A DNA stretch of 37,359 nt. Origin: a virus. Its lineage: Duplodnaviria; Heunggongvirae; Uroviricota; Caudoviricetes. The translations under genes were made by a program, and so were the position numbers. The notes beneath the pieces are model-generated. The model did no database searches, was not told the DNA's origin, and worked only from the letters and a program-made list of their open reading frames with translations. The DNA is taken from IMG/VR virus record IMGVR_UViG_2654587746_000004, positions 1-37,359 of that record; one strand, written 5' to 3'. Within the stretch, counting starts at the first letter, position 1. The number at the start of each line of letters is the position of its first letter. Positions 1-37,359 of the stretch are shown here, piece by piece.

Positions 1-1158
1 ATGCTCACCGTTAAGCAGATTGAAGCAGCAAAGCCGAAAGAAAAACCATACCGCCTTCTCGATGGTAATGGCCTGTACCTTTATGTTCCTGTATCCGGGA
101 AAAAGGTATGGCAGCTTCGCTACAAGATTGACGGTAAGGAGAAAATCCTGACCGTCGGAAAATATCCGCTTATGACTTTGCAGGAAGCAAGGGATAAGGC
201 ATGGACTGCGAGGAAAGACATCTCGGTTGGCATCGATCCGGTAAAGGCGAAAAATGCTTCGTCTAACAACAATTCATTTAGTGCGATTTACAAGGAATGG
301 TACGAGCACAAGAAGCAAGTCTGGTCAGTAGGGTATGCGACTGAACTTGCAAAAATGTTTGATGACGACATTTTGCCTATCATCGGCGGCCTTGAAATTC
401 AGGATATTGAGCCGATGCAACTGCTGGAAGTAATCCGCAGATTTGAAGATCGCGGTGCAATGGAGCGAGCAAATAAAGCCCGCAGAAGATGCGGCGAGGT
501 TTTCCGTTACGCTATTGTCACCGGCAGGGCTAAATATAACCCGGCACCTGACCTTGCTGACGCCATGAGGGGATACCGCAAGAAGAACTTCCCGTTTCTT
601 CCTGCAGACCAGATCCCGGCATTCAATAAAGCACTGGCAACATTTTCAGGAAGTATCGTATCGCTCATTGCCACCAAGGTTTTACGCTACACAGCCCTAA
701 GAACAAAAGAGCTTCGTTCCATGCAATGGAAGAACGTCGATTTTGAAAACAGGATTATCACCATTGACGCCAATGTGATGAAGGGACGCAAAATTCATGT
801 TGTCCCGATGTCGGACCAGGTGGTTGAACTTCTCACTACGTTAAGCTCCATCACCAAACCAGTATCAGAATTTGTTTTTGCCGGGCGCAACGATAAGAAG
901 AAGCCAATCTGCGAGAACGCGGTGCTACTTGTGATCAAACAAATCGGCTATGAGGGTCTGGAAAGCGGTCACGGATTCAGGCATGAATTCAGCACGATTA
1001 TGAACGAGCACGAATGGCCTGCTGACGCTATTGAAGTGCAACTGGCACATGCCAACGGCGGATCTGTGCGCGGTATTTACAACCATGCTCAGTATCTCGA
1101 TAAGCGCAGAGAAATGATGCAATGGTGGGCGGACTGGCTTGATGAAAAGGTGGAGTGA
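1..1158 (+). CDS. int: Tyrosine integrase, P4/CP4-57 family
   Basis: 385-aa ORF; N-terminal MLTVKQIEAAKPKEK...LYLYV arm-binding region and C-terminal RxxMMQWWADWLD tail resemble remembered P4-type integrases such as IntA; directly follows xis across the window junction. Confidence 0.9.
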   Translation: MLTVKQIEAAKPKEKPYRLLDGNGLYLYVPVSGKKVWQLRYKIDGKEKILTVGKYPLMTLQEARDKAWTARKDISVGIDPVKAKNASSNNNSFSAIYKEWYEHKKQVWSVGYATELAKMFDDDILPIIGGLEIQDIEPMQLLEVIRRFEDRGAMERANKARRRCGEVFRYAIVTGRAKYNPAPDLADAMRGYRKKNFPFLPADQIPAFNKALATFSGSIVSLIATKVLRYTALRTKELRSMQWKNVDFENRIITIDANVMKGRKIHVVPMSDQVVELLTTLSSITKPVSEFVFAGRNDKKKPICENAVLLVIKQIGYEGLESGHGFRHEFSTIMNEHEWPADAIEVQLAHANGGSVRGIYNHAQYLDKRREMMQWWADWLDEKVE

Positions 1159-1402
1159 ACCACCTTAACCACTATCGAAGTGCACAAAGCCTTGCAATCC
1201 AGTGCAAAGCTTGTGTGTCTTAGATTTCAGGGTTGCTTTCTTAGGCGTACAGGTTAATGAAATGCATCAAAATACCATTCACATCCACCTCACCCAGTAC
1301 TTCATAACCAACTGTTATCAGTGTATTTCCTCTCAGTTTGGTAAAGTGACAACCCTATGAGTACGAAATCGGTTAGGTGCTATCTGGCTATTGCTCTATT
1401 TA

Positions 1403-2545
1403 TCAAGGTGCTTCTCTAACGGATTCAGTTTTAATTGAAGATACATCTGATTTTTTTTGCATTCTACGAGCGATGGCATGCCCTATGGATACTGATGGTT
1501 TTTCAATAAAGTTATAAGATATGATTGATATAATAAAAGTAGCGCAAATCATAGCTAGAAAAACACCAAATCCTTTACTATCCAATACCCCGTACGGTTT
1601 GAGATATAAAACAGCAAGACTGTATACAACCATATGATTAATGTAAAGTGAATAGGATATTTCACCAACATACGTTAGAATTTTATTTCTATATACATCC
1701 CTACACTTAGAAATAAGGACTATTGGGGCTATAATCATAAATGAATAAGCCCCCCATGCTACAATTCCAGGTCCATTCCTTAACCCTAGGCATAAAAAAA
1801 GCAAGGCAATCGCTAATGTAATATTAAGAAATTGAACAACAGGCATTTTATTTATAAGTCTAGAAGGTAGCCTAATGTAGGCCTCTGCAATAATCATCCC
1901 CAAAATAAAGTCATATATTATTGGATTTGATACAAATACCAGATTACGAATAATTCCATCACCAGATGGCGGTTGCGCGATAGGATTTAGAAAAACATCT
2001 CCGTGAAAGTACAGTTGACCAAGAACGCAAATAATGATGAGAAGAAATGATGCGATCGCAGTTCTATATTTATGGCTGATGCATAATGAAAAAAAGAAAA
2101 CCACATAGAACCAAATTTCATACGTTAGTGTCCATGCAGGTATTATTATACTATAACCTGACCATGGCCCTATAAAATTATAGTCAATTGGTATGAGCAA
2201 GTAGCTCTTTATTATTTGTGATGATGTATATATTGCCTCATAGTTGAGGTATATAGCCAGAGTAAGGATTATAAAGTAAACAGGGTACAACCTAAAAAAA
2301 CGCTTAGCAGCAAACACCATTGGCCGGTTTTTTGCCTTATTCATTGAAGAATAAGTAATGATAAATCCACTTATAACAAAGAATATATCAACACCAACCT
2401 CACCTATACCAAAAAGAATGTCGCCCAAGTCCTTTTGGGCATACACTCCATTTAAATATACTCTAAAGTGAAACGCAATGACTAGAAGTACCGCGATCCC
2501 TCTAAGGACTTGAATAGAGTCTAACTTATTTGTTTTTCTTTCCAT
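1403..2545 (-). CDS. Integral-membrane acyltransferase, family 3 (Oac-like O-antigen acetyltransferase; serotype conversion)
   Basis: 380-aa ORF, markedly AT-rich; many hydrophobic segments; N-terminal LRGIAVLLVIAFH...DIFFVISGF motif typical of Acyl_transf_3/Oac; sits between tailspike and int as oac does in Sf6. Confidence 0.8.
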   Translation of the reverse strand: MERKTNKLDSIQVLRGIAVLLVIAFHFRVYLNGVYAQKDLGDILFGIGEVGVDIFFVISGFIITYSSMNKAKNRPMVFAAKRFFRLYPVYFIILTLAIYLNYEAIYTSSQIIKSYLLIPIDYNFIGPWSGYSIIIPAWTLTYEIWFYVVFFFSLCISHKYRTAIASFLLIIICVLGQLYFHGDVFLNPIAQPPSGDGIIRNLVFVSNPIIYDFILGMIIAEAYIRLPSRLINKMPVVQFLNITLAIALLFLCLGLRNGPGIVAWGAYSFMIIAPIVLISKCRDVYRNKILTYVGEISYSLYINHMVVYSLAVLYLKPYGVLDSKGFGVFLAMICATFIISIISYNFIEKPSVSIGHAIARRMQKKSDVSSIKTESVREAP

Positions 2546-2615
2546 ATCAAAATGTGTTTTACTGATTTTTTTTAAACATACCAGATCAAAGTAATCATTT
2601 CAATACATAGGTCTT

Positions 2616-4739
2616 TTAAAAGTTTCCCTCTGATAAGAAAGAATAGGTTCCTGGCCCACCTGGAATATTGCATGTCCATGCCTTTGGTTGTCCTGAAGCA
2701 GGTGCGCTATTGATAACACGCTCACCTATATCCCAGAAACCGGATGTAGGTACTGACGAAAGATAAAATGTTGTTTTTTCAACTTGCAACGCGTTTGATG
2801 GCATTCCATATGCACATAGAGAAGGTGAGTTTATGAGTACATTTCCTGAACCATAATTTCTTATACCAACATTTATAGCTGTATCAGTTTCGTATATATA
2901 CACACCACAACTAACATAGCTCCATTTCCCATTACCAGCTAAAGGTGCTGTAGAGTCTGTTTGTCCTGCACCATTAATTATAAACATAAGTTTTGACGCT
3001 GATCCCTGGTCATTGACCCACGCACCAAACCATACAAATTTCCCTTTTAGTTCTGGTGATTTGTTGAGGTCTATCGTTCGTCCCCAAACTCTATCTCCTG
3101 TCGTAACTAAGAATGAATAATTACCAGCATAGATGTTTTGAGTTTTTATCAATGTTCCTGTAGTTCCAGATGCCGCAGTCCAGAGCAACATATTTCGATC
3201 AAGATAGTTAGCAGTTAACTCTCTGTTCGCAATATCTATTAAATGAGCAGTGTCAGGGTTTTGTGTCGCCGGGTCATAACTACCAACGTATCCGATGGAG
3301 TTCACTGTGTTGTTGGCAAGATATAGCCTGTCAGTAACTTTGGACGAAAGATTATTGTGGTACATTGCTAATAAATTATTCACTTTCGATGCGTCTAATA
3401 ACTGATTATTTTCAATCGTCAGGTTTTTCGCATAGTTCGTGAAAATAAATCCGTCTTGGTTAGGTAGCGCGCTGGCGTAGCCAATCGCGGTCTGCTGATT
3501 CCCGCGAATAGATACGGTATCATTAATTTTTGAAAGGTCAGGAATTAATGTAAAATTGTTCGCGATAAGGTGGATATCCGCACGTACTGTAATAGACTCA
3601 GGTACACTATACTGGTAACCAATCTCACCGTTGCGTTCCCAATAGTTATCATCAAGGTTAAGGCCTTTAACCCCGTAAGCCAAAAGTCCGTAGAACTTAT
3701 TTTGCTCTATATTGTTGCCATTAACTCTGACGCTCATACCGCCCTCAGCGTAAGCTGGCGTAAGTAAAACTCCACCGGCTCCGTTACCATAGATACGGCT
3801 GTTGATTATATTAATATTATTGCAGTAACCACCAACATTAATACCGTTACCGGCGTTTTGAAACAACCGGCACCCAATGATGTCAATGGAGTAACCGTTA
3901 ACTAATATTGCGTTGTTATTAGTATTAACCACGTCAATATTTTCTATTTTAATGTGGTTGGCTTCAGTAAGACTGATGCCGTTAGCTGCGTAGCCATTTC
4001 CGTCAAGACCAAAGTCCCTGAACTCGCAGAACGTAATTACCCCATCTTGTTGCGTGATTATCGGTGCCGCTGTACCCGTAGAGAAAATTCTGGACTGATA
4101 TGCGCCAGCACCTCGTATCATGGTGACAGTATTCTTAATCGTAATACCAGGGTCAACAATGAACGCCCCCTCTGGTATAACAATCTCAGTTGGCAACGTA
4201 GCATCATCAATAGCCTTCTGAAATGCAGCTTTGTTCTGAGCACCGGTGTTTCCCTCAGCAAACCCGTAGTCTGTAAGCGTCCTCAGGTCGATAGTTAGCT
4301 TTTTTGAGAGAATGGTCGATGTGCTATCGACAAACTGTGGGTTATGCATGACTAGAGAGTCGCCAAGTGAGTGATCTTCGCTCAGGAGATTGCCCTTAAA
4401 CTGATCTGGATCATACTTTAGCACATTCGGAAAATAGAACTGCTGCGCACCGTATGCATCGTATACAGCCATAGAATGGCCTTGCACAGTTACGAACTTG
4501 GCAATCTGTCCGTTATATACCGGATACCCGCCAGCGTTAATGATGATTGGCTGTGCAACAGGAACGTGAGAACCGTCTTCATTCTCTACATAAACCTGAA
4601 TCTGGTTTTCAGGGTTTACCGGGTCAGTGTCAATTTTACCGATATAAATTTTACCATTGGCTACGGCTTTAAAAGAACGAGCCATAGTGAAGAGTTGCGA
4701 AGGCATCGATACGATCACATTGGCTGTAATGTCTGTCAT
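2616..4739 (-). CDS. Tailspike protein (P22 gp9-like head-binding domain, divergent beta-helix receptor-binding domain)
   Basis: 707-aa ORF; first ~115 aa ([40 protein letters not shown]...) match the remembered P22-family tailspike head-binding domain; remainder is Gly/Asn-rich repetitive beta-helix-like sequence. Confidence 0.9.
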
Positions 4740-4795
4740 TTAATTTGCTCCAGATACAAGGAATCGCCGCAGCGTAGCTACGGTGAATTTTGGGC

Positions 4796-4820
4796 ATAAA
4801 AAAACCCAGCCGAAGCTGGG
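4796..4820 (-). terminator. Rho-independent terminator downstream of ant
   Basis: On the minus strand: hairpin CCCAGC-TTCG-GCTGGG followed by TTTTTTTAT, immediately 3' of ant stop. Confidence 0.7.
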
Positions 4821-4839
4821 TCGTTGCGTTGGTTATCTG

Positions 4840-5718
4840 TCAGTAGTTATGTACTGAAGGAGGCAATTCTTTATTCTTAAGTCTCATCCATGCGGAAAGA
4901 TTCGTTGGTCCGTCTGGCTCATTAATATCAACATCTCGTGTGTGGTTTATTAAAACGTCTCTCGCCATTCCGATAACATACGAGAATTCATGACCGTAGT
5001 CGTAGCATCTGCCGGAATAGTTCGATTGAATTTGTTTTAGCGCCGGATACAGTTCGCGGAATAATGCCTGTGAGCGGTTGGCATAATCCCATAACCATAC
5101 AAGGCTGTTTGCTTCTTTTGCAGAAAGCTCGTTGGTTTTCTTCTCTTGTTTGCCAATGAACTCACCTTCAAGCACTACCCTGTGGATGTACTCTACGGCC
5201 AGCGGGATTTGTTCAATTGAAAGTTCATCAATGCTGTCAATACCAAAACGCTGATGAACCATATTGTATGCATCGTCATAGCGAAGTCCTTTCTTTCCTA
5301 CCAGCATGTTTACTGCATCGCGTAGCGGTGTTCTTTCCTCAACAGTGGTTTTCTTTCCTTTTACATACTCGCCATGTTTGCGAATTGAAGGCAGAACTTC
5401 TGCTGTTACCCACTTGCGGAATTTGTGCGGGACTGAACCTTTATTGACTGCATCGCGGCAGCGCAGAACCAATGTATACATACCTGATTCGCTCACAATG
5501 CTTAGATTCTGCTCACCACCAAGGGTGTAACTTAAAGTTACTCCCTTTTCATCGTCATCAAGTGCAGTAAGCGCCTTGCGTGAGTTAGTCAAATCTAAAG
5601 CATCACAAACATCTTTAGCTACAAACCACGGCTCACCGCACTTGTTGATGACGCGGATTTCACTGTCGCCGAATTTGAAGATGGTGAAATCGTTTTGTGC
5701 CTTTGCTATACTTTTCAT
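4840..5718 (-). CDS. ant: Antirepressor Ant (BRO-N/AntA-type)
   Basis: 292-aa ORF immediately downstream of arc; N-terminal [30 protein letters not shown] resembles BRO-N/antirepressor family; position matches P22 immI. Confidence 0.85.
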
Positions 5719-5750
5719 GTCAATATTTCCTAATCCGATTTGTTGATGCC

Positions 5751-5782
5751 GAAGCCCTGACTGTTACAGCAGTTGGGGCTTC
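5751..5782 (+). other. Imperfect long hairpin in arc-ant intergenic spacer (possible sar antisense RNA terminator / processing site)
   Basis: GAAGCCCTGACTG...CAGTTGGGGCTTC inverted repeat between arc stop and ant start; P22 has the sar antisense RNA here. Promoter not identified. Confidence 0.3.
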
Positions 5783-5786
5783 AACT

Positions 5787-5948
5787 TTACGCACCAATGC
5801 GCCCTTCCTTCTTAAAGCTTTCCATTACTCGCTGATAAATCTCAGAATTAACAGACCGACCATTTTCTTCCGCCACCTTGCGTACCAAATCCAATACTTC
5901 TTTAGGCCACCGCAAATTGAACTGTGGCATTTTGCTCATTCCTTTCAT
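5787..5948 (-). CDS. arc: Arc repressor
   Basis: 53-aa product MKGMSKMPQFNLRWPKEVLDLVRKVAEENGRSVNSEIYQRVMESFKKEGRIGA is near-identical to remembered P22 Arc; ORF-track start is an upstream extension. Confidence 0.92.
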   Translation of the reverse strand: MKGMSKMPQFNLRWPKEVLDLVRKVAEENGRSVNSEIYQRVMESFKKEGRIGA

Positions 5949-5963
5949 GTTCACCTCACAATA

Positions 5964-5982
5964 TAGGTCCACGGTGGACCTA
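5964..5982. promoter_or_regulatory. mnt operator (Omnt) palindrome
   Basis: TAGGTCCACGGTGGACCTA perfect palindrome between arc and mnt starts, matching the P22 Mnt operator as remembered. Confidence 0.8.
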
Positions 5983-5990
5983 TTGAGAAT

Positions 5991-6011
5991 ATAGTAGAGT
6001 GCTTCTATCAT
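5991..6011. promoter_or_regulatory. arc operator (Oarc)
   Basis: ATAGTAGAGTGCTTCTATCAT, matching the remembered P22 Arc operator; overlaps the Pant/Pmnt divergent promoter region. Confidence 0.75.
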
Positions 6012-6038
6012 GTCAATACACTAACTTGGAGTGATGGC

Positions 6039-6293
6039 ATGGCTAGAGATGATCCGCACTTTAACTTCCGTATGCCTTTGGAAGTAAGAGAAAAATTGAA
6101 ATTAAGAGCCGAGGCTAACGGAAGGTCAATGAACTCTGAGTTATTACAAATCGTTCAGGATGCACTATCAAAACCATCACCGATTACAGGATATCGCGAC
6201 GAAGCTGAACGCTTGGCTGATCAGCAGGCTGAGCAGTTCAAGGCTATAGTGTTTGAGACACTTAAAAAGATTTATGAAAAGGATTTGAAATGA
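6039..6293 (+). CDS. mnt: Mnt maintenance repressor
   Basis: 84-aa product MARDDPHFNFRMPLEVREKLKLRAEANGRSMNSELLQIVQDAL... closely matches remembered P22 Mnt (ribbon-helix-helix). Confidence 0.92.
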   Translation: MARDDPHFNFRMPLEVREKLKLRAEANGRSMNSELLQIVQDALSKPSPITGYRDEAERLADQQAEQFKAIVFETLKKIYEKDLK

Positions 6294-6625
6294 GATTTCT
6301 ATCACTGTTCTTGTTAGCAGTTGTCTCTTCTTCCAGTGCTGAGCTGCGCGAGCTTCAAACGGGTAATGACCTTCTTTACAACATTCAACAAGGTAAAAAG
6401 GGTGATGATTTTTCATCGCTTTACATTACTGGATATTTGCGCGGAGTAACTGACTCATTGATACTAATTGGTTCTCTATGTCCTCCTGATGGCGTTGACA
6501 TGTATCAATACACCGATATCGTTGAGAAATATCTAAACAAAAACCCAGAATCAAGAAATGAGAGTGCAGTTATACTAACCGCCCTAGCAGTAGGAAAAAC
6601 ATTTCCGTGCAAAAAGAATCAATAA
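6290..6625 (+). CDS. Secreted (signal-peptide) protein of unknown function; possible Rap1a/Tai4-like periplasmic immunity-type fold (unverified)
   Basis: 111-aa ORF; ATG overlaps mnt stop (ATGA); N-terminus MRFLSLFLLAVVSSSSA looks like a Sec signal peptide; mature part has two Cys (..SLCPPDG.. and ..FPCKKNQ) and a GYLRGVTD motif; lower GC than flanking phage genes. Confidence 0.6.
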   Translation: MRFLSLFLLAVVSSSSAELRELQTGNDLLYNIQQGKKGDDFSSLYITGYLRGVTDSLILIGSLCPPDGVDMYQYTDIVEKYLNKNPESRNESAVILTALAVGKTFPCKKNQ

Positions 6626-6640
6626 CAATAAGGGCTTAAA

Positions 6641-7030
6641 ATGAAATTGATTATAGCAATGGCTTTCCTTGTCTTCTCGTTTTCTGTCTCAGCAGAGTGC
6701 TGGGTCGTTGGAGATATGCACGGAATAAGCTATTCAGAACGAAATAATTTTCAACCGGAAGAAGATGGTTTTAGTGGAACATTCATCATTAAGACAAACG
6801 GTGAAGATGCCAGTATCACATATTCTGGGACGGATGCGGGCGGCATGGCTTACAAAGCATTGTCTAAAAACTCCATCATTGGAATCGGCGCGAATGGCGA
6901 AACTCAACGAGTTATCGACTCATGGGTAATACATCCTAATGGAACAGTTTTAATGTCGAAAACCATTTCTGGTTATGGGAATATGGATTCAACCAAAGCT
7001 TTTGTTGGAAAAGTAAAAAGAAAATGTTAA
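6641..7030 (+). CDS. Secreted (signal-peptide) protein of unknown function, predicted beta-rich
   Basis: 129-aa ORF 15 bp after the previous gene with AAGGG upstream; N-terminus MKLIIAMAFLVFSFSVSA is signal-peptide-like; mature protein starts EC.. and ends ..KRKC (terminal Cys pair); Gly/Ser/Thr-rich; low GC. Confidence 0.6.
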   Translation: MKLIIAMAFLVFSFSVSAECWVVGDMHGISYSERNNFQPEEDGFSGTFIIKTNGEDASITYSGTDAGGMAYKALSKNSIIGIGANGETQRVIDSWVIHPNGTVLMSKTISGYGNMDSTKAFVGKVKRKC

Positions 7031-7054
7031 CGATTGAATCCAATTCCCCATACG

Positions 7055-8896
7055 TTACTGCTGTGTTGCCTCAGTAGCAAGCAGCGGCCTGATGGCATTT
7101 GCAGCGTTACTCAACGCTCTTTCATAGGCTGGCGTTCCAGCTTTAGTGTTTGCCAGACGTAAGAGAGCATTCCTTGCTGCTTTGGACTCATACAAACGCA
7201 TCATTGCACCAAAGCCAGCCTCAAGCCCCATTGATACACCAAGAGTCGCAGTTGCGCCAATCGTCCTTATCCTGTTGGCTTGTGATTGCCCCGTCTGAGT
7301 TACTACATTTGCGGTGTCTGACCTTGCTGTTTGCTGTAGAACTTCATGAAGAGCATCAAGCTCTTTCATGTGCTTTCCAGAAAAAATAGTGTTGTAAATT
7401 TCACCGCCTGACTGAGATTTCAGCTTATTAACTTCAGTGATGAACTTGGCTGGAGAGTCACCGGCCTTTTCCGCTATTTTGCTGACGTAAGCTGCACGCA
7501 TAGCATCTTTCCCTTTATCATCCAGGGCGCTCCATATTCGTTTCACGTCAGATGGTTTTCTGCTTAATACAACGGTATTTATAAGTTCAGGACTGGCTTC
7601 ACTGCTTGCCTTGTTGAGCTTGTTAGCAATGTTTTTATTAAGCACCTTATTATAAACGTTTGCATAATCAGAATTTGCTTTAAGGTATTTTGCTGCGTCT
7701 GATGCACCGAGGTTTTTAGCAACTGCGTTACGAAGGTCTTTTGACATTGCATTCTCTACCATATTGGTAGCTGCTTTTGCCTGGTTGGGGAAGACCATAG
7801 CATCTCCCTGAACATTAGATCTAAATGCTGTTCTGTGCTGACGCAAGAGATCAAACGTAACATCCAAATCAGTTGCAGGGTTTGCTAATTCTTCACGTAG
7901 GTTACGCAAGGATGTAAGCAGGCTTTGATTGGCAGACGTCCCAAGCCGTTCCTGTCTTGCGATCGCTGTATTCAGAGCATTCATGGTATTTGTGGTATCA
8001 ACTGCGGCATTACCCATTTTATTGGTGACGTCATTGATAACAGCGCCAGCGGCATCCTTCCGCCCCCTTAACGTGGTGGTAAGAGATTTCACCACATCAT
8101 CAGGGTTGTACTCACCAAAACGGTCAAAATAATTACTTACCAGCTTACTACGCGTTGCATATTGCTCCGCTCGCTTTGAGCCTGTCCCGAGCAAAGCCCC
8201 CTCGGCATCCTGAGTTAGGCCGCGAGTGAAAGCATTTTTCGGCGGGATAACATCAGATGTCATTGGTGTCACGCCCATCGATTCTGATGTGGCAATTTTC
8301 TTCGCCACTTCTGGCGCAATATCACCTTTTATAGCCGTTATTCCACGCCCTATTCCCTTTGCTGCTGCGGAAAGAACACCCTGAGTGGCAAGGTTAACTC
8401 CGGCATTTTTAGCTGCATTTTGTGCGAAATCGCCTTTCTGATTTGCGGCCTCTGCCAGTGATCCAATAGCCATGCTTCCTGCCGTTCCAACTCCTGGAAC
8501 TAAATACCCACCAATTGTTTCACCGGCTTGCGCGTAGGGGTCTGTCGGTCTGTCTACTGGACGATAAACATCATCCAAAACCTTGGGTCCACCAAGCCCC
8601 TGACTGATTGCATTAATCAGACTTGCGCCGCCCTGCAATACGTCAAATGGTATGTTTACCAGACCACGACCAGCCTGTTCTGCAATTTGCCCTGCACTTT
8701 GACCACCAGTGAGCCAATCGCCAGCTTGTTGCATCAATGATGGTTCTTCCCGTGTTGGTGCATTATTGGCCTGATTAACTGTTTGTTGCTGAACAGCCTG
8801 ACCAGCAAAATACTCATCAATGGCGGTGCCAATATCTTCGGTGCTCGTACCATCAGGAAAGGTAAATGTCTTACCGTTTGCAGTTACTTTCATCAT
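7055..8896 (-). CDS. Ejection (internal virion) protein, P22 gp16-like
   Basis: 613-aa Ala/Gly-rich ORF last in the ejection-protein run; size and position match P22 gp16. Confidence 0.8.
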
Positions 8897-10308
8897 TCCA
8901 CCGTAAATTGAATGCCTGATTTTGAGGTATATGATCCAACCTGATTCCGTGGTTCTCCTGAAGGTGTCGAATCTTGTGCTGGCGCTGCGTCAGTATTCAT
9001 TGACATATACCGCTTAACGGCACTCCCCAATGATTCACCTTTTTTAACATCCAACCCCAATATCTGACCGCCATTACGCGATTGTCCAGGGTTGCCATTC
9101 GCGCTCATCCACTCGGCTTTAAACTCATTAAACTGCGCGTTTCGTCGCTCAAGGTTTGCCATTGCATCAAGCCATCTTGCGACCGTCTCAGGGTTATCCA
9201 TGTCAGTTGGCGCACCCTGTCGAACGATCTCAACGTCTTTATCCGTTGCTGGGCCGGGAGGTAGGAATTTAAGAACCTGACTGTTAACAAGGGCATTTTG
9301 GCGAATGCGCAAATCACGCAATGTTGTATCGCTTCCGGTAAGTTTTGCGAACATGTTCTGTGCGTTACCGAACAAACCTGTCGTTGGTTTTTCTGCTCTG
9401 AACTGTTGAGCAAGCGCACTCATAGAATTGGCTGAGTTTGATGATGCTGTAGCATTGTTTACAGCCGTCTCGATGCCTTTTTCCATGTTTACTGACAGCT
9501 TAGGTGCTTCGCTAATCAACTGCTGAGCCTTTTCCTGCGCTTGCTGCATCTTAAACCCGAACTCTTGCTGATCCAGAGCCAAACGTTGTGCTGCGATATT
9601 GTGCCCAGTCATTGCTGACTGATAGGAAAGGTTTTGTCCTCTCGCCTGAAGTGCTTCACCAGCCTGATTGCTGCGGATTGTCTCTGCCAGCCTGCCTCGG
9701 TCAATTTCACGACCAGCCATCTTATCCTGAACAGCAAACGCCTTTTCTGGTCCAAGCGCACCGAGAGACATAGTAGTCAGCATGTGTGATAGCTGCTCTG
9801 GATTCTGGATACCTGTCTGAATCATCCAGTCAGCATTAGCACCAACGCGATTTAACCTGTCCTTGTTGTCAGTAATGAATTTACTGTAGGCTTCCGGCCC
9901 CTGAGAAAGAGCGACGTTAGCCCTCATGGCTAAATCGCCCATATCGTTGCGTTGCTGATCATTAAGACCGGAAAACGCCTGTTGTGCCTGTGCAACAAAC
10001 GCTGGATTTTCCTGGGCAAACTTAAATAGTCCCGATGGATCACCAGAAGCCCATGCATCAGCGTGAACCTTATTGAACGCACTAATAGCTTTCTGTTGCT
10101 GTTCCTGATTGTAAATATCAGCAACTCCAGCCAGACCACGTAACGCGGTCAGACCAACGTTATTTGCACCTGAGCGAGCCAGTTCATTGTTTTCGCGGAT
10201 CAGACCAAGCGTTGCGTTAATGTCGCTTGCCTTTGGCGCATTCTCATTTTGCGTACCGATGCCAGCCAGAAAACCACCAGAATTAATACCTTGTTGCCAC
10301 GTAGCCAT
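8893..10308 (-). CDS. Ejection protein, P22 gp20-like
   Basis: 471-aa ORF (same length as P22 gp20) in conserved order gp7-gp20-gp16; Gln/Ala-rich. Confidence 0.8.
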
Positions 10309-10318
10309 TGATTACCCC

Positions 10319-11011
10319 TTAAAACAACGAGCCAAGCAGACCAAGACCGCCGCCGATCGCAGCCCCCCACGGAGTTGATGAACCAATTAATTTCGCAAGT
10401 CCAGCCCCAGCAATAGCACCAGACGCACCTCCGCCAATAGCAGATTGCATTGCTGATGGTCTGTTGGCATTTGCCGCTGCAAGAGCCGCACTTTGCTGCG
10501 AAATCTGACTCATGTTGTTGGCATATGTCTGCCCTGCGTTTGCCTGACCTTGCAGAGCACCAAGCCCAACGTTTGCCAGATTCTGGTAGTTGTTCATCTG
10601 ACCAGACAGCCACTGCTGACCAAGCGTTGGTGCGATTGTTGCTAACTGATTACCGGTTGCAGTGGAACCCAATCCACCTGTTGCTTCCGCTGCCGCCAGA
10701 CTCTGATAGCGAGCCTGACCAGCAAGATCTTTGTACTGCTGAGAGTTGTAATACTGGTTAAGTGCCTGACCTTGCCCCTCCAGAGACGATAAGTTCTCGA
10801 GGCTGCCGACATACTTATCAGCCAGAGGAGTAAACGGCTTCAGGTTATTCATGATGGTGTTGAACTGCTGATTTTGCAGGTCTGCGGCATACTTCTGGGC
10901 TTCTGCTGCATACTTTGCGCTTTTATCAGAGCTGCCACCTTTCCCGCCTTTTTCAGGGCAATAAGGTTCCTCGCCGCGCAGTTTTCTGCCCAGCTTAAAT
11001 GCATATAACAT
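10319..11011 (-). CDS. Ejection protein, P22 gp7-like
   Basis: 230-aa ORF; N-terminus MLYAFKLGRKLRGEEPYCPEKGGKGG and Gly-rich C-terminus as in P22 gp7 (229 aa). Confidence 0.8.
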   Translation of the reverse strand: MLYAFKLGRKLRGEEPYCPEKGGKGGSSDKSAKYAAEAQKYAADLQNQQFNTIMNNLKPFTPLADKYVGSLENLSSLEGQGQALNQYYNSQQYKDLAGQARYQSLAAAEATGGLGSTATGNQLATIAPTLGQQWLSGQMNNYQNLANVGLGALQGQANAGQTYANNMSQISQQSAALAAANANRPSAMQSAIGGGASGAIAGAGLAKLIGSSTPWGAAIGGGLGLLGSLF

Positions 11012-11013
11012 GG

Positions 11014-11472
11014 CTATCTCCCGTGATTCAGGAAGTCGATTAGTTCTTCGCGTGTGGCGCTGTAAAAAGTCACGTCATCCACGCCTTTGAAGTATTTCTT
11101 GATGGTTCCTACACGCTTAAGGCCAATCATTGCGCAGTACATCTGACCGTGTCGGAATTTGCGTGCAGCGAACGATGTTACGCACTGAACGGTGGTGTTA
11201 GTCAGAATGTATCTCCAGAACGCCAGCCCGATTTCCTTGCTGAAGCCGCGAATCTCTGGCAGGTACATGGCGTGGCAATCGAATGTCAGCGGCTGAATCT
11301 CCTGATAGTAAACAATGCCGCCAAACTGACCGTGCACGTTCACCTCAAAGTAACGGCATTCAGGTTTGTAGTCGTATCCATCACCGTTGTTGCTCCCGGC
11401 GATAATGTCAGGGTGATTTCCGACTGCTTCTATCAGGTCGATGTTTCGCGTTGGTTTGAATGTAATCATCAC
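11014..11472 (-). CDS. Tail accessory / DNA stabilization protein, P22 gp14-like
   Basis: 152-aa ORF between tail needle and gp7, the gp14 position in P22-like phages. Confidence 0.65.
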
Positions 11473-12317
11473 TGCTCCGCGATTATCTTGATGGTTGTGG
11501 CAGTAAACGCCGCACCATTCGACTGAATGGTTAACGTACTGCCATTTGTGGCAAGAAAGCCGTCTTTATCCACGCTGAAGAACGTAGCTAACAGGATGTT
11601 GTCGGTTGTTGTCGCCGCATTACGACTGCTGACCAGTGTGTCAGGAACAGAGCCGGAAAATGTTAGCTGCATTGACCTGTTGGCGGTTCCGCTGGGCCAC
11701 GTCCCGACGATCGACAGCTTGAAGAACAAGGTTTTGTTCTCGTTGAACACAACCATCTTGTTGTTAACGGTGTCGAAGAATGGTGCCAACGTGCCGGATG
11801 ACGGCGTGAGCGTTTTCAGCAGGCTAACAAGGTTGGTCTGCGCTGTCGGGATGGTTACAGATACGCCAGAGTAAACAACCTCTGACTTCTTGCGAGTAGT
11901 GGCATACTCCAGAGCATCGATGCGCGTTTCATGGTCTGAAACCTGCGATTCGAGCGACTGAACTCTGGTATCAAGCGACGCAATATCGCTTTCATTCTGA
12001 GCTATTCGTGTTTCATGTTCCTGAAGAGTTGATTCTGCCTGGCTGATTCGCTCCTCATGATTAACAAGCGTTGCTTCCGCAGCAGAAATTCGCTGCTCAT
12101 GGTCAGCGAGAATCACATCCTGCTCATCGTTCCTGACCTGTGCATCATAAGCGCCCTGTCCGGCCTCGTTGGCCTTGTTAGCCACGTTACCAACATCAGT
12201 GCCCTGTGCGATAACGTAAAGCAGATACGACTGCGAGAAGATATTGCGTGGAAGGACTGATGTGTCGAGCCGTGTAGCCTGAATGATTACCGGCACATTG
12301 AGATTCGAATCAGCCAT
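11469..12317 (-). CDS. Tail needle protein (P22 gp26-like coiled coil with C-terminal knob, Sf6-type)
   Basis: 282-aa ORF; heptad-repeat trimeric coiled coil ([50 protein letters not shown]...) followed by ~120-aa globular C-terminal domain; Sf6 needle is also ~282 aa. Confidence 0.85.
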
Positions 12318-13735
12318 TACTCAATCCTTATCTGAGCGCCAGACAGAGTGACAGGTGACTTCGTGATAACGCGCAATTTGAAGCCGACATTTTTCCTGAT
12401 GCGCCCGACTCGCTTCCACAAAACACGCTTGTCGTAAACGAACGGTTCATTCTGCTCAATCATCTGCTCACGACCGTAATTTATGCCGTCAGTGGTTGCA
12501 GAGAGAAAAAGGCGGTCAGCGTACTGAGCAACGCCAGTTGACGATTCAACTTCAAGGTCGAAAACTCTGGCGTTATCTGCTTTGAACAACGGAGTAAACA
12601 ACAGGTGTTCCTGTTGCTTGTCGTACTGGCTGCTGATGTCGAATTGCAATTTCCCGGTCACGGACTCCAGTTTATCGCCGCACGTTATCTGATTGCCTTC
12701 GTAAATGAAGTCGATAGCGCGGTACACATCGTCATACAGTCCTGTTTTCAGTACGCACCATTGCGGACCATTGGCGCTTGAAGATGCGTCGTATACGAGG
12801 ACATGGCGCGGAAGGTGGATAATCAGCAACTCATGAGCATCAAACCGCAACGATTCCATCACGCCATCAGCCAGTTCATCAGCAGTGTAGGAGCGGAGGA
12901 TTTTCTCAATGCTCGCGCTGGCGATTGGTGATACCTGACCGGATCCGATGATGTACACAGACGGCGCACCTGTTGCCGGATTGCTGATGAACGCATACGA
13001 ATCAGCAAACGGCGTTTTGCAGTAGGTTCCGGCAATACCTTTCTGCACCATCAGTGATGGCTGTGCGACATACAAAGCAGCACCAACGGTGGTTGCGCCA
13101 GTCAGGGAGAAATATTCAATCGTCGATGAACCAAAGCAGACGATGAAGTCTCGCCATGTTCCGATGCCGATGATGCCGTCCGGCTGAGACTCTGCACGAT
13201 ATTGTGCGCTGTATCGGTCAGGGTGCGATTCGTCTTCAAGGTCAGTGATAAACCATGAATCAGTTCCGTCTTTTGACCACGCATAACGCCCACGTAAACG
13301 AGTAATGTCACGAACAGAACCTAACTCATACTGCGTGAATCCGCTGTCTGTAGGCCAGTTTGAGACGGTTTTAACCGTGCCATCATAGCGATATTCGACC
13401 AGTTGACCATTAACGCCTACCGCCTGTGATGTCCGACCATGAGCCATTGATACGCGACCACTTCCGGCGACGTCACCGACCTCGCTTTCGCCCTTATACA
13501 ACTTGCCACCGCAAACGCGATAAACAGCATTCTGCGCCATGTTGTACTCGACACCGCGCGATACACCATTCACATCAGAGCGTTTGGCAATGCCCGGGAA
13601 TGAGCGAAGATATCCGCTGCTGTTAAGGATTTCTTTGGGTGTAGCCAGCATATTCACTGGCAGATAGTCGATATAGTCGGCGTTTCGAAAGTCTTTGCCG
13701 ACACCTTTCATAAGCGGAAGTTGCTGAATCGGCAT
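12317..13735 (-). CDS. Tail hub protein, P22 gp10-like
   Basis: 472-aa ORF (same length as P22 gp10) between gp4 and the needle. Confidence 0.8.
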
Positions 13736-13744
13736 TTATTCACC

Positions 13745-14206
13745 TCACGTACTCGGATCATCTTTCTCGATGTAAAACCGATTCCACGTAAACGCGCTTT
13801 TGTTACCACTACCGCGAGGCATGTCATTTCGCCGCTCAAGTGGTGGTATTTTGGTTAAAGCGATGCAGATTGTCTGATATGCGCTGTCAGCAGCGGTAAG
13901 GAGAGCATCTGACGGCTGAATGACGTTATCCATGCACACTTGCACAGCGAGTTTCAAAGCGACGCCATCATTTGCCCATGCAGGGATACCTGAATCATCG
14001 TCAGGTAACGGCATGATGCCGTTTTCTGTATCAGCAAACAGATACCCAAGCTCGATACCTTTCGCCTGCCATGCTGCCATCATGTCTTCGAGGTCATTAA
14101 TGGCATCTTCAATTGCCTGAGGGTCAGCATCTGTCAACGTGGCATTGGAATACAACCCGGCTTTTCGTAAAGCCTTTAGAACGAGATCACCCTTCGTTTT
14201 TGCCAT
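13745..14206 (-). CDS. Head-tail adaptor / tail accessory protein, P22 gp4-like
   Basis: 153-aa ORF directly upstream of gp10 in conserved order. Confidence 0.75.
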   Translation of the reverse strand: MAKTKGDLVLKALRKAGLYSNATLTDADPQAIEDAINDLEDMMAAWQAKGIELGYLFADTENGIMPLPDDDSGIPAWANDGVALKLAVQVCMDNVIQPSDALLTAADSAYQTICIALTKIPPLERRNDMPRGSGNKSAFTWNRFYIEKDDPST

Positions 14207-14375
14207 CTTCTTCCGCCTTAGCCACTTTTTGCTTCGTTGCGGTTTCTTCAGGAGTTTTTACCCAACCTTTTTTCAGGTGAGATTTAACTTCTTCGTCATC
14301 AACAATGACGTAATCGACAGCAAACTGACCACAGGTGATCATGTTGCCAGGCTTATAGAGCATTGTTCGTGCCAT
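14187..14375 (-). CDS. Small conserved protein between coat and gp4 genes
   Basis: 62-aa product from ATG at 14375 with GGGAG Shine-Dalgarno; Lys/Glu-rich C-terminus; the ORF-track start is a non-ATG extension. Confidence 0.5.
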   Translation of the reverse strand: MARTMLYKPGNMITCGQFAVDYVIVDDEEVKSHLKKGWVKTPEETATKQKVAKAEEDGKNEG

Positions 14376-14416
14376 TGTCTTCTCCCAATAAAAATGGGGC
14401 CGAAGCCCCACCAAAA

Positions 14417-15670
14417 TTACTGCCCGGCAATAACGATGCCCGTATATTCAGGAACAAGTACAGAGCAACCGTACAGAGTGGTGAAACGTGCAGTGGTTAC
14501 ACCTTTGATGTGGTCGAAGGCGTAAGACATGATCAGCGTAGCGCCCTGCTCGGTGGTTGCTGTCATTACCTGTGGACCCTGACCAGTCGGGAACGCCAGT
14601 TTGCCGTACATCAGTTCAACAGAACCATCAGCCCAGAACAGGTTAGCAGGTGCTGCGTTCTTGTTGAGAATGGTGATTGCTGCTGATGCTGCCGGTTTGG
14701 CGTCGACGTTTGCATATGGACGACTCGCAACATCGGCATTTTCAACAGGGAGAATCTTTGGAGAGATTGTTACGGTAGTTCCGCTAACAGCCAGAACACG
14801 GAATACCTGCGGTTGCCCGGTGGTATCTTTTGTGATCTGGTGTACGGAATTCACACCGGCAATGGTGAACGCATCACCAACCTGCAAGCCAGATGCAGAT
14901 ACCGTAATAGTCCCCTGTCGGTTATCAACTGGCATACCATTTGAATCTTTCGCTTCAACCTTGTGTTCAGGTTGGCCTGATACTGTCAAGGATTCAGCGC
15001 TTCCTTTCGGTAATCGACCAGAAATATCGGTCTTGTAGCTATCAAAGGAAGCAACCGGAGGGATCTGCGCTTTTTCGTATGCTGTCAGGGTTGCGCCCTG
15101 AGCATAGGCACGGTGACCAAGCTCGCCAGCAAGATCTTTGTAGTTGAAGGGGTTCCAGAAAGAGCGACGGTTGATCCCCTGAGGTACACCAATCGCCGTC
15201 ATGGTGGCATCAATGCCTGCCGCACAGTTCCACAAATCACGGCCCTGTGTACCTGTGGTTGAGTCAGCCATCGTGATCACGTTAGTAGCACGCTGCGTAA
15301 CCATGGAAATCAGGTCAGAGTCAATCTGTGCAGCAAGGCGCATACCTGCGGCGCGACCAGCTTCAGTTTTATGCTCAGGGTCACGCATTTCACGCGCATC
15401 CAGAGTGTACAGAATGTTTTTCGGCTCCTTGAACACAGAAGGAACAAGGCGCTGAACCAGTGCTGTTGGCGTTTTGTCGCTGAGGTCTAGACCTTCCTCA
15501 ATGTTCATGTGGTAATGCTGCGGACGATACAGAACATCACCTGCTCGCTGCATTGCTGTATCACCGGGACGGAATTTTTTAGCGTTACGGGAAACTACGC
15601 AGGCGGCCTCAAAGCCTTCAACGTAGTTTTCGAACATGATTTCAAGGTCTTTTGCTAATTGGTTAGCCAT
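14417..15670 (-). CDS. Major capsid (coat) protein, P22 gp5-like
   Basis: 417-aa ORF after scaffold gene; size and position as P22/Sf6 coat protein. Confidence 0.9.
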   Translation of the reverse strand: MANQLAKDLEIMFENYVEGFEAACVVSRNAKKFRPGDTAMQRAGDVLYRPQHYHMNIEEGLDLSDKTPTALVQRLVPSVFKEPKNILYTLDAREMRDPEHKTEAGRAAGMRLAAQIDSDLISMVTQRATNVITMADSTTGTQGRDLWNCAAGIDATMTAIGVPQGINRRSFWNPFNYKDLAGELGHRAYAQGATLTAYEKAQIPPVASFDSYKTDISGRLPKGSAESLTVSGQPEHKVEAKDSNGMPVDNRQGTITVSASGLQVGDAFTIAGVNSVHQITKDTTGQPQVFRVLAVSGTTVTISPKILPVENADVASRPYANVDAKPAASAAITILNKNAAPANLFWADGSVELMYGKLAFPTGQGPQVMTATTEQGATLIMSYAFDHIKGVTTARFTTLYGCSVLVPEYTGIVIAGQ

Positions 15671-15688
15671 GCTTAATGCTCCGATAGG

Positions 15689-16582
15689 TTATTTTTTTGC
15701 CTTTTTAGCGGCGAAATACGGCGTCCAGTCACCAGTTTCCAGCGCCTTGGCTTTCAGTTTGTCGAGGTTATTGATTACTGCGCCGTTGCTCCCCTTAACT
15801 GTCGGGGTTGTGGCTGCCGTGGTTTTTGCTTTTGGCATGATTCTGGCCTTCGATTCGATACGTTCCAGCAGACGACCAATTGCTACGGGGTTGGTAGCTT
15901 CTGCCAGTTGCTTGCGCAGTTCAGCGTTGCGACCAAGCGCCAAAACAACGATTTCCGGCTTCTCTGACTCAAACAGGATCGCGTTTTGTGTCTCGATGGG
16001 GATTTCCTCGAGTACGGCCTGCTCAGCTTCCTGATAGCCAGGAACTTTGAGAGCCTTAACACGTTGCTGATATTTGGATAATCGCTCTTGATAGGCGGCC
16101 TGAAGCTCCTGCTCCTTCTGCTTGCGAGCCATCTCCTGTTGCTGGTACTTGCCGTTATCCTCTGCCCACTTAGCCATGCGTTGCTGATAGATTTCTTCAT
16201 CGAAACCGATGTCCTCATCATCCAGTTTTGGCATTCGCGGTGGTTGAGTGATTACCGGCTGCTGCTCGACGGGTTTCTGAGACTGACGCATCAGCTCTTT
16301 CAGCTCGCGGTCTTTCTCTTTAATCGTCTTGCGCAGGTGTTTTACCAGTCCATGCTCTGCGCTATCTTCGCTGGTTGGCGAATCCAGCTTTTCGTCACCA
16401 AAGTAGAATTCCTGTTCTGATTCGTCGTCATCAGTGTCAGTAGCTTCCTCTGCATCATTTCCTGAGGACTCACTGCCATCTGCTGTTTCGACTTCTTCAG
16501 CCAGTTCGACATCATCAGGAATCTGCTCTGACGCGTCGGTTTCGATTTCAACTTCTGGTGTGTTTTCTGCCATCTGGTCCAT
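15689..16582 (-). CDS. Scaffolding protein, P22 gp8-like
   Basis: 297-aa highly acidic, Glu/Lys/Gln-rich helical protein between portal and coat. Confidence 0.85.
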   Translation of the reverse strand: MDQMAENTPEVEIETDASEQIPDDVELAEEVETADGSESSGNDAEEATDTDDDESEQEFYFGDEKLDSPTSEDSAEHGLVKHLRKTIKEKDRELKELMRQSQKPVEQQPVITQPPRMPKLDDEDIGFDEEIYQQRMAKWAEDNGKYQQQEMARKQKEQELQAAYQERLSKYQQRVKALKVPGYQEAEQAVLEEIPIETQNAILFESEKPEIVVLALGRNAELRKQLAEATNPVAIGRLLERIESKARIMPKAKTTAATTPTVKGSNGAVINNLDKLKAKALETGDWTPYFAAKKAKK

Positions 16583-16672
16583 TTGTTACCCCTGTTTACT
16601 CGATGTTCAGCCCATCGGAAGGCAATAGGGTGCCAGGCCTCATAAAGACAGCCATTGCACGTTATGGGTTAA

Positions 16673-18871
16673 TTACTGCTGTGGTTGTTGCTGAGTTGAT
16701 TTTTGTAGGATGCTGCTGATGTCCATGCGCTGCGCATGACCCTGTGCCTGACTTTTCAGGACAAGCTCTGCATCAGCACGGGCATTGTCTCCTTGCTGTT
16801 GCTGGAACTGTCCGAGCAGTTTCAGAGCCTCGCGGATATCAGATTTCTGCTGACTATCGGCAGATGCGAGGATTTTCACAACATTTGCCGCAGCAACCTG
16901 AGCATCAGTCTGTGCCTGGAATGCTTTAACCTGAATGGCTGCCTGCTCGTTCTGCGCTTTCTGCAATTCAGCCTGACCAGCAAGAAGCTGACCTTGCGCA
17001 GCAACCATAGCCGGATCTGGCTGACTGGCCTGTTGTTGTTTCGCCTGTTCAACCATCTGCTGTTCTTCAGGCGTTCTCGGCTTGATAACGCCAGACAGAA
17101 GCAACTGATTGCGGTTGTATTCTTTCAGGTCGTCCATCCCTTCGCCGTCCATATTGTCGAGAATCATCGACGATACAAGGTCGTGCTTCGGAGTTCCTGG
17201 TGGGATAAGTGCCAGCATGGAAAGTAACGACTTAACCGTTGCATCACGGCGAGTAGCGAACGACTGGCCAACATCGACAGTCACTTCATAGTTACCCTGC
17301 GAAAGGTCATTAAGCGCGATAACCTGCCCTGTCTGACGGTCAACCACTTCACCAGTCATCAGCGCCACGTCATCGCTGCCGTCCTCATTAACGATACGCA
17401 TCGGCGTATCACTGCCATAGACTTCACGAGCCATAGAAAGCCACACGACGCCAGCACGGCGCATGGATTTAGCCATGTTGTCCATGTAGATATAGGACTG
17501 CGTGTCCATCCGGTTAAAGATGCTATCAACGGTATCGGTAGCGACGTTGCTCGGCATGTTCTCAAGCTGCGACGCACCTGTAATTTGCTGAATAGCCGTT
17601 CCGGTGTACTGCAATAGCCCGGCAAGAGCAGGAGGCATTTGTGTCGGGGGTGTCCAGCCAGCAACCTGAGCTTCTGAAATGACTGTTCCGTTTTTGTCCT
17701 TCTTGCTGGTCATGGGAAGAACTGCAGGTCTTTTCTTATTCCTCTCTGCCCAGTGATTCATTAATGGGCCGGGAATGAAATCAACATCCACGATAGGAAT
17801 GCCATCACCGCCAGCCTGAGTAGCGTTATCTGCAATCATGGAAACCATCAGGTTCTCAAGACGCTGTGCATCCATCGCTTTTGCTGCGTGGCCTTCGATT
17901 CGCTCCTGATTATCAACAAATGAGCGACGCCCATATACCGGGATGAGAGGAATATGTTCACCCGGAATACGCTTCGGTTCTTCCAGCCATTCAGCGCCAG
18001 ACAGAAGACCGCAATAAACTCTGCGTTTCTTCACTGTCCGTTCGCCAATCAGTTCGAATGCACCATCGGTCAGCTCGTCGACAATATCTTTGATTTGCTC
18101 TTCATCATAGATTGCCGTTTCTCCGCTAACAGGGTTGCGCCATGCCGTGAGCTTCACCTTCTCTATGCGAACTTCGTAGTAGCGCCCAACATAGATGGCA
18201 TCTGGCGTTGACCAGTCATATTGAGTGCCAGTGTCATCACGAGAAAGGCCTGCCGCGATGGAATCAGGGTATTCAGCCTCAAACGCTTTAGGCGTCATGG
18301 AGAACATTTCCATAGCCCACATAGCATCAGAGCGGTCATATTGCTTGCTGTCCTGATCGAAGAAGACGCATGTCGCTGGGTCGTAAACAGGAAGAAGGCT
18401 GATGCGTCGCTGCTCGTTACTTGGGTCCATTTCATCTTCGTAATCGGCACACATGCGGAAACAACCGAATCCGCCCGTTACAGCATCATCAAATGCGTTA
18501 TCACACGCTTCGCCACCGGATGTTTCCTGATAGTCAGCGCGGAATTTGCCGTTCATCTTTTCGGCTAACGCTTCCGATGCCTTATCGTCCTTCGGCCTGA
18601 ATTTAACGCTGATGCGATTCTGTCGATACTCGCCAATGATGCGATCACATTCACGGGCAATCTTATTCAGTTCAAAGCGCGGGTAATGCTCAAACCTTCC
18701 TTCATCAAATGAGTAACCAGCGTTTGTGCTGCCTTCCCACTGTGCGCCGGACACCCGGACGAAACGTTGAGCCTCAATAATCTGCTCACGCATATCCTGC
18801 GTTGCTGACCAGGCATTATCAAAGTTGCACAGCACCTTGCGATGCCAGTCAGTCATCTTTTTTTCTGCCAT
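16673..18871 (-). CDS. Portal protein, P22 gp1-like
   Basis: 732-aa ORF after large terminase; Gln-rich C-terminal tail (..QQQGDNARADAELVLKSQAQGHAQRM..) like the P22 portal barrel. Confidence 0.9.
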   Translation of the reverse strand: MAEKKMTDWHRKVLCNFDNAWSATQDMREQIIEAQRFVRVSGAQWEGSTNAGYSFDEGRFEHYPRFELNKIARECDRIIGEYRQNRISVKFRPKDDKASEALAEKMNGKFRADYQETSGGEACDNAFDDAVTGGFGCFRMCADYEDEMDPSNEQRRISLLPVYDPATCVFFDQDSKQYDRSDAMWAMEMFSMTPKAFEAEYPDSIAAGLSRDDTGTQYDWSTPDAIYVGRYYEVRIEKVKLTAWRNPVSGETAIYDEEQIKDIVDELTDGAFELIGERTVKKRRVYCGLLSGAEWLEEPKRIPGEHIPLIPVYGRRSFVDNQERIEGHAAKAMDAQRLENLMVSMIADNATQAGGDGIPIVDVDFIPGPLMNHWAERNKKRPAVLPMTSKKDKNGTVISEAQVAGWTPPTQMPPALAGLLQYTGTAIQQITGASQLENMPSNVATDTVDSIFNRMDTQSYIYMDNMAKSMRRAGVVWLSMAREVYGSDTPMRIVNEDGSDDVALMTGEVVDRQTGQVIALNDLSQGNYEVTVDVGQSFATRRDATVKSLLSMLALIPPGTPKHDLVSSMILDNMDGEGMDDLKEYNRNQLLLSGVIKPRTPEEQQMVEQAKQQQASQPDPAMVAAQGQLLAGQAELQKAQNEQAAIQVKAFQAQTDAQVAAANVVKILASADSQQKSDIREALKLLGQFQQQQGDNARADAELVLKSQAQGHAQRMDISSILQKSTQQQPQQ

Positions 18872-18872
18872 A

Positions 18873-20288
18873 TCAACCTACACCACAAGGAATTGAGTAA
18901 CTGGAATAGTCGGGTTGCGCAGCCGACTCCGGGCAATGCATACACATCATCAGCGCATCAGCCAGGTTAGGAGATGGAATACCGAGCTTCTGCTTCATTT
19001 CGACCTTAGTCATTAGCTCCAGCTTCCCGTTGTTATTGAATTTGCGCTGAATCTGCGTCAGTTCTGCAAACAGCTTCTCCAGCATCTTCTCGCCTATCGC
19101 TTCTTTGTCGAAACTCAGCATGTCGTCGGGGTCTGCATACTCACCGTGAACAACCGCCCGATACGTCAGATACAGCCTGTCAGCCAGCGCGTAATAGAAT
19201 TGCGCTCGCTTATTGCGGAATACATCGCCAATAGTGCGAACGTTGTCGCCCTGTACGACTTCATCAGCCCATGCTCCGGCCTGATACGGAGCATCTTCAT
19301 CGAATGGCGATTCGCTGCCCTTGAACATCGTGGCGGTGATTTTCTTGCCGGAGAACGCTTCCGTTGTCTGTCTGCGTAGCCCTGCACCGACACCATCACC
19401 ATCCCACAAGTAGTGGTCAGCACCGTCTTCAATCGCCAGCGAAGTAGCCCAGTCAGCACCCTCGTTGATGTCCATCAGCAGACCTTCGGCAATGCGCTTA
19501 ACTACCGAACCGTGGCGCGATGCATAACCTTTAGCATCCGGTCCTGTATCTGACGGGTCATGCGCAGAGACAACAGCGCCTTTCGCCTTCCATCCGAGTT
19601 TCTTGTGCGCATCGGTTGCGGCTTCAAGCCATTCACATTTGATAATTGCCATATCACTTGCGCTCACTGGCTCACCAAGCCAGATGTGACGATACAGTGT
19701 CGGATTTCTGCGTTTGCACTCTTCCATCTCCAGACGGAGAACTTCAGGAAAGTGCGGGTTGTCGGTGTAGTTCACCGTCAGTAGGCAAATATCATCGGGA
19801 GGATTTACGACGAACCGCTGATAGGTATCGTCGAGTATGTTTTTCGGGTTGAAGCTTACCCATATTTCAGAGAACGGCTTACGGATGGTTGGAATCAGGA
19901 TATCCCATGATTCCTTCGTTACCGCTTCCGCTTCTTCCACCCAGCAGATATCAATGCCTTCGAGCGATTTAATCTTCGTCGGGTTGTTTTTTATGCCGTA
20001 GAACATGAATTCAGCATTCGTTCCGAGATGACGAATCATTGAACGCTGAATTTCAAACTCAGCCGAATACCCTTCCCGCTCTATGGTGTCTTCAAGCAAC
20101 CGGATTACCGAATCGCTGATACTGTTTTGCAGTTCACGAGCGCAGAGAATACGCACAGGCTGCCGGCGCGCCGCTTCAACAAGCAGCCTCGCAATTGCCC
20201 ATGATTTACCGCTACCTCGACCGCCTTTGGCGACTTTGTAGCGATGCGCCTCAATGAACGGTTCAAAGATAGGATTAATCGAGGTCAT
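18873..20288 (-). CDS. Terminase large subunit
   Basis: 471-aa ORF; Walker A-like VAKGGRGSGKSWAIA near N-terminus; acidic nuclease-type C-terminal half; overlaps small terminase stop. Confidence 0.9.
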   Translation of the reverse strand: MTSINPIFEPFIEAHRYKVAKGGRGSGKSWAIARLLVEAARRQPVRILCARELQNSISDSVIRLLEDTIEREGYSAEFEIQRSMIRHLGTNAEFMFYGIKNNPTKIKSLEGIDICWVEEAEAVTKESWDILIPTIRKPFSEIWVSFNPKNILDDTYQRFVVNPPDDICLLTVNYTDNPHFPEVLRLEMEECKRRNPTLYRHIWLGEPVSASDMAIIKCEWLEAATDAHKKLGWKAKGAVVSAHDPSDTGPDAKGYASRHGSVVKRIAEGLLMDINEGADWATSLAIEDGADHYLWDGDGVGAGLRRQTTEAFSGKKITATMFKGSESPFDEDAPYQAGAWADEVVQGDNVRTIGDVFRNKRAQFYYALADRLYLTYRAVVHGEYADPDDMLSFDKEAIGEKMLEKLFAELTQIQRKFNNNGKLELMTKVEMKQKLGIPSPNLADALMMCMHCPESAAQPDYSSYSIPCGVG

Positions 20289-20710
20289 TTTCCGAATAGA
20301 GTGCTCATCGGTGATGTTTCAATCTGGATTGCGCCGCCGTCTTTGCCGACAAGCTCATTAGTTACCTTGTCGCCATACTTACGGGGATTCATTCGGGCCA
20401 GCGCCCATTTGCGGGTATCAACGCGAAGTCTTGCCTTTGCCACCTCAGCAGCATCTGGAATCGCATTGTCAGCAATTTCGAATATCTCTTCGAAAATAGA
20501 ATCAGCTCGTGCCTCAGTTGCCTTCGCGTACTTGTCTCTAAATTCGTCATGCTCTGACAGCCAGCGAAATACAGTAGCCTTTGCTGGCATGCCGGGGCGC
20601 TTGCAAACCTTAACCAGACTTTCCCCGGAGGCAAGCAGCGCACAGATATCATCAGCCACCTCCGGCAGGTAATCCGAAGGGCGACCGACATTCTTTTTCT
20701 CAGTCGCCAT
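20285..20710 (-). CDS. Terminase small subunit
   Basis: 141-aa ORF immediately upstream of and overlapping the large terminase; N-terminal HTH-like region. Confidence 0.75.
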   Translation of the reverse strand: MATEKKNVGRPSDYLPEVADDICALLASGESLVKVCKRPGMPAKATVFRWLSEHDEFRDKYAKATEARADSIFEEIFEIADNAIPDAAEVAKARLRVDTRKWALARMNPRKYGDKVTNELVGKDGGAIQIETSPMSTLFGK

Positions 20711-20789
20711 ATTGATTATTTCCCTTCTGCTTGCTTATCCCATTCATCGCGGAATTTGGATGGGTTGTCGAAACCTTGAGTTGCCATGT

Positions 20790-21032
20790 TTATGCTCCGG
20801 TAGTGAACAGGTCTAACGCTTCCTTCGATTTACGCACCGCTTCAAATGTGCGGATCGTGATATCTGAATTAGCGCCACCTGACTGGAAGTGAATTTTGAA
20901 TAGCTCAAGCTTCAGTTCGTCAGTGCCAATGAATTGAAATGCTTCTTCTGCGGCTGCGTTCTGGTTCATGACCAGTTTGTAAATCTCTAACTGGAATTTC
21001 TGTTCTTCAGTCATGGGAATAATCTCTGCCAT
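20790..21032 (-). CDS. Hypothetical protein (position of P22 orf80)
   Basis: 80-aa ORF between rha-region genes and small terminase; no recognisable motif. Confidence 0.45.
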   Translation of the reverse strand: MAEIIPMTEEQKFQLEIYKLVMNQNAAAEEAFQFIGTDELKLELFKIHFQSGGANSDITIRTFEAVRKSKEALDLFTTGA

Positions 21033-21135
21033 TGTTGGCTCCGTTTATCCGTTAAAAGGGATATCAGTTAAGTTATCCCGTGTAGGGTATAAGCCATTAT
21101 CAAAGCCACTCTGTAGGGAATGGCTTTTGTAATAA

Positions 21136-21504
21136 CTACTGTTCGCTTAGCTTCTGCTTCAGCAAGTAACCTTCGAGCATCCAGATTTTGTTTACAGCAT
21201 TCTGGCGAGCAATCTTGCGCCCGATTTCTTCATCGAAGTTCTCTGGGCTGGCGCAGGCGCTTTCCCCGGTGACCGTAAAGCCATTCTTCAGCACCAGAAC
21301 GCAGAATGTCAGCAGCTCCAGCTCGTCAGGCTGGTCTGGGATTTTTACGCTGTATGTTTCGCTTCTCTGCACATGAGCAAAGCGAGCACCATCAGCGGCC
21401 GTAAAGTAATGTTCGCTGGCGATTATGCTGGCAATGTGTTCAGGAGTAACGCGAGCCGCCTTACCATTGGCTGCGATTTCTTTTTCAATTTGCTTGTCGT
21501 TCAT
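21136..21504 (-). CDS. Conserved phage protein of unknown function
   Basis: 122-aa ORF with clean start and stop; family recognised as recurrent in lambdoid prophages but not assignable from memory. Confidence 0.55.
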   Translation of the reverse strand: MNDKQIEKEIAANGKAARVTPEHIASIIASEHYFTAADGARFAHVQRSETYSVKIPDQPDELELLTFCVLVLKNGFTVTGESACASPENFDEEIGRKIARQNAVNKIWMLEGYLLKQKLSEQ

Positions 21505-21788
21505 AATTATGACCCTGTAGAGTGGTTGCTTGATTAGGATGTCTTTCCATCAGTCCGCCACCACAAAGAATCTTTTTTGCCATAAGGCTGGAGGTTCATC
21601 TTTTCAGTGGCTGCCAGTGTTATTTCCCCACTTTCTGGCTTGTGTTGTTTCGTGGTACTGCCGTAACTGGTGGTGCACAGATTTAGTTAAATCTGTTCTC
21701 GCCTGAACTATCTTTTACATACCCGGATTGTGGGGATGTAAATCACGGTTTCATTATCAAGCCCACCCGTAGATGGGCTTTGGAATGG

Positions 21789-22307
21789 TCACTTTGGCAG
21801 TCCGGGGATCGATATTTGCGCCTGCTGCTCAAGCCTTTTGATTCTTGCTATGAGTTGCGGTTTTTTGATCCTGCCCCAGCGGTTCAGCAAGCGTCCTGAC
21901 ATACTGGCAACATCCTTTTCCTTCATGAACTCCAGCATTAACTCGTTGTGCTCTCTTTGGTATGAGTGAGCCATCTCCATCAGCCTGTCACGCATCCAAT
22001 TAAATGCTTTGATAAACGCCTCTTTGATGGCGGCAGCTTTTTTGCCGGTAAACGACATGATGATGTACATCGCACCGTCTTTGGAAATTTCATATTCAAC
22101 ATACTGATTACCCTTGTGTTCATAGGTAACCCGCGAAAAGTTGCTGGTTAGAAATTCATCCGAACAGTCTAGCTTTTCGATTTTCTGAATGATGTGGTGA
22201 TGCTGCTTGTCGAAGTAAGCTGCTACCTTGCGGGAGGTTGTGATCACGCGATCACCAGAAACAACCACCATGTCCCGGAAATCGAGATTAGCCAATTGAT
22301 GATTCAT
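21789..22307 (-). CDS. rha: Rha-family phage regulatory protein
   Basis: 172-aa product from internal ATG (MNHQLANLDFRDMVVVSGDRVITTSRKVAAYFDKQHHHIIQKIEKL...) typical of the Rha N-domain; upstream part of the 253-aa track ORF treated as noncoding. Confidence 0.75.
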   Translation of the reverse strand: MNHQLANLDFRDMVVVSGDRVITTSRKVAAYFDKQHHHIIQKIEKLDCSDEFLTSNFSRVTYEHKGNQYVEYEISKDGAMYIIMSFTGKKAAAIKEAFIKAFNWMRDRLMEMAHSYQREHNELMLEFMKEKDVASMSGRLLNRWGRIKKPQLIARIKRLEQQAQISIPGLPK

Positions 22308-22447
22308 AGCGTCTTTACCTTTTAGAAAGTGAGCCTGTCTCACAGAAAAGCCGCCCGAGAGAGGTCGCCACCTATAACGGCATTTCTCAGGCTCGCTTAC
22401 TGAAAGGCTCTCGTTAATATGCGCGTGAGATGCGCTGTGAAATTCAG

Positions 22448-22474
22448 ATATAAAAAGCCCCGCGAATGCGAGGC
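22448..22474 (-). terminator. Rho-independent terminator downstream of Rz
   Basis: Minus strand: hairpin CCTCGC-ATTC-GCGGGG (one G-U pair) followed by CTTTTTAT. Confidence 0.55.
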
Positions 22475-22649
22475 TAAATCCTGGTATTTGTAATGAACTG
22501 GCTCTTATCTCAACGCAGCCCCTTACTGCGCGCCAGATGCTCAATATCAAGCATCAGCAATGAGATGTTTAATCTGGATTCACTCCAGAAGTGATCACCA
22601 CCCTGTCTACAGAGCCAGATGTGAAGGATGATGAGTAGAATTATCGCCA

Positions 22650-23087
22650 TCATCGAAGGCATTGCGTCCTGATGTATTCCTGCAGGTAGTTAACCTGCGC
22701 GGTTATCCTGTCGATTCCACTTCGGAGACGGTAATAATTGAGTTCAGCATCTGCTGTAAGTCTTGGGCTTTCTCCATCGCCCATGCTGCTGGCTCCGGTC
22801 GTTGACTTTGCACAGGTGGCGGCGACTTGCAGGCGCTTACGCCCAGCAGAAACATCAGCACGGAGGCTTTCGATAGTCGCGTTAGCATCAGCAAGCTCCT
22901 TTGTGTATCTGGCGTCAAGTTCTGCTACATCACGTTGACGCTTCTGCATGTCAGCGATTGTGGATGTGGCCTTATCGCGCTGCTCTTTGTAGGTCATGGC
23001 GTTATCACGGTAATGATTAACAGCCCATGAAAGGTAGACGATGATGCAGATAACCAGAGCGGAGATAATCGCGGTTACTCTGCTCAT
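22650..23087 (-). CDS. Rz: Spanin inner-membrane subunit Rz (i-spanin)
   Basis: 145-aa ORF after endolysin; N-terminal TM segment ([14 protein letters not shown]) then coiled-coil periplasmic domain; contains embedded +1-frame Rz1. Confidence 0.85.
22703..22888 (-). CDS. Rz1: Spanin outer-membrane lipoprotein Rz1 (o-spanin), embedded in Rz
   Basis: Embedded [39 protein letters not shown]...: lipobox VSAC and Pro-rich region as in lambda Rz1; start chosen at the Met giving a signal peptide. Confidence 0.7.
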
Positions 23088-23560
23088 ACCTCAATCTCTC
23101 TGACCGTTCCGCCAGCCTCTTTGAATTTTGCAATCAGGCTGTCAACCTTATGCTCGAACTGACCATAACCAGCGCCAGGCAGTGAAGCCCAGATATTGCT
23201 GCAACGGTCGATTGCCTGACGGATATCACCGCGATCAATCATCGGCAAAGCGCCACGCTCTTTAATCTGTTGCAATGCCACAGCGTCCTGGCTTTTCGGA
23301 GAGAAATCTTTCAGGCCAAGCTGCTTACGGTAGGCGTCCCACCAACGGGAAAGAAGCTGGTAACGTCCGGCTGCTGTTGATTTGAGTTTGGGGTTTAGCG
23401 TGACAAGTTTGCGAGGGTGATCTGAGTAATCAGTGAATAGCTCTCCGCCTACAATGACGTCATAACCATGATTTCTGGTTTTCTGTAGTCCGTTATCAGT
23501 TCCCTCTGACCACGCCAGCATATCGAGGAACGCATTACGTTGATTATTGATTTCCACCAT
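23084..23560 (-). CDS. R: Endolysin R (lytic transglycosylase, lambda R-type)
   Basis: 158-aa product [24 protein letters not shown]...GGTVREIEV near-identical to remembered lambda R. Confidence 0.95.
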
Positions 23561-23867
23561 CTTCTACTCCGGCTTTTTTAGCAGCGAAGCGTTTGATAAG
23601 CGAACCAATCGAGTCAGTACCGATGTAGCCGATGAACACGCTCGTTATATAAGCGAGATTGCTACTTAGTCCGGCGAAGTCGAGAAGGTCACGAATGAAC
23701 CAGGCGATAATGGCGCACATCGTTGCGTCGATTACTGTTTTTGTAAACGCACCGCCATTATATCTGCCGCGAAGGTACGCCATTGCAAACGCAAGGATTG
23801 CCCCGATGCCTTGTTCCTTTGCCGCGAGAATGGCAGCTAACAGGTCATGTTTTTCTGGCATCTTCAT
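23544..23867 (-). CDS. S: Holin S (class I, lambda S107/S105-type)
   Basis: 107-aa product [62 protein letters not shown]... matches remembered lambda S, including the dual-start MKM motif. Confidence 0.95.
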
Positions 23868-24030
23868 GTCTTACCCCCAGAAGGGGATCTGTTCAAATTA
23901 GGAATTATAGATATGGTCGCTTGAACAAATCCGGGTTACGGTTGATTTGTAACGGGTTTGTTCGTGACCGCATTCATGAGCAAATCAGGCGTGGATTGCG
24001 CCAACAATACATGCCGCTCATATCACGAAG

Positions 24031-24060
24031 CCCAGCCATTGATGCTGGGTTTTCTTTTTT
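24031..24060 (+). terminator. Intrinsic terminator on plus strand, antisense to the late leader
   Basis: CCCAGC-CATTGAT-GCTGGG followed by TTTTCTTTTTT on the plus strand; the minus strand has no U-tract after the stem. Confidence 0.5.
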
Positions 24061-24420
24061 AAAGCGCACTAGACAACCGTATCCACAGAGTGTCAGCAAT
24101 GAGTTGGTTAGGTCTGGTTCTTGGTGGAAGTACGCTTTAAAAAATGGGCTGAGGGTTGTAGCCCAAAATACTGAGGGAATGGTAAGGATGAACAACGGTT
24201 TTGCTCTGGGTGGATTTGGCTGTGGTGGCCGGCGCTGATCTCCGGCTTGTATACAGGCACCTTGTTCTTCCGAAGCTCTCCTGCGCGCATCAGCCTGCGC
24301 ATTCACCACACCGGAAAGAGCACTCAGTTGTACCGGCCAGTTGTGCCACTAAGAAATGCTTTCGCAGACCGTTAAGCTCTTTGCCAGTTCTTTAATGCTC
24401 TTACCTGTTGTGCAGATATA

Positions 24421-24478
24421 AAAAATCCCGAAACCGTTATGCAGGCTCTAACTATTACCTGCGAACTGTTTCGGGATT
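24421..24478 (-). terminator. tR' late terminator
   Basis: Minus strand GCAATCCCGAAACAGTTCGCAGGTAATAGTTAGAGCCTGCATAACGGTTTCGGGATTTTTT matches remembered lambda tR'. Confidence 0.85.
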
Positions 24479-24612
24479 GCATTTTGCAGACCTCTCAGCC
24501 TGCGATGGTTGGAGTTCCAGACGATACGTCGAAGTGACCAACTAGGCGGAATCGGTAGTAAGCGCCGCCTCTTTTTATCTCACTACCACAACGAGCGAAT
24601 TAACCCATCGTT
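24421..24612 (-). ncRNA. 6S RNA-like short pR' transcript (pR' to tR')
   Basis: Segment between pR' and tR' closely matches the remembered lambda 6S RNA region; about 190 nt, contains the qut-associated sequence. Confidence 0.6.
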
Positions 24613-24618
24613 GGGTCA

Positions 24619-24647
24619 AATTTACCCAACTTTATTCAAAAAGTCAA
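24619..24647 (-). promoter_or_regulatory. Late promoter pR' with overlapping qut site
   Basis: Minus strand TTGACT - 17 nt - TAAATT directly downstream of Q, matching lambda pR' context. Confidence 0.8.
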
Positions 24648-24689
24648 TATCATGCCGTTAATATGTTGCCATCCGTGGCAATCATGCTG

Positions 24690-25313
24690 CTAACGTGTGA
24701 CCGCGTTCAAAATGTTGTCTGCGATTGACTCTTCCTTGTGGCATTGAACCACCAGAGCGTCATACAGCGGCTTAACAGTGCGTGACCAGGTGGGTTGAGT
24801 AAGGTTTGGGATTAGCATCGTTACAGCGCGATATGCGGCGCTTGCTGGCATCCTTGAATAGCCGACACCTTTGCATCTTCCGCACTCTTTCTCAACAACT
24901 CTCCCCCACTGCTCTGTTTTTGCTATATCAACCGCGCGGCCTGTACCGTGGCAATCTCTGCATCTTGCCCCCGGCGTCGCGGCACTACGGCAATAATCCG
25001 CATAAGCGAATGTTGCGAGCACTTGCAGTACCTTTGCCTTAGTATTTCCTTCGAGCTTTGCCACACCACGGTATTTCCCCGATACCTTGTGTGCAAATTG
25101 CATCAGATAGTTGATAGCCTTTTGTTTGTCGTTCTGGCTGAGTTCGTGCTTACCACAGAATGCAGCCATTCCAAATCCGGCTTGTGATTGCGCCATCCCC
25201 ATAGCAGCCATCACATCAGTACCGGAAAGAGAGTCAGAAGCCGTGGCCCGTGGTGAGTCGCTCATCATCGGGCTTTTTGGCGAATGAAATTTAGCTACAC
25301 TTTCGAGTCTCAT
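24690..25313 (-). CDS. Q: Late antiterminator Q (lambda-type)
   Basis: 207-aa product MRLESVAKFHSPKSPMMSDSPRATASDSLSGTDVMAAMGMAQSQAGFG... essentially identical to remembered lambda Q. Confidence 0.95.
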   Translation of the reverse strand: MRLESVAKFHSPKSPMMSDSPRATASDSLSGTDVMAAMGMAQSQAGFGMAAFCGKHELSQNDKQKAINYLMQFAHKVSGKYRGVAKLEGNTKAKVLQVLATFAYADYCRSAATPGARCRDCHGTGRAVDIAKTEQWGRVVEKECGRCKGVGYSRMPASAAYRAVTMLIPNLTQPTWSRTVKPLYDALVVQCHKEESIADNILNAVTR

Positions 25314-25498
25314 GGTCTACCCCTCTTGCCCTGTTTGACCATCAGGACGCCGTTAACTATTACGTGACGCTCGCCTTTGCTGTCTCGGTTGTACTTGAGC
25401 ACTGTTCCTCTTGCGCAGGAAAGCATCCTCGCCACTTCGGTCTGATTGCCTCGTGTCTGGATAAGAAGCTCTGGTATCGTTTGAATTGTGGCGTTCAT
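25310..25498 (-). CDS. ninH: NinH-like protein
   Basis: 62-aa product with ..GNQTEVARMLSCARGTVLKY..IVNGVLMV.. resembling lambda NinH HTH region; directly upstream of Q. Confidence 0.8.
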   Translation of the reverse strand: MNATIQTIPELLIQTRGNQTEVARMLSCARGTVLKYNRDSKGERHVIVNGVLMVKQGKRGRP

Positions 25499-25857
25499 GC
25501 GTTCTCCAGTTCGGTGATTTTTATTCCAAGCCTTCCGCCTGGTACTTTCACGCCACGAATTACGCGAATGTCATCGAATTGCTCGTCATCTTCCGCAAAC
25601 CCGGCGTGGATAAGGGAGTCGAGTAAGCCCTTCAGGATGTTATCGAGGTCGCGGCGGCGGGAGTCTGGAACGTCTGCGATGACTTTGATGCGGAGTCGTG
25701 ATTTGGTGAAAATGTCTAACTTGAGTTGGCGGATGATTTGCTGAACGTCTTTTCGGTATTTCTGGCCTTTATCGCTGATGTAGTATTGGCTTCCCCGTCT
25801 TCGCCAGTAGGTATTCACCGACGGCGGGTAAGGAAGCACAAACTGATATTCGTTCAT
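25495..25857 (-). CDS. rusA: Holliday-junction resolvase RusA
   Basis: 120-aa product; motifs LPYPPSVNTYW, RRRDLDNILKGLLDSL and GGRLGIKITELE match RusA family. Confidence 0.9.
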   Translation of the reverse strand: MNEYQFVLPYPPSVNTYWRRRGSQYYISDKGQKYRKDVQQIIRQLKLDIFTKSRLRIKVIADVPDSRRRDLDNILKGLLDSLIHAGFAEDDEQFDDIRVIRGVKVPGGRLGIKITELENA

Positions 25858-26144
25858 GGCTTAATCTTCCCCTCCTTCAGCAGTATCGCCTGCGTCCTGA
25901 TCACGCCTTCGAGGTGGTAAAGTCTGGCGTCTTTGTTGTCGAGATTATGGGTGCGTCGGTCGATTTCATCGTGACACGCGCTACAAGCCCATGCGCCCAT
26001 CAGGTCGTCAGGCTTCATTCCAGTTCCGCAAATTCCAGCCATCCGGTAATGTGCCAGAACTGTAGTTTCAGGGTTGCCATTGCATACGCCGTAAATACGT
26101 ACCTGACATTCTCTTCCGCGCGCTTCTTTGCGTAGGTTAGCCAT
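25854..26144 (-). CDS. DUF1364/YbcO-like zinc-binding nin-region protein (putative nuclease)
   Basis: 96-aa product MANLRKEARGRECQVRIYGVCNGNPETTVLAHYR...ACSACHDEIDRRTH resembles remembered DLP12 YbcO; conserved Cys cluster. Confidence 0.8.
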   Translation of the reverse strand: MANLRKEARGRECQVRIYGVCNGNPETTVLAHYRMAGICGTGMKPDDLMGAWACSACHDEIDRRTHNLDNKDARLYHLEGVIRTQAILLKEGKIKP

Positions 26145-26866
26145 TAAGCAGCCTCCCCTGTTACTTTCAGCATTCCGTTATCGAGCAGCTTTCTGGTCAG
26201 CCACTGTTGGCCACGCCCGGTGATTTTTGTGGTGAACGATATCTGTATTCCGTGATTTGTGTTGACCGCTGTTTCTTTCACTGTGAAATAGCCGCGATCC
26301 ATATATTCCTGCATTGGCACATTGCGCCGGGAACCTGAAGCAATAAGGATTTTGTGATCGCGCATCCACGCAAACAGTTTGTTTGGACCAATTCCAACAA
26401 CCTTTGCAAAGTTTCCAATCAAAATTCCGCTGGCCTCGCCAACGCGATCGGCAAACTCAACTTTAGGTGCGGCAATTGCGAGCTGGTTTTCCAGTTGCAT
26501 TTTCTGCTCAGCAAGATCAGCAGCAAGGCGCAACGCTTCTGGTAGCGTTTTGGGGATATTAACCGCAGCTTCTTCAAGCTCTCGCCAACGGTCAACAAGA
26601 CGAGCGGTGAATTCCGGCGACAACTGAGCGACGACAATAATGCTGTCTCGCTTACCTTGTTCGCCCTCAAAAACGTAAGCCTCTACGCCACGAAGTAATC
26701 CTAAGTTATTGATTTTTTCGAAAACCACCATTGGGGGATTTCGGATCACACCTCGAGCCGCCAGTCGTTCAATAGATTGTTTCACCTTGTCATGACGACT
26801 TCCCACCAACTCAGCGATTTCAATGCTTGTCATTTTGATGGCATTGCCATTTATTAACTCACTCAT
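26144..26866 (-). CDS. Rha-N / KilA-C (antirepressor-type) two-domain regulatory protein, Roi-like
   Basis: 240-aa ORF; N-terminal MTSIEIAELVGSRHDKVKQSIERL Rha-type motif and C-terminal KilAC/ANT-like domain; start overlaps ninF stop. Confidence 0.7.
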   Translation of the reverse strand: MSELINGNAIKMTSIEIAELVGSRHDKVKQSIERLAARGVIRNPPMVVFEKINNLGLLRGVEAYVFEGEQGKRDSIIVVAQLSPEFTARLVDRWRELEEAAVNIPKTLPEALRLAADLAEQKMQLENQLAIAAPKVEFADRVGEASGILIGNFAKVVGIGPNKLFAWMRDHKILIASGSRRNVPMQEYMDRGYFTVKETAVNTNHGIQISFTTKITGRGQQWLTRKLLDNGMLKVTGEAA

Positions 26867-27035
26867 CGTCTTCTTCCTCGTACATTGAGCTATTCGGATC
26901 GCTCATCAGTTCTGCGCAGCAGTGCTCACACACGTGAACTTCCAGCACATGCAGCTTCTGACCGCAGTTAGCGCACGTTAAAGCTCGCTCGACGCTTTCT
27001 TTCTGGTATTGAAGGGATTGGGATGGGCTAAGCAT
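26859..27035 (-). CDS. ninF: NinF
   Basis: 58-aa ORF absent from the track (below 60 aa), translated by hand: [58 protein letters not shown], matching remembered lambda NinF; overlaps both neighbours. Confidence 0.85.
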
Positions 27036-27435
27036 TATTGGCGTCCTGCATCATGAGAAAGACAATCATGGCGGCGCGGAGGGGATTTTCATGTATAGCT
27101 CGCTTAGATTTACAGTAGGCCACACCGCGTGCACCCCACTCGTCTTCATCGAGATTGATAATGCTAATCCTGTATTTTTCAATAATCGGCCATGCGTCTG
27201 CTGGGTTTACGCATGGGTTAAATGATCCGCGCTCAACTTCTACTTCAACTGCGTCTCCGTTTACAATGTCTCCCTCAAATGAGACAAACACCATATCGCC
27301 ATTCTCACCTTCTTTGTAATCCGGTGATCCGTTATGAATGGCTTCGAATACCGCCACGTTAATTTCAAAATCACTTAACTGTGAATAATCCATTGTCATT
27401 TCCTCGCACGATGTCTTAGCCACCGGATATCCCAC
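27028..27435 (-). CDS. Nin-region hypothetical protein (possibly YbcN-like)
   Basis: 135-aa acidic ORF between ninD and ninF; true start may be an internal Met ([17 protein letters not shown]...); family assignment tentative. Confidence 0.55.
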
Positions 27436-27538
27436 AGGTGAGCCGTGTAGTTGAAGGTTTTTACGTCAGATTCTTTTGGGATTGGCTTGCGTTTATTTCT
27501 GGAGCATTTCGTTGGAAGGTATTTGCAGTTTTCACAGA

Positions 27539-27712
27539 TTATGTCGGTGATACTTCGTCGCTGTCTCGCCACACGTCCTCCTTTTCCTGCGGTAGTGGTA
27601 ACACCCCTGTTGGTGTTCTTTCACACCGGAGACACCATCGATTCCAGTAAGGTTGATTTGGTCGGAAGCGGTTATCTTCTTTGCATTCACCGCACCGATA
27701 ACATCGCATCAT
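27539..27712 (-). CDS. ninD: NinD-like Cys-rich zinc-finger protein
   Basis: 57-aa product [36 protein letters not shown]...; ATG overlaps ninB stop (ATGA); CxxC...CxxC motif. Confidence 0.7.
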
Positions 27713-28149
27713 GCTGCCCGGTCTCCCCATCGCGCTTTCCACTCCAGAGCCAGTCTCGCTTCGTCTGACCACTTAACGCCACGCTCTGTACCGAATGCCT
27801 GTATAAGCTCTAATAGCTCCGCAAATTCGCTTACACGCATCCTGCTGGTTGACTGGCCTATTACCACAAAGCCATTCCCGGCAAGGTTAGGAACAACGTC
27901 CTGCTGCTTTAATGCTGCGGTAAACACACACTTCCAGCTTTCTGCATCCAGCCAGCGACCATGCCATTCAACCTGACGAGAGACGTCACCTAAGCAGGCC
28001 CATAGCTTCCTGTTTTGGTCTAAGCTGCGGTTGCGTTCCTGAATGGTTACTACGATTGGTTTGGTTGGGTCTGGAAGGATTTGCTGTACTGCGTGAATAG
28101 CGTTCTGCTGATGTGCTGGAGATCGAATTTCAAAGGTTAGTTTTTTCAT
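27709..28149 (-). CDS. ninB: NinB (Orf-family recombination mediator)
   Basis: 146-aa product [55 protein letters not shown]... near-identical to remembered lambda NinB; start set at MKKL. Confidence 0.92.
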
Positions 28150-28226
28150 GACTTCCCTCTCCCCCAAATAAAAAGGCCTGCGATTACCAGCAGGCCTGTT
28201 ATTAGCTCAGTGATGTAGATGGTCAT
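28146..28226 (-). CDS. Putative 26-aa hydrophobic peptide, translationally coupled on both sides
   Basis: Hand-translated [26 protein letters not shown]; ATG abuts primase-helicase stop (TAA-ATG) and stop overlaps ninB ATG (ATGA); the tR2-like hairpin lies inside it. Speculative. Confidence 0.3.
   Translation of the reverse strand: MTIYITELITGLLVIAGLFIWGRGKS
28166..28197 (-). terminator. tR2-like rho-independent terminator between replication and nin genes
   Basis: Minus strand AGGCCTGC-TGGTAATC-GCAGGCCT perfect 8-bp stem followed by TTTTTATTT; position equals lambda tR2. Confidence 0.7.
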
Positions 28227-30107
28227 TTAATACTCCGTCACGTTTTCCTGTCGCCACGCCTCGTCATATTCCGATTTCGGCATATTGGCGATGTAGCTAT
28301 ATGGCGATCCTGATTCAAGTTGCAGGAACTGGTGCGATTGCTCGTCAAGGAACAACGGGACACCACCTTCCCAACCTTCGCCGTTACGTTGCTTTTCAAG
28401 CATCAAAACAGATGCCGGAGATGCCAGTAGCTGTTCGTCCTTCTCTGACATCTTTTCACCACTCTGAACTCTCTGTAACGCTCTCTCGCGAGCCTTGTTA
28501 CGCCAGATTATAAAAAGGTTGTCTGTCAGGTCTGTTATCGCTCCAGAGCCTTTTACGTCCATTTTCCCGGTTGGTTTTTCTTCGCTGTCTCCTTTTCTGG
28601 AGTGAGTAACGAGAATGACGTGGGAGTTTGTTTTGTTTTTGAAGTCACAAATCGAGTCAACAAATGCTTTCTGCCCGTTATAATCATCGTCACCTATGCC
28701 GCATTTCATCAGGCTGTCGATGATGAATAACTGGATCCCGTATCGGCGGCGAGCGTAGTCGAATATTTCGATCAGCCTGTCGGCTTTCGCCGTTCCGGTC
28801 AGGCCAAACACCCAAAGTCTTTCGTCATAAAATTTAAATGCAGAGTCAATTTCCAGCACTGGCGGCATCTTGCAGCACGTCGCCTGACGGGTAAGGCGCT
28901 TAAGGAGAATACCAGGCTTCAGCTCAAGTGACGCGATGCATGTCTTCACACCCTGACGCATTGCCTCAAGTGCCATATGCCCGACAACCTCCGTTTTTCC
29001 GTGACCGTTCACACCATTGACCAGCGTCAACTCGGCCTCACGGAACTGGAATTTATCTGCCAGAGATTCCCACGGTGGATTAAACAGATACTGCTGCTTG
29101 CCGTAGAAAGCGTTGATAGTGTCCTGGTAAAACTCTCGCGCGCTGTAGAGTTCTTCAGGATCGAAGTAGGATGCCGTGCCGATGTACTGCCAGATTTCAT
29201 CCTCGGTAACACCGTTCATCAGGCATTCGTTGATGTCTTTGTACGGCAGAGTAACAAGACGGCAACGATGTTCACCGAGTCGGCTTGCGATTTCCCTTGC
29301 GGCTTCACGACCAACATCATCAACGTCCATCGAGATGAATATTTCCTCAAACCTGTCGAGGTTGTGATACTCAAACTCAATCCACTGTTGCTTAGCGCCT
29401 TTCCCGCCACCAAACGGCACGGATAACGCCGAGATGCCGTATTGCGCATAGCTCATACAATCAATTTCGCCTTCGCAAAGTACAACCGCCCTCACGCCAG
29501 CGTCCAGAGCCTGCCATCCGAACAGACAAGGTTCGCAATCACCTTCTGCCATAATGACTTTCTTCCCGTCCGGGCGCTCAGTGCTGATTCGCTTGACCTG
29601 CAACAACTCACCATCGCGTTTGTACGGAATCACCAGAGCATCCAGTTCCCGCTCTCCATTCCACACCTTGCCGCTGACAACCTCGTAGCGCTTTACGATT
29701 TCTGGCGATATGCCACGCGATTGCAGGTACTCAAGATGGGATTCTGTTCTGGTAACGTAGCGGGCGATTTTCTTGCGGTCAGGTCTGGAGAATTTCTTCT
29801 CACGTTTGGCATCGAAATGGTGATCGTCATCCTTGATTCCGAGAAAGGCTTTCGCTTCCTGCATAGCCTGATGCAGGTTAATTCCACGACATGCCATCCA
29901 CAAATCAAGCATGTCACCGCCGTCTCCCTCAGCGAAATCAGCCCATTTTTTCTTGCCGCTAAGGTTGACCTTAAGGCTGTTTCCCTTGTCACCGTTGACG
30001 TTACCGGCAACCCACTCATGCCCCTCTTTCTTGCCGTTTGGCAACAGGTGCGGAGCCACCCTGTCAACCTGCGCCCAAAGCAGGTCGCTAAGTTCACTTG
30101 GCGTCAT
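28227..30107 (-). CDS. Bifunctional replicative primase-helicase (zinc-finger/TOPRIM primase + DnaB-family helicase)
   Basis: 626-aa ORF downstream of the O-like initiator; Walker A GVNGHGKT in C-terminal half; central acidic TOPRIM-like segment (..LCEGEIDCMS.., ..ISMDVDDVG..). Confidence 0.8.
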   Translation of the reverse strand: MTPSELSDLLWAQVDRVAPHLLPNGKKEGHEWVAGNVNGDKGNSLKVNLSGKKKWADFAEGDGGDMLDLWMACRGINLHQAMQEAKAFLGIKDDDHHFDAKREKKFSRPDRKKIARYVTRTESHLEYLQSRGISPEIVKRYEVVSGKVWNGERELDALVIPYKRDGELLQVKRISTERPDGKKVIMAEGDCEPCLFGWQALDAGVRAVVLCEGEIDCMSYAQYGISALSVPFGGGKGAKQQWIEFEYHNLDRFEEIFISMDVDDVGREAAREIASRLGEHRCRLVTLPYKDINECLMNGVTEDEIWQYIGTASYFDPEELYSAREFYQDTINAFYGKQQYLFNPPWESLADKFQFREAELTLVNGVNGHGKTEVVGHMALEAMRQGVKTCIASLELKPGILLKRLTRQATCCKMPPVLEIDSAFKFYDERLWVFGLTGTAKADRLIEIFDYARRRYGIQLFIIDSLMKCGIGDDDYNGQKAFVDSICDFKNKTNSHVILVTHSRKGDSEEKPTGKMDVKGSGAITDLTDNLFIIWRNKARERALQRVQSGEKMSEKDEQLLASPASVLMLEKQRNGEGWEGGVPLFLDEQSHQFLQLESGSPYSYIANMPKSEYDEAWRQENVTEY

Positions 30108-30214
30108 GATTCCCTCAGATTGAGATTTTTAAACCAGAAATCGACAAACGAAATACTTAACCAGCCGTGGTTATAACCAGCGACCAGTAGCGATTTGATT
30201 TTTGATTTCATGGT

Positions 30215-31075
30215 TCACCTGTCGAAAAACACGTAGCCAGTTTTCGATACGGTGATTGCGGATGATGGTTTGGATTGTGGTTGAATGGTTTCTGGCTTTT
30301 CGTCGTTCCAGCGCTGACCGTTCAGGTAGCTCGATGGTAACAACCTGTCGAATCCGAACTGCTTACCATTCCTGCATGCGATGTCTTCTGCCAGCATCGT
30401 GGCAAACTCGCTTGCCGTACCCCTGGTAGTTTTACGCCATTCCCTGAACTGTGTTCTGAATGCCGAAGCCGCGTTTTTCTTCCCGGCTTTCCGCATGCCT
30501 GCACACCAGAATATTTCCTCGAATGCCTTGTCGGTTTCTTCGTGACGGTCAGATGATTTTTCACACTCTGTCCGAACACTTTCGGACATAGTGTTTTTAT
30601 TATTTCTTTTTTCTTTTGTAATAGTTTCTTTTGTGTGTCCCTGTTTTGGTGACAGCGCTGTCACCGTTTTGGTGACACTTTTTGTCACCAATGCAGTGAC
30701 ATTATCACCAGAGTAGTGACACCCTTCGATTTGCCATTCCTCGATGTTCTTGTTAGGACCGATTTGCTGGCCTTCGCGAAGGATAACCTTCATCGCGATA
30801 AGCTCATTCTTGGCCTTGTTTACCTTCTGTCTTGGCAGCCTGGTAATTTGAGCTAACTGACTATCAGAGATGCGATCCATCTTTTTACCGTAGCCGTATG
30901 TTTTACGGCATATGGCGTGGGCAACCTTGCTCTGATTTTTCGTTAAATCTGCGCCGATAAGCTCTTCATACAGGGCATTTGCAAGACGGGTATAACCATC
31001 TTCAACTTCTGCCACACGACGCTCCACAGGCCGTTGTGAAGGCCTTAAATGTGTTACGGTTGCAAGATTACTCAT
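30215..31075 (-). CDS. Replication initiator, lambda O-like
   Basis: 286-aa ORF; N-terminal region (..[63 protein letters not shown]..) resembles the lambda O N-domain; iterons inside the gene. Confidence 0.85.
30590..30725. repeat. Replication origin: iterons with adjacent AT-rich region, inside the O-like gene
   Basis: Repeated GGTGACA/TGTCACC units (GGTGACAGCGCTGTCACC; GGTGACACTTTTTGTCACC; GTGACATTATCACC; GTGACACC) next to a T-rich tract; coding strand reads as repeated VTKTVTAL peptide. Confidence 0.75.
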
Positions 31076-31214
31076 GACCTTTCTCCTTCTGCATCAGCTT
31101 CACTTTTTCCAACTCAGCCCGGAATCGACCAGGCTGCTTGAAGCTGGACAGGAAGCGATCACGTAGTATGTGTTTGTGAATTTTGTCCTGGTAAGGACTG
31201 AGTTGTTTTGTCAT
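31068..31214 (-). CDS. Putative 48-aa basic protein between cII and the O-like gene
   Basis: Hand-translated [48 protein letters not shown]; GGAG Shine-Dalgarno upstream; stop overlaps O start; not in the track (below 60 aa). Confidence 0.4.
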
Positions 31215-31246
31215 AATGACTCCTGTGGATTGATCCAGTAATGACC

Positions 31247-31540
31247 TCAGAATTCCATCTGGATTTGTTCAGAACGCTCGGTTGCCGCCGGGCGTTTTTT
31301 ATTGGTGAGAATCGAAGCAACTTGTCGTGCCAATCGAGCCATATCGTCGTCAACGACGCCCCATTCAAGAACAGCAAGCAGCATTGAGAACTTTGGAATC
31401 CAGTCCCTCTTCCACCTGCTGATCTGCGACTTATCAACTCCCACAGCTTCCGCTGTCTTCTCAGTTCCAAGCATTGCGATTTTGTTAAGCAACGCACTCT
31501 CGATTCGTAGAGCCTCGTTGCGTTTGTTTGCACGAACCAT
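31247..31540 (-). CDS. cII: Transcriptional activator CII (lambda-type)
   Basis: 97-aa product [74 protein letters not shown]... near-identical to remembered lambda CII. Confidence 0.95.
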
Positions 31541-31596
31541 ATGTAAGTATTTCCTTAACAAATAAGAAGTTATGCGCATCAACTTATGCGCGTTGT

Positions 31597-31642
31597 ATTC
31601 CCGCATTTCGGCGGGAATGAGGACCATGACTGTTAAAGAGCA
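31597..31642 (-). promoter_or_regulatory. nutR (boxA + boxB)
   Basis: Minus strand, just 3' of cro: boxA TGCTCTTTAACA then boxB hairpin CCCGCCGAAATGCGGG; the same boxA/boxB pair recurs at nutL. Confidence 0.75.
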
Positions 31643-31648
31643 ATTTGC

Positions 31649-31834
31649 TTATGCCGCTTTGCGGTAAGCGCTTTCTTGATACTTCAGGGCGCCAGCTGTA
31701 ACGACTTCCAGTCGATAGGCGTCTTTCTCTGGGATGACTTCCTTCCACTGAGAGACTGCTGCGTCGCTAATGCCTAACGCTTTAGCTACAGCACGCTGGG
31801 TTCCGAAGTGGTCGATAACATCTTTCTTGTACAT
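31649..31834 (-). CDS. cro: Cro repressor (P22-type)
   Basis: 61-aa product MYKKDVIDHFGTQRAVAKALGISDAAVSQWKEVIPEKDAYRLEVVTAGALKYQESAYRKAA near-identical to remembered P22 Cro. Confidence 0.95.
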   Translation of the reverse strand: MYKKDVIDHFGTQRAVAKALGISDAAVSQWKEVIPEKDAYRLEVVTAGALKYQESAYRKAA

Positions 31835-31914
31835 AGACTCGCTCCGAAATTAAAGAACACTTAAATTATCCACTAAAGGAATCTTAAGTCAAGTTTATTT
31901 AAGATGTCTTAACT
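31835..31914. promoter_or_regulatory. OR operator cluster with divergent pR/pRM promoters
   Basis: Three P22-type sites with AnTTAAG...CTTAAnT symmetry (ATTAAAGAACACTTAAAT; CACTAAAGGAATCTTAAGT; TATTTAAGATGTCTTAACT) between cro and c2 starts. Confidence 0.8.
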
Positions 31915-32565
31915 ATGAAAACTCAATTGATGGGAGAGCGCATTCGCGCTCGGAGAAAAGAACTCAAGATCAGGCAGGCCGCACTTGGAAAGATGGTCGG
32001 CGTGTCTAATGTTGCCATATCTCAGTGGGAACGCTCTGAGACAGAGCCAAATGGAGAGAATCTTCTCGCCCTGGCTAATGCGTTGAAGTGTTCCCCTGAC
32101 TATCTGATGAAAGGAGAGGAAAGTCTTTCAAACATTGCCTATCACAGTAGGCATGATCCAAGAGGGTCATACCCTCTGATTAGCTGGGTGAGCGCAGGAT
32201 GCTGGATGGAAGCTGTAGAACCATATCATAAGCGTGCAATAGATAACTGGTACGATACAACCGTAGACTGTTCAGAAGATTCGTTTTGGTTGGACGTGAA
32301 GGGAGACTCAATGACGGCTCCGGCCGGTCTCAGTATCCCTGAAGGAATGATAATACTCGTCGATCCTGAAGTAGAGCCGCGTAACGGGAAACTGGTAGTT
32401 GCAAAGCTCGAAGGAGAAAACGAGGCAACTTTCAAGAAGTTAGTTATTGATGCAGGCAGGAAGTTTCTAAAACCACTTAACCCACAATATCCGATGATCG
32501 AGATCAACGGAAACTGCAAAATCATCGGCGTAGTTGTCGATGCAAAACTAGCAAACCTTCCATAA
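31915..32565 (+). CDS. c2: Prophage repressor C2 (P22-type CI; LexA-like autocleavage domain)
   Basis: 216-aa product MKTQLMGERIRARRKELKIRQAALGKMVGVSNVAISQWERSETEPNGENLLALANAL... near-identical to remembered P22 C2; C-terminal S24 peptidase-like domain. Confidence 0.95.
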   Translation: MKTQLMGERIRARRKELKIRQAALGKMVGVSNVAISQWERSETEPNGENLLALANALKCSPDYLMKGEESLSNIAYHSRHDPRGSYPLISWVSAGCWMEAVEPYHKRAIDNWYDTTVDCSEDSFWLDVKGDSMTAPAGLSIPEGMIILVDPEVEPRNGKLVVAKLEGENEATFKKLVIDAGRKFLKPLNPQYPMIEINGNCKIIGVVVDAKLANLP

Positions 32566-32590
32566 GGGGGCATTCGCCCCTTTTTTTATT
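32566..32590 (+). terminator. Rho-independent terminator after c2
   Basis: GGGGGC-ATTC-GCCCC followed by TTTTTTTATTT immediately after the c2 stop. Confidence 0.8.
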
Positions 32591-32610
32591 TCCTTTAAAA
32601 ATCAAAGCCA

Positions 32611-32690
32611 AACTTAAATTACGAAAGAAAATTTAAGTTTTCTTCAAAAATACTCTTGACCATTAATTAAAGAGATCTTAAATTTAAGCC
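32611..32690 (+). promoter_or_regulatory. OL operators and pL promoter
   Basis: P22-type operator half-sites (ACTTAAAT.../...ATTTAAGT; GATCTTAAATTTAAG) overlapping TTGACC - 17 nt - TAAATT (32656-32684), oriented toward N. Confidence 0.75.
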
Positions 32691-32730
32691 ATCAGCAGGA
32701 CGCTGGAAGCCAAACGGAACAGATTGGCAG

Positions 32731-32771
32731 GCTCTTTAACATTGATGGGATTGTCCCGCCGAAATGCGGGA
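32731..32771 (+). promoter_or_regulatory. nutL (boxA + boxB)
   Basis: boxA GCTCTTTAACA followed by boxB hairpin CCCGCCGAAATGCGGG, the same as at nutR. Confidence 0.75.
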
Positions 32772-32878
32772 ACCAAAGAGTAGTTGGCTTTGGGGTGACG
32801 TGAAGTGCAGCTGCACGACGGCAACCGGAAGATAAGCACCCGGCGCGTCACCGCCAAAGTCAATCATCGGAGGTCAAC

Positions 32879-33178
32879 ATGACAGTAGTCATTACATATC
32901 TGGCTGACGATAACGCCAGAAATCGCCGCAGAGCACGCAGACAGGCTCAACGTGAACAGGCAATGCAAGAGCAGCGACTGGCACGAAAAATTGCGCTAAA
33001 GCTCTCTGGTTGCGTCAGAGCAGATAAAGCAGCATCACTCGGAAGCCTTCTCTGCAAGAAGGCAGATGAAGTCGAGCGTAAACAGAACCGTATTTACTAC
33101 CGCAAGCCACGCTGTGAAATGGGTGTGACTTGTGTTGGTCGCCAGAAAATGAAATTAGGCAGCAAACCACTTATTTGA
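32879..33178 (+). CDS. N: Antiterminator N (phage 21-like C-terminal region, Arg-rich N-terminus)
   Basis: 99-aa product; ...ARKIALKLSGCVRADKAASLGSLLCKKADEVERKQNRIYYRKPRCEMGVTCVGRQKMKLGSKPLI resembles remembered phage 21 N; N-terminal Arg-rich motif NARNRRRARRQAQREQ; first gene after pL/nutL. Confidence 0.85.
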   Translation: MTVVITYLADDNARNRRRARRQAQREQAMQEQRLARKIALKLSGCVRADKAASLGSLLCKKADEVERKQNRIYYRKPRCEMGVTCVGRQKMKLGSKPLI

Positions 33179-33186
33179 GGTGATAT

Positions 33187-33273
33187 ATGGAAGAAGAATT
33201 TGAAGAGTTCGAAGAGCATCCGCAGGATGTGATGGAACAATACCAGGACTATCCTTATGACTACGACTATTGA
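33187..33273 (+). CDS. Putative 28-aa highly acidic Tyr-rich peptide between N and ral
   Basis: Hand-translated MEEEFEEFEEHPQDVMEQYQDYPYDYDY; starts 9 nt after N stop, overlaps ral start; not in the track. Speculative. Confidence 0.3.
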   Translation: MEEEFEEFEEHPQDVMEQYQDYPYDYDY

Positions 33274-33457
33274 TAAAAATCAATGGTGTGGACAATTCAA
33301 GCGATGCAATGGATGCAAGCTTCAATCGGAATGCATGGTTAAGCCTGAAGAAATGTTCCCTGTAATGGAGGATGGGAAATATGTCGATAAATGGGCAATA
33401 CGAACGACGGCAATGATTGCCAGAGAACTTGGTAAACAGAACAACAAGGCTGCCTGA
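33257..33457 (+). CDS. ral: Restriction alleviation protein Ral
   Basis: 66-aa product MTTTIDKNQWCGQFKRCNGCKLQSECMVKPEEMFPVMEDGKYVDKWAIRTTAMIARELGKQNNKAA matches remembered lambda Ral. Confidence 0.9.
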   Translation: MTTTIDKNQWCGQFKRCNGCKLQSECMVKPEEMFPVMEDGKYVDKWAIRTTAMIARELGKQNNKAA

Positions 33458-33593
33458 TGGTGGCCTTTATTTTTGGCATAAACAACAGAATAAACACTGC
33501 ACTGTGTATTCATTCCAACGAGTGAATACACGGAGCAATGTCGCTCGTAACTAAACAGGAGCCGACTTGTTCTGATTATTGGAAATCTTCTTT

Positions 33594-33620
33594 GCCCTCC
33601 AGTGTGAGGGCTTTTTTATA
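33594..33620 (+). terminator. tL1-like intrinsic terminator in the pL operon
   Basis: GCCCTC-CAGTGT-GAGGGC followed by TTTTTTATAT, upstream of the cIII-like gene. Confidence 0.65.
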
Positions 33621-33683
33621 TGCATACCAATAACGCTTCAATTGAGGCGTTTTCGTTATGCAATCAAACAGAAGGAGCATCCT

Positions 33684-33854
33684 ATGCAACAGTTCGCTAT
33701 TGCAGGGGCGGCATCGGTTCGCCCTTTCAACCCGATTTTATCAGTACAGCATTCACGAAAAAACATTTTAACCGGAGCAGACTTTAAACAACCAAGAATG
33801 AAGAGTTTGCTCGAAAAGCTTTGGGATATTTTGAAACAACAAGGCCGTCCATGA
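33684..33854 (+). CDS. CIII-like protein (putative FtsH inhibitor)
   Basis: 56-aa product from ATG with AAGGAG Shine-Dalgarno; MQQFAIAG... and ...KSLLEKLWDILKQQGRP resemble the lambda CIII core (ESLLERITRKL..RLIDILNQPG); moderate similarity only. Confidence 0.55.
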   Translation: MQQFAIAGAASVRPFNPILSVQHSRKNILTGADFKQPRMKSLLEKLWDILKQQGRP

Positions 33855-34021
33855 GTTTTACAGATAAATGGTCAGACGAAGAATTCATTCGTCAGATGAA
33901 AGATTTAATCGGTAACGAAGGAGATATTCATGTCACTTGCAACCACAGTGAAGGAGAGCAAGTTACAGAGACGCATGTACACGCAGCAGGCGTTAATGTA
34001 TCGCCAGAAGGGAGATCGTGA
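33851..34021 (+). CDS. Small hypothetical protein (kil/arf position)
   Basis: 56-aa ORF MSFTDKWSDEEFIRQMKDLIGNEGDIHV...; ATG overlaps cIII-like stop (ATGA). Confidence 0.45.
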   Translation: MSFTDKWSDEEFIRQMKDLIGNEGDIHVTCNHSEGEQVTETHVHAAGVNVSPEGRS

Positions 34022-34110
34022 AGGTGTTCGCGTATTTTTAAATGCGGCAAAGACTGAAGTATTAAATCAGCGTTATTTACTTGGGCCGTGTCCATTCTGA
34101 GAACAATCAT

Positions 34111-34716
34111 ATGAGCAAAGAATTTTACGCAAGACTGGCAGCTATTCAGGAGAATCTGAACGCGCCAAAAAATCAGTACAACTCATTCGGTAAATATAAA
34201 TACAGAAGCTGCGAAGATATTCTTGAAGGCGTTAAGCCGTTACTGAATGGTCTGTTTTTATCAATCAGCGATGAAGTTGTGTTGATTGGTGATCGGTATT
34301 ACGTGAAAGCCACGGCAACTATTACCGATGGCGAAAACAGTCATACAGCAACCGCTCTTGCACGAGAGGAAGAAAGCAAGAAAGGAATGGATTCTGCACA
34401 AGTTACTGGAGCTACAAGCTCTTATGCACGCAAGTATTGCCTCAATGGTTTGTTCGGCATTGATGATGCGAAAGATGCAGATACCGACGAGCATAAACAT
34501 CAGCAGAACGCAGCAGCAAAGCAATCAAAACCATCACCTACACCTGAACAGGTTCTAAAAGCATTCACTGACGCAGCATTGCAGAAAAACACCGTGGAAG
34601 AGCTTAAACAGGCGTTCGCCAAAGCGTGGAAGATGCTCGAAGGCACACCGGAGCAGCATAAAGCGCAGGACGTTTACAACATCAGACGAGACGAATTAGA
34701 AGGAGCGGCTGCTTAA
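34111..34716 (+). CDS. erf: Erf single-strand annealing recombinase (P22-type)
   Basis: 201-aa product MSKEFYARLAAIQENLNAPKNQYNSFGKYKYRSCEDILEGVKPLLNGLFLSISDEVVLIGDRYYVKATATITDGENSH... closely matches remembered P22 Erf; the track start is a non-ATG extension. Confidence 0.92.
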   Translation: MSKEFYARLAAIQENLNAPKNQYNSFGKYKYRSCEDILEGVKPLLNGLFLSISDEVVLIGDRYYVKATATITDGENSHTATALAREEESKKGMDSAQVTGATSSYARKYCLNGLFGIDDAKDADTDEHKHQQNAAAKQSKPSPTPEQVLKAFTDAALQKNTVEELKQAFAKAWKMLEGTPEQHKAQDVYNIRRDELEGAAA

Positions 34717-35099
34717 TGGCACATTCGATTACAGTAAGACTAAACAAACCCGCAAGAGAGTTTCAGACCGGGGAAAATATCGGATTCAACATCCGTGCTG
34801 GCGTTCAGTATTACGATCGCCAGACAAAAAAGAAAGAATGGACAAACTACAGCGCCGTTGTATTTGCCAAGCCGGGAGCGCAAGCGGATTACTACCGTAG
34901 TGTTCTTGTTGAAGGTGGCATTGTGGAAATTACCGGAGAAAACATCAGGGTTGATGTTTATCAGGGGCAAAATGGTCAATCAATCACTCTTGAATTACTG
35001 AATGCAAAGATTGGATTTGCAGCTTCAGGAAATGGCACGCAGCAGCAAAGTAGTAACCAGCAGAACACTCCTGTATACGACGATTCCATCCCATTCTGA
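34716..35099 (+). CDS. Single-stranded DNA-binding protein (short single-OB-fold SSB with DIPF-type tail)
   Basis: 127-aa ORF starting on the erf stop; core aligns by eye with E. coli SSB (EWTNYSAVVFAKPG..YRSVLVEGGIVEITGE); Gln-rich linker ends ..PVYDDSIPF like SSB's ..DFDDDIPF. Confidence 0.7.
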   Translation: MAHSITVRLNKPAREFQTGENIGFNIRAGVQYYDRQTKKKEWTNYSAVVFAKPGAQADYYRSVLVEGGIVEITGENIRVDVYQGQNGQSITLELLNAKIGFAASGNGTQQQSSNQQNTPVYDDSIPF

Positions 35100-35122
35100 T
35101 TTAGAAAAATAAGGATTTAATT

Positions 35123-35416
35123 ATGCCAGCGCCTCTGTATGGTGCGGATGACCCGCGCCGCTGTTCCGGCAATTCCGTATCGGAGGTGCTGGATAAATTC
35201 AGGAAAAACTACAACCGGATAATGTCGCTACCGCAGGAAACGAAAGAGGAAAAGGAATTTCGCCATTGTATATGGCTTGCAGAGAAAGAAGAACTCGAGC
35301 GAATTTACCAGACATCAATCCGACCATTCCGCAAAGCCACATATACCCACTTCCCTGAAATTGACCCGCGCCTGCGTAATTACCGCTCACGCTATGGCGC
35401 TATCAGTAATGACTGA
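35123..35416 (+). CDS. abc2: Anti-RecBCD protein Abc2
   Basis: 97-aa product [30 protein letters not shown]... matches remembered P22 Abc2; located after erf as in P22. Confidence 0.8.
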
Positions 35417-35426
35417 GGAATTTACC

Positions 35427-35594
35427 ATGAGAGGACTTGCATACAATCCCGGCATTCTTCCGGCAGAAATGATTATTCGCCAACGCGTAAAGCCAATGCC
35501 ATCGAGAGAGGAATTGCTTAAGAGAAATAGTTTCGGTTCTGTTAATGACAACAAATATCTGAATGCGATGTGGCGTAAAGGAGGCAAGCAGTGA
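35427..35594 (+). CDS. Small hypothetical protein (possibly Abc1-position gene)
   Basis: 55-aa product [31 protein letters not shown]... with GAGGAA Shine-Dalgarno 6 nt upstream; start chosen by RBS within the longer track ORF. Confidence 0.45.
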
Positions 35595-35890
35595 GTGTCA
35601 ATCTTATTGATAAACGTCGACGTGGGCAACAAATACCACCTGTAGGAATTCCGAATCACACATGGTTTTGCGTACTTGATATCGATGGTATGGATTCGTT
35701 GGTTGACACTCGTCATTACTGCGATACCGCAACAGCTACTCCGGCGAAAGCAAAGAAAATGGCTGCTCTGATAGAAAACTGGACTCCACCTGATGGTTGG
35801 TGCAATGGGAATGATCGAAATTGGCATGAAAAAATGAAGGGCTATATCTGCGATTTCTTACGTAAATGCAACGGCTTCAGGGTGATGTGA
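35591..35890 (+). CDS. Hypothetical Cys-containing protein
   Basis: 99-aa ORF with GTG start preceded by AAGGAGG; overlaps previous stop; several Cys/Trp (..[19 protein letters not shown]..). Confidence 0.5.
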
Positions 35891-35891
35891 T

Positions 35892-36449
35892 ATGACCAAA
35901 ATTAACTATCAGGCACTGCGTGAAGCGGCAGAAAAAGCAACGTGTGGTGTGTGGTCGCTCGAATATGGAGAGGAGAGATTTGATGGTGATGATGCACTAA
36001 TTCATCGCGAGGCTGCTGGATATATTCCCATTTGCAGAATTGAAGGAGCGCATCCTGAAAGCGGTTTCGATGAAGATTTCCAAATGGAACAGCAGGCCAA
36101 TGCTGAATTCATCGCCGCAGCCAATCCGGCTACCGTCTTGGCGCTGCTGGATGAGCTGGAAACAGCAAAAAAGCGCATAGCAGAACTGAAAGCCGAACCT
36201 GTAAGCCAAACTTACAAGTTGAACCAGCTATCGGGCAACTCTCCGGTAACTCAGGATAGTTGGATAAGCTGTAGTGAGCGGATTCCCGCGCAAGATGATT
36301 GGGTTTTAATTTATTCAAAGCACGGCGAGTATATGGCAGGACAGGTACAAGGGGAATACGTGGAGTTGAGCGACGGCACTTTATCGTGGTTAGGGAACGC
36401 CTTGTTCTGGATGCCGCTACCAGAACCGCCTCGATTAAAGGAGCTATAA
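35892..36449 (+). CDS. Ead/Ea22-like protein with C-terminal DUF551 domain
   Basis: 185-aa ORF; N-terminal ..ALREAAEKATCGVW..ANAEFIAAANPATVLALLDELE.. and C-terminal ..WISCSERIPAQDDWVLIY.. pattern recalled from lambdoid ea-region proteins. Confidence 0.7.
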   Translation: MTKINYQALREAAEKATCGVWSLEYGEERFDGDDALIHREAAGYIPICRIEGAHPESGFDEDFQMEQQANAEFIAAANPATVLALLDELETAKKRIAELKAEPVSQTYKLNQLSGNSPVTQDSWISCSERIPAQDDWVLIYSKHGEYMAGQVQGEYVELSDGTLSWLGNALFWMPLPEPPRLKEL

Positions 36450-36563
36450 TAGTGAACTATTATATCTATTTGTATTAAAAGAGTTTTTATAAAATAAATC
36501 TTCCAAAGCATGTAAAAACACTGTTAATCTTAACGTGTGTGAAACGTGAAGAGAGGTGTTGAA

Positions 36564-36845
36564 ATGAGCATTCATGATTTGTGTGAAGATCAAGAGCAAT
36601 GGGCTATGCAGACCCTTATGGGATCAGGAGTTCTTGCAAGGTGCAGAATCCATAACGATGTAATTTTAGACAGCGGAAATGATGCTTCTTCTGCTTATAA
36701 ATTAGGAACTTACTTATATCAAAAAGATAATAGCTGCAACTTATTCAATACTCTTACTGAAGCCCGCGACGCAATAAAGGATGCATATGAATCGTATTGT
36801 GGGATTGATGATTGCCCACAATGCTCAAAATACATTGACGATTAA
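36564..36845 (+). CDS. Moron-encoded hypothetical protein (AT-rich, own promoter and terminators)
   Basis: 93-aa product MSIHDLCEDQEQWAMQTLMGSGV...CGIDDCPQCSKYIDD from ATG with GAGAGG Shine-Dalgarno; AT-rich promoter-like sequence upstream; low GC. Confidence 0.55.
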   Translation: MSIHDLCEDQEQWAMQTLMGSGVLARCRIHNDVILDSGNDASSAYKLGTYLYQKDNSCNLFNTLTEARDAIKDAYESYCGIDDCPQCSKYIDD

Positions 36846-36864
36846 TAATATGAACAAGTAACTA

Positions 36865-36920
36865 TCCTCGCACTCGCGGGGATTTCTTTTATCTGAACTC
36901 GCTACGGCGAGTTTTGTTTT
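36865..36920 (+). terminator. Tandem intrinsic terminators after the moron gene
   Basis: CCTCGC-ACTC-GCGGGG + ATTTCTTTT, then AACTCGC-TACG-GCGAGTT + TTGTTTT. Confidence 0.65.
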
Positions 36921-36933
36921 ATGGAGATGATAA

Positions 36934-37101
36934 ATGCACTTCCGAGTCACAGGTGAATGGAATGGAGAACCATTCAACAGAGTTATCGAAGCAGAGAACA
37001 TCAATGACTGCTATGACCACTGGATGATATGGGCGCAGATAGCACATGCAGACGTAACCAATATTCGAATTGAAGAACTGAAAGAACACCAAGCCGCCTG
37101 A
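36934..37101 (+). CDS. Small hypothetical protein
   Basis: 55-aa hand-translated MHFRVTGEWNGEPFNRVIEAENINDCYDHWMIWAQIAHADVTNIRIEELKEHQAA; GGAGA Shine-Dalgarno upstream; stop lies in the loop of a terminator hairpin. Confidence 0.5.
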   Translation: MHFRVTGEWNGEPFNRVIEAENINDCYDHWMIWAQIAHADVTNIRIEELKEHQAA

Positions 37102-37116
37102 TGGCGGTTTTTTATT
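37093..37116 (+). terminator. Rho-independent terminator upstream of xis
   Basis: CCGCC-TGAT-GGCGG followed by TTTTTTATT. Confidence 0.7.
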
Positions 37117-37123
37117 GCCTGAT

Positions 37124-37139
37124 TTGCAGGTTCGATTCC
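37124..37139. other. tRNA T-arm-like 16-mer; candidate attP core fragment
   Basis: TTGCAGGTTCGATTCC matches the T-stem/loop of an Arg tRNA (argW as remembered) but no complete cloverleaf or 3' acceptor follows; lies just upstream of the xis-int operon. Confidence 0.2.
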
Positions 37140-37158
37140 ATATTCGGAGATAGCACTC

Positions 37159-37359
37159 ATGCAACACGAACTACAGCCTGATTCACTGGTTGATTTGAAA
37201 TTCATCATGGCTGATACTGGCTTTGGTAAAACCTTCATCTATGACCGGATTAAGTCCGGCGACCTGCCTAAAGCCAAAGTTATCCACGGGCGAGCAAGAT
37301 GGTTATATCGTGACCATTGTGAATTCAAAAATAAGCTCTTAAGCCGCGCCAATGGGTAA
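37159..37359 (+). CDS. xis: AlpA-family excisionase / transcriptional regulator
   Basis: 66-aa product ..LVDLKFIMADTGFGKTFIYDRIKSGDLPKAKVIHGRARWLYRDHCEF.. typical of AlpA/Xis winged-helix proteins; directly precedes int across the window junction. Confidence 0.8.
   Translation: MQHELQPDSLVDLKFIMADTGFGKTFIYDRIKSGDLPKAKVIHGRARWLYRDHCEFKNKLLSRANG

Follow-up and report, generated by a model that had tools for sequence, protein, structure and literature searches.

The window, i.e. the whole stretch of 37,359 bp analyzed here, opens with the ATG of a 385-aa integrase and closes with the last base of the stop codon of a TorI-type excisionase (Table 1); domain and identity data bear out the first-pass annotation on both ends and on the lack of a host flank. 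No host genes, which that annotation had named as grounds against its reading, no tRNA and no IS elements were seen anywhere in the window, and a terminal repeat was not found in it, as expected for prophage DNA. Each expected module is present once, again as originally described: integration, acyltransferase and tailspike, immI, virion genes from TerS to gp16, lysis (S/R/Rz/Rz1), Q, nin, replication, cII/cro/c2, N and a pL operon (ral, cIII, erf, the SSB-like gene and abc2). The virion genes form the conserved P22-like cluster on the minus strand (2616-20710), in the order TerS-TerL-portal-scaffold-coat-gp4-gp10-gp26-gp14-gp7-gp20-gp16, plus the tailspike with its head-binding domain, with 75-100% identity to P22, Sf6, CUS-3 or HK620. 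The early region is lambdoid, comprising c2/cro/cII, N with both nut sites, the replication pair, nin, Q and S-R-Rz. The immI region (mnt, arc, ant and the sar RNA) is also present; immI is found in P22 but not in every P22-like phage. Homologues of kil, sieA and sieB were not seen in the window.

Table 1. Genes, RNA and sequence motifs of the 37,359-bp window, in order of position
Feature	Position	Strand	Evidence or relatives
intS, tyrosine integrase, 385 aa; first prophage gene, beside attL/argW	1-1158	+	Pfam Arm-DNA-bind_3, Phage_int_M, Phage_integrase; 99% to Sf6 and CUS-3
Putative O-antigen acyltransferase (lysogenic conversion)	1403-2545	-	Pfam Acyl_transf_3, E=9e-29
Tailspike, P22-type head-binding domain and distinct beta-helix receptor-binding domain	2616-4739	-	Pfam Head_binding E=1e-66, Beta_helix
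ant, antirepressor	4840-5718	-	85% to P22 Ant over 59% of length; Pfam Bro-N and P22_AR_C on identical source-contig gene
sar, antisense RNA	5720-5786	+	Rfam RF00262, 65.6 bits (gathering score 43), E=1.4e-11
arc, repressor	5787-5948	-	99% to P22 Arc; called as 53-aa gene in source contig
mnt, repressor	6039-6293	+	81% to P22 Mnt, 91% to CUS-3 Mnt
Secreted Rap1a/Tai-family immunity-like protein, moron; start overlaps mnt stop	6290-6625	+	Pfam PF18602 Rap1a
Secreted 129-aa protein, predicted small beta-barrel, second moron	6641-7030	+	prediction
gp16	7055-8896	-	75% to P22 (tblastn)
gp20	8893-10308	-	N-terminal half 86% to P22 (tblastn)
gp7	10319-11011	-	99% to HK620 (tblastn)
gp14	11014-11472	-	99% to CUS-3 and HK620 (tblastn)
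gp26, tail needle with knob	11469-12317	-	98% to Sf6, full length
gp10	12317-13735	-	99-100% to Sf6, CUS-3, HK620
gp4	13745-14206	-	99% to CUS-3, 41-42% to others
Coat, CUS-3-type	14417-15670	-	98-99% to CUS-3; 29% to P22; no Sf6/HK620 match
Scaffold, CUS-3-type	15689-16582	-	98-99% to CUS-3
Portal, CUS-3-type	16673-18871	-	98-99% to CUS-3; 35% to P22, 56% to Sf6
TerL, large terminase	18873-20288	-	100% to Sf6 and CUS-3
TerS, small terminase	20285-20710	-	91% to Sf6 and HK620, 30% to CUS-3; phrog_1482
DUF2560 gene	20790-21032	-	sequence/domain comparison
Gp49 family gene	21136-21504	-	Phage_gp49_66
Rha-family regulator	inside ORF 21789-22550	-	Phage_pRha and ORF11CD3
Sf6 gene 65 homologue	22510-22662	-	sequence comparison
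Rz with embedded Rz1	22650-23087	-	97% to Sf6; Rz1 lipoprotein frame read directly
R, endolysin	23084-23560	-	97% to lambda
S, holin, MKM dual start	23544-23867	-	99% to lambda; sequence read directly
Q, late antiterminator	24690-25313	-	100% to lambda Q
nin region: ninH, rusA, YbcO-family, roi (KilAC), ninF, ninX-like, ninE, ninD, ninB	25310-28167	-	sequence/domain comparison
Toprim/DnaB-like primase-helicase	28227-30107	-	Pfam Toprim_2, AAA_25, DnaB_C
O-like initiator	30215-31075	-	Pfam Phage_rep_O
Iteron-like repeats inside O-like initiator gene	30636-30677	-	repeat family D18
DUF2740 gene	31068-31214	-	replication module
cII	31247-31540	-	96% to lambda
nutR	boxB 31600-31615, boxA 31633-31641	-	motif located
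cro	31649-31834	-	95% to P22, 100% to CUS-3
c2, repressor	31915-32565	+	92% to P22, 100% to CUS-3
nutL	boxA 32731-32739, boxB 32755-32770	+	motif located
N, antiterminator	32879-33178	+	96% to CUS-3
ral	33257-33457	+	100% to lambda
cIII	33681-33854	+	pL operon
Two small HK97 gp42-like genes	between cIII and erf	+	pL operon
erf	34111-34716	+	98% to CUS-3
SSB-like gene	34716-35099	+	pL operon
abc2	35123-35416	+	~70% to P22
DUF2737 gene	35427-35594	+	pL operon
DUF7739 gene	35591-35890	+	pL operon
Ead/Ea22+DUF551 gene	35892-36449	+	pL operon
ea8.5-like gene	36564-36845	+	pL operon
orf55	36934-37101	+	pL operon
16-mer TTGCAGGTTCGATTCC, identical to the host argW T-arm; lies 20 nt before xis	37124-37139	+	motif search
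torI-type excisionase (recombination directionality factor, RDF), 66 aa; last prophage gene, beside attR	37159-37359	+	100% to Sf6 gp18 and HK620 HkaC, both annotated TorI

Source contig and attachment sites

The window was traced to a single 202-kb contig of a draft assembly, JWKJ01000003.1 (GCA_000812725.1), to which positions 1-11739 (0 mismatches) and 29892-37359 are 100% identical. The direct match covers these two blocks, and the assignment of 11740-29891 rests on the exact match of span: the window ends map to contig coordinates 77880 and 115238, i.e. 37,359 bp apart. On the left, the contig reads fadL-yfdF-mlaA-yfdC-tRNA-Arg(CCT), 161 nt and the int ATG, a flank that shares 98.2% identity with the E. 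coli E2865 chromosome; on the right, the xis stop is followed by 73 nt, the att core and dsdC (LysR)-dsdX (GntP permease)-dsdA (PALP). In the contig, the 16-nt sequence CTGCAGGGGACACCAT, which matches the 3' end of the tRNA-Arg gene argW exactly and forms the att core, has its first base 176 nt ahead of the int ATG on the left and 74 nt past the xis stop on the right. The element is integrated at the 3' end of argW between yfdC and dsdC and is bordered by proper attL and attR sites. Neither strand of the window contains the core, and the window also lacks the 160 nt upstream of int (the P' arm and the intS promoter region) and the 73 nt downstream of xis.

The attP rebuilt from both flanks is 249 bp long. 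In Shigella phage Sf6, coliphage HK620 and E. coli no107, the spacer from the xis stop to the int ATG is likewise 249 bp and contains attP; the rebuilt sequence can be aligned to all three spacers gap-free, and the annotated attP core in the Sf6 and HK620 records falls at the same place. The recombination genes are of the same kind, an IntS-type integrase (98-99% identical to those of Sf6, CUS-3 and HK620) combined with a TorI-type RDF. In the source contig, intS and torI lie about 36 kb apart at opposite prophage ends because attP is located between them and integration at argW separates the two genes. The order with int first and xis last is, therefore, the signature of an integrated prophage. 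The same placement of attP between RDF and int has been described for KplE1, where the intS promoter overlaps attL and transcription of int and the RDF gene is uncoupled; the same paper reports conservation of this recombination module across CUS-3, HK620 and Sf6 (PMC2951348).

A second 16-mer, TTGCAGGTTCGATTCC, was rejected as the crossover core; the GenBank record of CUS-3 annotates it as attL/attR core, and it is also found upstream of torI in Sf6, HK620 and no107. In the no107 chromosome, torI, attP and intS are contiguous, so that phage-form junctions can occur in assemblies, e.g. from tandem lysogens or circular forms. Unlike no107, the source contig shows no such junction.

Relationships to known phages and prophages

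Comparison of the proteins with those of reference phages agrees with the first-pass view of a mosaic temperate phage of mixed ancestry, in which Q, S, R, cII, ninB and ral are lambda-like (ninB 99% and ninD 98% to lambda) and c2, cro, arc, mnt, erf and abc2 are P22-like. The virion genes, described as P22/Sf6-type, fit that label only in part: the tail needle is Sf6-like over its full length, with only 54-59% identity to those of P22, CUS-3 and HK620 over half its length, but coat, scaffold, portal and gp4 belong to the CUS-3 type, with identity to P22 and Sf6 of only 29-56% or undetectable. Two further attributions are corrected: the acyltransferase is only 28% identical to Sf6 Oac over 120 aa, and the N protein, described as phage 21-like, has the arginine-rich N-terminus of HK620 and CUS-3 N. 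The tailspike resembles those of Sf6, CUS-3 and HK620 in its N-terminal ~115 aa only, and the exact protein was found only in the source contig.

CUS-3 (CP000711), a prophage of E. coli K1 RS218 that integrates at argW with the same IntS, is recorded in the same prophage order, from attL/int through attR; its record stops at the T-arm 16-mer of argW and omits torI. The similarity extends to coat, scaffold, portal, gp4, TerL, gp10 and gp14 (98-100%), c2 and cro (100%), cII (99%), N (96%), erf (98%), and rusA and ninH (100%, as in HK620). CUS-3 differs in its endosialidase tailspike and neuO (versus beta-helix tailspike and acyltransferase here), TerS (30%), P22-type needle, DnaB-type O/P replication genes, Q, and the morons beside mnt. 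Sf6 and HK620 share with the window the identical excisionase, Int (98-99%), TerS (91%) and the attP arrangement with core CTGCAGGGGACACCAT; in addition, Sf6 has a similar needle with knob (98%), and HK620 has nearly the same Q, rusA and ninH (99-100%). Both differ in their Sf6-type coat, scaffold and portal (from no match to 56%), immunity regions, DnaB-type helicases, tailspike receptor domains and conversion genes. Salmonella phage P22 has the same order of virion, immI, immC, nin and lysis modules, the sar RNA, and similar arc (99%), Q (98%), cro (95%), c2 (92%), gp16 (75%) and abc2 (~70%), but its attP lies downstream of int, its xis overlaps int, and it has other int/xis, head (coat 29%), terminase and gtrABC conversion genes, sieA/sieB and gene 18/12 replication genes.

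No homologue of the primase-helicase was found in P22, Sf6, CUS-3, HK620 or lambda. By sequence, replication is of the mEp043 type: this coliphage, of the genus Aguilavirus and with a different immunity region, encodes a 626-aa Toprim primase-helicase, a 286-aa O-like protein and a DUF2740 gene of the same lengths and in the same order, and matches 58% of window 25001-37359 at 97.8% DNA identity. The argW prophage of E. coli O26 E2865 (NZ_AP018808.1, complete chromosome) has the same order, argW-intS-acyltransferase-tailspike-...-torI-core, with 99.3% DNA identity over window positions 1-4836 (int, acyltransferase and tailspike) and 93-97% over several later blocks; it differs in an IS3 in the coat gene, lambda-type O/P/ren, the immunity region and the morons beside mnt. 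Taken together, the phage is a new mosaic of known P22-like and lambdoid modules, of a routine, ordinary kind.

State of the element

We are highly confident that the window represents an E. coli prophage of the P22-like (Lederbergvirus-type, lambdoid) kind, apparently intact and integrated at argW, given in prophage order and cut at the intS start and the stop of the torI-type gene, with an IntS-TorI module whose attP lies between the two genes. Sequence identity and gene order, together with the host flanks and att cores of the source contig, are direct observations. The cut exactly at gene borders suggests that a prophage-prediction pipeline made it.

It appears unlikely that the element is a defective remnant, no longer able to form phage, like the cryptic K-12 prophage KplE1 (CPS-53), with which it shares the argW-dsdC locus, the IntS/TorI module, and the placement of int at attL and of the RDF gene at attR (PMC2951348). 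The missing kil, sieA and sieB, and a size of 37.6 kb, at the small end for P22-like phages, would fit such a remnant, but HK620 is viable at 38.3 kb, the source contig retains both att cores intact, and KplE1 lacks an immunity region and a full virion gene set (PMC2951348), whereas the window has the full gene set. Every virion, lysis, regulatory and replication protein has a full-length homologue (~100% coverage, same length) in reference phages or other assemblies, and none of these genes is interrupted by a frameshift or an IS element, in contrast to the coat gene of the related E2865 prophage.

Very improbable is the reading of the first-pass annotation, i.e. a complete, circularly permuted genome opened at the int ATG, in which the xis stop abuts the int start in the native circle. 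Apart from the lack of a host flank, it is favoured by TAA|ATG as a plausible gene junction and by lambda and P22, in which xis lies beside int or overlaps it, with attP downstream of int. This layout was rejected here: the stretch from int to the acyltransferase holds no att core and is contiguous in the integrated prophages of E2865 and the source contig, so that it holds no att site. Furthermore, the core and the rest of the 249-bp attP, which Sf6, HK620 and no107 all carry between xis and int, are missing from the window, and the source contig has host DNA at both of its ends. That annotation had itself named ends that are not contiguous in the native molecule as grounds for giving up its reading, and the flanks in the source contig establish precisely this.

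No better founded is the idea that at least two related prophages were merged into a chimera during assembly. In its favour are the draft state of the source and the coverage by complete E. coli genomes and phage records, which reaches at most about 80% of either searched part (1-25000 or 25001-37359). Against it, the element lies in one contig between proper att sites and has a length typical of the family, the gp16/beta-barrel/Rap1a/mnt/arc/ant block recurs in five other assemblies beside different neighbours, the three-gene mnt/Rap1a/beta-barrel core has copies of at least 99% identity in 24 complete genomes, and O26 genomes carry the int-acyltransferase-tailspike block. Such mosaicism is the norm for lambdoid phages.

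If the prophage were induced, IntS and TorI would recombine attL with attR into a circle of 37,608 bp (the window plus the 249-bp attP), the O-like initiator and the primase-helicase would replicate it, lambda-type Q would switch on the late genes, and the Sf6-type terminase would package the DNA by a headful mechanism into the CUS-3-type capsid. Only the virion DNA would then be circularly permuted and terminally redundant. These steps follow established P22-like phage biology and PMC2951348, and headful packaging is suggested solely by the homology of TerS (91%) and TerL (100%) to Sf6.

Genes downstream of mnt and implications

The product of the gene that follows mnt belongs to the Rap1a family (PF18602, E=9.7e-15, 55.3 bits versus a cut-off of 27.7, profile positions 1-90 of 90), weakly matches Tai4 in PDB with both cysteines aligned, and falls into phrog_3870, a family with no assigned function; in complete E. 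coli genomes, identical copies carry the name 'Rap1a/Tai family immunity protein'. Its neighbours are mnt and the gene of the predicted beta-barrel protein, and no effector or T6SS gene, such as a cognate Tae4/Ssp-type neighbour, was found near 6290-6625 or elsewhere in the window. The two genes occupy the position where P22 has sieA. We tentatively suggest, as a possibility that is itself rather doubtful, that the two secreted proteins form a lysogenic-conversion cassette, expressed with mnt, that shields the peptidoglycan of the lysogen from incoming hydrolases. These could be T6SS amidase effectors of competitors, in which case an orphan immunity gene would be spread by a P22-like phage, or wall-degrading proteins of superinfecting phages. 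No description of a protective Rap1a/beta-barrel cassette in P22-like phages was found in the literature searched.

The Rap1a/Tai-family gene in the mnt operon is only mildly interesting cargo, and the value of the present analysis is mainly that of a correction. Where a phage carries the IntS/TorI module, a sequence running from int to xis is a prophage trimmed at gene boundaries, and circularizing it as given loses attP and the intS promoter region. Trimmed proviruses of this kind could mislead completeness calls, att-site prediction and synthetic reconstruction.

Position of attP and the integrated form of the genome

The window (37,359 bp, 47.2% G+C) starts, at position 1, with the start codon (ATG) of int, whose 385-aa product is a tyrosine integrase in which Pfam recognizes Arm-DNA-bind_3, Phage_int_M and Phage_integrase. 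The last base completes the stop codon of xis; its 66-aa product shows 100% identity to the TorI-type excisionase (the recombination directionality factor, RDF) of Sf6 and HK620. Some 60 genes, grouped by strand into three blocks, lie in between; no host genes, insertion sequences or tRNAs (ARAGORN) were detected in the window, and Rfam identified a single RNA, the P22 sar antisense RNA. Thus, gene calls, Pfam and tblastn bear out the first-pass annotation in that the window starts at the int ATG, ends at the xis stop and contains no host gene. The essential genes all match homologues of the same size over their full length, and the prophage looks intact, as far as can be judged from the sequence, whereas the coat gene of the related prophage in Escherichia coli O26 strain E2865 is broken by an IS3 element.

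The gene order of lambda and P22 would suggest that the xis stop abuts the int ATG in the circular molecule. When the joined ends of the window were used as a query against complete E. coli genomes, two patterns emerged. In O26 strains, a 99.7% match starts exactly at window position 1; in E2865, the order is yfdC, tRNA-Arg, 161 bp, intS, and then acyltransferase, tailspike, ant and arc, and 46 kb of the chromosome encompass the whole prophage in the window's order, with torI last. The 16-nt att core, CTGCAGGGGACACCAT, occurs in E2865 once within argW and once 73 nt past the torI stop. In the second pattern, seen in E. coli no107, Sf6 and HK620, torI is adjacent to intS, with 249 bp containing the same core between them, and the attP core is annotated in this gap in the Sf6 and HK620 records. 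An attP between the RDF gene and int has been described for KplE1, with a recombination module that is conserved in CUS-3, HK620 and Sf6, an attL overlapped by the intS promoter, and uncoupled transcription of int and RDF (PMC2951348). Given that the core is found on neither strand of the window, that relatives carry the 249-bp attP between torI and intS, and that KplE1 has the same layout, the order from int to xis is the prophage order.

The host flanks were recovered through two proteins, the Ead/DUF551 protein and the tailspike, exact copies of which were each found in one contig only, JWKJ01000003.1 (202 kb) of NCBI assembly GCA_000812725.1. The contig is 100% identical to the window over the stretches compared (1-11739 and 29892-37359); the two ends of the window map to contig positions 77880 and 115238, an interval of exactly 37,359 bp. 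On the right, the xis stop is followed by 73 nt, the core, and dsdC-, dsdX- and dsdA-type genes; upstream of the int ATG are 160 nt, the core, the rest of tRNA-Arg(CCT), yfdC, mlaA, yfdF and fadL, in a flank that is 98.2% identical to E2865. Joining the flanks yields a 249-bp attP (73 + 16 + 160) that aligns without gaps with the attP of Sf6, HK620 and no107; the excised genome, that is, the window plus this rebuilt attP, would be 37,608 bp long. The claim that the genome in the window is complete and circularly permuted, and that its ends are contiguous, is therefore untenable, because the core is absent, both ends of the window join host DNA in the contig, and Sf6, HK620 and no107 carry a 249-bp attP between torI and intS; neither terminal redundancy, for which a search had been proposed, nor long internal repeats are present in the window. 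We conclude that the window is a routine new P22-like phage in integrated form, trimmed at gene boundaries.

Two other positions for the att site were considered. A 16-mer upstream of torI, TTGCAGGTTCGATTCC, coincides with the T-arm of host argW and is annotated in the GenBank record of CUS-3 as the attL and attR core; that record ends before torI because this 16-mer was used as its att core, and its prophage boundary looks misplaced. As an att junction the 16-mer was rejected, given that it is kept upstream of torI in the virion-derived Sf6 and HK620 genomes (and in no107) and that the actual crossover core is located 300 bp beyond it. In HK620, it is located inside the annotated cII-dependent pI promoter. 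An attP downstream of int, the layout of lambda and P22, can be dismissed because the core is absent and the stretch is unbroken in integrated prophages; there is no att site between int and the acyltransferase gene, and the homology break in this region is where conversion modules of the gtrABC type and the acyltransferase type meet.

In no107, torI, the 249-bp attP and intS are contiguous within the chromosome (positions 4301-5911 of the stretch analyzed), which is the phage-form arrangement, and many neighboring genes are marked as frameshifted. A tandem lysogen could give rise to this arrangement, as could integration at a different site or an artifact of the assembly.

Coordinates of features in the window
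Feature	Position	Strand	Remark
int, acyltransferase, tailspike	1-4836		
Rejected attP candidate	1159-1402		
TTGC-N6-TTGC motif	1194-1207	-	just downstream of int, opposite strand
Homology break	~1227		
P22 sar RNA	5720-5786		
Rap1a/Tai-family gene	6290-6625	+	4-nt overlap with mnt stop
Gene for a predicted small beta-barrel protein	6641-7030		
TTGC-N6-TTGC motif	25013-25026	+	within Q, paQ-like position
Iteron-like repeats (two, 19 nt)	30636-30677	-	23 nt apart, within O-like initiator gene
TTGC-N6-TTGC motif	31518-31531	+	TTGCGTTTGTTTGC, in cII 5' end
nutR	31600-31641	-	
nutL	32731-32770	+	
N	32879-33178	+	
cIII and two small HK97 gp42-like genes	33681-34100	+	the two small genes directly follow cIII
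Ead/DUF551 gene	35892-36449		
16-mer TTGCAGGTTCGATTCC	37124-37139	+	20 nt upstream of torI

Relatives and module ancestry

Two parts of the window (1-25000 and 25001-37359) were each compared by megablast with collections of phage records (50,697) and complete E. coli genomes (5,426). P22-like and lambdoid relatives were retrieved in the hundreds, with identities of 93-98%, the top matches being phiv205-1, Kapi1, CUS-3, mEp043 and Sf101. Coverage of either query does not exceed about 60% for any phage or about 80% for any genome; the modules of the element are known ones in a new combination.

Comparison of each window protein with P22, Sf6, CUS-3, HK620 and lambda (tblastn) supports the view that the window is a temperate phage of mosaic ancestry with a complete set of genes. 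The lambda-like genes of the first-pass annotation, Q (100%), S (99%), R (97%), ninB (99%), cII (96%) and ral (100%), were recovered, along with ninD (98%), as were the P22-like ones, namely c2 (92% to P22, 100% to CUS-3), cro (95% and 100%, respectively), arc (99%), mnt (81% and 91%), erf (75% and 98%) and abc2 (70% to P22 over the region; the protein matches Pfam Anti-RecBCD_p2 with E=4e-62). The proposed Sf6 ancestry stands for the tail needle with its knob (98%, full length), and TerS is likewise Sf6-like (91%), but it does not extend to Oac: the window's acyltransferase (Acyl_transf_3 in Pfam) shares just 28% identity with Sf6 Oac over 120 aa. Coat, scaffold, portal and gp4 are of the CUS-3 type (98-99%), whereas those of P22 and Sf6 show only 29-56% identity or no match. 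The replication pair, a 626-aa Toprim/DnaB-like primase-helicase and a 286-aa O-like initiator, is missing from all five references and agrees in gene lengths and order with that of mEp043. The head-binding domain is the sole part of the tailspike in common with known tailspikes. No homologue of kil, sieA or sieB was found in the window; among the moron and early-left proteins, the only PADLOC matches were weak ones to the primase-helicase, and NCBIfam returned nothing useful.

Conversion genes and the moron pair

From int to the tailspike, the window shares 99.3% identity with the argW prophage of O26 STEC strains (E2865). In the assembly collection, the exact acyltransferase protein is indexed in more than 12,000 blocks and the exact tailspike in the source contig only; this distribution, together with the match to O26 STEC prophages, hints at which O antigen the tailspike may recognize. 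The joint between tailspike and ant is not unique, with at least 119 exact matches of a 52-nt probe in IMG/VR.

The first gene of the moron pair, two genes for secreted proteins located after mnt, encodes a product with a signal peptide that matches the Pfam family of Rap1a immunity proteins at 55 bits (threshold 27.7) and has both cysteines aligned with those of Tai4. Identical copies are named 'Rap1a/Tai family immunity protein' in RefSeq; the PHROGs entry for the family reads function unknown. Copies of this stretch with at least 99% identity are present in 24 complete E. coli genomes, adjoining mnt in the matches listed, and among phage records the stretch is matched, partially, only in the unannotated Salmonella phage ST-35. 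The genes for gp16, the moron pair, mnt, arc and ant recur as one block in P22-like prophages whose tailspikes and head modules differ. There is no effector or T6SS gene near the Rap1a/Tai-family gene, P22 carries sieA at this position, and the literature searched yielded nothing specific on phage-borne Rap1a/Tai4. We hypothesize that the gene, or the pair, could be an orphan T6SS-immunity or superinfection-exclusion moron.

Regulation and the proposed life cycle

The N protein is hybrid in composition, combining an arginine-rich N-terminus in common with HK620 and CUS-3 and C-terminal two-thirds that presumably resemble phage 21 N. The boxB sequence, CCCGCCGAAATGCGGG, is identical in both nut sites, and the c2 repressor contains an S24 peptidase domain. 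In each of Sf6, CUS-3, HK620, lambda and P22, kil adjoins cIII; the window, by contrast, has cIII but showed no homologue of kil, and two small HK97 gp42-like genes follow cIII directly. Three TTGC-N6-TTGC motifs of the cII-binding type were identified, of which the one in cII is what we take to be the lambda pRE site. Two iteron-like repeats are likely to mark the replication origin.

Judging from the sequence, c2 and Mnt would keep the prophage silent in the lysogen, where expression would be confined to the acyltransferase gene and the moron pair after mnt. By analogy with known P22-like phages, IntS and TorI would recombine attL and attR upon induction, N would act at nutL and nutR, the lambda-type Q would switch on the late operon, and the Sf6-type terminase would fill CUS-3-type capsids by a headful mechanism, so that circular permutation would be a property of virion DNA only.

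Follow-up and report, generated by a model that had tools for sequence, protein, structure and literature searches.

According to our analysis, positions 1403-4739 of the window (the whole stretch of viral DNA under study, 37,359 nucleotides) probably represent the host-range and lysogenic-conversion cassette of a P22-like (Lederbergvirus) prophage residing at argW of Escherichia coli O26, and this judgement is meant for the explanation as a whole, its mechanism included. The cassette pairs a tailspike gene with a gene for a membrane acyltransferase (AT). It had been suggested from the sequence alone that the logic of phage Sf6, where an acetylase modifies the receptor of the tailspike, applies here; this remains the best-supported reading, partly supported by the data below and strengthened by comparative genomics.

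Results

The prophage end adjoining argW is marked by an IntS-type tyrosine integrase gene (1-1158, plus strand; PF00589, PF22022 and PF13356 matches), whose counterpart in the O26 strain 2013C-3277 is annotated intS and located after tRNA-Arg. Both open reading frames of the sequence-only reading were recovered: 1403-2545 on the minus strand codes for 380 aa and is a putative O-antigen O-acyltransferase (lysogenic-conversion) gene of the AT3-only kind, and 2616-4739, also on the minus strand, codes for a tailspike of 707 aa, which is defined by its ORF, by Pfam and by phrog_8846, the latter matching over the full length. Upstream of the tailspike gene the scan found a terminator-like hairpin (4803-4822, minus strand; an 8-bp stem with 5 GC pairs, then a T-run), beyond which lies the gene for the antirepressor Ant (4840-5718, minus strand; PF02498, PF10548). 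Ant, Arc, Mnt, gp16, gp20, gp7, needle, coat, portal and terminase stand in the window in P22 gene order, and the tailspike gene follows immI (mnt/arc/ant) and occupies the int-proximal end of the P22-type virion module. CUS-3, Kapi1 and phiv205-1 match the window with 58-60% coverage at ~96% identity, and similarity to the O26:H11 prophage copies stops at window ~4836, near ant. The AT gene lies between the tailspike and int/att and has an atypical base composition, as is characteristic of serotype-conversion cassettes.

The tailspike combines a conserved P22-type head-binding N-terminus with a divergent beta-helix, just as had been read from the sequence. The head-binding (virion anchor) domain, aa 1-113 (4401-4739, minus strand), is matched by PF09008 Head_binding over the full profile length (E=1.2e-66), and a sequence search of the PDB matched the N-terminus to those of Sf6 gp14 and the P22 tailspike. 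DNA similarity to CUS-3, HK620, Sf6, epsilon34 and other P22-like phages is confined to window ~4399-4900, that is, to the head-binding codons and the ant junction, and within the tailspike gene it ends at about codon 113. The receptor-binding region (RBD), aa 121-707 (2616-4379, minus strand), is composed of a linker, a right-handed parallel beta-helix, also matched by PF13229 Beta_helix, and a C-terminal beta-sandwich, and is predicted to be O26-specific. Comparison of a monomer-only structure model with known folds supported the expected beta-helix, while the match itself was generic (TM 0.3-0.4) and is no proof of hydrolase activity. An invariant acidic ladder, D286/E345/E368/D388, provides by inference the candidate catalytic residues. 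The identical protein is deposited as WP_038987731.1; NCBIfam has no match for the tailspike or for AT.

AT was correctly described before as a family-3 protein encoded by DNA of strongly reduced GC content. PF01757 Acyl_transf_3 covers aa 9-344 (E=9e-29; score 100.9 bits, gathering threshold 31; profile positions 2-325 of 326), and phrog_3333, 'O-acetyltransferase', is the best PHROG (E=3e-103). The architecture is AT3-only, with a single Pfam domain, ~10 hydrophobic segments and no fused SGNH domain. All three signature motifs of the family, defined as R/K-X10-H in TMH1, FFXISG in TMH2 and RXXR in the TMH3 region (PMC7448272), are present as R15-X10-H26, F55FVISG60 and R82FFR85; they are invariant across 35 AT homologues and Sf6 Oac (R15, H26, F55, F56, S59, G60 and R82 in the alignment that includes Oac) and are kept down to about 32% identity. 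The AF2 model is all-helical (pLDDT 89), and its best fold match is human HGSNAT, a transmembrane acetyl-CoA transferase (probability 0.99); a PDB sequence search with AT gave nothing at E<=1. No gene in the window (mean GC content 0.472) is poorer in GC than the AT gene with its 0.345 (34.5%), and since 1143-nt segments outside the cassette have a GC of 0.482 +/- 0.028, none falling below 0.398, this bias is real and extreme for this DNA, which marks the gene as a moron. The proposed resemblance to Oac is true at the level of the superfamily and fails at the level of orthology: BLASTP gave 28% identity over 120 aa (E=4e-5), the multiple alignment 21%, and the Oac-type phrog_6705 matches at E=2e-15 only. 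Membership of AT in the Oac, OacB, OacC and OacD group is thus ruled out by the 21-28% identity and by the assignment to phrog_3333 rather than phrog_6705.

The AT gene is co-directional with the tailspike gene and starts 70 bp downstream of it. This gap contains a sigma-70 type promoter-like site (2575-2603, minus strand), a candidate lysogen promoter for AT, which reads TTGAAA, 17 nt, TG-n-TATGTT, with 9/12 consensus matches and an extended -10 (the -10 element at 2575-2580); it is a consensus-level match, and in our promoter scan sites of the 9/12 type were no commoner than in shuffled sequence. The element is kept in a related metagenome locus (L005), independent promoter-like sites occur in the equivalent gaps of three others (L004, L015, L016), and every tailspike-AT gap examined, the present one and those of four related loci, holds consensus-level matches of this kind. 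The scan found no intrinsic terminator between the two genes, and the AT start codon is not preceded by a canonical Shine-Dalgarno sequence.

The O-antigen that the sequence-only reading left undetermined can now be named. Among 5,426 complete E. coli genomes O26 wzy is present in 109, and the cassette occurs in 105 of these and in none of the 5,317 others (Fisher p~1e-217). TW01221, F3_13_1_3 and CFSAN061761 are among the O26 genomes that lack it. Queries with the whole cassette, with AT alone and with the RBD alone each reached exactly 105 genomes, in which AT and RBD co-occur without exception; all 105 are O26, because a chimeric wzy+RBD query reaches only 109 genomes in total. The annotation of strain 2013C-3277 includes wzx and wzy of O26, and CFSAN027350 is O26:H11 (PMC6667211). 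From so strict an association we infer that the source genome of the window (GCA_000812725.1) is likewise of serotype O26.

In the 105 genomes the AT gene is full length and 99.8-100% identical, it is intact even where IS3 splits the tailspike (DEC9B, F2_407_2_2, 7_33_46A), and at least 1,000 contigs encode precisely this protein. The RBD has a wider distribution. A second O26:H11 prophage carries the same RBD (97% identical, aa 168-707) on a different anchor (PF18668), and in this Uetakevirus-type prophage a lone gtrA stands beside the RBD and AT is absent. There are 37 extra RBD copies across the 105 genomes, and the co-residence of two prophages with essentially the same RBD indicates that exclusion is incomplete or that the order of acquisition matters. 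Uniqueness of the RBD to P22-like phages is ruled out, for it was found on Uetakevirus-type and Kuttervirus-like tailspikes as well.

Beyond E. coli, AT homologues stand directly downstream of tailspikes with different virion anchors in Budviciaceae (L004; RBD 57%, AT 56% identity), in the metagenome locus (RBD 65%, AT 87%), in Morganella and in Arsenophonus (L021). The two Morganella loci, L015 and L016, have identical AT and the same 69-bp spacer behind two different anchors; their RBDs are 99% identical to each other and unrelated to that of the window. A Cronobacter homologue adjoins gtrABC, and a Citrobacter tailspike with 80% RBD identity has gtr genes in the AT slot. In the seven contexts examined, subfamily members at 50-87% identity occurred only beside tailspikes or gtrABC O-antigen glucosylation genes. 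A scan of viral contigs returned six loci, three of them being the O26 cassette itself, and more distant AT homologues near tailspikes; a scan of genome contigs with the AT alignment (generic FFxISGFxI motif) gave mostly distant AT3 proteins from unrelated phyla, the Arsenophonus locus alone being informative. Such adjacency to tailspikes across lineages, and to gtrABC in Cronobacter, supports a module of receptor-binding and receptor-modifying functions.

Discussion

From these observations it would be logical to suggest the following mechanism. The tailspike would be anchored to the virion through the conserved N-terminal domain, and its beta-helix domain would bind the O26 O-polysaccharide (a Rha-FucNAc-GlcNAc repeat) and most likely hydrolyse it. 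In the lysogen, a promoter of its own within the 70-bp gap may drive transcription of AT, and the enzyme would move an acyl group, probably acetyl from acetyl-CoA, over the inner membrane onto a sugar of the O26 repeat unit. The receptor modified in this way would be bound or cleaved poorly by virions with the same RBD, the outcome being superinfection exclusion, shielding of the lysogen O-antigen from tailspikes that the lysogen itself releases and, possibly, a change in surface antigenicity.

The same enzyme might instead modify the O26 O-antigen for the benefit of the host, in antigenicity, serum or complement resistance or defence against other O26 phages, with the phage's own tailspike tolerating the change. 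Near-fixation of the gene in O26 (105/109), its persistence where the tailspike is split by IS3, the co-residence of same-RBD prophages in some genomes and the retention of an acetylase gene even in decayed remnants of the O104:H4 prophage (PMC3303846) are all in line with this, and we regard it as unlikely, though worth keeping in mind. Against it, the RBD and AT move jointly between phage backbones, as in the Morganella loci, which is easier to understand if they share one target epitope; self-blocking has direct precedents in BTP1 and Sf6; and O26:H11 is a young clonal group, in which near-fixation may reflect descent and not selection.

Acylation of O26 as such, which receptor modification by AT presupposes, has to be set against the known chemistry. 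To our knowledge the O26 reference structure is without acyl modification, and in the work of Manca from 1996 the repeat unit is said to carry no O-acetyl group. One study gives the composition of the glycan, and the composition only, as GlcNAc, FucNAc and Rha; it says nothing on native O-acetylation, because the glycan was made recombinantly (PMC12093740). Our literature searches found no published report of O26 O-acetylation, and with the AT gene in ~96% of sequenced O26 genomes an abundant or stoichiometric modification would probably have been noticed, which counts against a modification of that extent.

AT could then act on some other glycan, such as ECA, colanic acid, LPS core, osmoregulated periplasmic glucans or capsule, the neighbourhood of the tailspike being simply the usual moron slot by int; the absence of any known O-acetyl group from the O26 unit would agree with this, as would the use of the int-tailspike gap as a general cargo site, where CUS-3 has, by annotation, K1-capsule-related cargo. 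Substrates of AT3-only proteins are indeed many and include ECA, OPG, Nod factors and other glycans (PMC9558356, PMC7448272). We nevertheless give this possibility little credit, since in the seven contexts examined the closer relatives of AT keep to tailspikes and gtrABC, and since confinement of the cassette to one O serogroup is not expected of an ECA- or core-directed enzyme. That AT is silent or non-functional cargo hitch-hiking with the RBD, as the missing canonical RBS, the weak consensus promoter and the O-acetyl-free O26 unit of the older work might suggest, is very improbable for a full-length gene so well conserved in 105 genomes, with all catalytic motifs intact, a confident AF2 model and the exact protein on so many contigs.

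O26 is the leading non-O157 EHEC serogroup. We put forward, tentatively and as a proposal on which we would not insist, a broader view. Nearly all E. coli O26, EHEC O26:H11 included, may have a prophage-borne AT3 enzyme that is active and acylates their O-antigen, and an RBD together with a receptor-masking AT under its own promoter may form a two-gene unit of horizontal exchange, hopping between unrelated anchors (P22 head-binding versus Tail_spike_N) in O26, Morganella, Arsenophonus and Budviciaceae. If true, the native O26 epitope relevant for serodiagnosis, vaccines and phage or pyocin targeting would differ from the textbook trisaccharide. Modification of the O-antigen by AT would affect O26 serology and glycoconjugate antigens produced from the bare gene cluster, as well as the efficacy of O26-directed phages, tailspike reagents and retargeted pyocins, and it would explain resistance of lysogens to phages with the same RBD. 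The RBD itself can be considered a ready-made module, predicted to be O26-specific in binding and depolymerase action, and its travelling with AT across backbones makes a modest general point about co-evolution of host range and exclusion. Should AT be silent, or have a different glycan as its target, the region would be a typical P22-like host-range cassette.

Comparison with known systems

One of the closest known systems is Sf6, with its gene 14 endorhamnosidase tailspike and Oac, likewise a P22-like podovirus with an AT3-only acyltransferase between tailspike and int. Its head-binding domain is about 90% identical to the present one and similarity extends to aa ~256, whereas beyond aa ~330 the RBDs are unrelated. 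Oac shares the R/K-X10-H, FFXISG and RXXR motifs with AT, but has 333 aa against 380 and the low identity given above; oac is encoded on the same strand as int, converges on the tailspike gene and has an annotated promoter and terminator, while the AT gene here is co-directional and downstream. The O-antigen of the Sf6 host also differs from O26. In Salmonella BTP1 and P22 an O-antigen-modifying gene (GtrC-family II OafB, or gtrABC) adjoins the tailspike at the int end, as here, and in BTP1 the acetyl group that OafB adds to rhamnose gives protection from the rhamnosidase tailspike of the same phage (PMC9558356, PMC4413052). Unlike AT, OafB has an SGNH domain fused to its AT3 domain. PhiV10 (Uetakevirus, E. 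coli O157:H7) is a temperate podovirus whose AT3 Oac modifies its own O-antigen receptor (PMC9558356). It differs in phage genus and serogroup, and the Uetakevirus-type prophage of O26 has no AT.

The P22-like prophage of E. coli O104:H4 (Scholl et al. 2012, PMC3303846) resembles our case in layout, having a conserved ~113-aa anchor, a serogroup-specific C-terminus and an acetylase 'just downstream'. There, in another serogroup, tailspike specificity was shown by experiment with a retargeted pyocin (PMC3303846), and O104 acetylation has been reported; the O26 pair is known here from its sequence and is likened to that system by description. Pas et al. 2023 obtained two RBPs from O26 strains, one of Lederbergvirus and one of Uetakevirus, and assigned both to O26 by consistency of host serogroup (PMC10408124). 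Matched by description, their O26 RBP subtype is very probably the same tailspike family as ours; they noted merely that the genes downstream of the RBP vary and did not consider the adjacent acyltransferase (PMC10408124). The sole deposited phage with a related RBD, Escherichia phage N7 (MH717096), has the same domain order at 65% identity over the full length and 58% in the RBD, for which its specificity is probably different, and has a 324-nt hypothetical ORF in the AT slot in place of an acyltransferase. The arrangement of a tailspike with an acetylase is therefore already known from Sf6, BTP1 and O104:H4, and a 2023 in silico study predicted the O26 specificity; the O26 version of the pair is new.

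Results

The coordinates that the sequence-only reading gave for the two genes were exact: the acyltransferase (AT) ORF occupies 1403-2545 (minus strand, 380 aa) and the tailspike ORF 2616-4739 (minus strand, 707 aa). The pair is flanked on one side by the gene of an IntS-type integrase (1-1158, plus strand) and on the other by the immI genes ant, arc and mnt, and the window outside this cassette looks like a complete P22-like prophage. In the immI/sieA position, bounded by mnt and the ejection gene gp16, lie two small genes (6290-6625 and 6641-7030, both plus strand), one a homologue of the Rap1a family of type VI secretion immunity proteins (PF18602, E=1e-14), the other encoding 129 residues with a signal-peptide-like hydrophobic N-terminus (phrog_2651, function unknown); both may be morons shielding the lysogen from T6SS attack. 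At the corresponding locus of E. coli 2013C-3277 (L001, 5242-8000), tRNA-Arg (argW) has a prophage integrase on either side, so that a second prophage lies in tandem across the tRNA.

The tailspike has, as had been noticed earlier, a conserved P22-type N-terminus (PF09008 at full length over residues 1-113, E=1e-66) and a divergent receptor domain: DNA similarity to CUS-3, HK620, Sf6, epsilon34 and other Lederbergvirus phages is confined to about 4399-4900 and ends near codon 113, a classic mosaic junction between virion anchor and receptor-binding region (RBD, residues 121-707). The Sf6 gp14 match stays within the N-terminal ~256 residues, Pfam reports a Beta_helix domain, and no solved structure is similar in sequence to residues 121-707. 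Homologues as distant as 36% identity all retain D286, E345, E368 and D388, which lie about one helix turn apart and are candidate catalytic carboxylates. Of the 50,697 phage records deposited, that of phage N7 alone encodes a related RBD (58% identity, and 65% across the whole protein). N7 lacks AT, as does a virulent phage that has several tailspikes and an RBD of 52% identity.

Exactly this tailspike (WP_038987731.1) is found in the draft genome GCA_000812725.1 at the equivalent chromosomal site, and seven of its residues are not those of the common O26:H11 allele. Two of them, D364 and Q376, replace A364 and P376 of that allele (present on at least 1,000 contigs), at about nt 3648-3650 and 3612-3614, neighbours of the invariant E368; the other five differences are N-terminal. 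The last ~57 residues (about 650-707, nt 2616-2790; …W-D-x-G-E-R-V-I-N-…-G-Q-P-K-A-W-T-C…) share ~49% identity with the C-terminal ends of unrelated proteins, labelled 'pectate lyase superfamily', from a Bacillus phage and from a contig of Caudoviricetes, suggesting a widely shared module.

Profile searches place the AT protein in PF01757 (E=9e-29) and in phrog_3333 'O-acetyltransferase' (E=3e-103). The three motifs that PMC7448272 gives as AT3 signatures are all present, as R15-X10-H26, F55FVISG60 and R82FFR85, and their residues do not vary across an alignment of 35 homologues and Sf6 Oac. The structural model of the protein (pLDDT 89) consists of helices throughout, about ten of them in the membrane; it lacks an SGNH domain and is best matched by human HGSNAT, a transmembrane acetyl-CoA transferase (probability 0.99). 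We consider a functional AT3 enzyme highly probable. The gene is indeed strongly AT-rich (GC 0.345 vs 0.482 +/- 0.028 in equal-sized windows outside the cassette, the lowest of them 0.398). The proposed resemblance to Oac did not hold at the level of orthology, which is ruled out by the low identity to Sf6 Oac (28% over 120 aa by BLASTP, 21% in the multiple alignment); the nearest acyltransferase among deposited phages shares 36% identity. Gene orientation differs as well: in Sf6, oac has the same strand as int, converges with the tailspike gene and comes with an annotated promoter and terminator, whereas the window AT is co-directional with the tailspike, 70 bp downstream. This gap has a promoter-like TTGAAA-17-TGgTATGTT (2603-2575), no predicted terminator, and no canonical Shine-Dalgarno before the AT start codon. 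Each of the tailspike-AT gaps in related loci has a promoter-like element too, the one in L004, a Budviciaceae prophage, being preceded by a strong hairpin.

The O-antigen, left undetermined by the sequence-only reading, can now be assigned as O26 by the distribution of the cassette. Of 5,426 complete E. coli genomes, exactly 105 contain the 3.7-kb cassette at 99% identity or above, and the number is the same for AT by itself and for the RBD by itself. The carrier 2013C-3277 has an O-antigen cluster annotated with O26-family wzy and wzx (the latter annotated as frameshifted, which may be an assembly error), and its type of O26 wzy is found in 109 genomes. A chimeric wzy+RBD query, by which co-occurrence was tested, matched 109 genomes in total, so every RBD-bearing genome is positive for O26 wzy, and the RBD is in 105/109 such genomes vs 0/5,317 others (Fisher p~1e-217). 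Among the carriers are the O26-named RM10386 and RM8426, H19, DEC9B, and CFSAN027343, CFSAN027346 and CFSAN027350, published as O26:H11 (PMC6667211). We consider it highly probable that the RBD is specific for O26. In DEC9B, F2_407_2_2 and 7_33_46A the tailspike gene is split by an IS3-family transposase next to an intact, 100% identical AT; in SJ2D, AT is annotated in two pieces.

A second O26:H11 prophage (L007/L008, 8001-10622) encodes an 873-aa Uetakevirus-type tailspike with a Tail_spike_N anchor (PF18668) and a near-identical RBD (97% over residues 168-707, the differences being concentrated in the linker, 115-167), followed by a lone gtrA remnant. It is consistent with the earlier in silico assignment of a Lederbergvirus and Uetakevirus prophage RBP subtype to O26 (PMC10408124). 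The 105 genomes together contain 142 copies of the RBD. Two prophages that share it can be co-resident, so exclusion is not absolute.

Beyond E. coli, a Tail_spike_N anchor, a related RBD and a co-directional AT follow each other in the Budviciaceae prophage (RBD 57%, AT 56%) and in a metagenomic contig, L005 (65% and 87%). Two Morganella morganii prophages (L015, 4898-8107; L016, 4967-8107) encode one identical AT, 55% identical to ours, behind an identical 69-bp spacer and RBDs that are 99% identical to each other and unrelated to the window RBD, one on a Tail_spike_N and one on a P22 head-binding anchor. In Candidatus Arsenophonus triatominarum (L021, 1770-4600) the tailspike combines a P22 anchor with an RBD of the Morganella type (51%), and AT comes next. 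Such pairs on different anchors suggest that RBD and AT are exchanged together. A cryptic Escherichia clade has an AT of 81% identity close to what remains of a tailspike C-terminus; a chromosomal islet of Cronobacter turicensis (L017/L018, 7001-11167) has a homologue (50%) next to gtrA, gtrB and a gene of GtrC type; and in Citrobacter sedlakii (L009/L010, 8213-11012) gtrABC-like genes fill the AT slot beside an 80% identical RBD. By these contexts, the AT subfamily goes specifically with tailspikes and with loci for O-antigen modification.

Discussion

From our analysis, the best reading is the logic of Sf6 and BTP1, and we lean towards the full model of a tailspike with a receptor-modifying AT. 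The tailspike would bind, and probably hydrolyse, O26 polysaccharide; the lysogen would express AT, which would acylate this polysaccharide, so that the same RBD would bind or cleave it less well. Sf6 Oac, BTP1 OafB and PhiV10 Oac are precedents for such an enzyme (PMC9558356), and an O104:H4 tailspike with an acetylase downstream for the arrangement (PMC3303846).

The main evidence against the model is O26 chemistry. The O26 repeat unit of Manca 1996 is reportedly without an O-acetyl group, and no report of O26 O-acetylation was found in the literature searched; the AT gene is in about 96% of sequenced O26 genomes. The modification must then be sub-stoichiometric, labile, condition-dependent or overlooked, or else the target is not the O-antigen. 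The glycan has been described, as composition only, as GlcNAc/FucNAc/Rha (PMC12093740).

An O-antigen-modifying gene beside the tailspike is textbook knowledge for P22-like prophages; a similar arrangement is already described for E. coli O104:H4, and the O26 assignment of the RBD was already predicted. What is new is the quantitative and exclusive association of the whole cassette with O26, the placing of AT in an AT3 subfamily that is uncharacterised, linked to tailspikes and separate from Oac, the joint transfer of RBD and AT between anchors suggested by the sequence comparisons, and the apparent mismatch of AT with the reported O26 repeat unit, which offers a direct experimental test.

Follow-up and report, generated by a model that had tools for sequence, protein, structure and literature searches.

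Introduction

Some phages encode small proteins that act against superinfection in the cell envelope. Sim of phage P1 and Spackle of phage T4 are exported by the Sec pathway to the periplasm, where they block the entry of superinfecting phages; Spackle does so by inhibiting the cell-wall hydrolase of the virion (T4 gp5 lysozyme). P22-like phages are countered in the envelope by SieA, a product of the prophage. This inner-membrane protein of 162-164 amino acids has three transmembrane helices and lacks a signal peptide (PMC10883804). The sieA gene is present in only 22 of 66 P22-like phages (PMC10883804), so other genes must fill its slot in the remainder.

Another exclusion protein is Hex of phage 434. 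The hex gene overlaps the stop codon of cI, and in lysogens the two genes are transcribed together from PRM (PMC3564112), and Salmonella lysogens lacking hex lose exclusion of P22, according to the summary in PMC3564112 of Susskind and Botstein (1980). The only biochemical study of Hex assigned it a cytoplasmic role, in which it blocks RecA-stimulated autocleavage of the repressor (PMC3564112). In that study deletion of hex raised spontaneous induction 30-fold, in recA+ cells only, and a Hex fragment, sHex, had two effects: it inhibited repressor cleavage in vitro, with the repressors of both 434 and P22, and it gave partial complementation of the deletion in vivo. Overproduction of full-length Hex was toxic, and sHex was obtained by refolding from guanidine (PMC3564112).

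Periplasmic immunity proteins are also known from type VI secretion. Rap1a of Serratia marcescens (SMA2260) and Tai4 of Agrobacterium tumefaciens belong to the 'Tai4a' family (PF18602), and their genes adjoin that of the effector Ssp1/Tae4 in the type VI cluster. The signal peptide of Rap1a is cleaved, its Cys78-Cys122 pair is needed for folding, and immunity proteins of this type are highly specific for their effector (PMC3852654). Orphan rap1a genes, as in Cronobacter sakazakii, have been documented and interpreted as an arms-race counter-measure (PMC3852654); like the genes of immunity islets and arrays, they stand without an effector and are thought to protect against the effectors of other strains.

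Gene content of the mnt to gene 16 slot

The window analysed here (the whole stretch of 37,359 nucleotides of a tailed phage) belongs to a P22-like prophage of E. coli and contains an immI region of the P22 type. Its relevant features are as follows.

5963 to 5983, no strand: perfect palindrome, ATAGGTCCAC-G-GTGGACCTAT (100% complementary), a putative Mnt operator adjoining divergent promoters
5983 to 6011, plus strand: Pmnt-like sigma-70 promoter, TTGAGA-17-TATCAT (consensus match; position fits P22 immI architecture)
6039 to 6293, plus strand: mnt, 84 amino acids, maintenance repressor of antirepressor expression (Pfam Arc, E 3.7e-28; Repressor_Mnt, E 1.3e-11)
6290 to 6625, plus strand: ORF1, 111 amino acids, orphan immunity protein of the Rap1a/Tai4a family (PF18602), predicted to be periplasmic
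6290 to 6340, plus strand: predicted ORF1 signal peptide (codons 1-17; mature protein of 94 amino acids)
6495 to 6522, plus strand: promoter-like site within ORF1, TTGACA-16-TATCGT, a candidate independent promoter for ORF2 (consensus match)
6641 to 7030, plus strand: ORF2, 129 amino acids, predicted secreted protein of the Hex family (phrog_2651; PHROG and BLASTP)
6641 to 6694, plus strand: predicted ORF2 signal peptide (codons 1-18; mature protein of 111 amino acids)
6690 to 7054, no strand: mosaic block, 95-97% identical in DNA to Salmonella phage Emek, ST-35 and about 123 further E. coli genomes
6974 to 7052, no strand: imperfect 19-nt inverted repeat (84% complementary), spanning the 3' end of ORF2 and the 24 nt that separate it from the convergent gp16 stop codon
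7055 to 8896, minus strand: gp16-type ejection (DNA transfer) protein, bounding the slot on the right (RefSeq names 'DNA transfer protein' or 'P22-gp16 family phage DNA ejection protein')

The gene order is tailspike(-) ant(-) arc(-) mnt(+) ORF1(+) ORF2(+) gp16(-), compared to 9(-) ant(-) arc(-) mnt(+) ORF59(+) sieA(+) 16(-) in P22; ORF1 and ORF2 thus occupy the slot that in P22 holds ORF59 and sieA, and like P22 sieA (types A-C) they lie on the same strand. A sar RNA was found at 5720-5786 (Rfam, 65.6 bits) which, together with the perfect palindrome, presumably the P22 Mnt operator, identifies a genuine immI region. The mnt DNA is 88.5% identical to that of P22 immI up to window position 6265, and a Pant-like promoter (minus strand, 6016 to 5988; consensus match) overlaps the Pmnt-like promoter.

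The stop codon of mnt (TGA, 6291-6293) and the start codon of ORF1 (ATG, 6290-6292) share the sequence ATGA, with AGGA ahead of the start at 6280-6283, and ORF2 follows ORF1 after a spacer of 15 nt which contains AAGGG at 6630-6634. No terminator was found between mnt, ORF1 and ORF2. The promoter-like site inside ORF1 might also allow ORF2 to be transcribed on its own. The inverted repeat at the end of ORF2 folds as RNA with -21.3 kcal/mol (z -1.79, of weak significance) and is not followed by a U-tract. Open reading frames on the minus strand of 6290-7030 are all short (79 amino acids or fewer), and a second copy of ORF1 or ORF2 was not found anywhere in the window.

A preliminary description made from the sequence had placed two signal-peptide-bearing reading frames here, the first overlapping the mnt stop codon, in a segment AT-richer than its flanks at the position of sieA. 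The reading frames, the overlap and the position were all borne out, and the difference in composition is real if modest: GC content is 39.0% in ORF1 and 39.7% in ORF2, against 40.8% in mnt, 43.8% in ant, 47.0% in gp16 and 47.2% in the whole window. Neither protein is a SieA homologue. BLASTP comparison of ORF1 and ORF2 with P22 SieA gave no similarity (E 3.2 and 6.5), and the mature proteins, predicted to be secreted, are hydrophilic (GRAVY -0.39 and -0.35), unlike the membrane-spanning SieA.

Predicted export and selection

Signal peptides were judged by a von Heijne-type heuristic. By this measure the preliminary call was upheld for both proteins, whose N-termini combine a positively charged n-region with a hydrophobic core (mean Kyte-Doolittle value over 8 residues of 2.95 for ORF1 and 3.16 for ORF2) and small residues at -3 and -1, with predicted cleavage at SSA|E (ORF1) and VSA|E (ORF2). 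The signal peptide is kept, by the same heuristic, in each of the 7 relatives of ORF1 and the 47 of ORF2 that were examined, despite sequence drift, and throughout the ORF2 family an allowed cleavage site falls two residues ahead of an invariant Cys-Trp. Both proteins are predicted to be exported to the periplasm.

Both are also real genes under purifying selection: dN/dS of mature ORF2 was 0.10-0.14 in comparison with the Emek and O111 copies, and mature ORF1 compared with Serratia copies gave a pN of 0.11-0.12 and a pS of about 0.85 (saturated).

ORF1 belongs to the Rap1a/Tai4a immunity family

The suggestion in the preliminary description that ORF1 resembles Rap1a/Tai4 proved sound. ORF1 matched Pfam PF18602 with 55.3 bits (cutoff 27.7; E 9.7e-15) over the whole model (1-90), its predicted fold is compact and all-helical as in Rap1a, and Cys64 and Cys107, which are invariant in close and distant relatives, align with the cysteines of Tai4, at a spacing of 43 residues compared to 44 for Cys78-Cys122 of Rap1a. 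By sequence and predicted fold ORF1 is a member of the family; the assignment is not new, as RefSeq already labels ORF1 a Rap1a/Tai family immunity protein. There was no match for ORF1 or ORF2 in NCBIfam or PADLOC.

Identity to the characterised Rap1a and Tai4 is only 26-27% and, given the high effector specificity of Rap1a-type proteins, an Ssp1/Tae4-type amidase is only a putative target of ORF1. Sequence searches starting from ORF1 or its Serratia paralogue did not reach Rap1a, in which Gln84 blocks the effector active site. Gln73 of ORF1 is invariant and starts the helix after the cysteine loop; it is a possible counterpart of Gln84, a suggestive observation only.

Every ORF1 relative at 65-79% identity directly follows mnt in a P22-like prophage, the hosts being E. 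coli, Silvania confinis and Serratia fonticola, and the overlapping mnt-ORF1 start is found in most relatives, with a 17-nt gap instead in Serratia sp. No effector or type VI gene was found near ORF1 in the prophage, its flanks or the relatives' loci examined, the neighbours of ORF1 itself being mnt, the Hex-like gene and gp16. ORF1 is thus an orphan immunity gene; it differs from rap1a and tai4, which adjoin their effector gene, in sitting in a prophage immI operon, and from other orphans in riding on a temperate phage attached to a repressor gene, so that any resistance would come by lysogenic conversion. A scan of a genome collection with ORF1 patterns returned one locus, the patterns being specific to the subfamily. 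Some environmental phages that appear to be virulent also carry Rap1a-like genes among their early genes; in one of them, DSL-LC04, no integrase is annotated in the first 50 kb (72 of 85 features). The benefit of type VI immunity is less obvious for such phages.

ORF2 belongs to the Hex family

The preliminary description had recognised no family for the second protein. That view has to be revised: ORF2 and 434 Hex both match phrog_2651 (E 2.3e-60 and 1.4e-58), BLASTP aligned them over their full length (29% identity in 133 columns, E 8e-15), and tblastn with ORF2 reached the Hex family in a 2.3-Gb phage set (E 3e-7). Judged from these alignments, ORF2 is a full-length homologue of 434 Hex and of gp38 of Shigella phage Sf6. 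The likeness is collinear and includes the predicted signal peptide, a Cys-Trp two residues past the cleavage site, a C-terminal cysteine (Cys129; at or near the C-terminus in the family) and a position in an operon, putative for ORF2, that is headed by a repressor gene. The arrangements differ in that hex overlaps cI and follows it directly (the PRM operon, at the position of lambda rexAB), an order also seen in Sf6 and Klebsiella aerogenes prophages, whereas ORF2 comes third, behind mnt and ORF1, in the immI region and adjoins gene 16.

Members of the family, which is absent from Pfam, have about 130 residues, are predicted to be secreted and to form an eight-stranded beta-barrel, and are usually encoded behind a lysogeny repressor gene. 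The AlphaFold2 model of ORF2 is such a barrel (pLDDT 91, pTM 0.79), in line with the earlier reading of a beta-rich protein with terminal cysteines (Cys20 and Cys129). Eight strands are also the number in the outer-membrane barrels NspA, OmpW, OmpX and PagP, which are marked by membrane-spanning strands and a C-terminal aromatic sorting signal. C20, W21, G28, G81, G123 and C129 are invariant across 47 family sequences, and the invariance of C20 extends to 53 more distant members. An HMMER search of 1.84 billion representative sequences enlarged the family to 219 clusters. No family-consistent Pfam match was obtained for the 53 sampled members at E<=0.01 (three unrelated matches each concerned a single member), a PDB sequence search with ORF2 alone or with the 47-sequence profile gave no match, nor did a Foldseek search of BFVD at E<=0.001.

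The lysozyme inhibitor families MliC, PliC and Ivy, named earlier as families to check, found no support: no Pfam match was obtained at E<=1, and the other test was non-specific, with a match to PhiA ranking 33rd among generic barrels.

Hex-family genes either followed cI or mnt or lay in remnants of mobile elements; the neighbours of non-phage homologues were an integrase fragment (Aeromonas) and a secreted protein without a known family (Cedecea). No recognisable toxin gene lay beside a family member in the loci read.

Mosaicism and independence of the two genes

The left joint of the mosaic block falls in the signal-peptide codons of ORF2, the matches starting at query position 401 of window positions 6290-7054 or 6290-7030. 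ORF2-like genes adjoin gp16 in 148 of 5426 complete E. coli genomes. More than 20 genomes of varied origin carry identical copies of ORF1 and ORF2, a truncated prophage remnant retains both genes, and the pair recurs in two divergent lineages. Each gene was also found without the other, so the two do not form an obligate module. Among relatives the slot also holds other envelope proteins, namely SieA and a lipoprotein.

Discussion

The reading favoured here, with modest confidence, is that ORF1 and ORF2 are two separable periplasmic protection genes expressed in the lysogen, one for amidase immunity and the other for phage exclusion. The proposal that the pair replaces sieA stands as regards position, and is altered in that the genes are separable and the family of ORF2 is known. 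In the mechanism envisaged, both would be accessory genes transcribed with mnt. ORF1 would be exported by the Sec pathway, form a Cys64-Cys107 disulfide and act in the periplasm, probably as a dimer, binding an incoming Ssp1-like (Tae4-family) peptidoglycan endopeptidase from a rival's type VI secretion system and sterically blocking its active site, so that the lysogen would resist attack. ORF2 would form a small periplasmic beta-barrel, with a disulfide linking its N- and C-termini; working in the cell envelope, it would keep out superinfecting P22-like phages and so functionally replace the inner-membrane SieA. Expression in the lysogen is suggested by the gene arrangement and by analogy with cI-hex of 434; export, co-transcription from Pmnt, the identity of the neutralised effector, the exclusion activity and the step at which it acts are what we infer. 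The exclusion phenotype reported for Hex concerns, in the account cited above, a protein 29% identical to ORF2.

ORF2 could instead be a second orphan immunity protein or inhibitor, directed against a periplasm-acting toxin (a type VI effector, a lysozyme-type enzyme or a bacteriocin), which would make the slot an anti-toxin islet and not an exclusion locus. This is unlikely given the negative Pfam results for known inhibitors and for the 53 family members, the low rank of PhiA, the lack of recognisable toxin genes beside family members in the loci read, and the phage-exclusion phenotype reported for Hex, the one family member studied. A role for both proteins in exclusion is also conceivable: ORF1, in the manner of Spackle, would have been co-opted against a virion cell-wall hydrolase and ORF2 would hamper the periplasmic conduit of ejection proteins, the two forming a joint substitute for SieA. 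The exact sieA position beside ejection-protein genes, the recurrence of the pair in two lineages, the Rap1a-like genes of apparently virulent phages, the cell-wall hydrolase domains that ejection proteins of related prophages can bear (e.g. SLT in a Serratia sp. prophage) and the reported exclusion of P22 by Hex would all fit, and we nevertheless consider this joint role improbable. About equally improbable is the broader idea that phage-borne Rap1a/Tai4a-like and Hex-like proteins are mainly periplasmic anti-phage factors, a soluble alternative to SieA, and not defences in bacterial warfare, which would explain the presence of Rap1a-like genes in apparently virulent phages.

By the standard for refutation set in the preliminary description, the homology of ORF2 to a characterised family complicates the picture, as Hex brings with it both a reported exclusion phenotype and a reported cytoplasmic, RecA-related activity. 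If ORF2 acted as published for Hex, it would stabilise lysogeny from the cytoplasm by blocking RecA-stimulated autocleavage of the prophage repressor, in keeping with the recA-dependent induction of hex deletants and the inhibition of repressor cleavage by sHex. The predicted signal peptide, kept together with the cysteine pair in all 47 family members, conflicts with this mechanism, and the conservation of the export signal makes the mechanism doubtful for Hex itself. The sHex fragment comprises residues 19-79 of the 134-amino-acid Hex; its start coincides exactly with the predicted signal-peptidase site, and going by the ORF2 model it spans about half of the predicted barrel. The refolding of sHex and the toxicity of overproduced Hex also count against a cytoplasmic role, as do the location of ORF2 behind mnt and not the main repressor gene, and the occurrence of family members in mobile-element remnants where the called neighbours include no repressor. 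Such a role for ORF2 is accordingly very unlikely. That the genes are hitch-hiking or decaying passengers without current function might be suggested by the mosaic slot; it is hardly credible in view of the strong purifying selection, the structural motifs invariant across both families, and the persistence of identical copies in varied genomes and in a prophage remnant.

For the Hex family, the link to ORF2 offers a testable physical basis, a predicted secreted and disulfide-closed barrel, for a poorly understood exclusion phenotype of 1980. It also reveals that the fragment underlying the published RecA model of cytoplasmic action starts at a predicted signal-peptidase site. For P22-like phages, ORF1 and ORF2 suggest what fills the slot in some of the two-thirds that lack sieA. 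No description of lysogeny-borne type VI immunity in P22-like phages was found in the literature. If ORF1 works like its family, E. coli lysogenised by a P22-like phage would withstand the type VI amidase of a rival, and the spread of the phage would be tied directly to contact warfare between bacteria in the gut.

Organisation of the mnt-gp16 interval

A P22-like E. coli prophage makes up the window; positions 6000-7200 match several complete E. coli chromosomes at 100% identity, and in strain 631 the prophage adjoins tRNA-Arg and intS.

Features from the tailspike gene to the gp16 gene (window coordinates)
2616-4739, minus strand, tailspike gene
4840-5718, minus strand, ant
5720-5786, plus strand, sar antisense RNA (Rfam RF00262, 65.6 bits)
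Between the sar RNA and the palindrome, minus strand, arc
5963-5983, perfect palindrome
Between the palindrome and mnt, overlapping divergent promoter-like sites
6039-6293, plus strand, mnt
6290-6625, plus strand, ORF1
6641-7030, plus strand, ORF2
7055-8896, minus strand, gp16 gene, convergent with ORF2

The immI control region appears intact, with the sar RNA and the palindrome, which we take to be the Mnt operator. The gene order of P22 is the same, with ORF59 and sieA at the positions of ORF1 and ORF2, so the preliminary description was correct in placing the pair in the sieA slot. The ORF1 start codon overlaps the mnt stop codon (ATGA), as had been reported, with AGGA six bases 5' of the ATG; ORF1 is followed by a 15-nt spacer and by ORF2 with its own AAGGG, and no terminator-like site was found between mnt, ORF1 and ORF2. 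The segment is indeed AT-richer, though modestly (ORF1 has 39.0% GC and ORF2 39.7%; mnt has 40.8% and the window as a whole 47.2%).

A promoter-like site inside ORF1 and upstream of ORF2 (6495-6522, plus strand; TTGACA-16-TATCGT, 10/12 matches) could drive ORF2 independently of Pmnt. An imperfect 19-nt inverted repeat (6974-7052) covers the 3' end of ORF2 and the stretch between ORF2 and the stop codon of the convergent gp16 gene. It folds with -21.3 kcal/mol (z -1.79), lacks a U-tract, and may have arisen by chance or be a weak structure at which transcripts from both directions end.

Both genes are under purifying selection. Compared with its Emek and O111 counterparts, mature ORF2 had a dN/dS ratio of 0.10-0.14; mature ORF1 differed from the Serratia copies by a non-synonymous divergence of 0.11-0.12, with synonymous divergence saturated at about 0.85. 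Sec-type signal peptides, previously proposed for both proteins, were scored with a von Heijne-type heuristic (charged n-region, hydrophobic core, allowed -3/-1 site), and these features were predicted in ORF1 and ORF2 as well as in all 7 relatives of ORF1 and all 47 of ORF2. Their sequence varies freely among relatives, as is usual for signal peptides. Neither protein has a lipobox, and both mature proteins are hydrophilic with exactly two cysteines apiece.

ORF1 is an orphan of the Rap1a/Tai4a kind

The earlier suggestion that ORF1 resembles Rap1a/Tai4 proteins was borne out by an end-to-end match to Pfam PF18602 (Rap1a immunity proteins; 55.3 bits, cutoff 27.7) and by alignment of Cys64 and Cys107 with the Tai4 cysteines. 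Their spacing matches that of the Cys78-Cys122 disulfide of Rap1a, which is required for folding (PMC3852654). Proteins of the "Tai4a" fold are secreted, dimeric and helical and sterically block Ssp1-like Tae4 endopeptidases, and orphan copies in other bacteria are considered a likely counter-measure (PMC3852654). No effector or type VI genes were found near ORF1, which is thus classed, by homology, as an orphan of this kind. The assignment is not new, as RefSeq already names the product "Rap1a/Tai family immunity protein"; no account was found in the literature of a Rap1a-family gene after mnt in a P22-like prophage.

All placed relatives with 60-80% identity to ORF1, leaving out the one at 60%, directly follow mnt in P22-like prophages, and in most of them the start codon overlaps mnt. 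In Serratia fonticola the relative is followed by a second Rap1a paralogue (32% identity), while in Serratia sp. JSRIV002 it stands by itself. More distant Rap1a/Tai4a-like genes (31-37% identity) occur on 16 environmental viral contigs (L051-L066) and, among small early genes, in phage DSL-LC04 (OR003939; 2932-3258 of locus L033, also L067). This 61.5-kb phage encodes a DNA polymerase and a primase, has no integrase annotation within its first 50 kb (72/85 features), and looks like a virulent phage.

ORF2 belongs to the Hex family

ORF2 had no match in Pfam, NCBIfam, PADLOC or PDB sequences, and the preliminary description assigned it to no family. It nevertheless matches phrog_2651 (E 2.3e-60), as does Hex of phage 434 (E 1.4e-58); tblastn identified Sf6 gene 38 and the 434 "repressor protection protein", which is Hex, and ORF2 and Hex align over their full length (29% identity, E 8e-15). 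By sequence, both ORFs fall in already known protein families. The Hex family (111 clusters at 90% identity, 219 at 50%) is found in Enterobacterales and Aeromonas. Its members consist of one domain and some 125-140 residues. All carry a predicted signal peptide; two residues past the point of predicted cleavage stands an invariant Cys-Trp, and at the C-terminus or a few residues before it a conserved cysteine. None of 53 sampled members had a Pfam match relevant to the family. Given its small size, short strands, KRKC terminus and cysteine pair, we infer that ORF2 would be a soluble periplasmic barrel with its first and last strands joined by the two cysteines.

RefSeq WP_002432306.1 (104 aa) starts ORF2 at an internal methionine at 6716 rather than at 6641, which drops the signal peptide and the Cys-Trp; the family alignment favours 6641.

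Two often-linked cassettes in a variable slot

The Hex-family gene overlaps the cI stop codon in 434, in Sf6 and in prophages of Klebsiella aerogenes, and in 434 lysogens hex is co-transcribed with cI from PRM (PMC3564112). In P22-like prophages (the window, Emek and O111:H- 11128) it adjoins gp16, and the Aeromonas and Cedecea copies belong to mobile-element remnants. Among 5426 complete E. coli genomes, 148 contained ORF2-like DNA, and only 25 of these 148 also carried ORF1. The pair recurs in a second, divergent E. coli/Silvania lineage (65-67% identity for ORF1, 48-49% for ORF2). Each gene also occurs without the other; the linkage had been overstated, and the genes are best seen as two often-linked cassettes, not one obligate system. 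P22 immI homology stops at a mosaic joint at 6265/6266, some 28 nt short of the mnt stop codon, and a block shared with Emek/O111-type Hex-like genes begins at ~6690, within the ORF2 signal-peptide codons; the Rap1a cassette thus comes with an mnt 3' end and an ORF2 leader of its own.

As sieA is present in only 22 of 66 P22-like phages (PMC10883804) and relatives hold other envelope proteins, the slot fits a variable site for envelope-protection genes. In the E. coli O111:H- 11128 prophage, a 139-aa lipoprotein gene lies between mnt and the Hex-like gene on the opposite strand (3416-3835 of locus L010, minus strand; lipobox LLSGC, weak PEGA-domain match, phrog_6823). In the Serratia sp. JSRIV002 prophage the gp16-position protein (locus L007, 8536-11337, minus strand) has 933 aa and an SLT lytic transglycosylase domain, so ejection proteins beside the slot can include cell-wall hydrolases.

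In E. coli strain C from cow's milk (locus L001, 7056-10000) the prophage ends right after gp16, followed by an acyltransferase pseudogene, torI and dsdC. This remnant retains int, tailspike, ant, arc, mnt, ORF1 and ORF2, and is 100% identical to the window over the compared 1.2-kb segment (mnt, ORF1, ORF2 and the gp16 3' end); several other genomes at 100% identity, annotated 'hypothetical protein (x2)', may carry the same remnant.

Site of action and possible functions

As recounted in PMC3564112 (citing Susskind and Botstein 1980), lambda imm434 lysogens of Salmonella exclude P22 and hex- lysogens do not. Hex has also been argued to reduce spontaneous induction by preventing the 434 and P22 repressors from undergoing RecA-stimulated autocleavage, an argument that rests on sHex, a 61-residue fragment recovered from the insoluble pellet via guanidine; overproduced full-length Hex was lethal, the origin of the sHex ends was left unexplained, and a signal sequence is mentioned nowhere in the paper (PMC3564112). 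When mapped on the 434 sequence (locus L003, 2555-2737), the sHex DNA encodes residues 19-79 of the 134-residue Hex, and so begins at the first residue past the predicted signal peptide (ANS|ECW); it spans about half of the predicted barrel, judged from the ORF2 model. The start assigned to Hex in that paper was 24 codons too far upstream. Because a predicted export signal and a pair of cysteines recur family-wide, a cytoplasmic site of action seems doubtful and envelope-level exclusion more natural. The RecA-related role is accordingly improbable for ORF2, while the selection on both genes makes it hardly credible that they are without function.

In the preferred reading, Pmnt, a promoter active in lysogens, would drive mnt, ORF1 and ORF2, with ORF1 translation coupled to that of mnt. 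From export onward the steps are inferred: ORF1, oxidised in the periplasm, would block an incoming Ssp1-like amidase, and exported ORF2 would hinder P22-like phages from entering, the job that SieA does from the inner membrane through its action on the gp16/gp20 conduit (PMC10883804). That ORF2 is instead a second immunity protein or inhibitor is unlikely; that both are anti-phage factors resembling T4 Spackle is rather less likely.

The earlier interpretation was largely right, apart from the missed Hex relationship and the overstated tightness of the pair. The interest of the locus lies in a type VI immunity-family gene that is fused to a repressor gene and gained through lysogenic conversion, and in the evidence, from predicted export signals, that the Hex family is probably secreted.

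Follow-up and report, generated by a model that had tools for sequence, protein, structure and literature searches.

A family of tRNA-shaped RNAs and a conserved leader hairpin between genes Q and S of a lambdoid prophage of Escherichia coli HS

Composition of the Q-S region

The window, i.e., the whole stretch of DNA analysed (IMGVR_UViG_2654587746_000004, positions 1 to 37,359; 37,359 nt), is a prophage of E. coli HS whose late genes lie on the minus strand, according to its list of open reading frames. Between the Q antiterminator gene and the S holin gene lie the late promoter pR', a lambda-type tR', two structured modules (hairpin S and the tRNA-shaped RNA B), a second late-direction terminator and a series of leader helices (Table 1). 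One of these elements, at 24031-24060, had been flagged in an earlier note as an intrinsic terminator read on the plus strand.

Table 1. Features of the Q-S region in window coordinates
Feature	Position	Strand	Description and basis
S holin gene	23544..23867	-	107-aa ORF; annotated as holin in HK620 and lambda
Helix before gene S	23874..23932	-	GGAUUUGUUC (23932-23923) can pair with GAACAGAUCC (23894-23885) or with upstream CGAACAAAC; an sdi-like stem at the start of S follows; consensus pairs, with the alternative partner CGAACAAAC read from alignment A1
Leader helix	23961..24030	-	CUUCGUGA (24030-24023) with UCACGAA (23967-23961), enclosing an inner hairpin; consensus structure
Flagged element	24031..24060	both readings	scan, folds, nine-phage alignment
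Flagged element, plus-strand reading	24031..24060	+	CCCAGC 24031-24036, loop 24037-24043, GCTGGG 24044-24049, TTTTCTTTTTT 24050-24060
Flagged element, late-strand reading	24031..24060	-	A-rich linker 24060-24050, hairpin CCCAGC-AUCAAUG-GCUGGG 24049-24031
Long-range helix	24061..24138	-	AAAGCGUACU (24138-24129) with AGUGCGCUUU (24070-24061); RNAalifold consensus
Second late-direction intrinsic terminator (HK620 'tQ')	24139..24164	-	GGGCU-ACAACCCUC-AGCCC followed by AUUUUUU; maps from HK620 16241..16267, annotated as late transcription terminator
Module B, 94-nt tRNA-shaped RNA	24217..24310	-	covariance model, minimum-energy fold, covariation
B, closing stem P1	24310-24304 (5' strand), 24227-24221 (3' strand)	-	fold, covariance
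B, arms	24300-24285 (D-like hairpin), 24284-24253 (variable arm), 24246-24228 (T-like hairpin)	-	
B, 3' end	24220-24217	-	GCCA
Module S, long hairpin	24308..24411	-	ACAAC-A-GG-U-AAGAGCAUU ... AGUGCUCUU-U-CC-GGUGU with variable apical insert; covariation and single-sequence fold
Probable recombination joint	24394..24412	-	19 nt ACAACAGGTAAGAGCATTA, the 5' strand of hairpin S, common to lambda and HK620; blastn block ends, lambda alignment
Lambda-type tR' terminator, end of the 6S RNA segment	24420..24478	-	AATCCCGAAAC...GTTTCGGGATTTTTT; sequence inspection; within the lambda-identical block 24750..24394
pR' late promoter	24619..24647	-	TTGACT-17-TAAATT; promoter scan; inside the 97.8% lambda-identical block
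Q antiterminator gene	24690..25313	-	207-aa ORF; matching region annotated as lambda Q in HK620 and lambda

Pairwise blastn separated the region into blocks. Lambda positions 44449..44805 match 24750..24394 at 97.8% identity over 357 bp, covering the end of Q, pR', qut, 6S and tR'. The lambda pR'-6S-tR' module is present both by this identity and by recovery of the promoter in the scan. Closer to the holin gene, 23984..23500 is 91.7% identical to lambda and includes about 117 bp upstream of S. The intervening 410 bp (24394..23984) have no match in lambda, where the counterpart measures 258 bp. These blocks agree with the earlier description of a lambda-like pR'/6S/tR' segment and pre-S segment around a different centre, for which sizes of about 350 bp (centre) and 130 bp (before S) had been estimated, roughly correctly. 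The centre differs from that of lambda because an unannotated tRNA-shaped RNA gene is carried there.

The late leader of HK620/HK633 (AF335538 15994-16538) matches the window at 99.8% over 545 bp, a stretch that takes in S, B, the second terminator and the flagged hairpin. The divergent centre itself, which encodes structured RNA in the late direction, is 99-100% identical to HK620/HK633, and the same block occurs in 108 of 5426 complete E. coli genomes. Across 213 bp, modules S and B match HK620 at 100% identity, and 99 of those 108 genomes keep them at no less than 95%. Further upstream, HK620 differs: it carries its own tR' and about 380 nt with another S hairpin and a tmRNA-type tag template, whereas the window has the lambda-type 6S/tR' there. 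The HK620 annotation lists only the promoter, qut and tQ, and the RNA gene is absent from it. Homology with lambda stops at 24394 and homology with HK620 begins at 24412; the two share 19 nt of hairpin S, which suggests a recombination joint at this place. The second terminator folds at -8.4 kcal/mol (z -2.0) and aligns with the tR' of ST104, HK022 and epsilon34.

The terminator-like hairpin and the S-proximal leader

A hairpin with T-run lies on the plus strand exactly at 24031-24060, as flagged, and a consensus scan recovered it with a 10-pair stem, a 7-nt loop and the T-run. Compared with the usual form of an intrinsic terminator (G+C-rich stem of 5-14 bp, loop of 3-8 nt), the element has 6-10 pairs and a 7-nt loop, followed on the plus strand by the U-rich tract UUUUCUUUUUU at 24050-24060 (UUUUCUUUU in relatives). 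The plus-strand fold reaches -14.4 kcal/mol (z = -3.9; 0 of 200 shuffles as stable) and the minus-strand fold -11.3 kcal/mol (z = -2.3). The terminator pattern alone proves nothing, nonetheless, since terminator-like sites are common by the loose criteria of the scan (4 against 1.5 expected in 1.3 kb, and 8 against 6.0 in 6.1 kb). The flagged hairpin stands above chance because it is conserved across phages.

In eight of nine aligned phages, the stem is invariant, the loop variable and the A-run kept. Lambda is the exception, with a clean 23-nt deletion of exactly the hairpin and the A-run. The sole stem variant, CCCGC/GCGGG, retains pairing and is symmetrical, one pair being lost on both sides. 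The leader with the hairpin aligns as ordinary leader in SI8, epsilon34, ST104, S9-5, SE16, HK022, HK140 and a phi80-type prophage, and this S-proximal segment is common to P22-like, HK022-like and phi80-like phages. The earlier note had read the terminator as the sign of an antisense transcript or as a remnant of exchanged cargo, and had named alignment as ordinary leader in relatives as the evidence that would speak against it; that reading is weakened. An attempt to read the functional strand of the hairpin from covariation failed because the stem is nearly invariant.

The neighbouring helices are more informative. In the long-range helix at 24061..24138, RNAalifold found compensatory changes (AU/CG 4:4, UA/CG 6:3, GC/AU 7:2). 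In the helix at 23961..24030, the outer 7 pairs are invariant, and the inner ones show UA/CG exchanges (5:3 and 5:4) and several G.U pairs in sense orientation. The helices flanking the flagged hairpin covary in the late sense, with 26 G.U against 1 A.C cells. Such covarying helices and alternative pairings beside the dual-start region of S may bear on the control of lysis timing.

The plus-strand 'terminator' is probably the mirror image of a leader hairpin and is not evidence of an antisense gene, although the hairpin may additionally stop stray antisense transcription. The Q-S leader as a whole is probably a three-part mosaic of which the flagged hairpin is a leader element. A lambda-type pR'-qut-6S-tR' segment would come first, followed by an HK620-type cargo block transcribed in the late direction (hairpin S, the 94-nt cloverleaf B and the second terminator), and the final 270 nt or so before S would form a conserved multi-helix leader of the late mRNA. 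As for the earlier proposal that this is a cargo-insertion site, the central leader is indeed exchanged cargo at the classical Q-S site, but the plus-strand terminator lies outside that cargo.

A working terminator on the plus strand is a lesser though real possibility. The hairpin and T-run would then mark the 3' end of a small antisense RNA directed against the S leader, or act as an insulator that shields the RNA cargo, pR' and Q from antisense transcripts arriving from the late region. The anatomy is that of a textbook terminator, the site is the best terminator-like one in 6 kb, and its stability on the plus strand agrees with this idea. The T-run is kept together with the hairpin in SI8, epsilon34, ST104, S9-5, SE16, HK022, HK140 and IMG/VR relatives, and such conservation would be needed for a real antisense terminator. 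Precedents exist as well. The antisense Hfq-binding small RNAs PasA and PasC occupy the equivalent place in EPEC prophages (PMC8550237), have their own terminators and lie antisense between the cargo and the holin gene (PMC8550237 supplement; bioRxiv 10.64898/2026.05.13.724894). Against a working terminator, the scan for consensus sigma-70-type promoters found none on the plus strand in 23500-24030, within 500 bp upstream; the only match within 6 kb is weak (9/12, at 23017-23045). Candidate plus-strand hexamers between S and the hairpin are not conserved by eye (alignment A1) between window-, lambda- and epsilon34-type sequences. Blastn gave no significant match to the PasA and PasC loci of E2348/69, and no small RNA model of Rfam matched. 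A plus-strand small ORF (ATG at 23977, 28 codons, ending in the T-run) is probably non-coding because, by reading of the alignment, its frame is not preserved in the epsilon34-type leader. Moreover, the surrounding helices are under late-sense constraint, and lambda does without the element. It is very improbable that the resemblance is due to chance and that neither strand is functional. Terminator-like matches do occur about once per kb in this region, but here the stem is kept while the loop is free to vary across phages that are 70-83% identical overall, and the CCCGC/GCGGG variant alters both sides together.

The tRNA-shaped RNA and its family

Module B scored 83 bits (E 6e-20) with covariance model R1, with all helices present. 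The window carries every part of the family consensus, i.e., a 7-bp P1, AAU, GCGCA-GGCUGA-UGCGC, the variable arm, GCCGG-AGAUCAGCR-CCGGC and the 3' strand of P1. The minimum-energy fold is the cloverleaf, though the stability of this single-sequence fold is unexceptional (z -1.67). The D-like and T-like stems each show compensatory changes in 4 of 5 pairs, in collections drawn from exact-anchor scans that fix half of each sequence. Over the whole element, 9 pairs (17 cells) in these collections changed on both sides, compared to 1.3 in shuffles (0 of 500). P1 was followed with a scan anchored outside the stem. Among 54 distinct versions, the 7 inner pairs are paired in 94-100%, with 3-5 pair types each, and pairs 8 and 9 drop to 69% and 59%, which makes the stem exactly 7 bp long. 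Overall, P1 is 97.1% paired against 59.5% with shuffled partners. One-sided changes in this acceptor-like stem are almost all G.U.

The geometry is that of a tRNA: the 7-bp P1 is continuous with a 5-bp T-like stem that abuts its 3' strand, 3 nt lie between P1 and a 5-bp D-like hairpin, and the variable arm takes the place of the anticodon arm. The loops, in contrast, are not canonical. The T-like loop reads AGAUCAGCG and the D-like loop GGCUGA, and the arm in the anticodon position is a variable one of 32 nt. With such D- and T-like loops, it is a guess that tRNA enzymes recognise B. A kissing interaction of the two loops is consistent with the data but unproven, as only GC-to-GU changes were seen. 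G-CCA is encoded after P1 in the window and in some other copies, and most members of the family have no encoded CCA. ARAGORN reported no tRNA or tmRNA gene in the whole window, and a search of 23000-25500 against Rfam 15 with E up to 1 found no match, including the tRNA model, small RNAs and RF01695. Two other readings were discarded. A mobile element (terminal inverted repeats, integron attC-like site) was rejected: one-sided changes give G.U pairs in a single orientation, and the 7-bp stem is free to covary. The CUGAUG in the D-like hairpin recalls a hammerhead, but on inspection the core does not fit.

Covariation also supports hairpin S. Its 17 pairs are 97.7% paired across 33 distinct homologues, 7 pairs (26 cells) changed on both sides against 2.7 (3.5) in shuffles, and 0 of 500 shuffles reached this. 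Its G.U pairs fall in the late orientation, the same stem appears in the single-sequence fold, and lambda retains the hairpin in alignment with the window.

B is a member of a large RNA family that is not in Rfam 15 and was missed by ARAGORN and by annotation. Its members are spread over phages and prophages of Pseudomonadota and mostly occupy one of two classical cargo slots of temperate phages, the interval from Q to the lysis genes or the position downstream of cI. In at least 55 loci the element is preceded by a Q-type antiterminator and followed by a holin or lysozyme, and in 29 it comes directly after a cI-type repressor. The core 19-mer was found in 120 or more bacterial species, and roughly three quarters of these have true B elements. 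The orientation of B is supported, besides the G.U changes in P1, by a same-strand terminator that follows within 160 nt in 47 of 183 copies (6 on the opposite strand) and by a -10 box that stands just before P1 in 16 copies. The variable arm is hypervariable, with at least 96 clusters among 143 unique inserts. One cluster is a look-alike of 16S rRNA helix 11, and a tRNA-like gene of an Ackermannviridae phage has an extended anticodon arm identical to the variable arm in the window. A degenerate B-like remnant in lambda was rejected as a true member (12 bits, E 0.37, covariance model). The literature search found no published description of this type of RNA, although it covered subscription journals thinly and an earlier description is possible. 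The flagged finding itself is mostly ordinary, since the same leader is present in HK620 and the hairpin is standard in many lambdoid phages. The main yield of the follow-up is this conserved structured RNA family absent from annotation, ARAGORN and Rfam 15.

Possible roles and related systems

B would be produced by transcription from pR' that continues past tR'. In lytic growth, with Q present, much of the transcription would continue in this way; in lysogens little would, and those transcripts would stop at the second terminator. B may be trimmed out by tRNA-end-processing enzymes and persist as a stable scaffold that displays the variable arm. The tRNA shape, two near-invariant hairpins and a hypervariable arm suggest interaction with a universally conserved host machine. 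It is conceivable, though quite doubtful, that B and perhaps S are tRNA-shaped display scaffolds, in which an RNase-resistant body presents hypervariable payloads, some of them copying parts of host translation. This idea derives from the helix-11 look-alikes, the Ackermannviridae arm and the tmRNA tag template present in the same array of some phages. If true, the payloads would titrate host factors or anti-phage nucleases recognising those RNAs, and their diversity would reflect an arms race.

Tag templates bear on two further explanations. Templates of tmRNA type with 10 codons, e.g., ANEEMYLAVA and ANDDVVLMAA, each ending in a stop, precede S and B in HK620, IME11, ZCKP8 and nine additional loci, and follow an AUAAAU in 12 loci. 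The window has no tag reading frame with resume codon on either strand, and it lacks the first S hairpin of HK620. S and B could accordingly be an inert relic of the full HK620-type gene, the functional unit with tag template, whose essential part was lost by recombination; the lambda remnant shows that decay occurs. This explanation is unlikely. The near-perfect preservation of S and B in HK620 and in E. coli genomes argues against it, and for 142 of 154 unique B elements the 520 nt upstream contain no tag frame. As several have their own -10 box, B appears to function, or at least to persist, without the tag module. B might otherwise serve a phage tmRNA-like system as its tRNA-like domain, or be a decoy made of that domain only, which would bind SmpB or the ribosome and hijack or block trans-translation. 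Its physical linkage to the AUAAAU-preceded templates in 12 loci fits such a role, as do weak tmRNA-model matches over the templates (33 bits, E 5e-5 in a 571-nt search) and the precedent of phage RNAs consisting only of a tRNA-like domain (TLD) that inhibit tmRNA (PMC4131195; PMC11915505). We nonetheless regard it as rather improbable. There is no G3.U70; position 3:70 is U-A in enterobacterial copies, and P1 varies freely elsewhere, so that B has no conserved acceptor identity. The T-loop is not GUUCRANNC, and the order of a template followed by a complete tRNA-like unit is that of neither standard nor permuted tmRNA. The HK620 tag module was rejected as a nucleotide homologue of E. coli ssrA, the similarity being 13 nt at the tag start only. 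ARAGORN made no tmRNA call, and the matches of relatives to Rfam tmRNA models (20-33 bits, in the tag module only) all remain below the gathering score of 47; the window itself had no match to these models.

Among known systems, PasA and PasC of EPEC are demonstrated transcripts that bind Hfq, whereas the flagged hairpin is a putative terminator that shares no sequence similarity with them. The likeness is one of place: PasA and PasC occupy the leader immediately before the holin gene, run antisense to the late operon and end in an intrinsic terminator, to which the flagged hairpin, if functional, would correspond. The TLD-only RNA of mycobacteriophage DS6A has been reported to hijack or block host trans-translation (PMC4131195; PMC11915505). 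B resembles tmRNA and such RNAs as an anticodon-less tRNA-like unit, in some phages with a 10-codon tag ending in LAVA, LMAA or LAAA, and differs from them by the missing G3.U70, the non-canonical T-loop, the gene order and the sub-threshold model scores.

The C4 antisense RNA of P1/P7 and the CI RNA of P4 (RF01695) are phage RNAs processed by RNase P, with an acceptor-like closing stem; RNAs of this type are small, cut from a longer transcript and common in prophages of Pseudomonadota. B is likewise a small phage RNA with a terminal closing stem; it would also be cut from a longer transcript, and it too is common in prophages of these bacteria. Unlike C4, it has a hypervariable arm and no RF01695 match at E up to 1, and its two conserved loops are the same in all hosts and not complementary to a nearby target.

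Stx phages carry tRNA genes between Q/pR' and the lysis genes, in 933W for example ileZ-argN-argO. In contrast to these tRNAs, B has no anticodon loop, its D and T loops are non-canonical, and neither ARAGORN nor the Rfam tRNA model calls it. It shares with them the position downstream of a constitutive pR' and terminator, and the tRNA geometry of the RNA. Short pR' transcripts are used as RNAs in their own right, as in the case of StxS (PMC7547250). Moreover, 9 of 119 viral loci have B beside genuine tRNA genes of the same strand.

Prophage identity and layout of the Q-S leader

A 291-bp test segment from the middle of the leader between the late genes Q and S is 100% identical to the E. coli HS chromosome and recurs in 108 of the 5426 complete E. 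coli genomes. It is chromosomal in all of these, with a single copy in each; the window is therefore an HK620-like lambdoid prophage. In pairwise blastn, positions 24750..24394, spanning the end of Q, pR', qut, 6S and tR', match lambda 44449..44805 at 97.8% identity, and positions 23984..23500 match lambda at 91.7%. Between these blocks lie 410 bp with no lambda counterpart apart from a 24-nt island; lambda's own stretch is 258 bp long. The earlier note was thus right that the leader centre departs from lambda. HK620 is 99.3% identical over the whole of 24412..23500, and the interval singled out earlier contains 545 bp at 99.8% identity to it. Homology switches from lambda to HK620 at 24394-24412, 19 nt of the 5' strand of a long hairpin (module S, distinct from gene S) common to both phages, and these 19 nt are likely the recombination joint. 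The idea of exchanged cargo holds for the leader centre, though the cargo is a structured RNA gene.

A strong late-direction terminator-like hairpin (AGCCTCGC-ATTC-GCGGGGCT + TTTTATAT; 22456-22475, minus strand) was also seen just downstream of Rz, within the longest ORF call for 21789..22550.

Features of the late region and tag templates in other phages
Feature	Source	Coordinates	Strand	Description
Q	window	24690..25313	minus	late gene
S	window	23544..23867	minus	late gene
R	window	23084..23560	minus	late gene
Rz	window	22650..23087	minus	late gene
Module S	window	24411..24308	minus	upstream of B; ACAAC-A-GG-U-AAGAGCAUU ... AGUGCUCUU-U-CC-GUUGU
Second late-direction terminator	window	24164-24139	minus	56 nt after B; late transcription terminator in the HK620 annotation
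Tag template	HK620	L001 1867-1899 = AF335538 15883-15915		ANEEMYLAVA and stop: GCA AAC GAA GAA AUG UAU CUG GCC GUA GCU UAA
Tag template	IME11	L008 ~618-653		ANDDVVLMAA and stop
Tag template	ZCKP8	L004 ~1292-1324		between two S hairpins, upstream of B

The tRNA-shaped module B and its neighbouring hairpin

The structured RNA of the leader centre, module B (24310..24217), has a cloverleaf as its minimum-energy fold. Against a covariance model of 35 diverse members it reaches 83 bits (E 6e-20); neither ARAGORN nor Rfam 15 recognised it. A 7-bp terminal stem of B leads directly into a 5-bp stem. Three nucleotides separate the terminal stem from the 5-bp hairpin, and the variable arm stands at the anticodon-arm position. 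This geometry is that of a tRNA, but with non-tRNA loops.

Across 73 distinct scaffolds from exact-anchor scans, which fix one half of each sequence, 97.4% of the cells are paired, compared with only 24-54% for slid partners. Both-sided changes affect 9 pairs and 17 cells versus 1.3 in shuffles, a level reached by 0 of 500 shuffles, and the D-like and T-like stems are compensatory in 4 of 5 pairs each. The sequence of the closing stem, P1, is wholly free, yet it is paired. A one-genome-per-species set contains 54 distinct versions of it, with 97.1% pairing overall versus 59.5% once partners are shuffled. Each of the seven inner pairs occurs in 3-5 pair types and is formed in 94-100% of cases; pairing falls to 69% at pair 8 and 59% at pair 9. 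The D-loop and T-loop are complementary (GCUGA with UCAGC), and as the only changes seen there are GC-to-GU, a contact between the loops is just a suggestion.

Module B is widespread. Unrelated T1-like Klebsiella phages carry a 104-nt piece (24324..24221) between genes, beside tRNA genes, at 99% identity, and parts of this piece are found in N4-like, epsilon15-like, Vi1-like and other phages. In IMG/VR, each pattern scan yielded more than 119 loci, all built of a conserved 5' part (UGUGGUG-AAU-GCGCA-GGCUGA-UGCGC), an insert of variable length (8-158 nt) and a conserved 3' part (GCCGG-AGAUCAGCR-CCGGC-CACCACA). In the one-genome-per-species scan, anchored only on the D-like hairpin, the species with the exact 19-mer AATGCGCAGGCTGATGCGC numbered at least 120 and ranged within Pseudomonadota from Enterobacterales to Xanthomonadales, Burkholderiales and Rhizobiales, with a few non-proteobacterial MAGs in addition. 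True B elements account for about three quarters of these species matches; the others reflect a coincidence in coding sequence (CCATGTCGATCGCCAG-19mer), to which around 20 matches belong.

Weaker matches were noted as well. A second B-like element (32743-32854, plus strand; 14.7 bits, E 0.07) lies just downstream of a cI-like gene (31915..32565), and is flanked by sequences (TTGGCTTTGGGGT ... CCGCCAAAG) similar to a B subfamily in IMG/VR. In EPEC E2348/69, a match at the 3' end of the nanS-p esterase gene (L130 1672-1767; 12 bits, E 0.33) overlaps CUGAUGCUGGAGAUAAAUGCA, a motif reported to be targeted by PasA, and is probably due to chance.

Module S, analysed in 33 distinct versions retrieved with anchors outside it, comprises 17 pairs that are 97.7% paired, with both-sided changes in 7 pairs and 26 cells versus 2.7 and 3.5 in shuffles (0/500). 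It has a conserved U.G pair in late orientation, and its relatives carry apical inserts of 19-270 nt. The lambda late leader (L002 ~995-1190 = lambda ~44795-44990) holds a complete S hairpin (ACAACAGGTAAGAGCATT..AGTGCTCTTTCCGTTGT) with a different insert and a degenerate B-like remnant (12 bits, E 0.37) with a compensating closing stem, TGTGCTG/CAGCACA (UGUGCUG/CAGCACA in RNA). This lambda stretch is without annotated function.

The variable arm of B is hypervariable, with 143 unique inserts in at least 96 clusters. In one cluster it is a close look-alike of 16S rRNA 237-283 (helix 11), according to Rfam (E 2e-5, 4e-7) and blastn to rrsH; look-alike arms with compensating changes were seen at L067 4600-4646, L076 624-670, L086 and other loci. 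The 32-nt arm of the window's B recurs unchanged in an 86-nt gene annotated as 'tRNA-Pro' in an Ackermannviridae phage, where it is the extended anticodon-arm region, so one RNA module occurs in two different scaffolds. The bearer, Salmonella phage SP-9-14 (L009 778-863), has canonical D and T arms in this 'tRNA-Pro'.

The plus-strand hairpin and the S-proximal leader

The terminator scan placed a plus-strand hairpin and T-run at exactly 24031-24060, which the earlier note had read as an antisense terminator or a remnant of exchanged cargo. The fold energy is -14.4 kcal/mol (z = -3.9) on the plus strand and -11.3 kcal/mol (z = -2.3) on the minus strand. Since terminator-like sites by loose criteria are found roughly once per kb in this region, anatomy alone is weak evidence for a terminator. 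We aligned the region preceding the holin gene (~300 nt) from the window, lambda, the Salmonella phages SI8, epsilon34, ST104, S9-5 and SE16, and the coliphages HK022 and HK140. Every member but lambda carries AAAAGAAAA-CCCAGC-loop-GCUGGG on the late strand, with a variable loop and an invariant stem, and lambda has a clean 23-nt gap covering exactly the A-run and hairpin. Further relatives also carry both, one of them with CCCGC/GCGGG, that is, one pair dropped on both sides. The S-proximal leader is also found in a phi80-type prophage and in ~339 of 5426 E. coli genomes. While the hairpin and T-run are real, the remnant interpretation fails, as they lie in ordinary leader conserved in eight of the nine aligned phages.

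In late orientation, the RNAalifold consensus flanks the hairpin with helices showing compensatory changes and contains 26 G.U cells versus 1 A.C cell. Because a G.U pair is a C.A mismatch on the opposite strand, this 26:1 excess points to selection on the late-sense leader RNA. The hairpin's own stem varies too little to assign a functional strand. In our reading, the late mRNA has a structured leader, to which the element contributes a conserved helix and an A-rich linker. That it additionally serves as an antisense terminator is conceivable but somewhat doubtful. PasA and PasC, antisense Hfq sRNAs with their own terminators, occupy the equivalent position in EPEC prophages (PMC8550237, bioRxiv 10.64898/2026.05.13.724894), but have no sequence in common with the window. 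The promoter scan found no sigma-70-like plus-strand promoter between S and the hairpin; over 6 kb its sole plus-strand hit was at 23017-23045, with 9/12 positions matching.

Closer to S, GGAUUUGUUC (23932-23923, minus strand) has alternative partners, upstream CGAACAAAC (~23965-23955) or downstream GAACAGAUCC (23894-23885), the latter abutting an sdi-like stem at the S start codons. These three segments hardly vary from phage to phage, and the alternative pairings within 23885-23970 may form a structure switch affecting S translation.

Expression and possible roles of module B

One-sided changes in the acceptor-like stem of B are nearly all G.U in late orientation. TATAAT- or GATAAT-type boxes precede P1 by ~7 nt at several loci, and 47 of 183 unique copies have a terminator within 160 nt downstream on the same strand, compared with 14 that have one upstream and 6 with one on the opposite strand. 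The window's second late-direction terminator aligns with the single tR' of ST104, HK022 and epsilon34. At least 55 of 242 copies have a Q-type antiterminator upstream and holin/lysozyme genes downstream, and 29 of the 242 lie directly downstream of a cI/S24-type repressor. Among the matches listed, genuine same-strand tRNA genes adjoin B in 9 of 119 viral loci. In lysogens, pR' is constitutive and terminated just downstream (PMC7547250). B would be transcribed from pR' by readthrough of tR', heavily with Q, and could be released by tRNA-end processing.

It is reasonably probable, in our view, that cutting of late transcripts yields B as a stable, tRNA-shaped RNA displaying its variable arm. 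A broader mimic-display role appears unlikely, and so, to the same degree, does that of a trans-translation decoy. The latter recalls DS6A, whose domain-only tmRNA form is a reported inhibitor of tmRNA (PMC4131195, PMC11915505). As a standard tmRNA tRNA-like domain, B was ruled out: it lacks G3.U70 and a conserved acceptor identity, and its gene order is wrong. No description of the B family was found in Rfam 15 or the literature searched, whose coverage was incomplete, and we group it with a known kind, the tRNA-like phage RNAs.

Some other phages carry a tmRNA-like module. In HK620, N4-like IME11, T1-like ZCKP8 and at least 9 IMG/VR loci, a first S hairpin is followed by a conserved ~200-nt segment, a second S hairpin and B. 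The window itself lacks a tag frame on both strands. Published surveys list phage tmRNAs only in mycobacteriophages, Bacillus phage G and a few others (PMC4131195, PMC11915505); HK620, IME11 and ZCKP8 are not among the listed carriers. The segment holds AUAAAU, then a 10-codon frame and stop, encoding ANEEMYLAVA, ANDEQFLAVA, ANDDVVLMAA, ANDDLMLMAA, ANEEVYLAVA or ANEEMYLAAA. Rfam tmRNA models match this segment only, below threshold (20-33 bits versus 47). Nucleotide similarity to E. coli ssrA amounts to 13 nt, and the format of AUAAAU, 10-codon frame and stop is that of the E. coli tmRNA tag.

Follow-up and report, generated by a model that had tools for sequence, protein, structure and literature searches.

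The ninA reading frame and its tR2 terminator as a portable cassette between the replication and nin genes of lambda-like phages

The window analyzed here is the whole 37,359-nt stretch of a Caudoviricetes virus record (IMGVR_UViG_2654587746_000004), and the subject of this report is a 26-codon open reading frame (ORF) at the junction of its replication and nin genes. The ORF lies between a primase-helicase gene, whose counterpart is named “toprim domain-containing protein” in the Sf101 and ES18 records, and ninB (Table 1). A first-pass annotation of the same letters had described such an ORF, with an ATG that abuts the upstream stop, a stop that overlaps the ninB ATG, a perfect 8-bp-stem hairpin inside, and coupling to both neighbors. 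All of this is borne out: abutting or overlapping junctions are present at either end, and the hairpin occupies nucleotides 30–53 of the ORF. The anti-Shine-Dalgarno duplex at the start codon is worth −6.1 kcal/mol. One of the three frames of the stretch is open, and the other two are closed. An open frame of 26 codons is not significant on its own, since the chance of one is about 0.29 per frame; as judged from the comparisons below, what goes beyond chance is the recurrence of the arrangement across many unrelated flanks and not the length of the ORF.

Table 1. Features at and around ninA in the window.
Feature	Position	Strand	Remarks
ninA ORF	28146..28226	-	26 codons plus stop; corresponds to lambda 40567-40647 and to bsq6 of Sf6
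ninA start codon, ATG	28226-28224	-	
ninA stop codon, TGA	28148-28146	-	
Shine-Dalgarno motif GGAG of ninA	28233..28236	-	6 nt 5' of the ATG, within the 3' end of the primase-helicase gene
Primase-helicase (upstream gene)	28227..30107	-	Toprim_2 and DnaB_C; stop TAA 28229-28227 adjoins the ninA ATG
tR2 hairpin, AGGCCTGC-TGGTAATC-GCAGGCCT	28174..28197	-	Perfect 8-bp stem, 6 G-C pairs, 8-nt loop
tR2 U-tract, TTTTATTT	28166..28173	-	Directly 3' of the hairpin; encodes part of Leu-Phe-Ile
GGGGGAGAGGG, Shine-Dalgarno region of ninB or other next gene	28155..28165	-	Inside the 3' end of ninA
ninB	27709..28149	-	146 aa; PF05772, E=1.1e-54; ATG 28149-28147 overlaps the ninA TGA as ATGA

In phage lambda, ninA, the terminator tR2 within ninA, and the ATGA-linked nin genes are textbook features. 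When the region was compared by megablast, homology to lambda was found to start exactly at the A of the ninA ATG, and the 81 nt of the ORF match the lambda segment between ren and ninB with one synonymous difference (ATC/ATT). By this match, the ORF of the window is the named ninA of lambda-like phages, which the first-pass annotation had not recognized, and carries tR2. The earlier label “tR2-like” was too cautious, as the hairpin and T-run are identical to those of lambda tR2 itself and ninB lies directly downstream. The exact peptide of the window is on record as “NinA protein” in NCBI and UniRef (K7PHM1), P22 NinA is Q38675, and the identity of the window peptide to NinA of P22, Sf6, and mEp234 is 92–100%. 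NinA falls in PHROG 5907 (function unknown; E=1.6e-19), and no family model for it was matched in Pfam or NCBIfam. The ORF goes by several names in phage records. It is annotated as NinA in Sf101; as gp63, “similar to P22 NinA,” in ES18; and as ninA, containing “terminator L2; similar to phage lambda,” in P22. In Sf6, it is gene 45, and the same 81 nt are also given as “bsq6; boundary sequence” and as “terminator, homology to phage lambda tR2.” The lambda RefSeq record leaves the ORF unannotated. In one paper (PMC8022706), ninA is counted as a nin gene of lambda with reference to Cheng et al. 1995; Kroger and Hobom 1982 are cited for the ATGA chain of these genes, and ninA also lies within the nin5 deletion (PMC3349717).

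The 96-nt stretch at 28140–28235 of the window is present in 2065 of 5426 complete Escherichia coli genomes, and a single genome can carry as many as 8 copies. At these copies, RefSeq/PGAP annotates NinB and the toprim gene on either side but not ninA. This means that ninA is missed by standard annotation pipelines even though over one in three complete E. coli genomes has the stretch.

The tR2 site is built as an intrinsic terminator: on the transcribed strand, a U-tract comes immediately after a G+C-rich hairpin. The folding energy of the hairpin is −15.1 kcal/mol, and the stem pair probabilities predicted for a transcript ending at the U-tract are 0.90–1.00. In lambda, the established control of tR2 is antitermination by N, which overrides the terminator. 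No stable competing antiterminator structure was found in the 90 nt upstream, where the best duplex with either arm reaches only −7 to −10 kcal/mol, and ninA/tR2 is therefore not a classical attenuator. Rfam gave no match at the ninA locus. A long-range helix of AUGAC with GUCAU, in which the ninA start would pair with the ninB start (z = −2.3), was rejected as a conserved feature because a mismatch in P22 is uncompensated and the 3' half is absent in other downstream contexts. Elsewhere in the window, at 31271–31298 on the plus strand, opposite to the strand of the early-right operon, AGAACGCTCGGTTGCCGCCGGGCGTTTTTTATT (12 pairs) looks like a strong intrinsic terminator; it may resemble the terminator of the lambda oop RNA, which is antisense to cII.

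Copies of the region were gathered without selection on the ninA ORF, in four samples. An identical NinB, which over 80 viral contigs share, served as the anchor for 78 loci, and the exact hairpin with its T-run was the anchor for 119 IMG/VR loci; a second hairpin type anchored another 105 loci, and 114 loci came from metagenomes. On the left side, there are seven upstream contexts, namely ren, two DnaB-type helicases, the primase-helicase of the window, and three small gp62-like ORFs, and all of them join exactly at the ninA ATG. The junction is ATGA in five contexts, TGATG in one, and TAAATG in one. A Shine-Dalgarno-like motif is found at −18 to −3 in all seven, with an anti-Shine-Dalgarno duplex of −5.9 kcal/mol or lower, a level reached by 7.7% of background segments inside the same genes. 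On the right side, homology ends in or just after GGGGGAGAGGG, and about 14 different downstream genes follow. With the next start codon picked algorithmically, the distance from the ninA stop to that start is −20 to +9 nt in the approximately 14 contexts, mostly in the form of ATGA, GTGA, or GTGGCTGA, and the C-terminal tails that lead up to it are unrelated (GRGKS, GRGKT, GRVNRG, GRGKCG, GRG, and GRVIGGFKK, with IKNEGDPDGHR in the HK97 type). A stop next to a start is partly a matter of geometry, given a chance of about 40% per context that a stop falls within 11 codons, but the repetition over so many contexts, as read from the junctions, is not explained by geometry. In its junctions, the cassette thus matches the boundary-sequence pattern described for Sf6, a short conserved stretch with non-homologous genes on both sides (7 contexts upstream and about 14 downstream). 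On this comparison of flanks, the 81 nt are lambda tR2 in ninA, one cassette at the boundary of the replication and nin modules of lambdoid phages.

Some phages do without it. Among the 78 viral contigs with a NinB identical to that of the window, 15 are without tR2 and ninA; these have another upstream gene, whose TAA lies 22 nt before the ninB ATG, and the junction falls at the ninB Shine-Dalgarno. The idea that the cassette is a miniature mobile element, with ATGA...ATGA direct repeats and ATGAC/GUCAU ends, was dropped because the repeat is absent from most right-hand junctions.

The second hairpin type is that of HK97 gp56 and HK544 gp48, a NinA of 32 aa that also belongs to PHROG 5907. 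The first 31 nt, the position, and the frame are the same as in the window, and an intrinsic terminator again lies in the ORF, but the hairpin is unrelated (GGGGCTATT / AGTAGCCCC, 9 bp with a 5-nt loop). The total length and frame are unchanged, and the longer tail, IKNEGDPDGHR, overlaps the next gene by 14 nt. In many NCBI records of E. coli, Salmonella, and Shigella, this 32-aa NinA is named “histone H1,” which is a propagated mis-annotation. A third hairpin variant (L214; GGGGCCACT / AGTGGCC) carries a compensatory U-A to C-G change compared with the HK97 type. It is 1 nt shorter, so that beyond the stem the ORF switches frame and continues into the next gene, in frame with it and unbroken by a stop codon.

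Among the lambda-type copies, the most frequent stem change, GGC to GGT, is synonymous and keeps the pairing, and the most frequent loop change leads to L13Q, in the hydrophobic core, in about 10 loci. Conservation of the reading frame had been put forward in the first-pass annotation as a check on the ORF. Of 222 distinct contexts anchored on the terminator, 215 keep the frame open through the T-run, although with copies that diverge by just 1–2% this count has limited power. Frameshift, nonsense, and insertion lineages exist as well. A 1-nt deletion lineage of 5 loci has the ORF cut to 7 codons (MTSTSLR, then a stop), ending before the hairpin, and one nonsense codon was seen at E7. In 12 of 233 lambda-type terminator copies, a homing-endonuclease gene (HNH_3 and AP2, 203 aa) lies inside ninA. 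The insertion point is between codon 10/11 and the tR2 hairpin, with the TAA stop of the HNH gene directly abutting the hairpin. This insertion was seen at L023 (1759-2452), L096, L191, and L349, with the phage match H95 (Stx2a_WGPS6), and it leaves a chimeric 34-aa ORF, MTIYITELIAGLSLLMVLTVYIIKYILYANKKTN.

A scan of species-representative genomes for extra diversity returned mostly lambda contamination. In these assemblies (loci L340, L343, L345-L348, L350-L352, L355, L356, and L358-L360), lambda DNA with ren-ninA-ninB and the lambda-specific ATT codon is present as low-coverage contigs, one of them 48442 bp long. The bacteria concerned are unrelated and include Pseudomonas, Oceanobacillus, Bradyrhizobium, Psychrobacter, Nocardioides, and Veillonella, and the finding looks like contamination with laboratory lambda.

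The effect of NinA translation on tR2 can be gauged from a published study. In reporters with the identical lambda sequence, the termination efficiency of tR2 is about 0.9 in vivo (PMC4824070). Li et al. (NAR 2016, PMC4824070) built a reporter in which lambda tR2, preceded by the sequence that natively lies upstream of it, separates RFP from GFP. In their construct W48, which has the NinA ribosome-binding site (GGAG) and AUG, but is without the native overlapping stop/start, the natural 3' tail, and N antitermination, the termination efficiency was 0.721, compared to 0.862 when the ribosome-binding site was mutated (W48-up1) and 0.870 when the AUG was mutated (W48-up2). In other words, silencing the NinA start reduced read-through from about 28% to about 13%. 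Upstream RFP was 4.8e4 in W48 and 1.0–1.2e5 once GGAG or AUG was mutated, a halving that the authors read as non-stop mRNA decay because ribosomes from the NinA start find no stop on terminated transcripts. The lambda NinA start site is active in this reporter, and together with the Shine-Dalgarno motif in 7/7 upstream contexts, this indicates that the ninA ORF is very probably translated. The authors also concluded that a ribosome is unable to catch up with RNA polymerase over the first 30 nt from its start, and they found that efficiency depends on the distance from stop codon to hairpin (0.25 at 8 nt, 0.53 at 13, 0.73 at 18, 0.83 at 23, and 0.92 at 28). In the native arrangement, stop codon and hairpin are 26 nt apart where the junction is ATGA and 30 nt apart in the window, just where the efficiency saturates. 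The suggestion in the first-pass annotation that the ORF is a device by which translation modulates termination stands only in part: NinA translation does lower tR2 efficiency in the lambda reporter, but the effect is modest, does not amount to a switch, and has no alternative antiterminator to work through.

The explanation we favor, with a probability of roughly 0.55, is that of a portable cassette made up of a terminator and a translated ORF, the ORF serving to bridge translation from one neighboring gene to the other. Without N antitermination, RNA polymerase would halt at the U-tract. The stop-to-hairpin gap of 26–30 nt, provided by the 5' 29 nt of the cassette, would hold the ribosome of the upstream gene clear of the hairpin, leaving tR2 functional for any polymerase that N has not modified. 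Once antitermination lets transcripts read through, ribosomes that have finished the upstream gene would re-initiate at the overlapping or abutting ATG, pass through and melt the hairpin, and then stop on the start codon of the next gene. The ORF would in this way carry translation across a terminator as a bridge, leaving no gap in the “chain of interlinked genes.” On this reading, the hydrophobic peptide would most likely arise as a mere by-product when the G+C stem and the T-run are translated. The lambda-type and HK97 gp56-type hairpins, although unrelated, occupy the same in-frame position, which speaks for such a bridge. Downstream genes may not need the coupling because they have their own strong Shine-Dalgarno, GGGGGAGAGGG, and the bridge would be dispensable because the 1-nt deletion, E7 nonsense, and HNH-insertion lineages exist. 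A further step, which we regard as quite unlikely, would be for ninA translation to act as a sensor of antitermination status. Transcripts ended at tR2 would lead to ribosome run-off, tmRNA rescue, message decay, and less expression of the replication genes, and N-modified read-through would lead over the bridge into ninB. The halved upstream RFP of Li et al. fits the tmRNA and decay part of this idea and hints at it.

The small membrane peptide suggested in the first-pass annotation would make NinA a functional protein with a single transmembrane helix and its own role in the infected cell, the terminator being merely encoded within; we think this unlikely. NinA does have a hydrophobic core (best 19-residue Kyte-Doolittle value 2.04, with 1.52 in the HK97 type and 2.19 in the HNH-chimeric form), and both hairpin types are grouped in PHROG 5907. 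However, hydrophobicity is expected in any frame, as the T-run codons give Leu, Phe, and Ile. Constraint on the amino acids was measured on codons 2–10, a stretch without a known terminator role. In the lambda-type, hairpin-anchored sample, there are 7 synonymous and 5 non-synonymous changes (P about 0.01–0.02), the latter conservative, and the common replacements are all I/V/L/M or T/A swaps. Among pooled variants seen at least 2 times, the ratio is 7:6 (P=0.024), and the pooled variants are distributed over the codon positions as 10 / 3 / 8, with a depletion at second positions. Against this, the full pool of 321 terminator-anchored copies gives 8:13 (P about 0.1) and the HK97 type alone has no synonymous excess (2:6 plus one nonsense); the significance of the lambda-type sample is lost once the HK97-type and metagenome samples are pooled with it. 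Taken together, the variants suggest that the constraint on NinA is weak, the codon-position and ratio data not being decisive. Also counting against a membrane protein are L13Q in its hydrophobic core, C-terminal tails that are freely replaced, and the persistence of the frameshift, nonsense, and HNH-insertion lineages. The family does not extend beyond a single DNA module of nearly uniform sequence, neither Pfam nor NCBIfam gave a match for it, and the nin5 deletion, which removes ninA, is viable (PMC3349717).

One could also consider the ORF incidental, in which case the 81 nt would be a terminator and a recombination linker that aids module exchange, and translation would be a side effect of the Shine-Dalgarno and ATGA junction upstream. 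Hundreds of copies are almost the same at the DNA level, even at most synonymous sites; the left junction never moves from one nucleotide, Sf6 carries the bsq6 annotation, nonsense changes are not detectably depleted among distinct variants (1/21 compared to about 4% expected), and silencing NinA translation barely alters tR2 termination. All of these agree with an incidental ORF, but we find that account doubtful in light of the Shine-Dalgarno at the right spacing in every upstream context, the stop that overlaps or adjoins the next start codon in about 14 contexts despite non-homologous tails, the unrelated replacement hairpin that preserves both frame and length, and the fact that only one of the three frames is open. 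An attenuator in the style of a leader peptide, in which the position of the ribosome on ninA would set the formation of tR2 and nin expression would follow the state of translation, is very improbable for a terminator whose established control in the phage is N antitermination. It has in its favor the location of a terminator inside a short ORF, like that of the pyrBI leader (discussed in PMC4824070), and the rough doubling of reporter read-through by NinA translation, but there is no alternative antiterminator pairing to go with a stem probability of 0.90–1.00 and no run of regulatory codons, and the published effect is small (0.72 versus 0.86–0.87), with a ribosome unable to catch the polymerase within 30 nt (PMC4824070).

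The name of the ORF, the internal terminator, the ATGA chain, and the test of translation against termination were all on record before, and the locus carries little weight as a discovery. It neatly illustrates how a terminator can travel among unrelated genes as a cassette that stays in frame and is coupled to them by translation. The comparative picture is that of a single left junction at the ATG, a Shine-Dalgarno in each upstream context, a stop placed at the starts of the next genes, and two interchangeable hairpins.

Among known systems, the pyrBI type of leader shares with ninA an intrinsic terminator in a short translated ORF, which can be suppressed by a ribosome close behind RNA polymerase. 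In contrast to that type, ninA has no pause-site-enforced coupling, metabolite sensing, or alternative structure, and translating it changes tR2 termination little. Lambda tR2/ninA has the hairpin, the U-tract, the ninB Shine-Dalgarno, and the ATGA overlap with ninB in common with the window. The difference lies upstream, where ren overlaps ninA as ATGA in lambda and the primase-helicase gene meets it as TAA-ATG in the window, and for this reason the spacer from stop to hairpin is 30 nt in the window compared to 26 nt in lambda. P22, ES18, Sf101, and Sf6 have the same cassette in the same place after the replication genes, with the terminator inside the ORF and few substitutions relative to the window (I9V, as well as S26T in P22). 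In Sf6, the cassette leads into another downstream gene than in the window, and its tail ends in GRGKCG.
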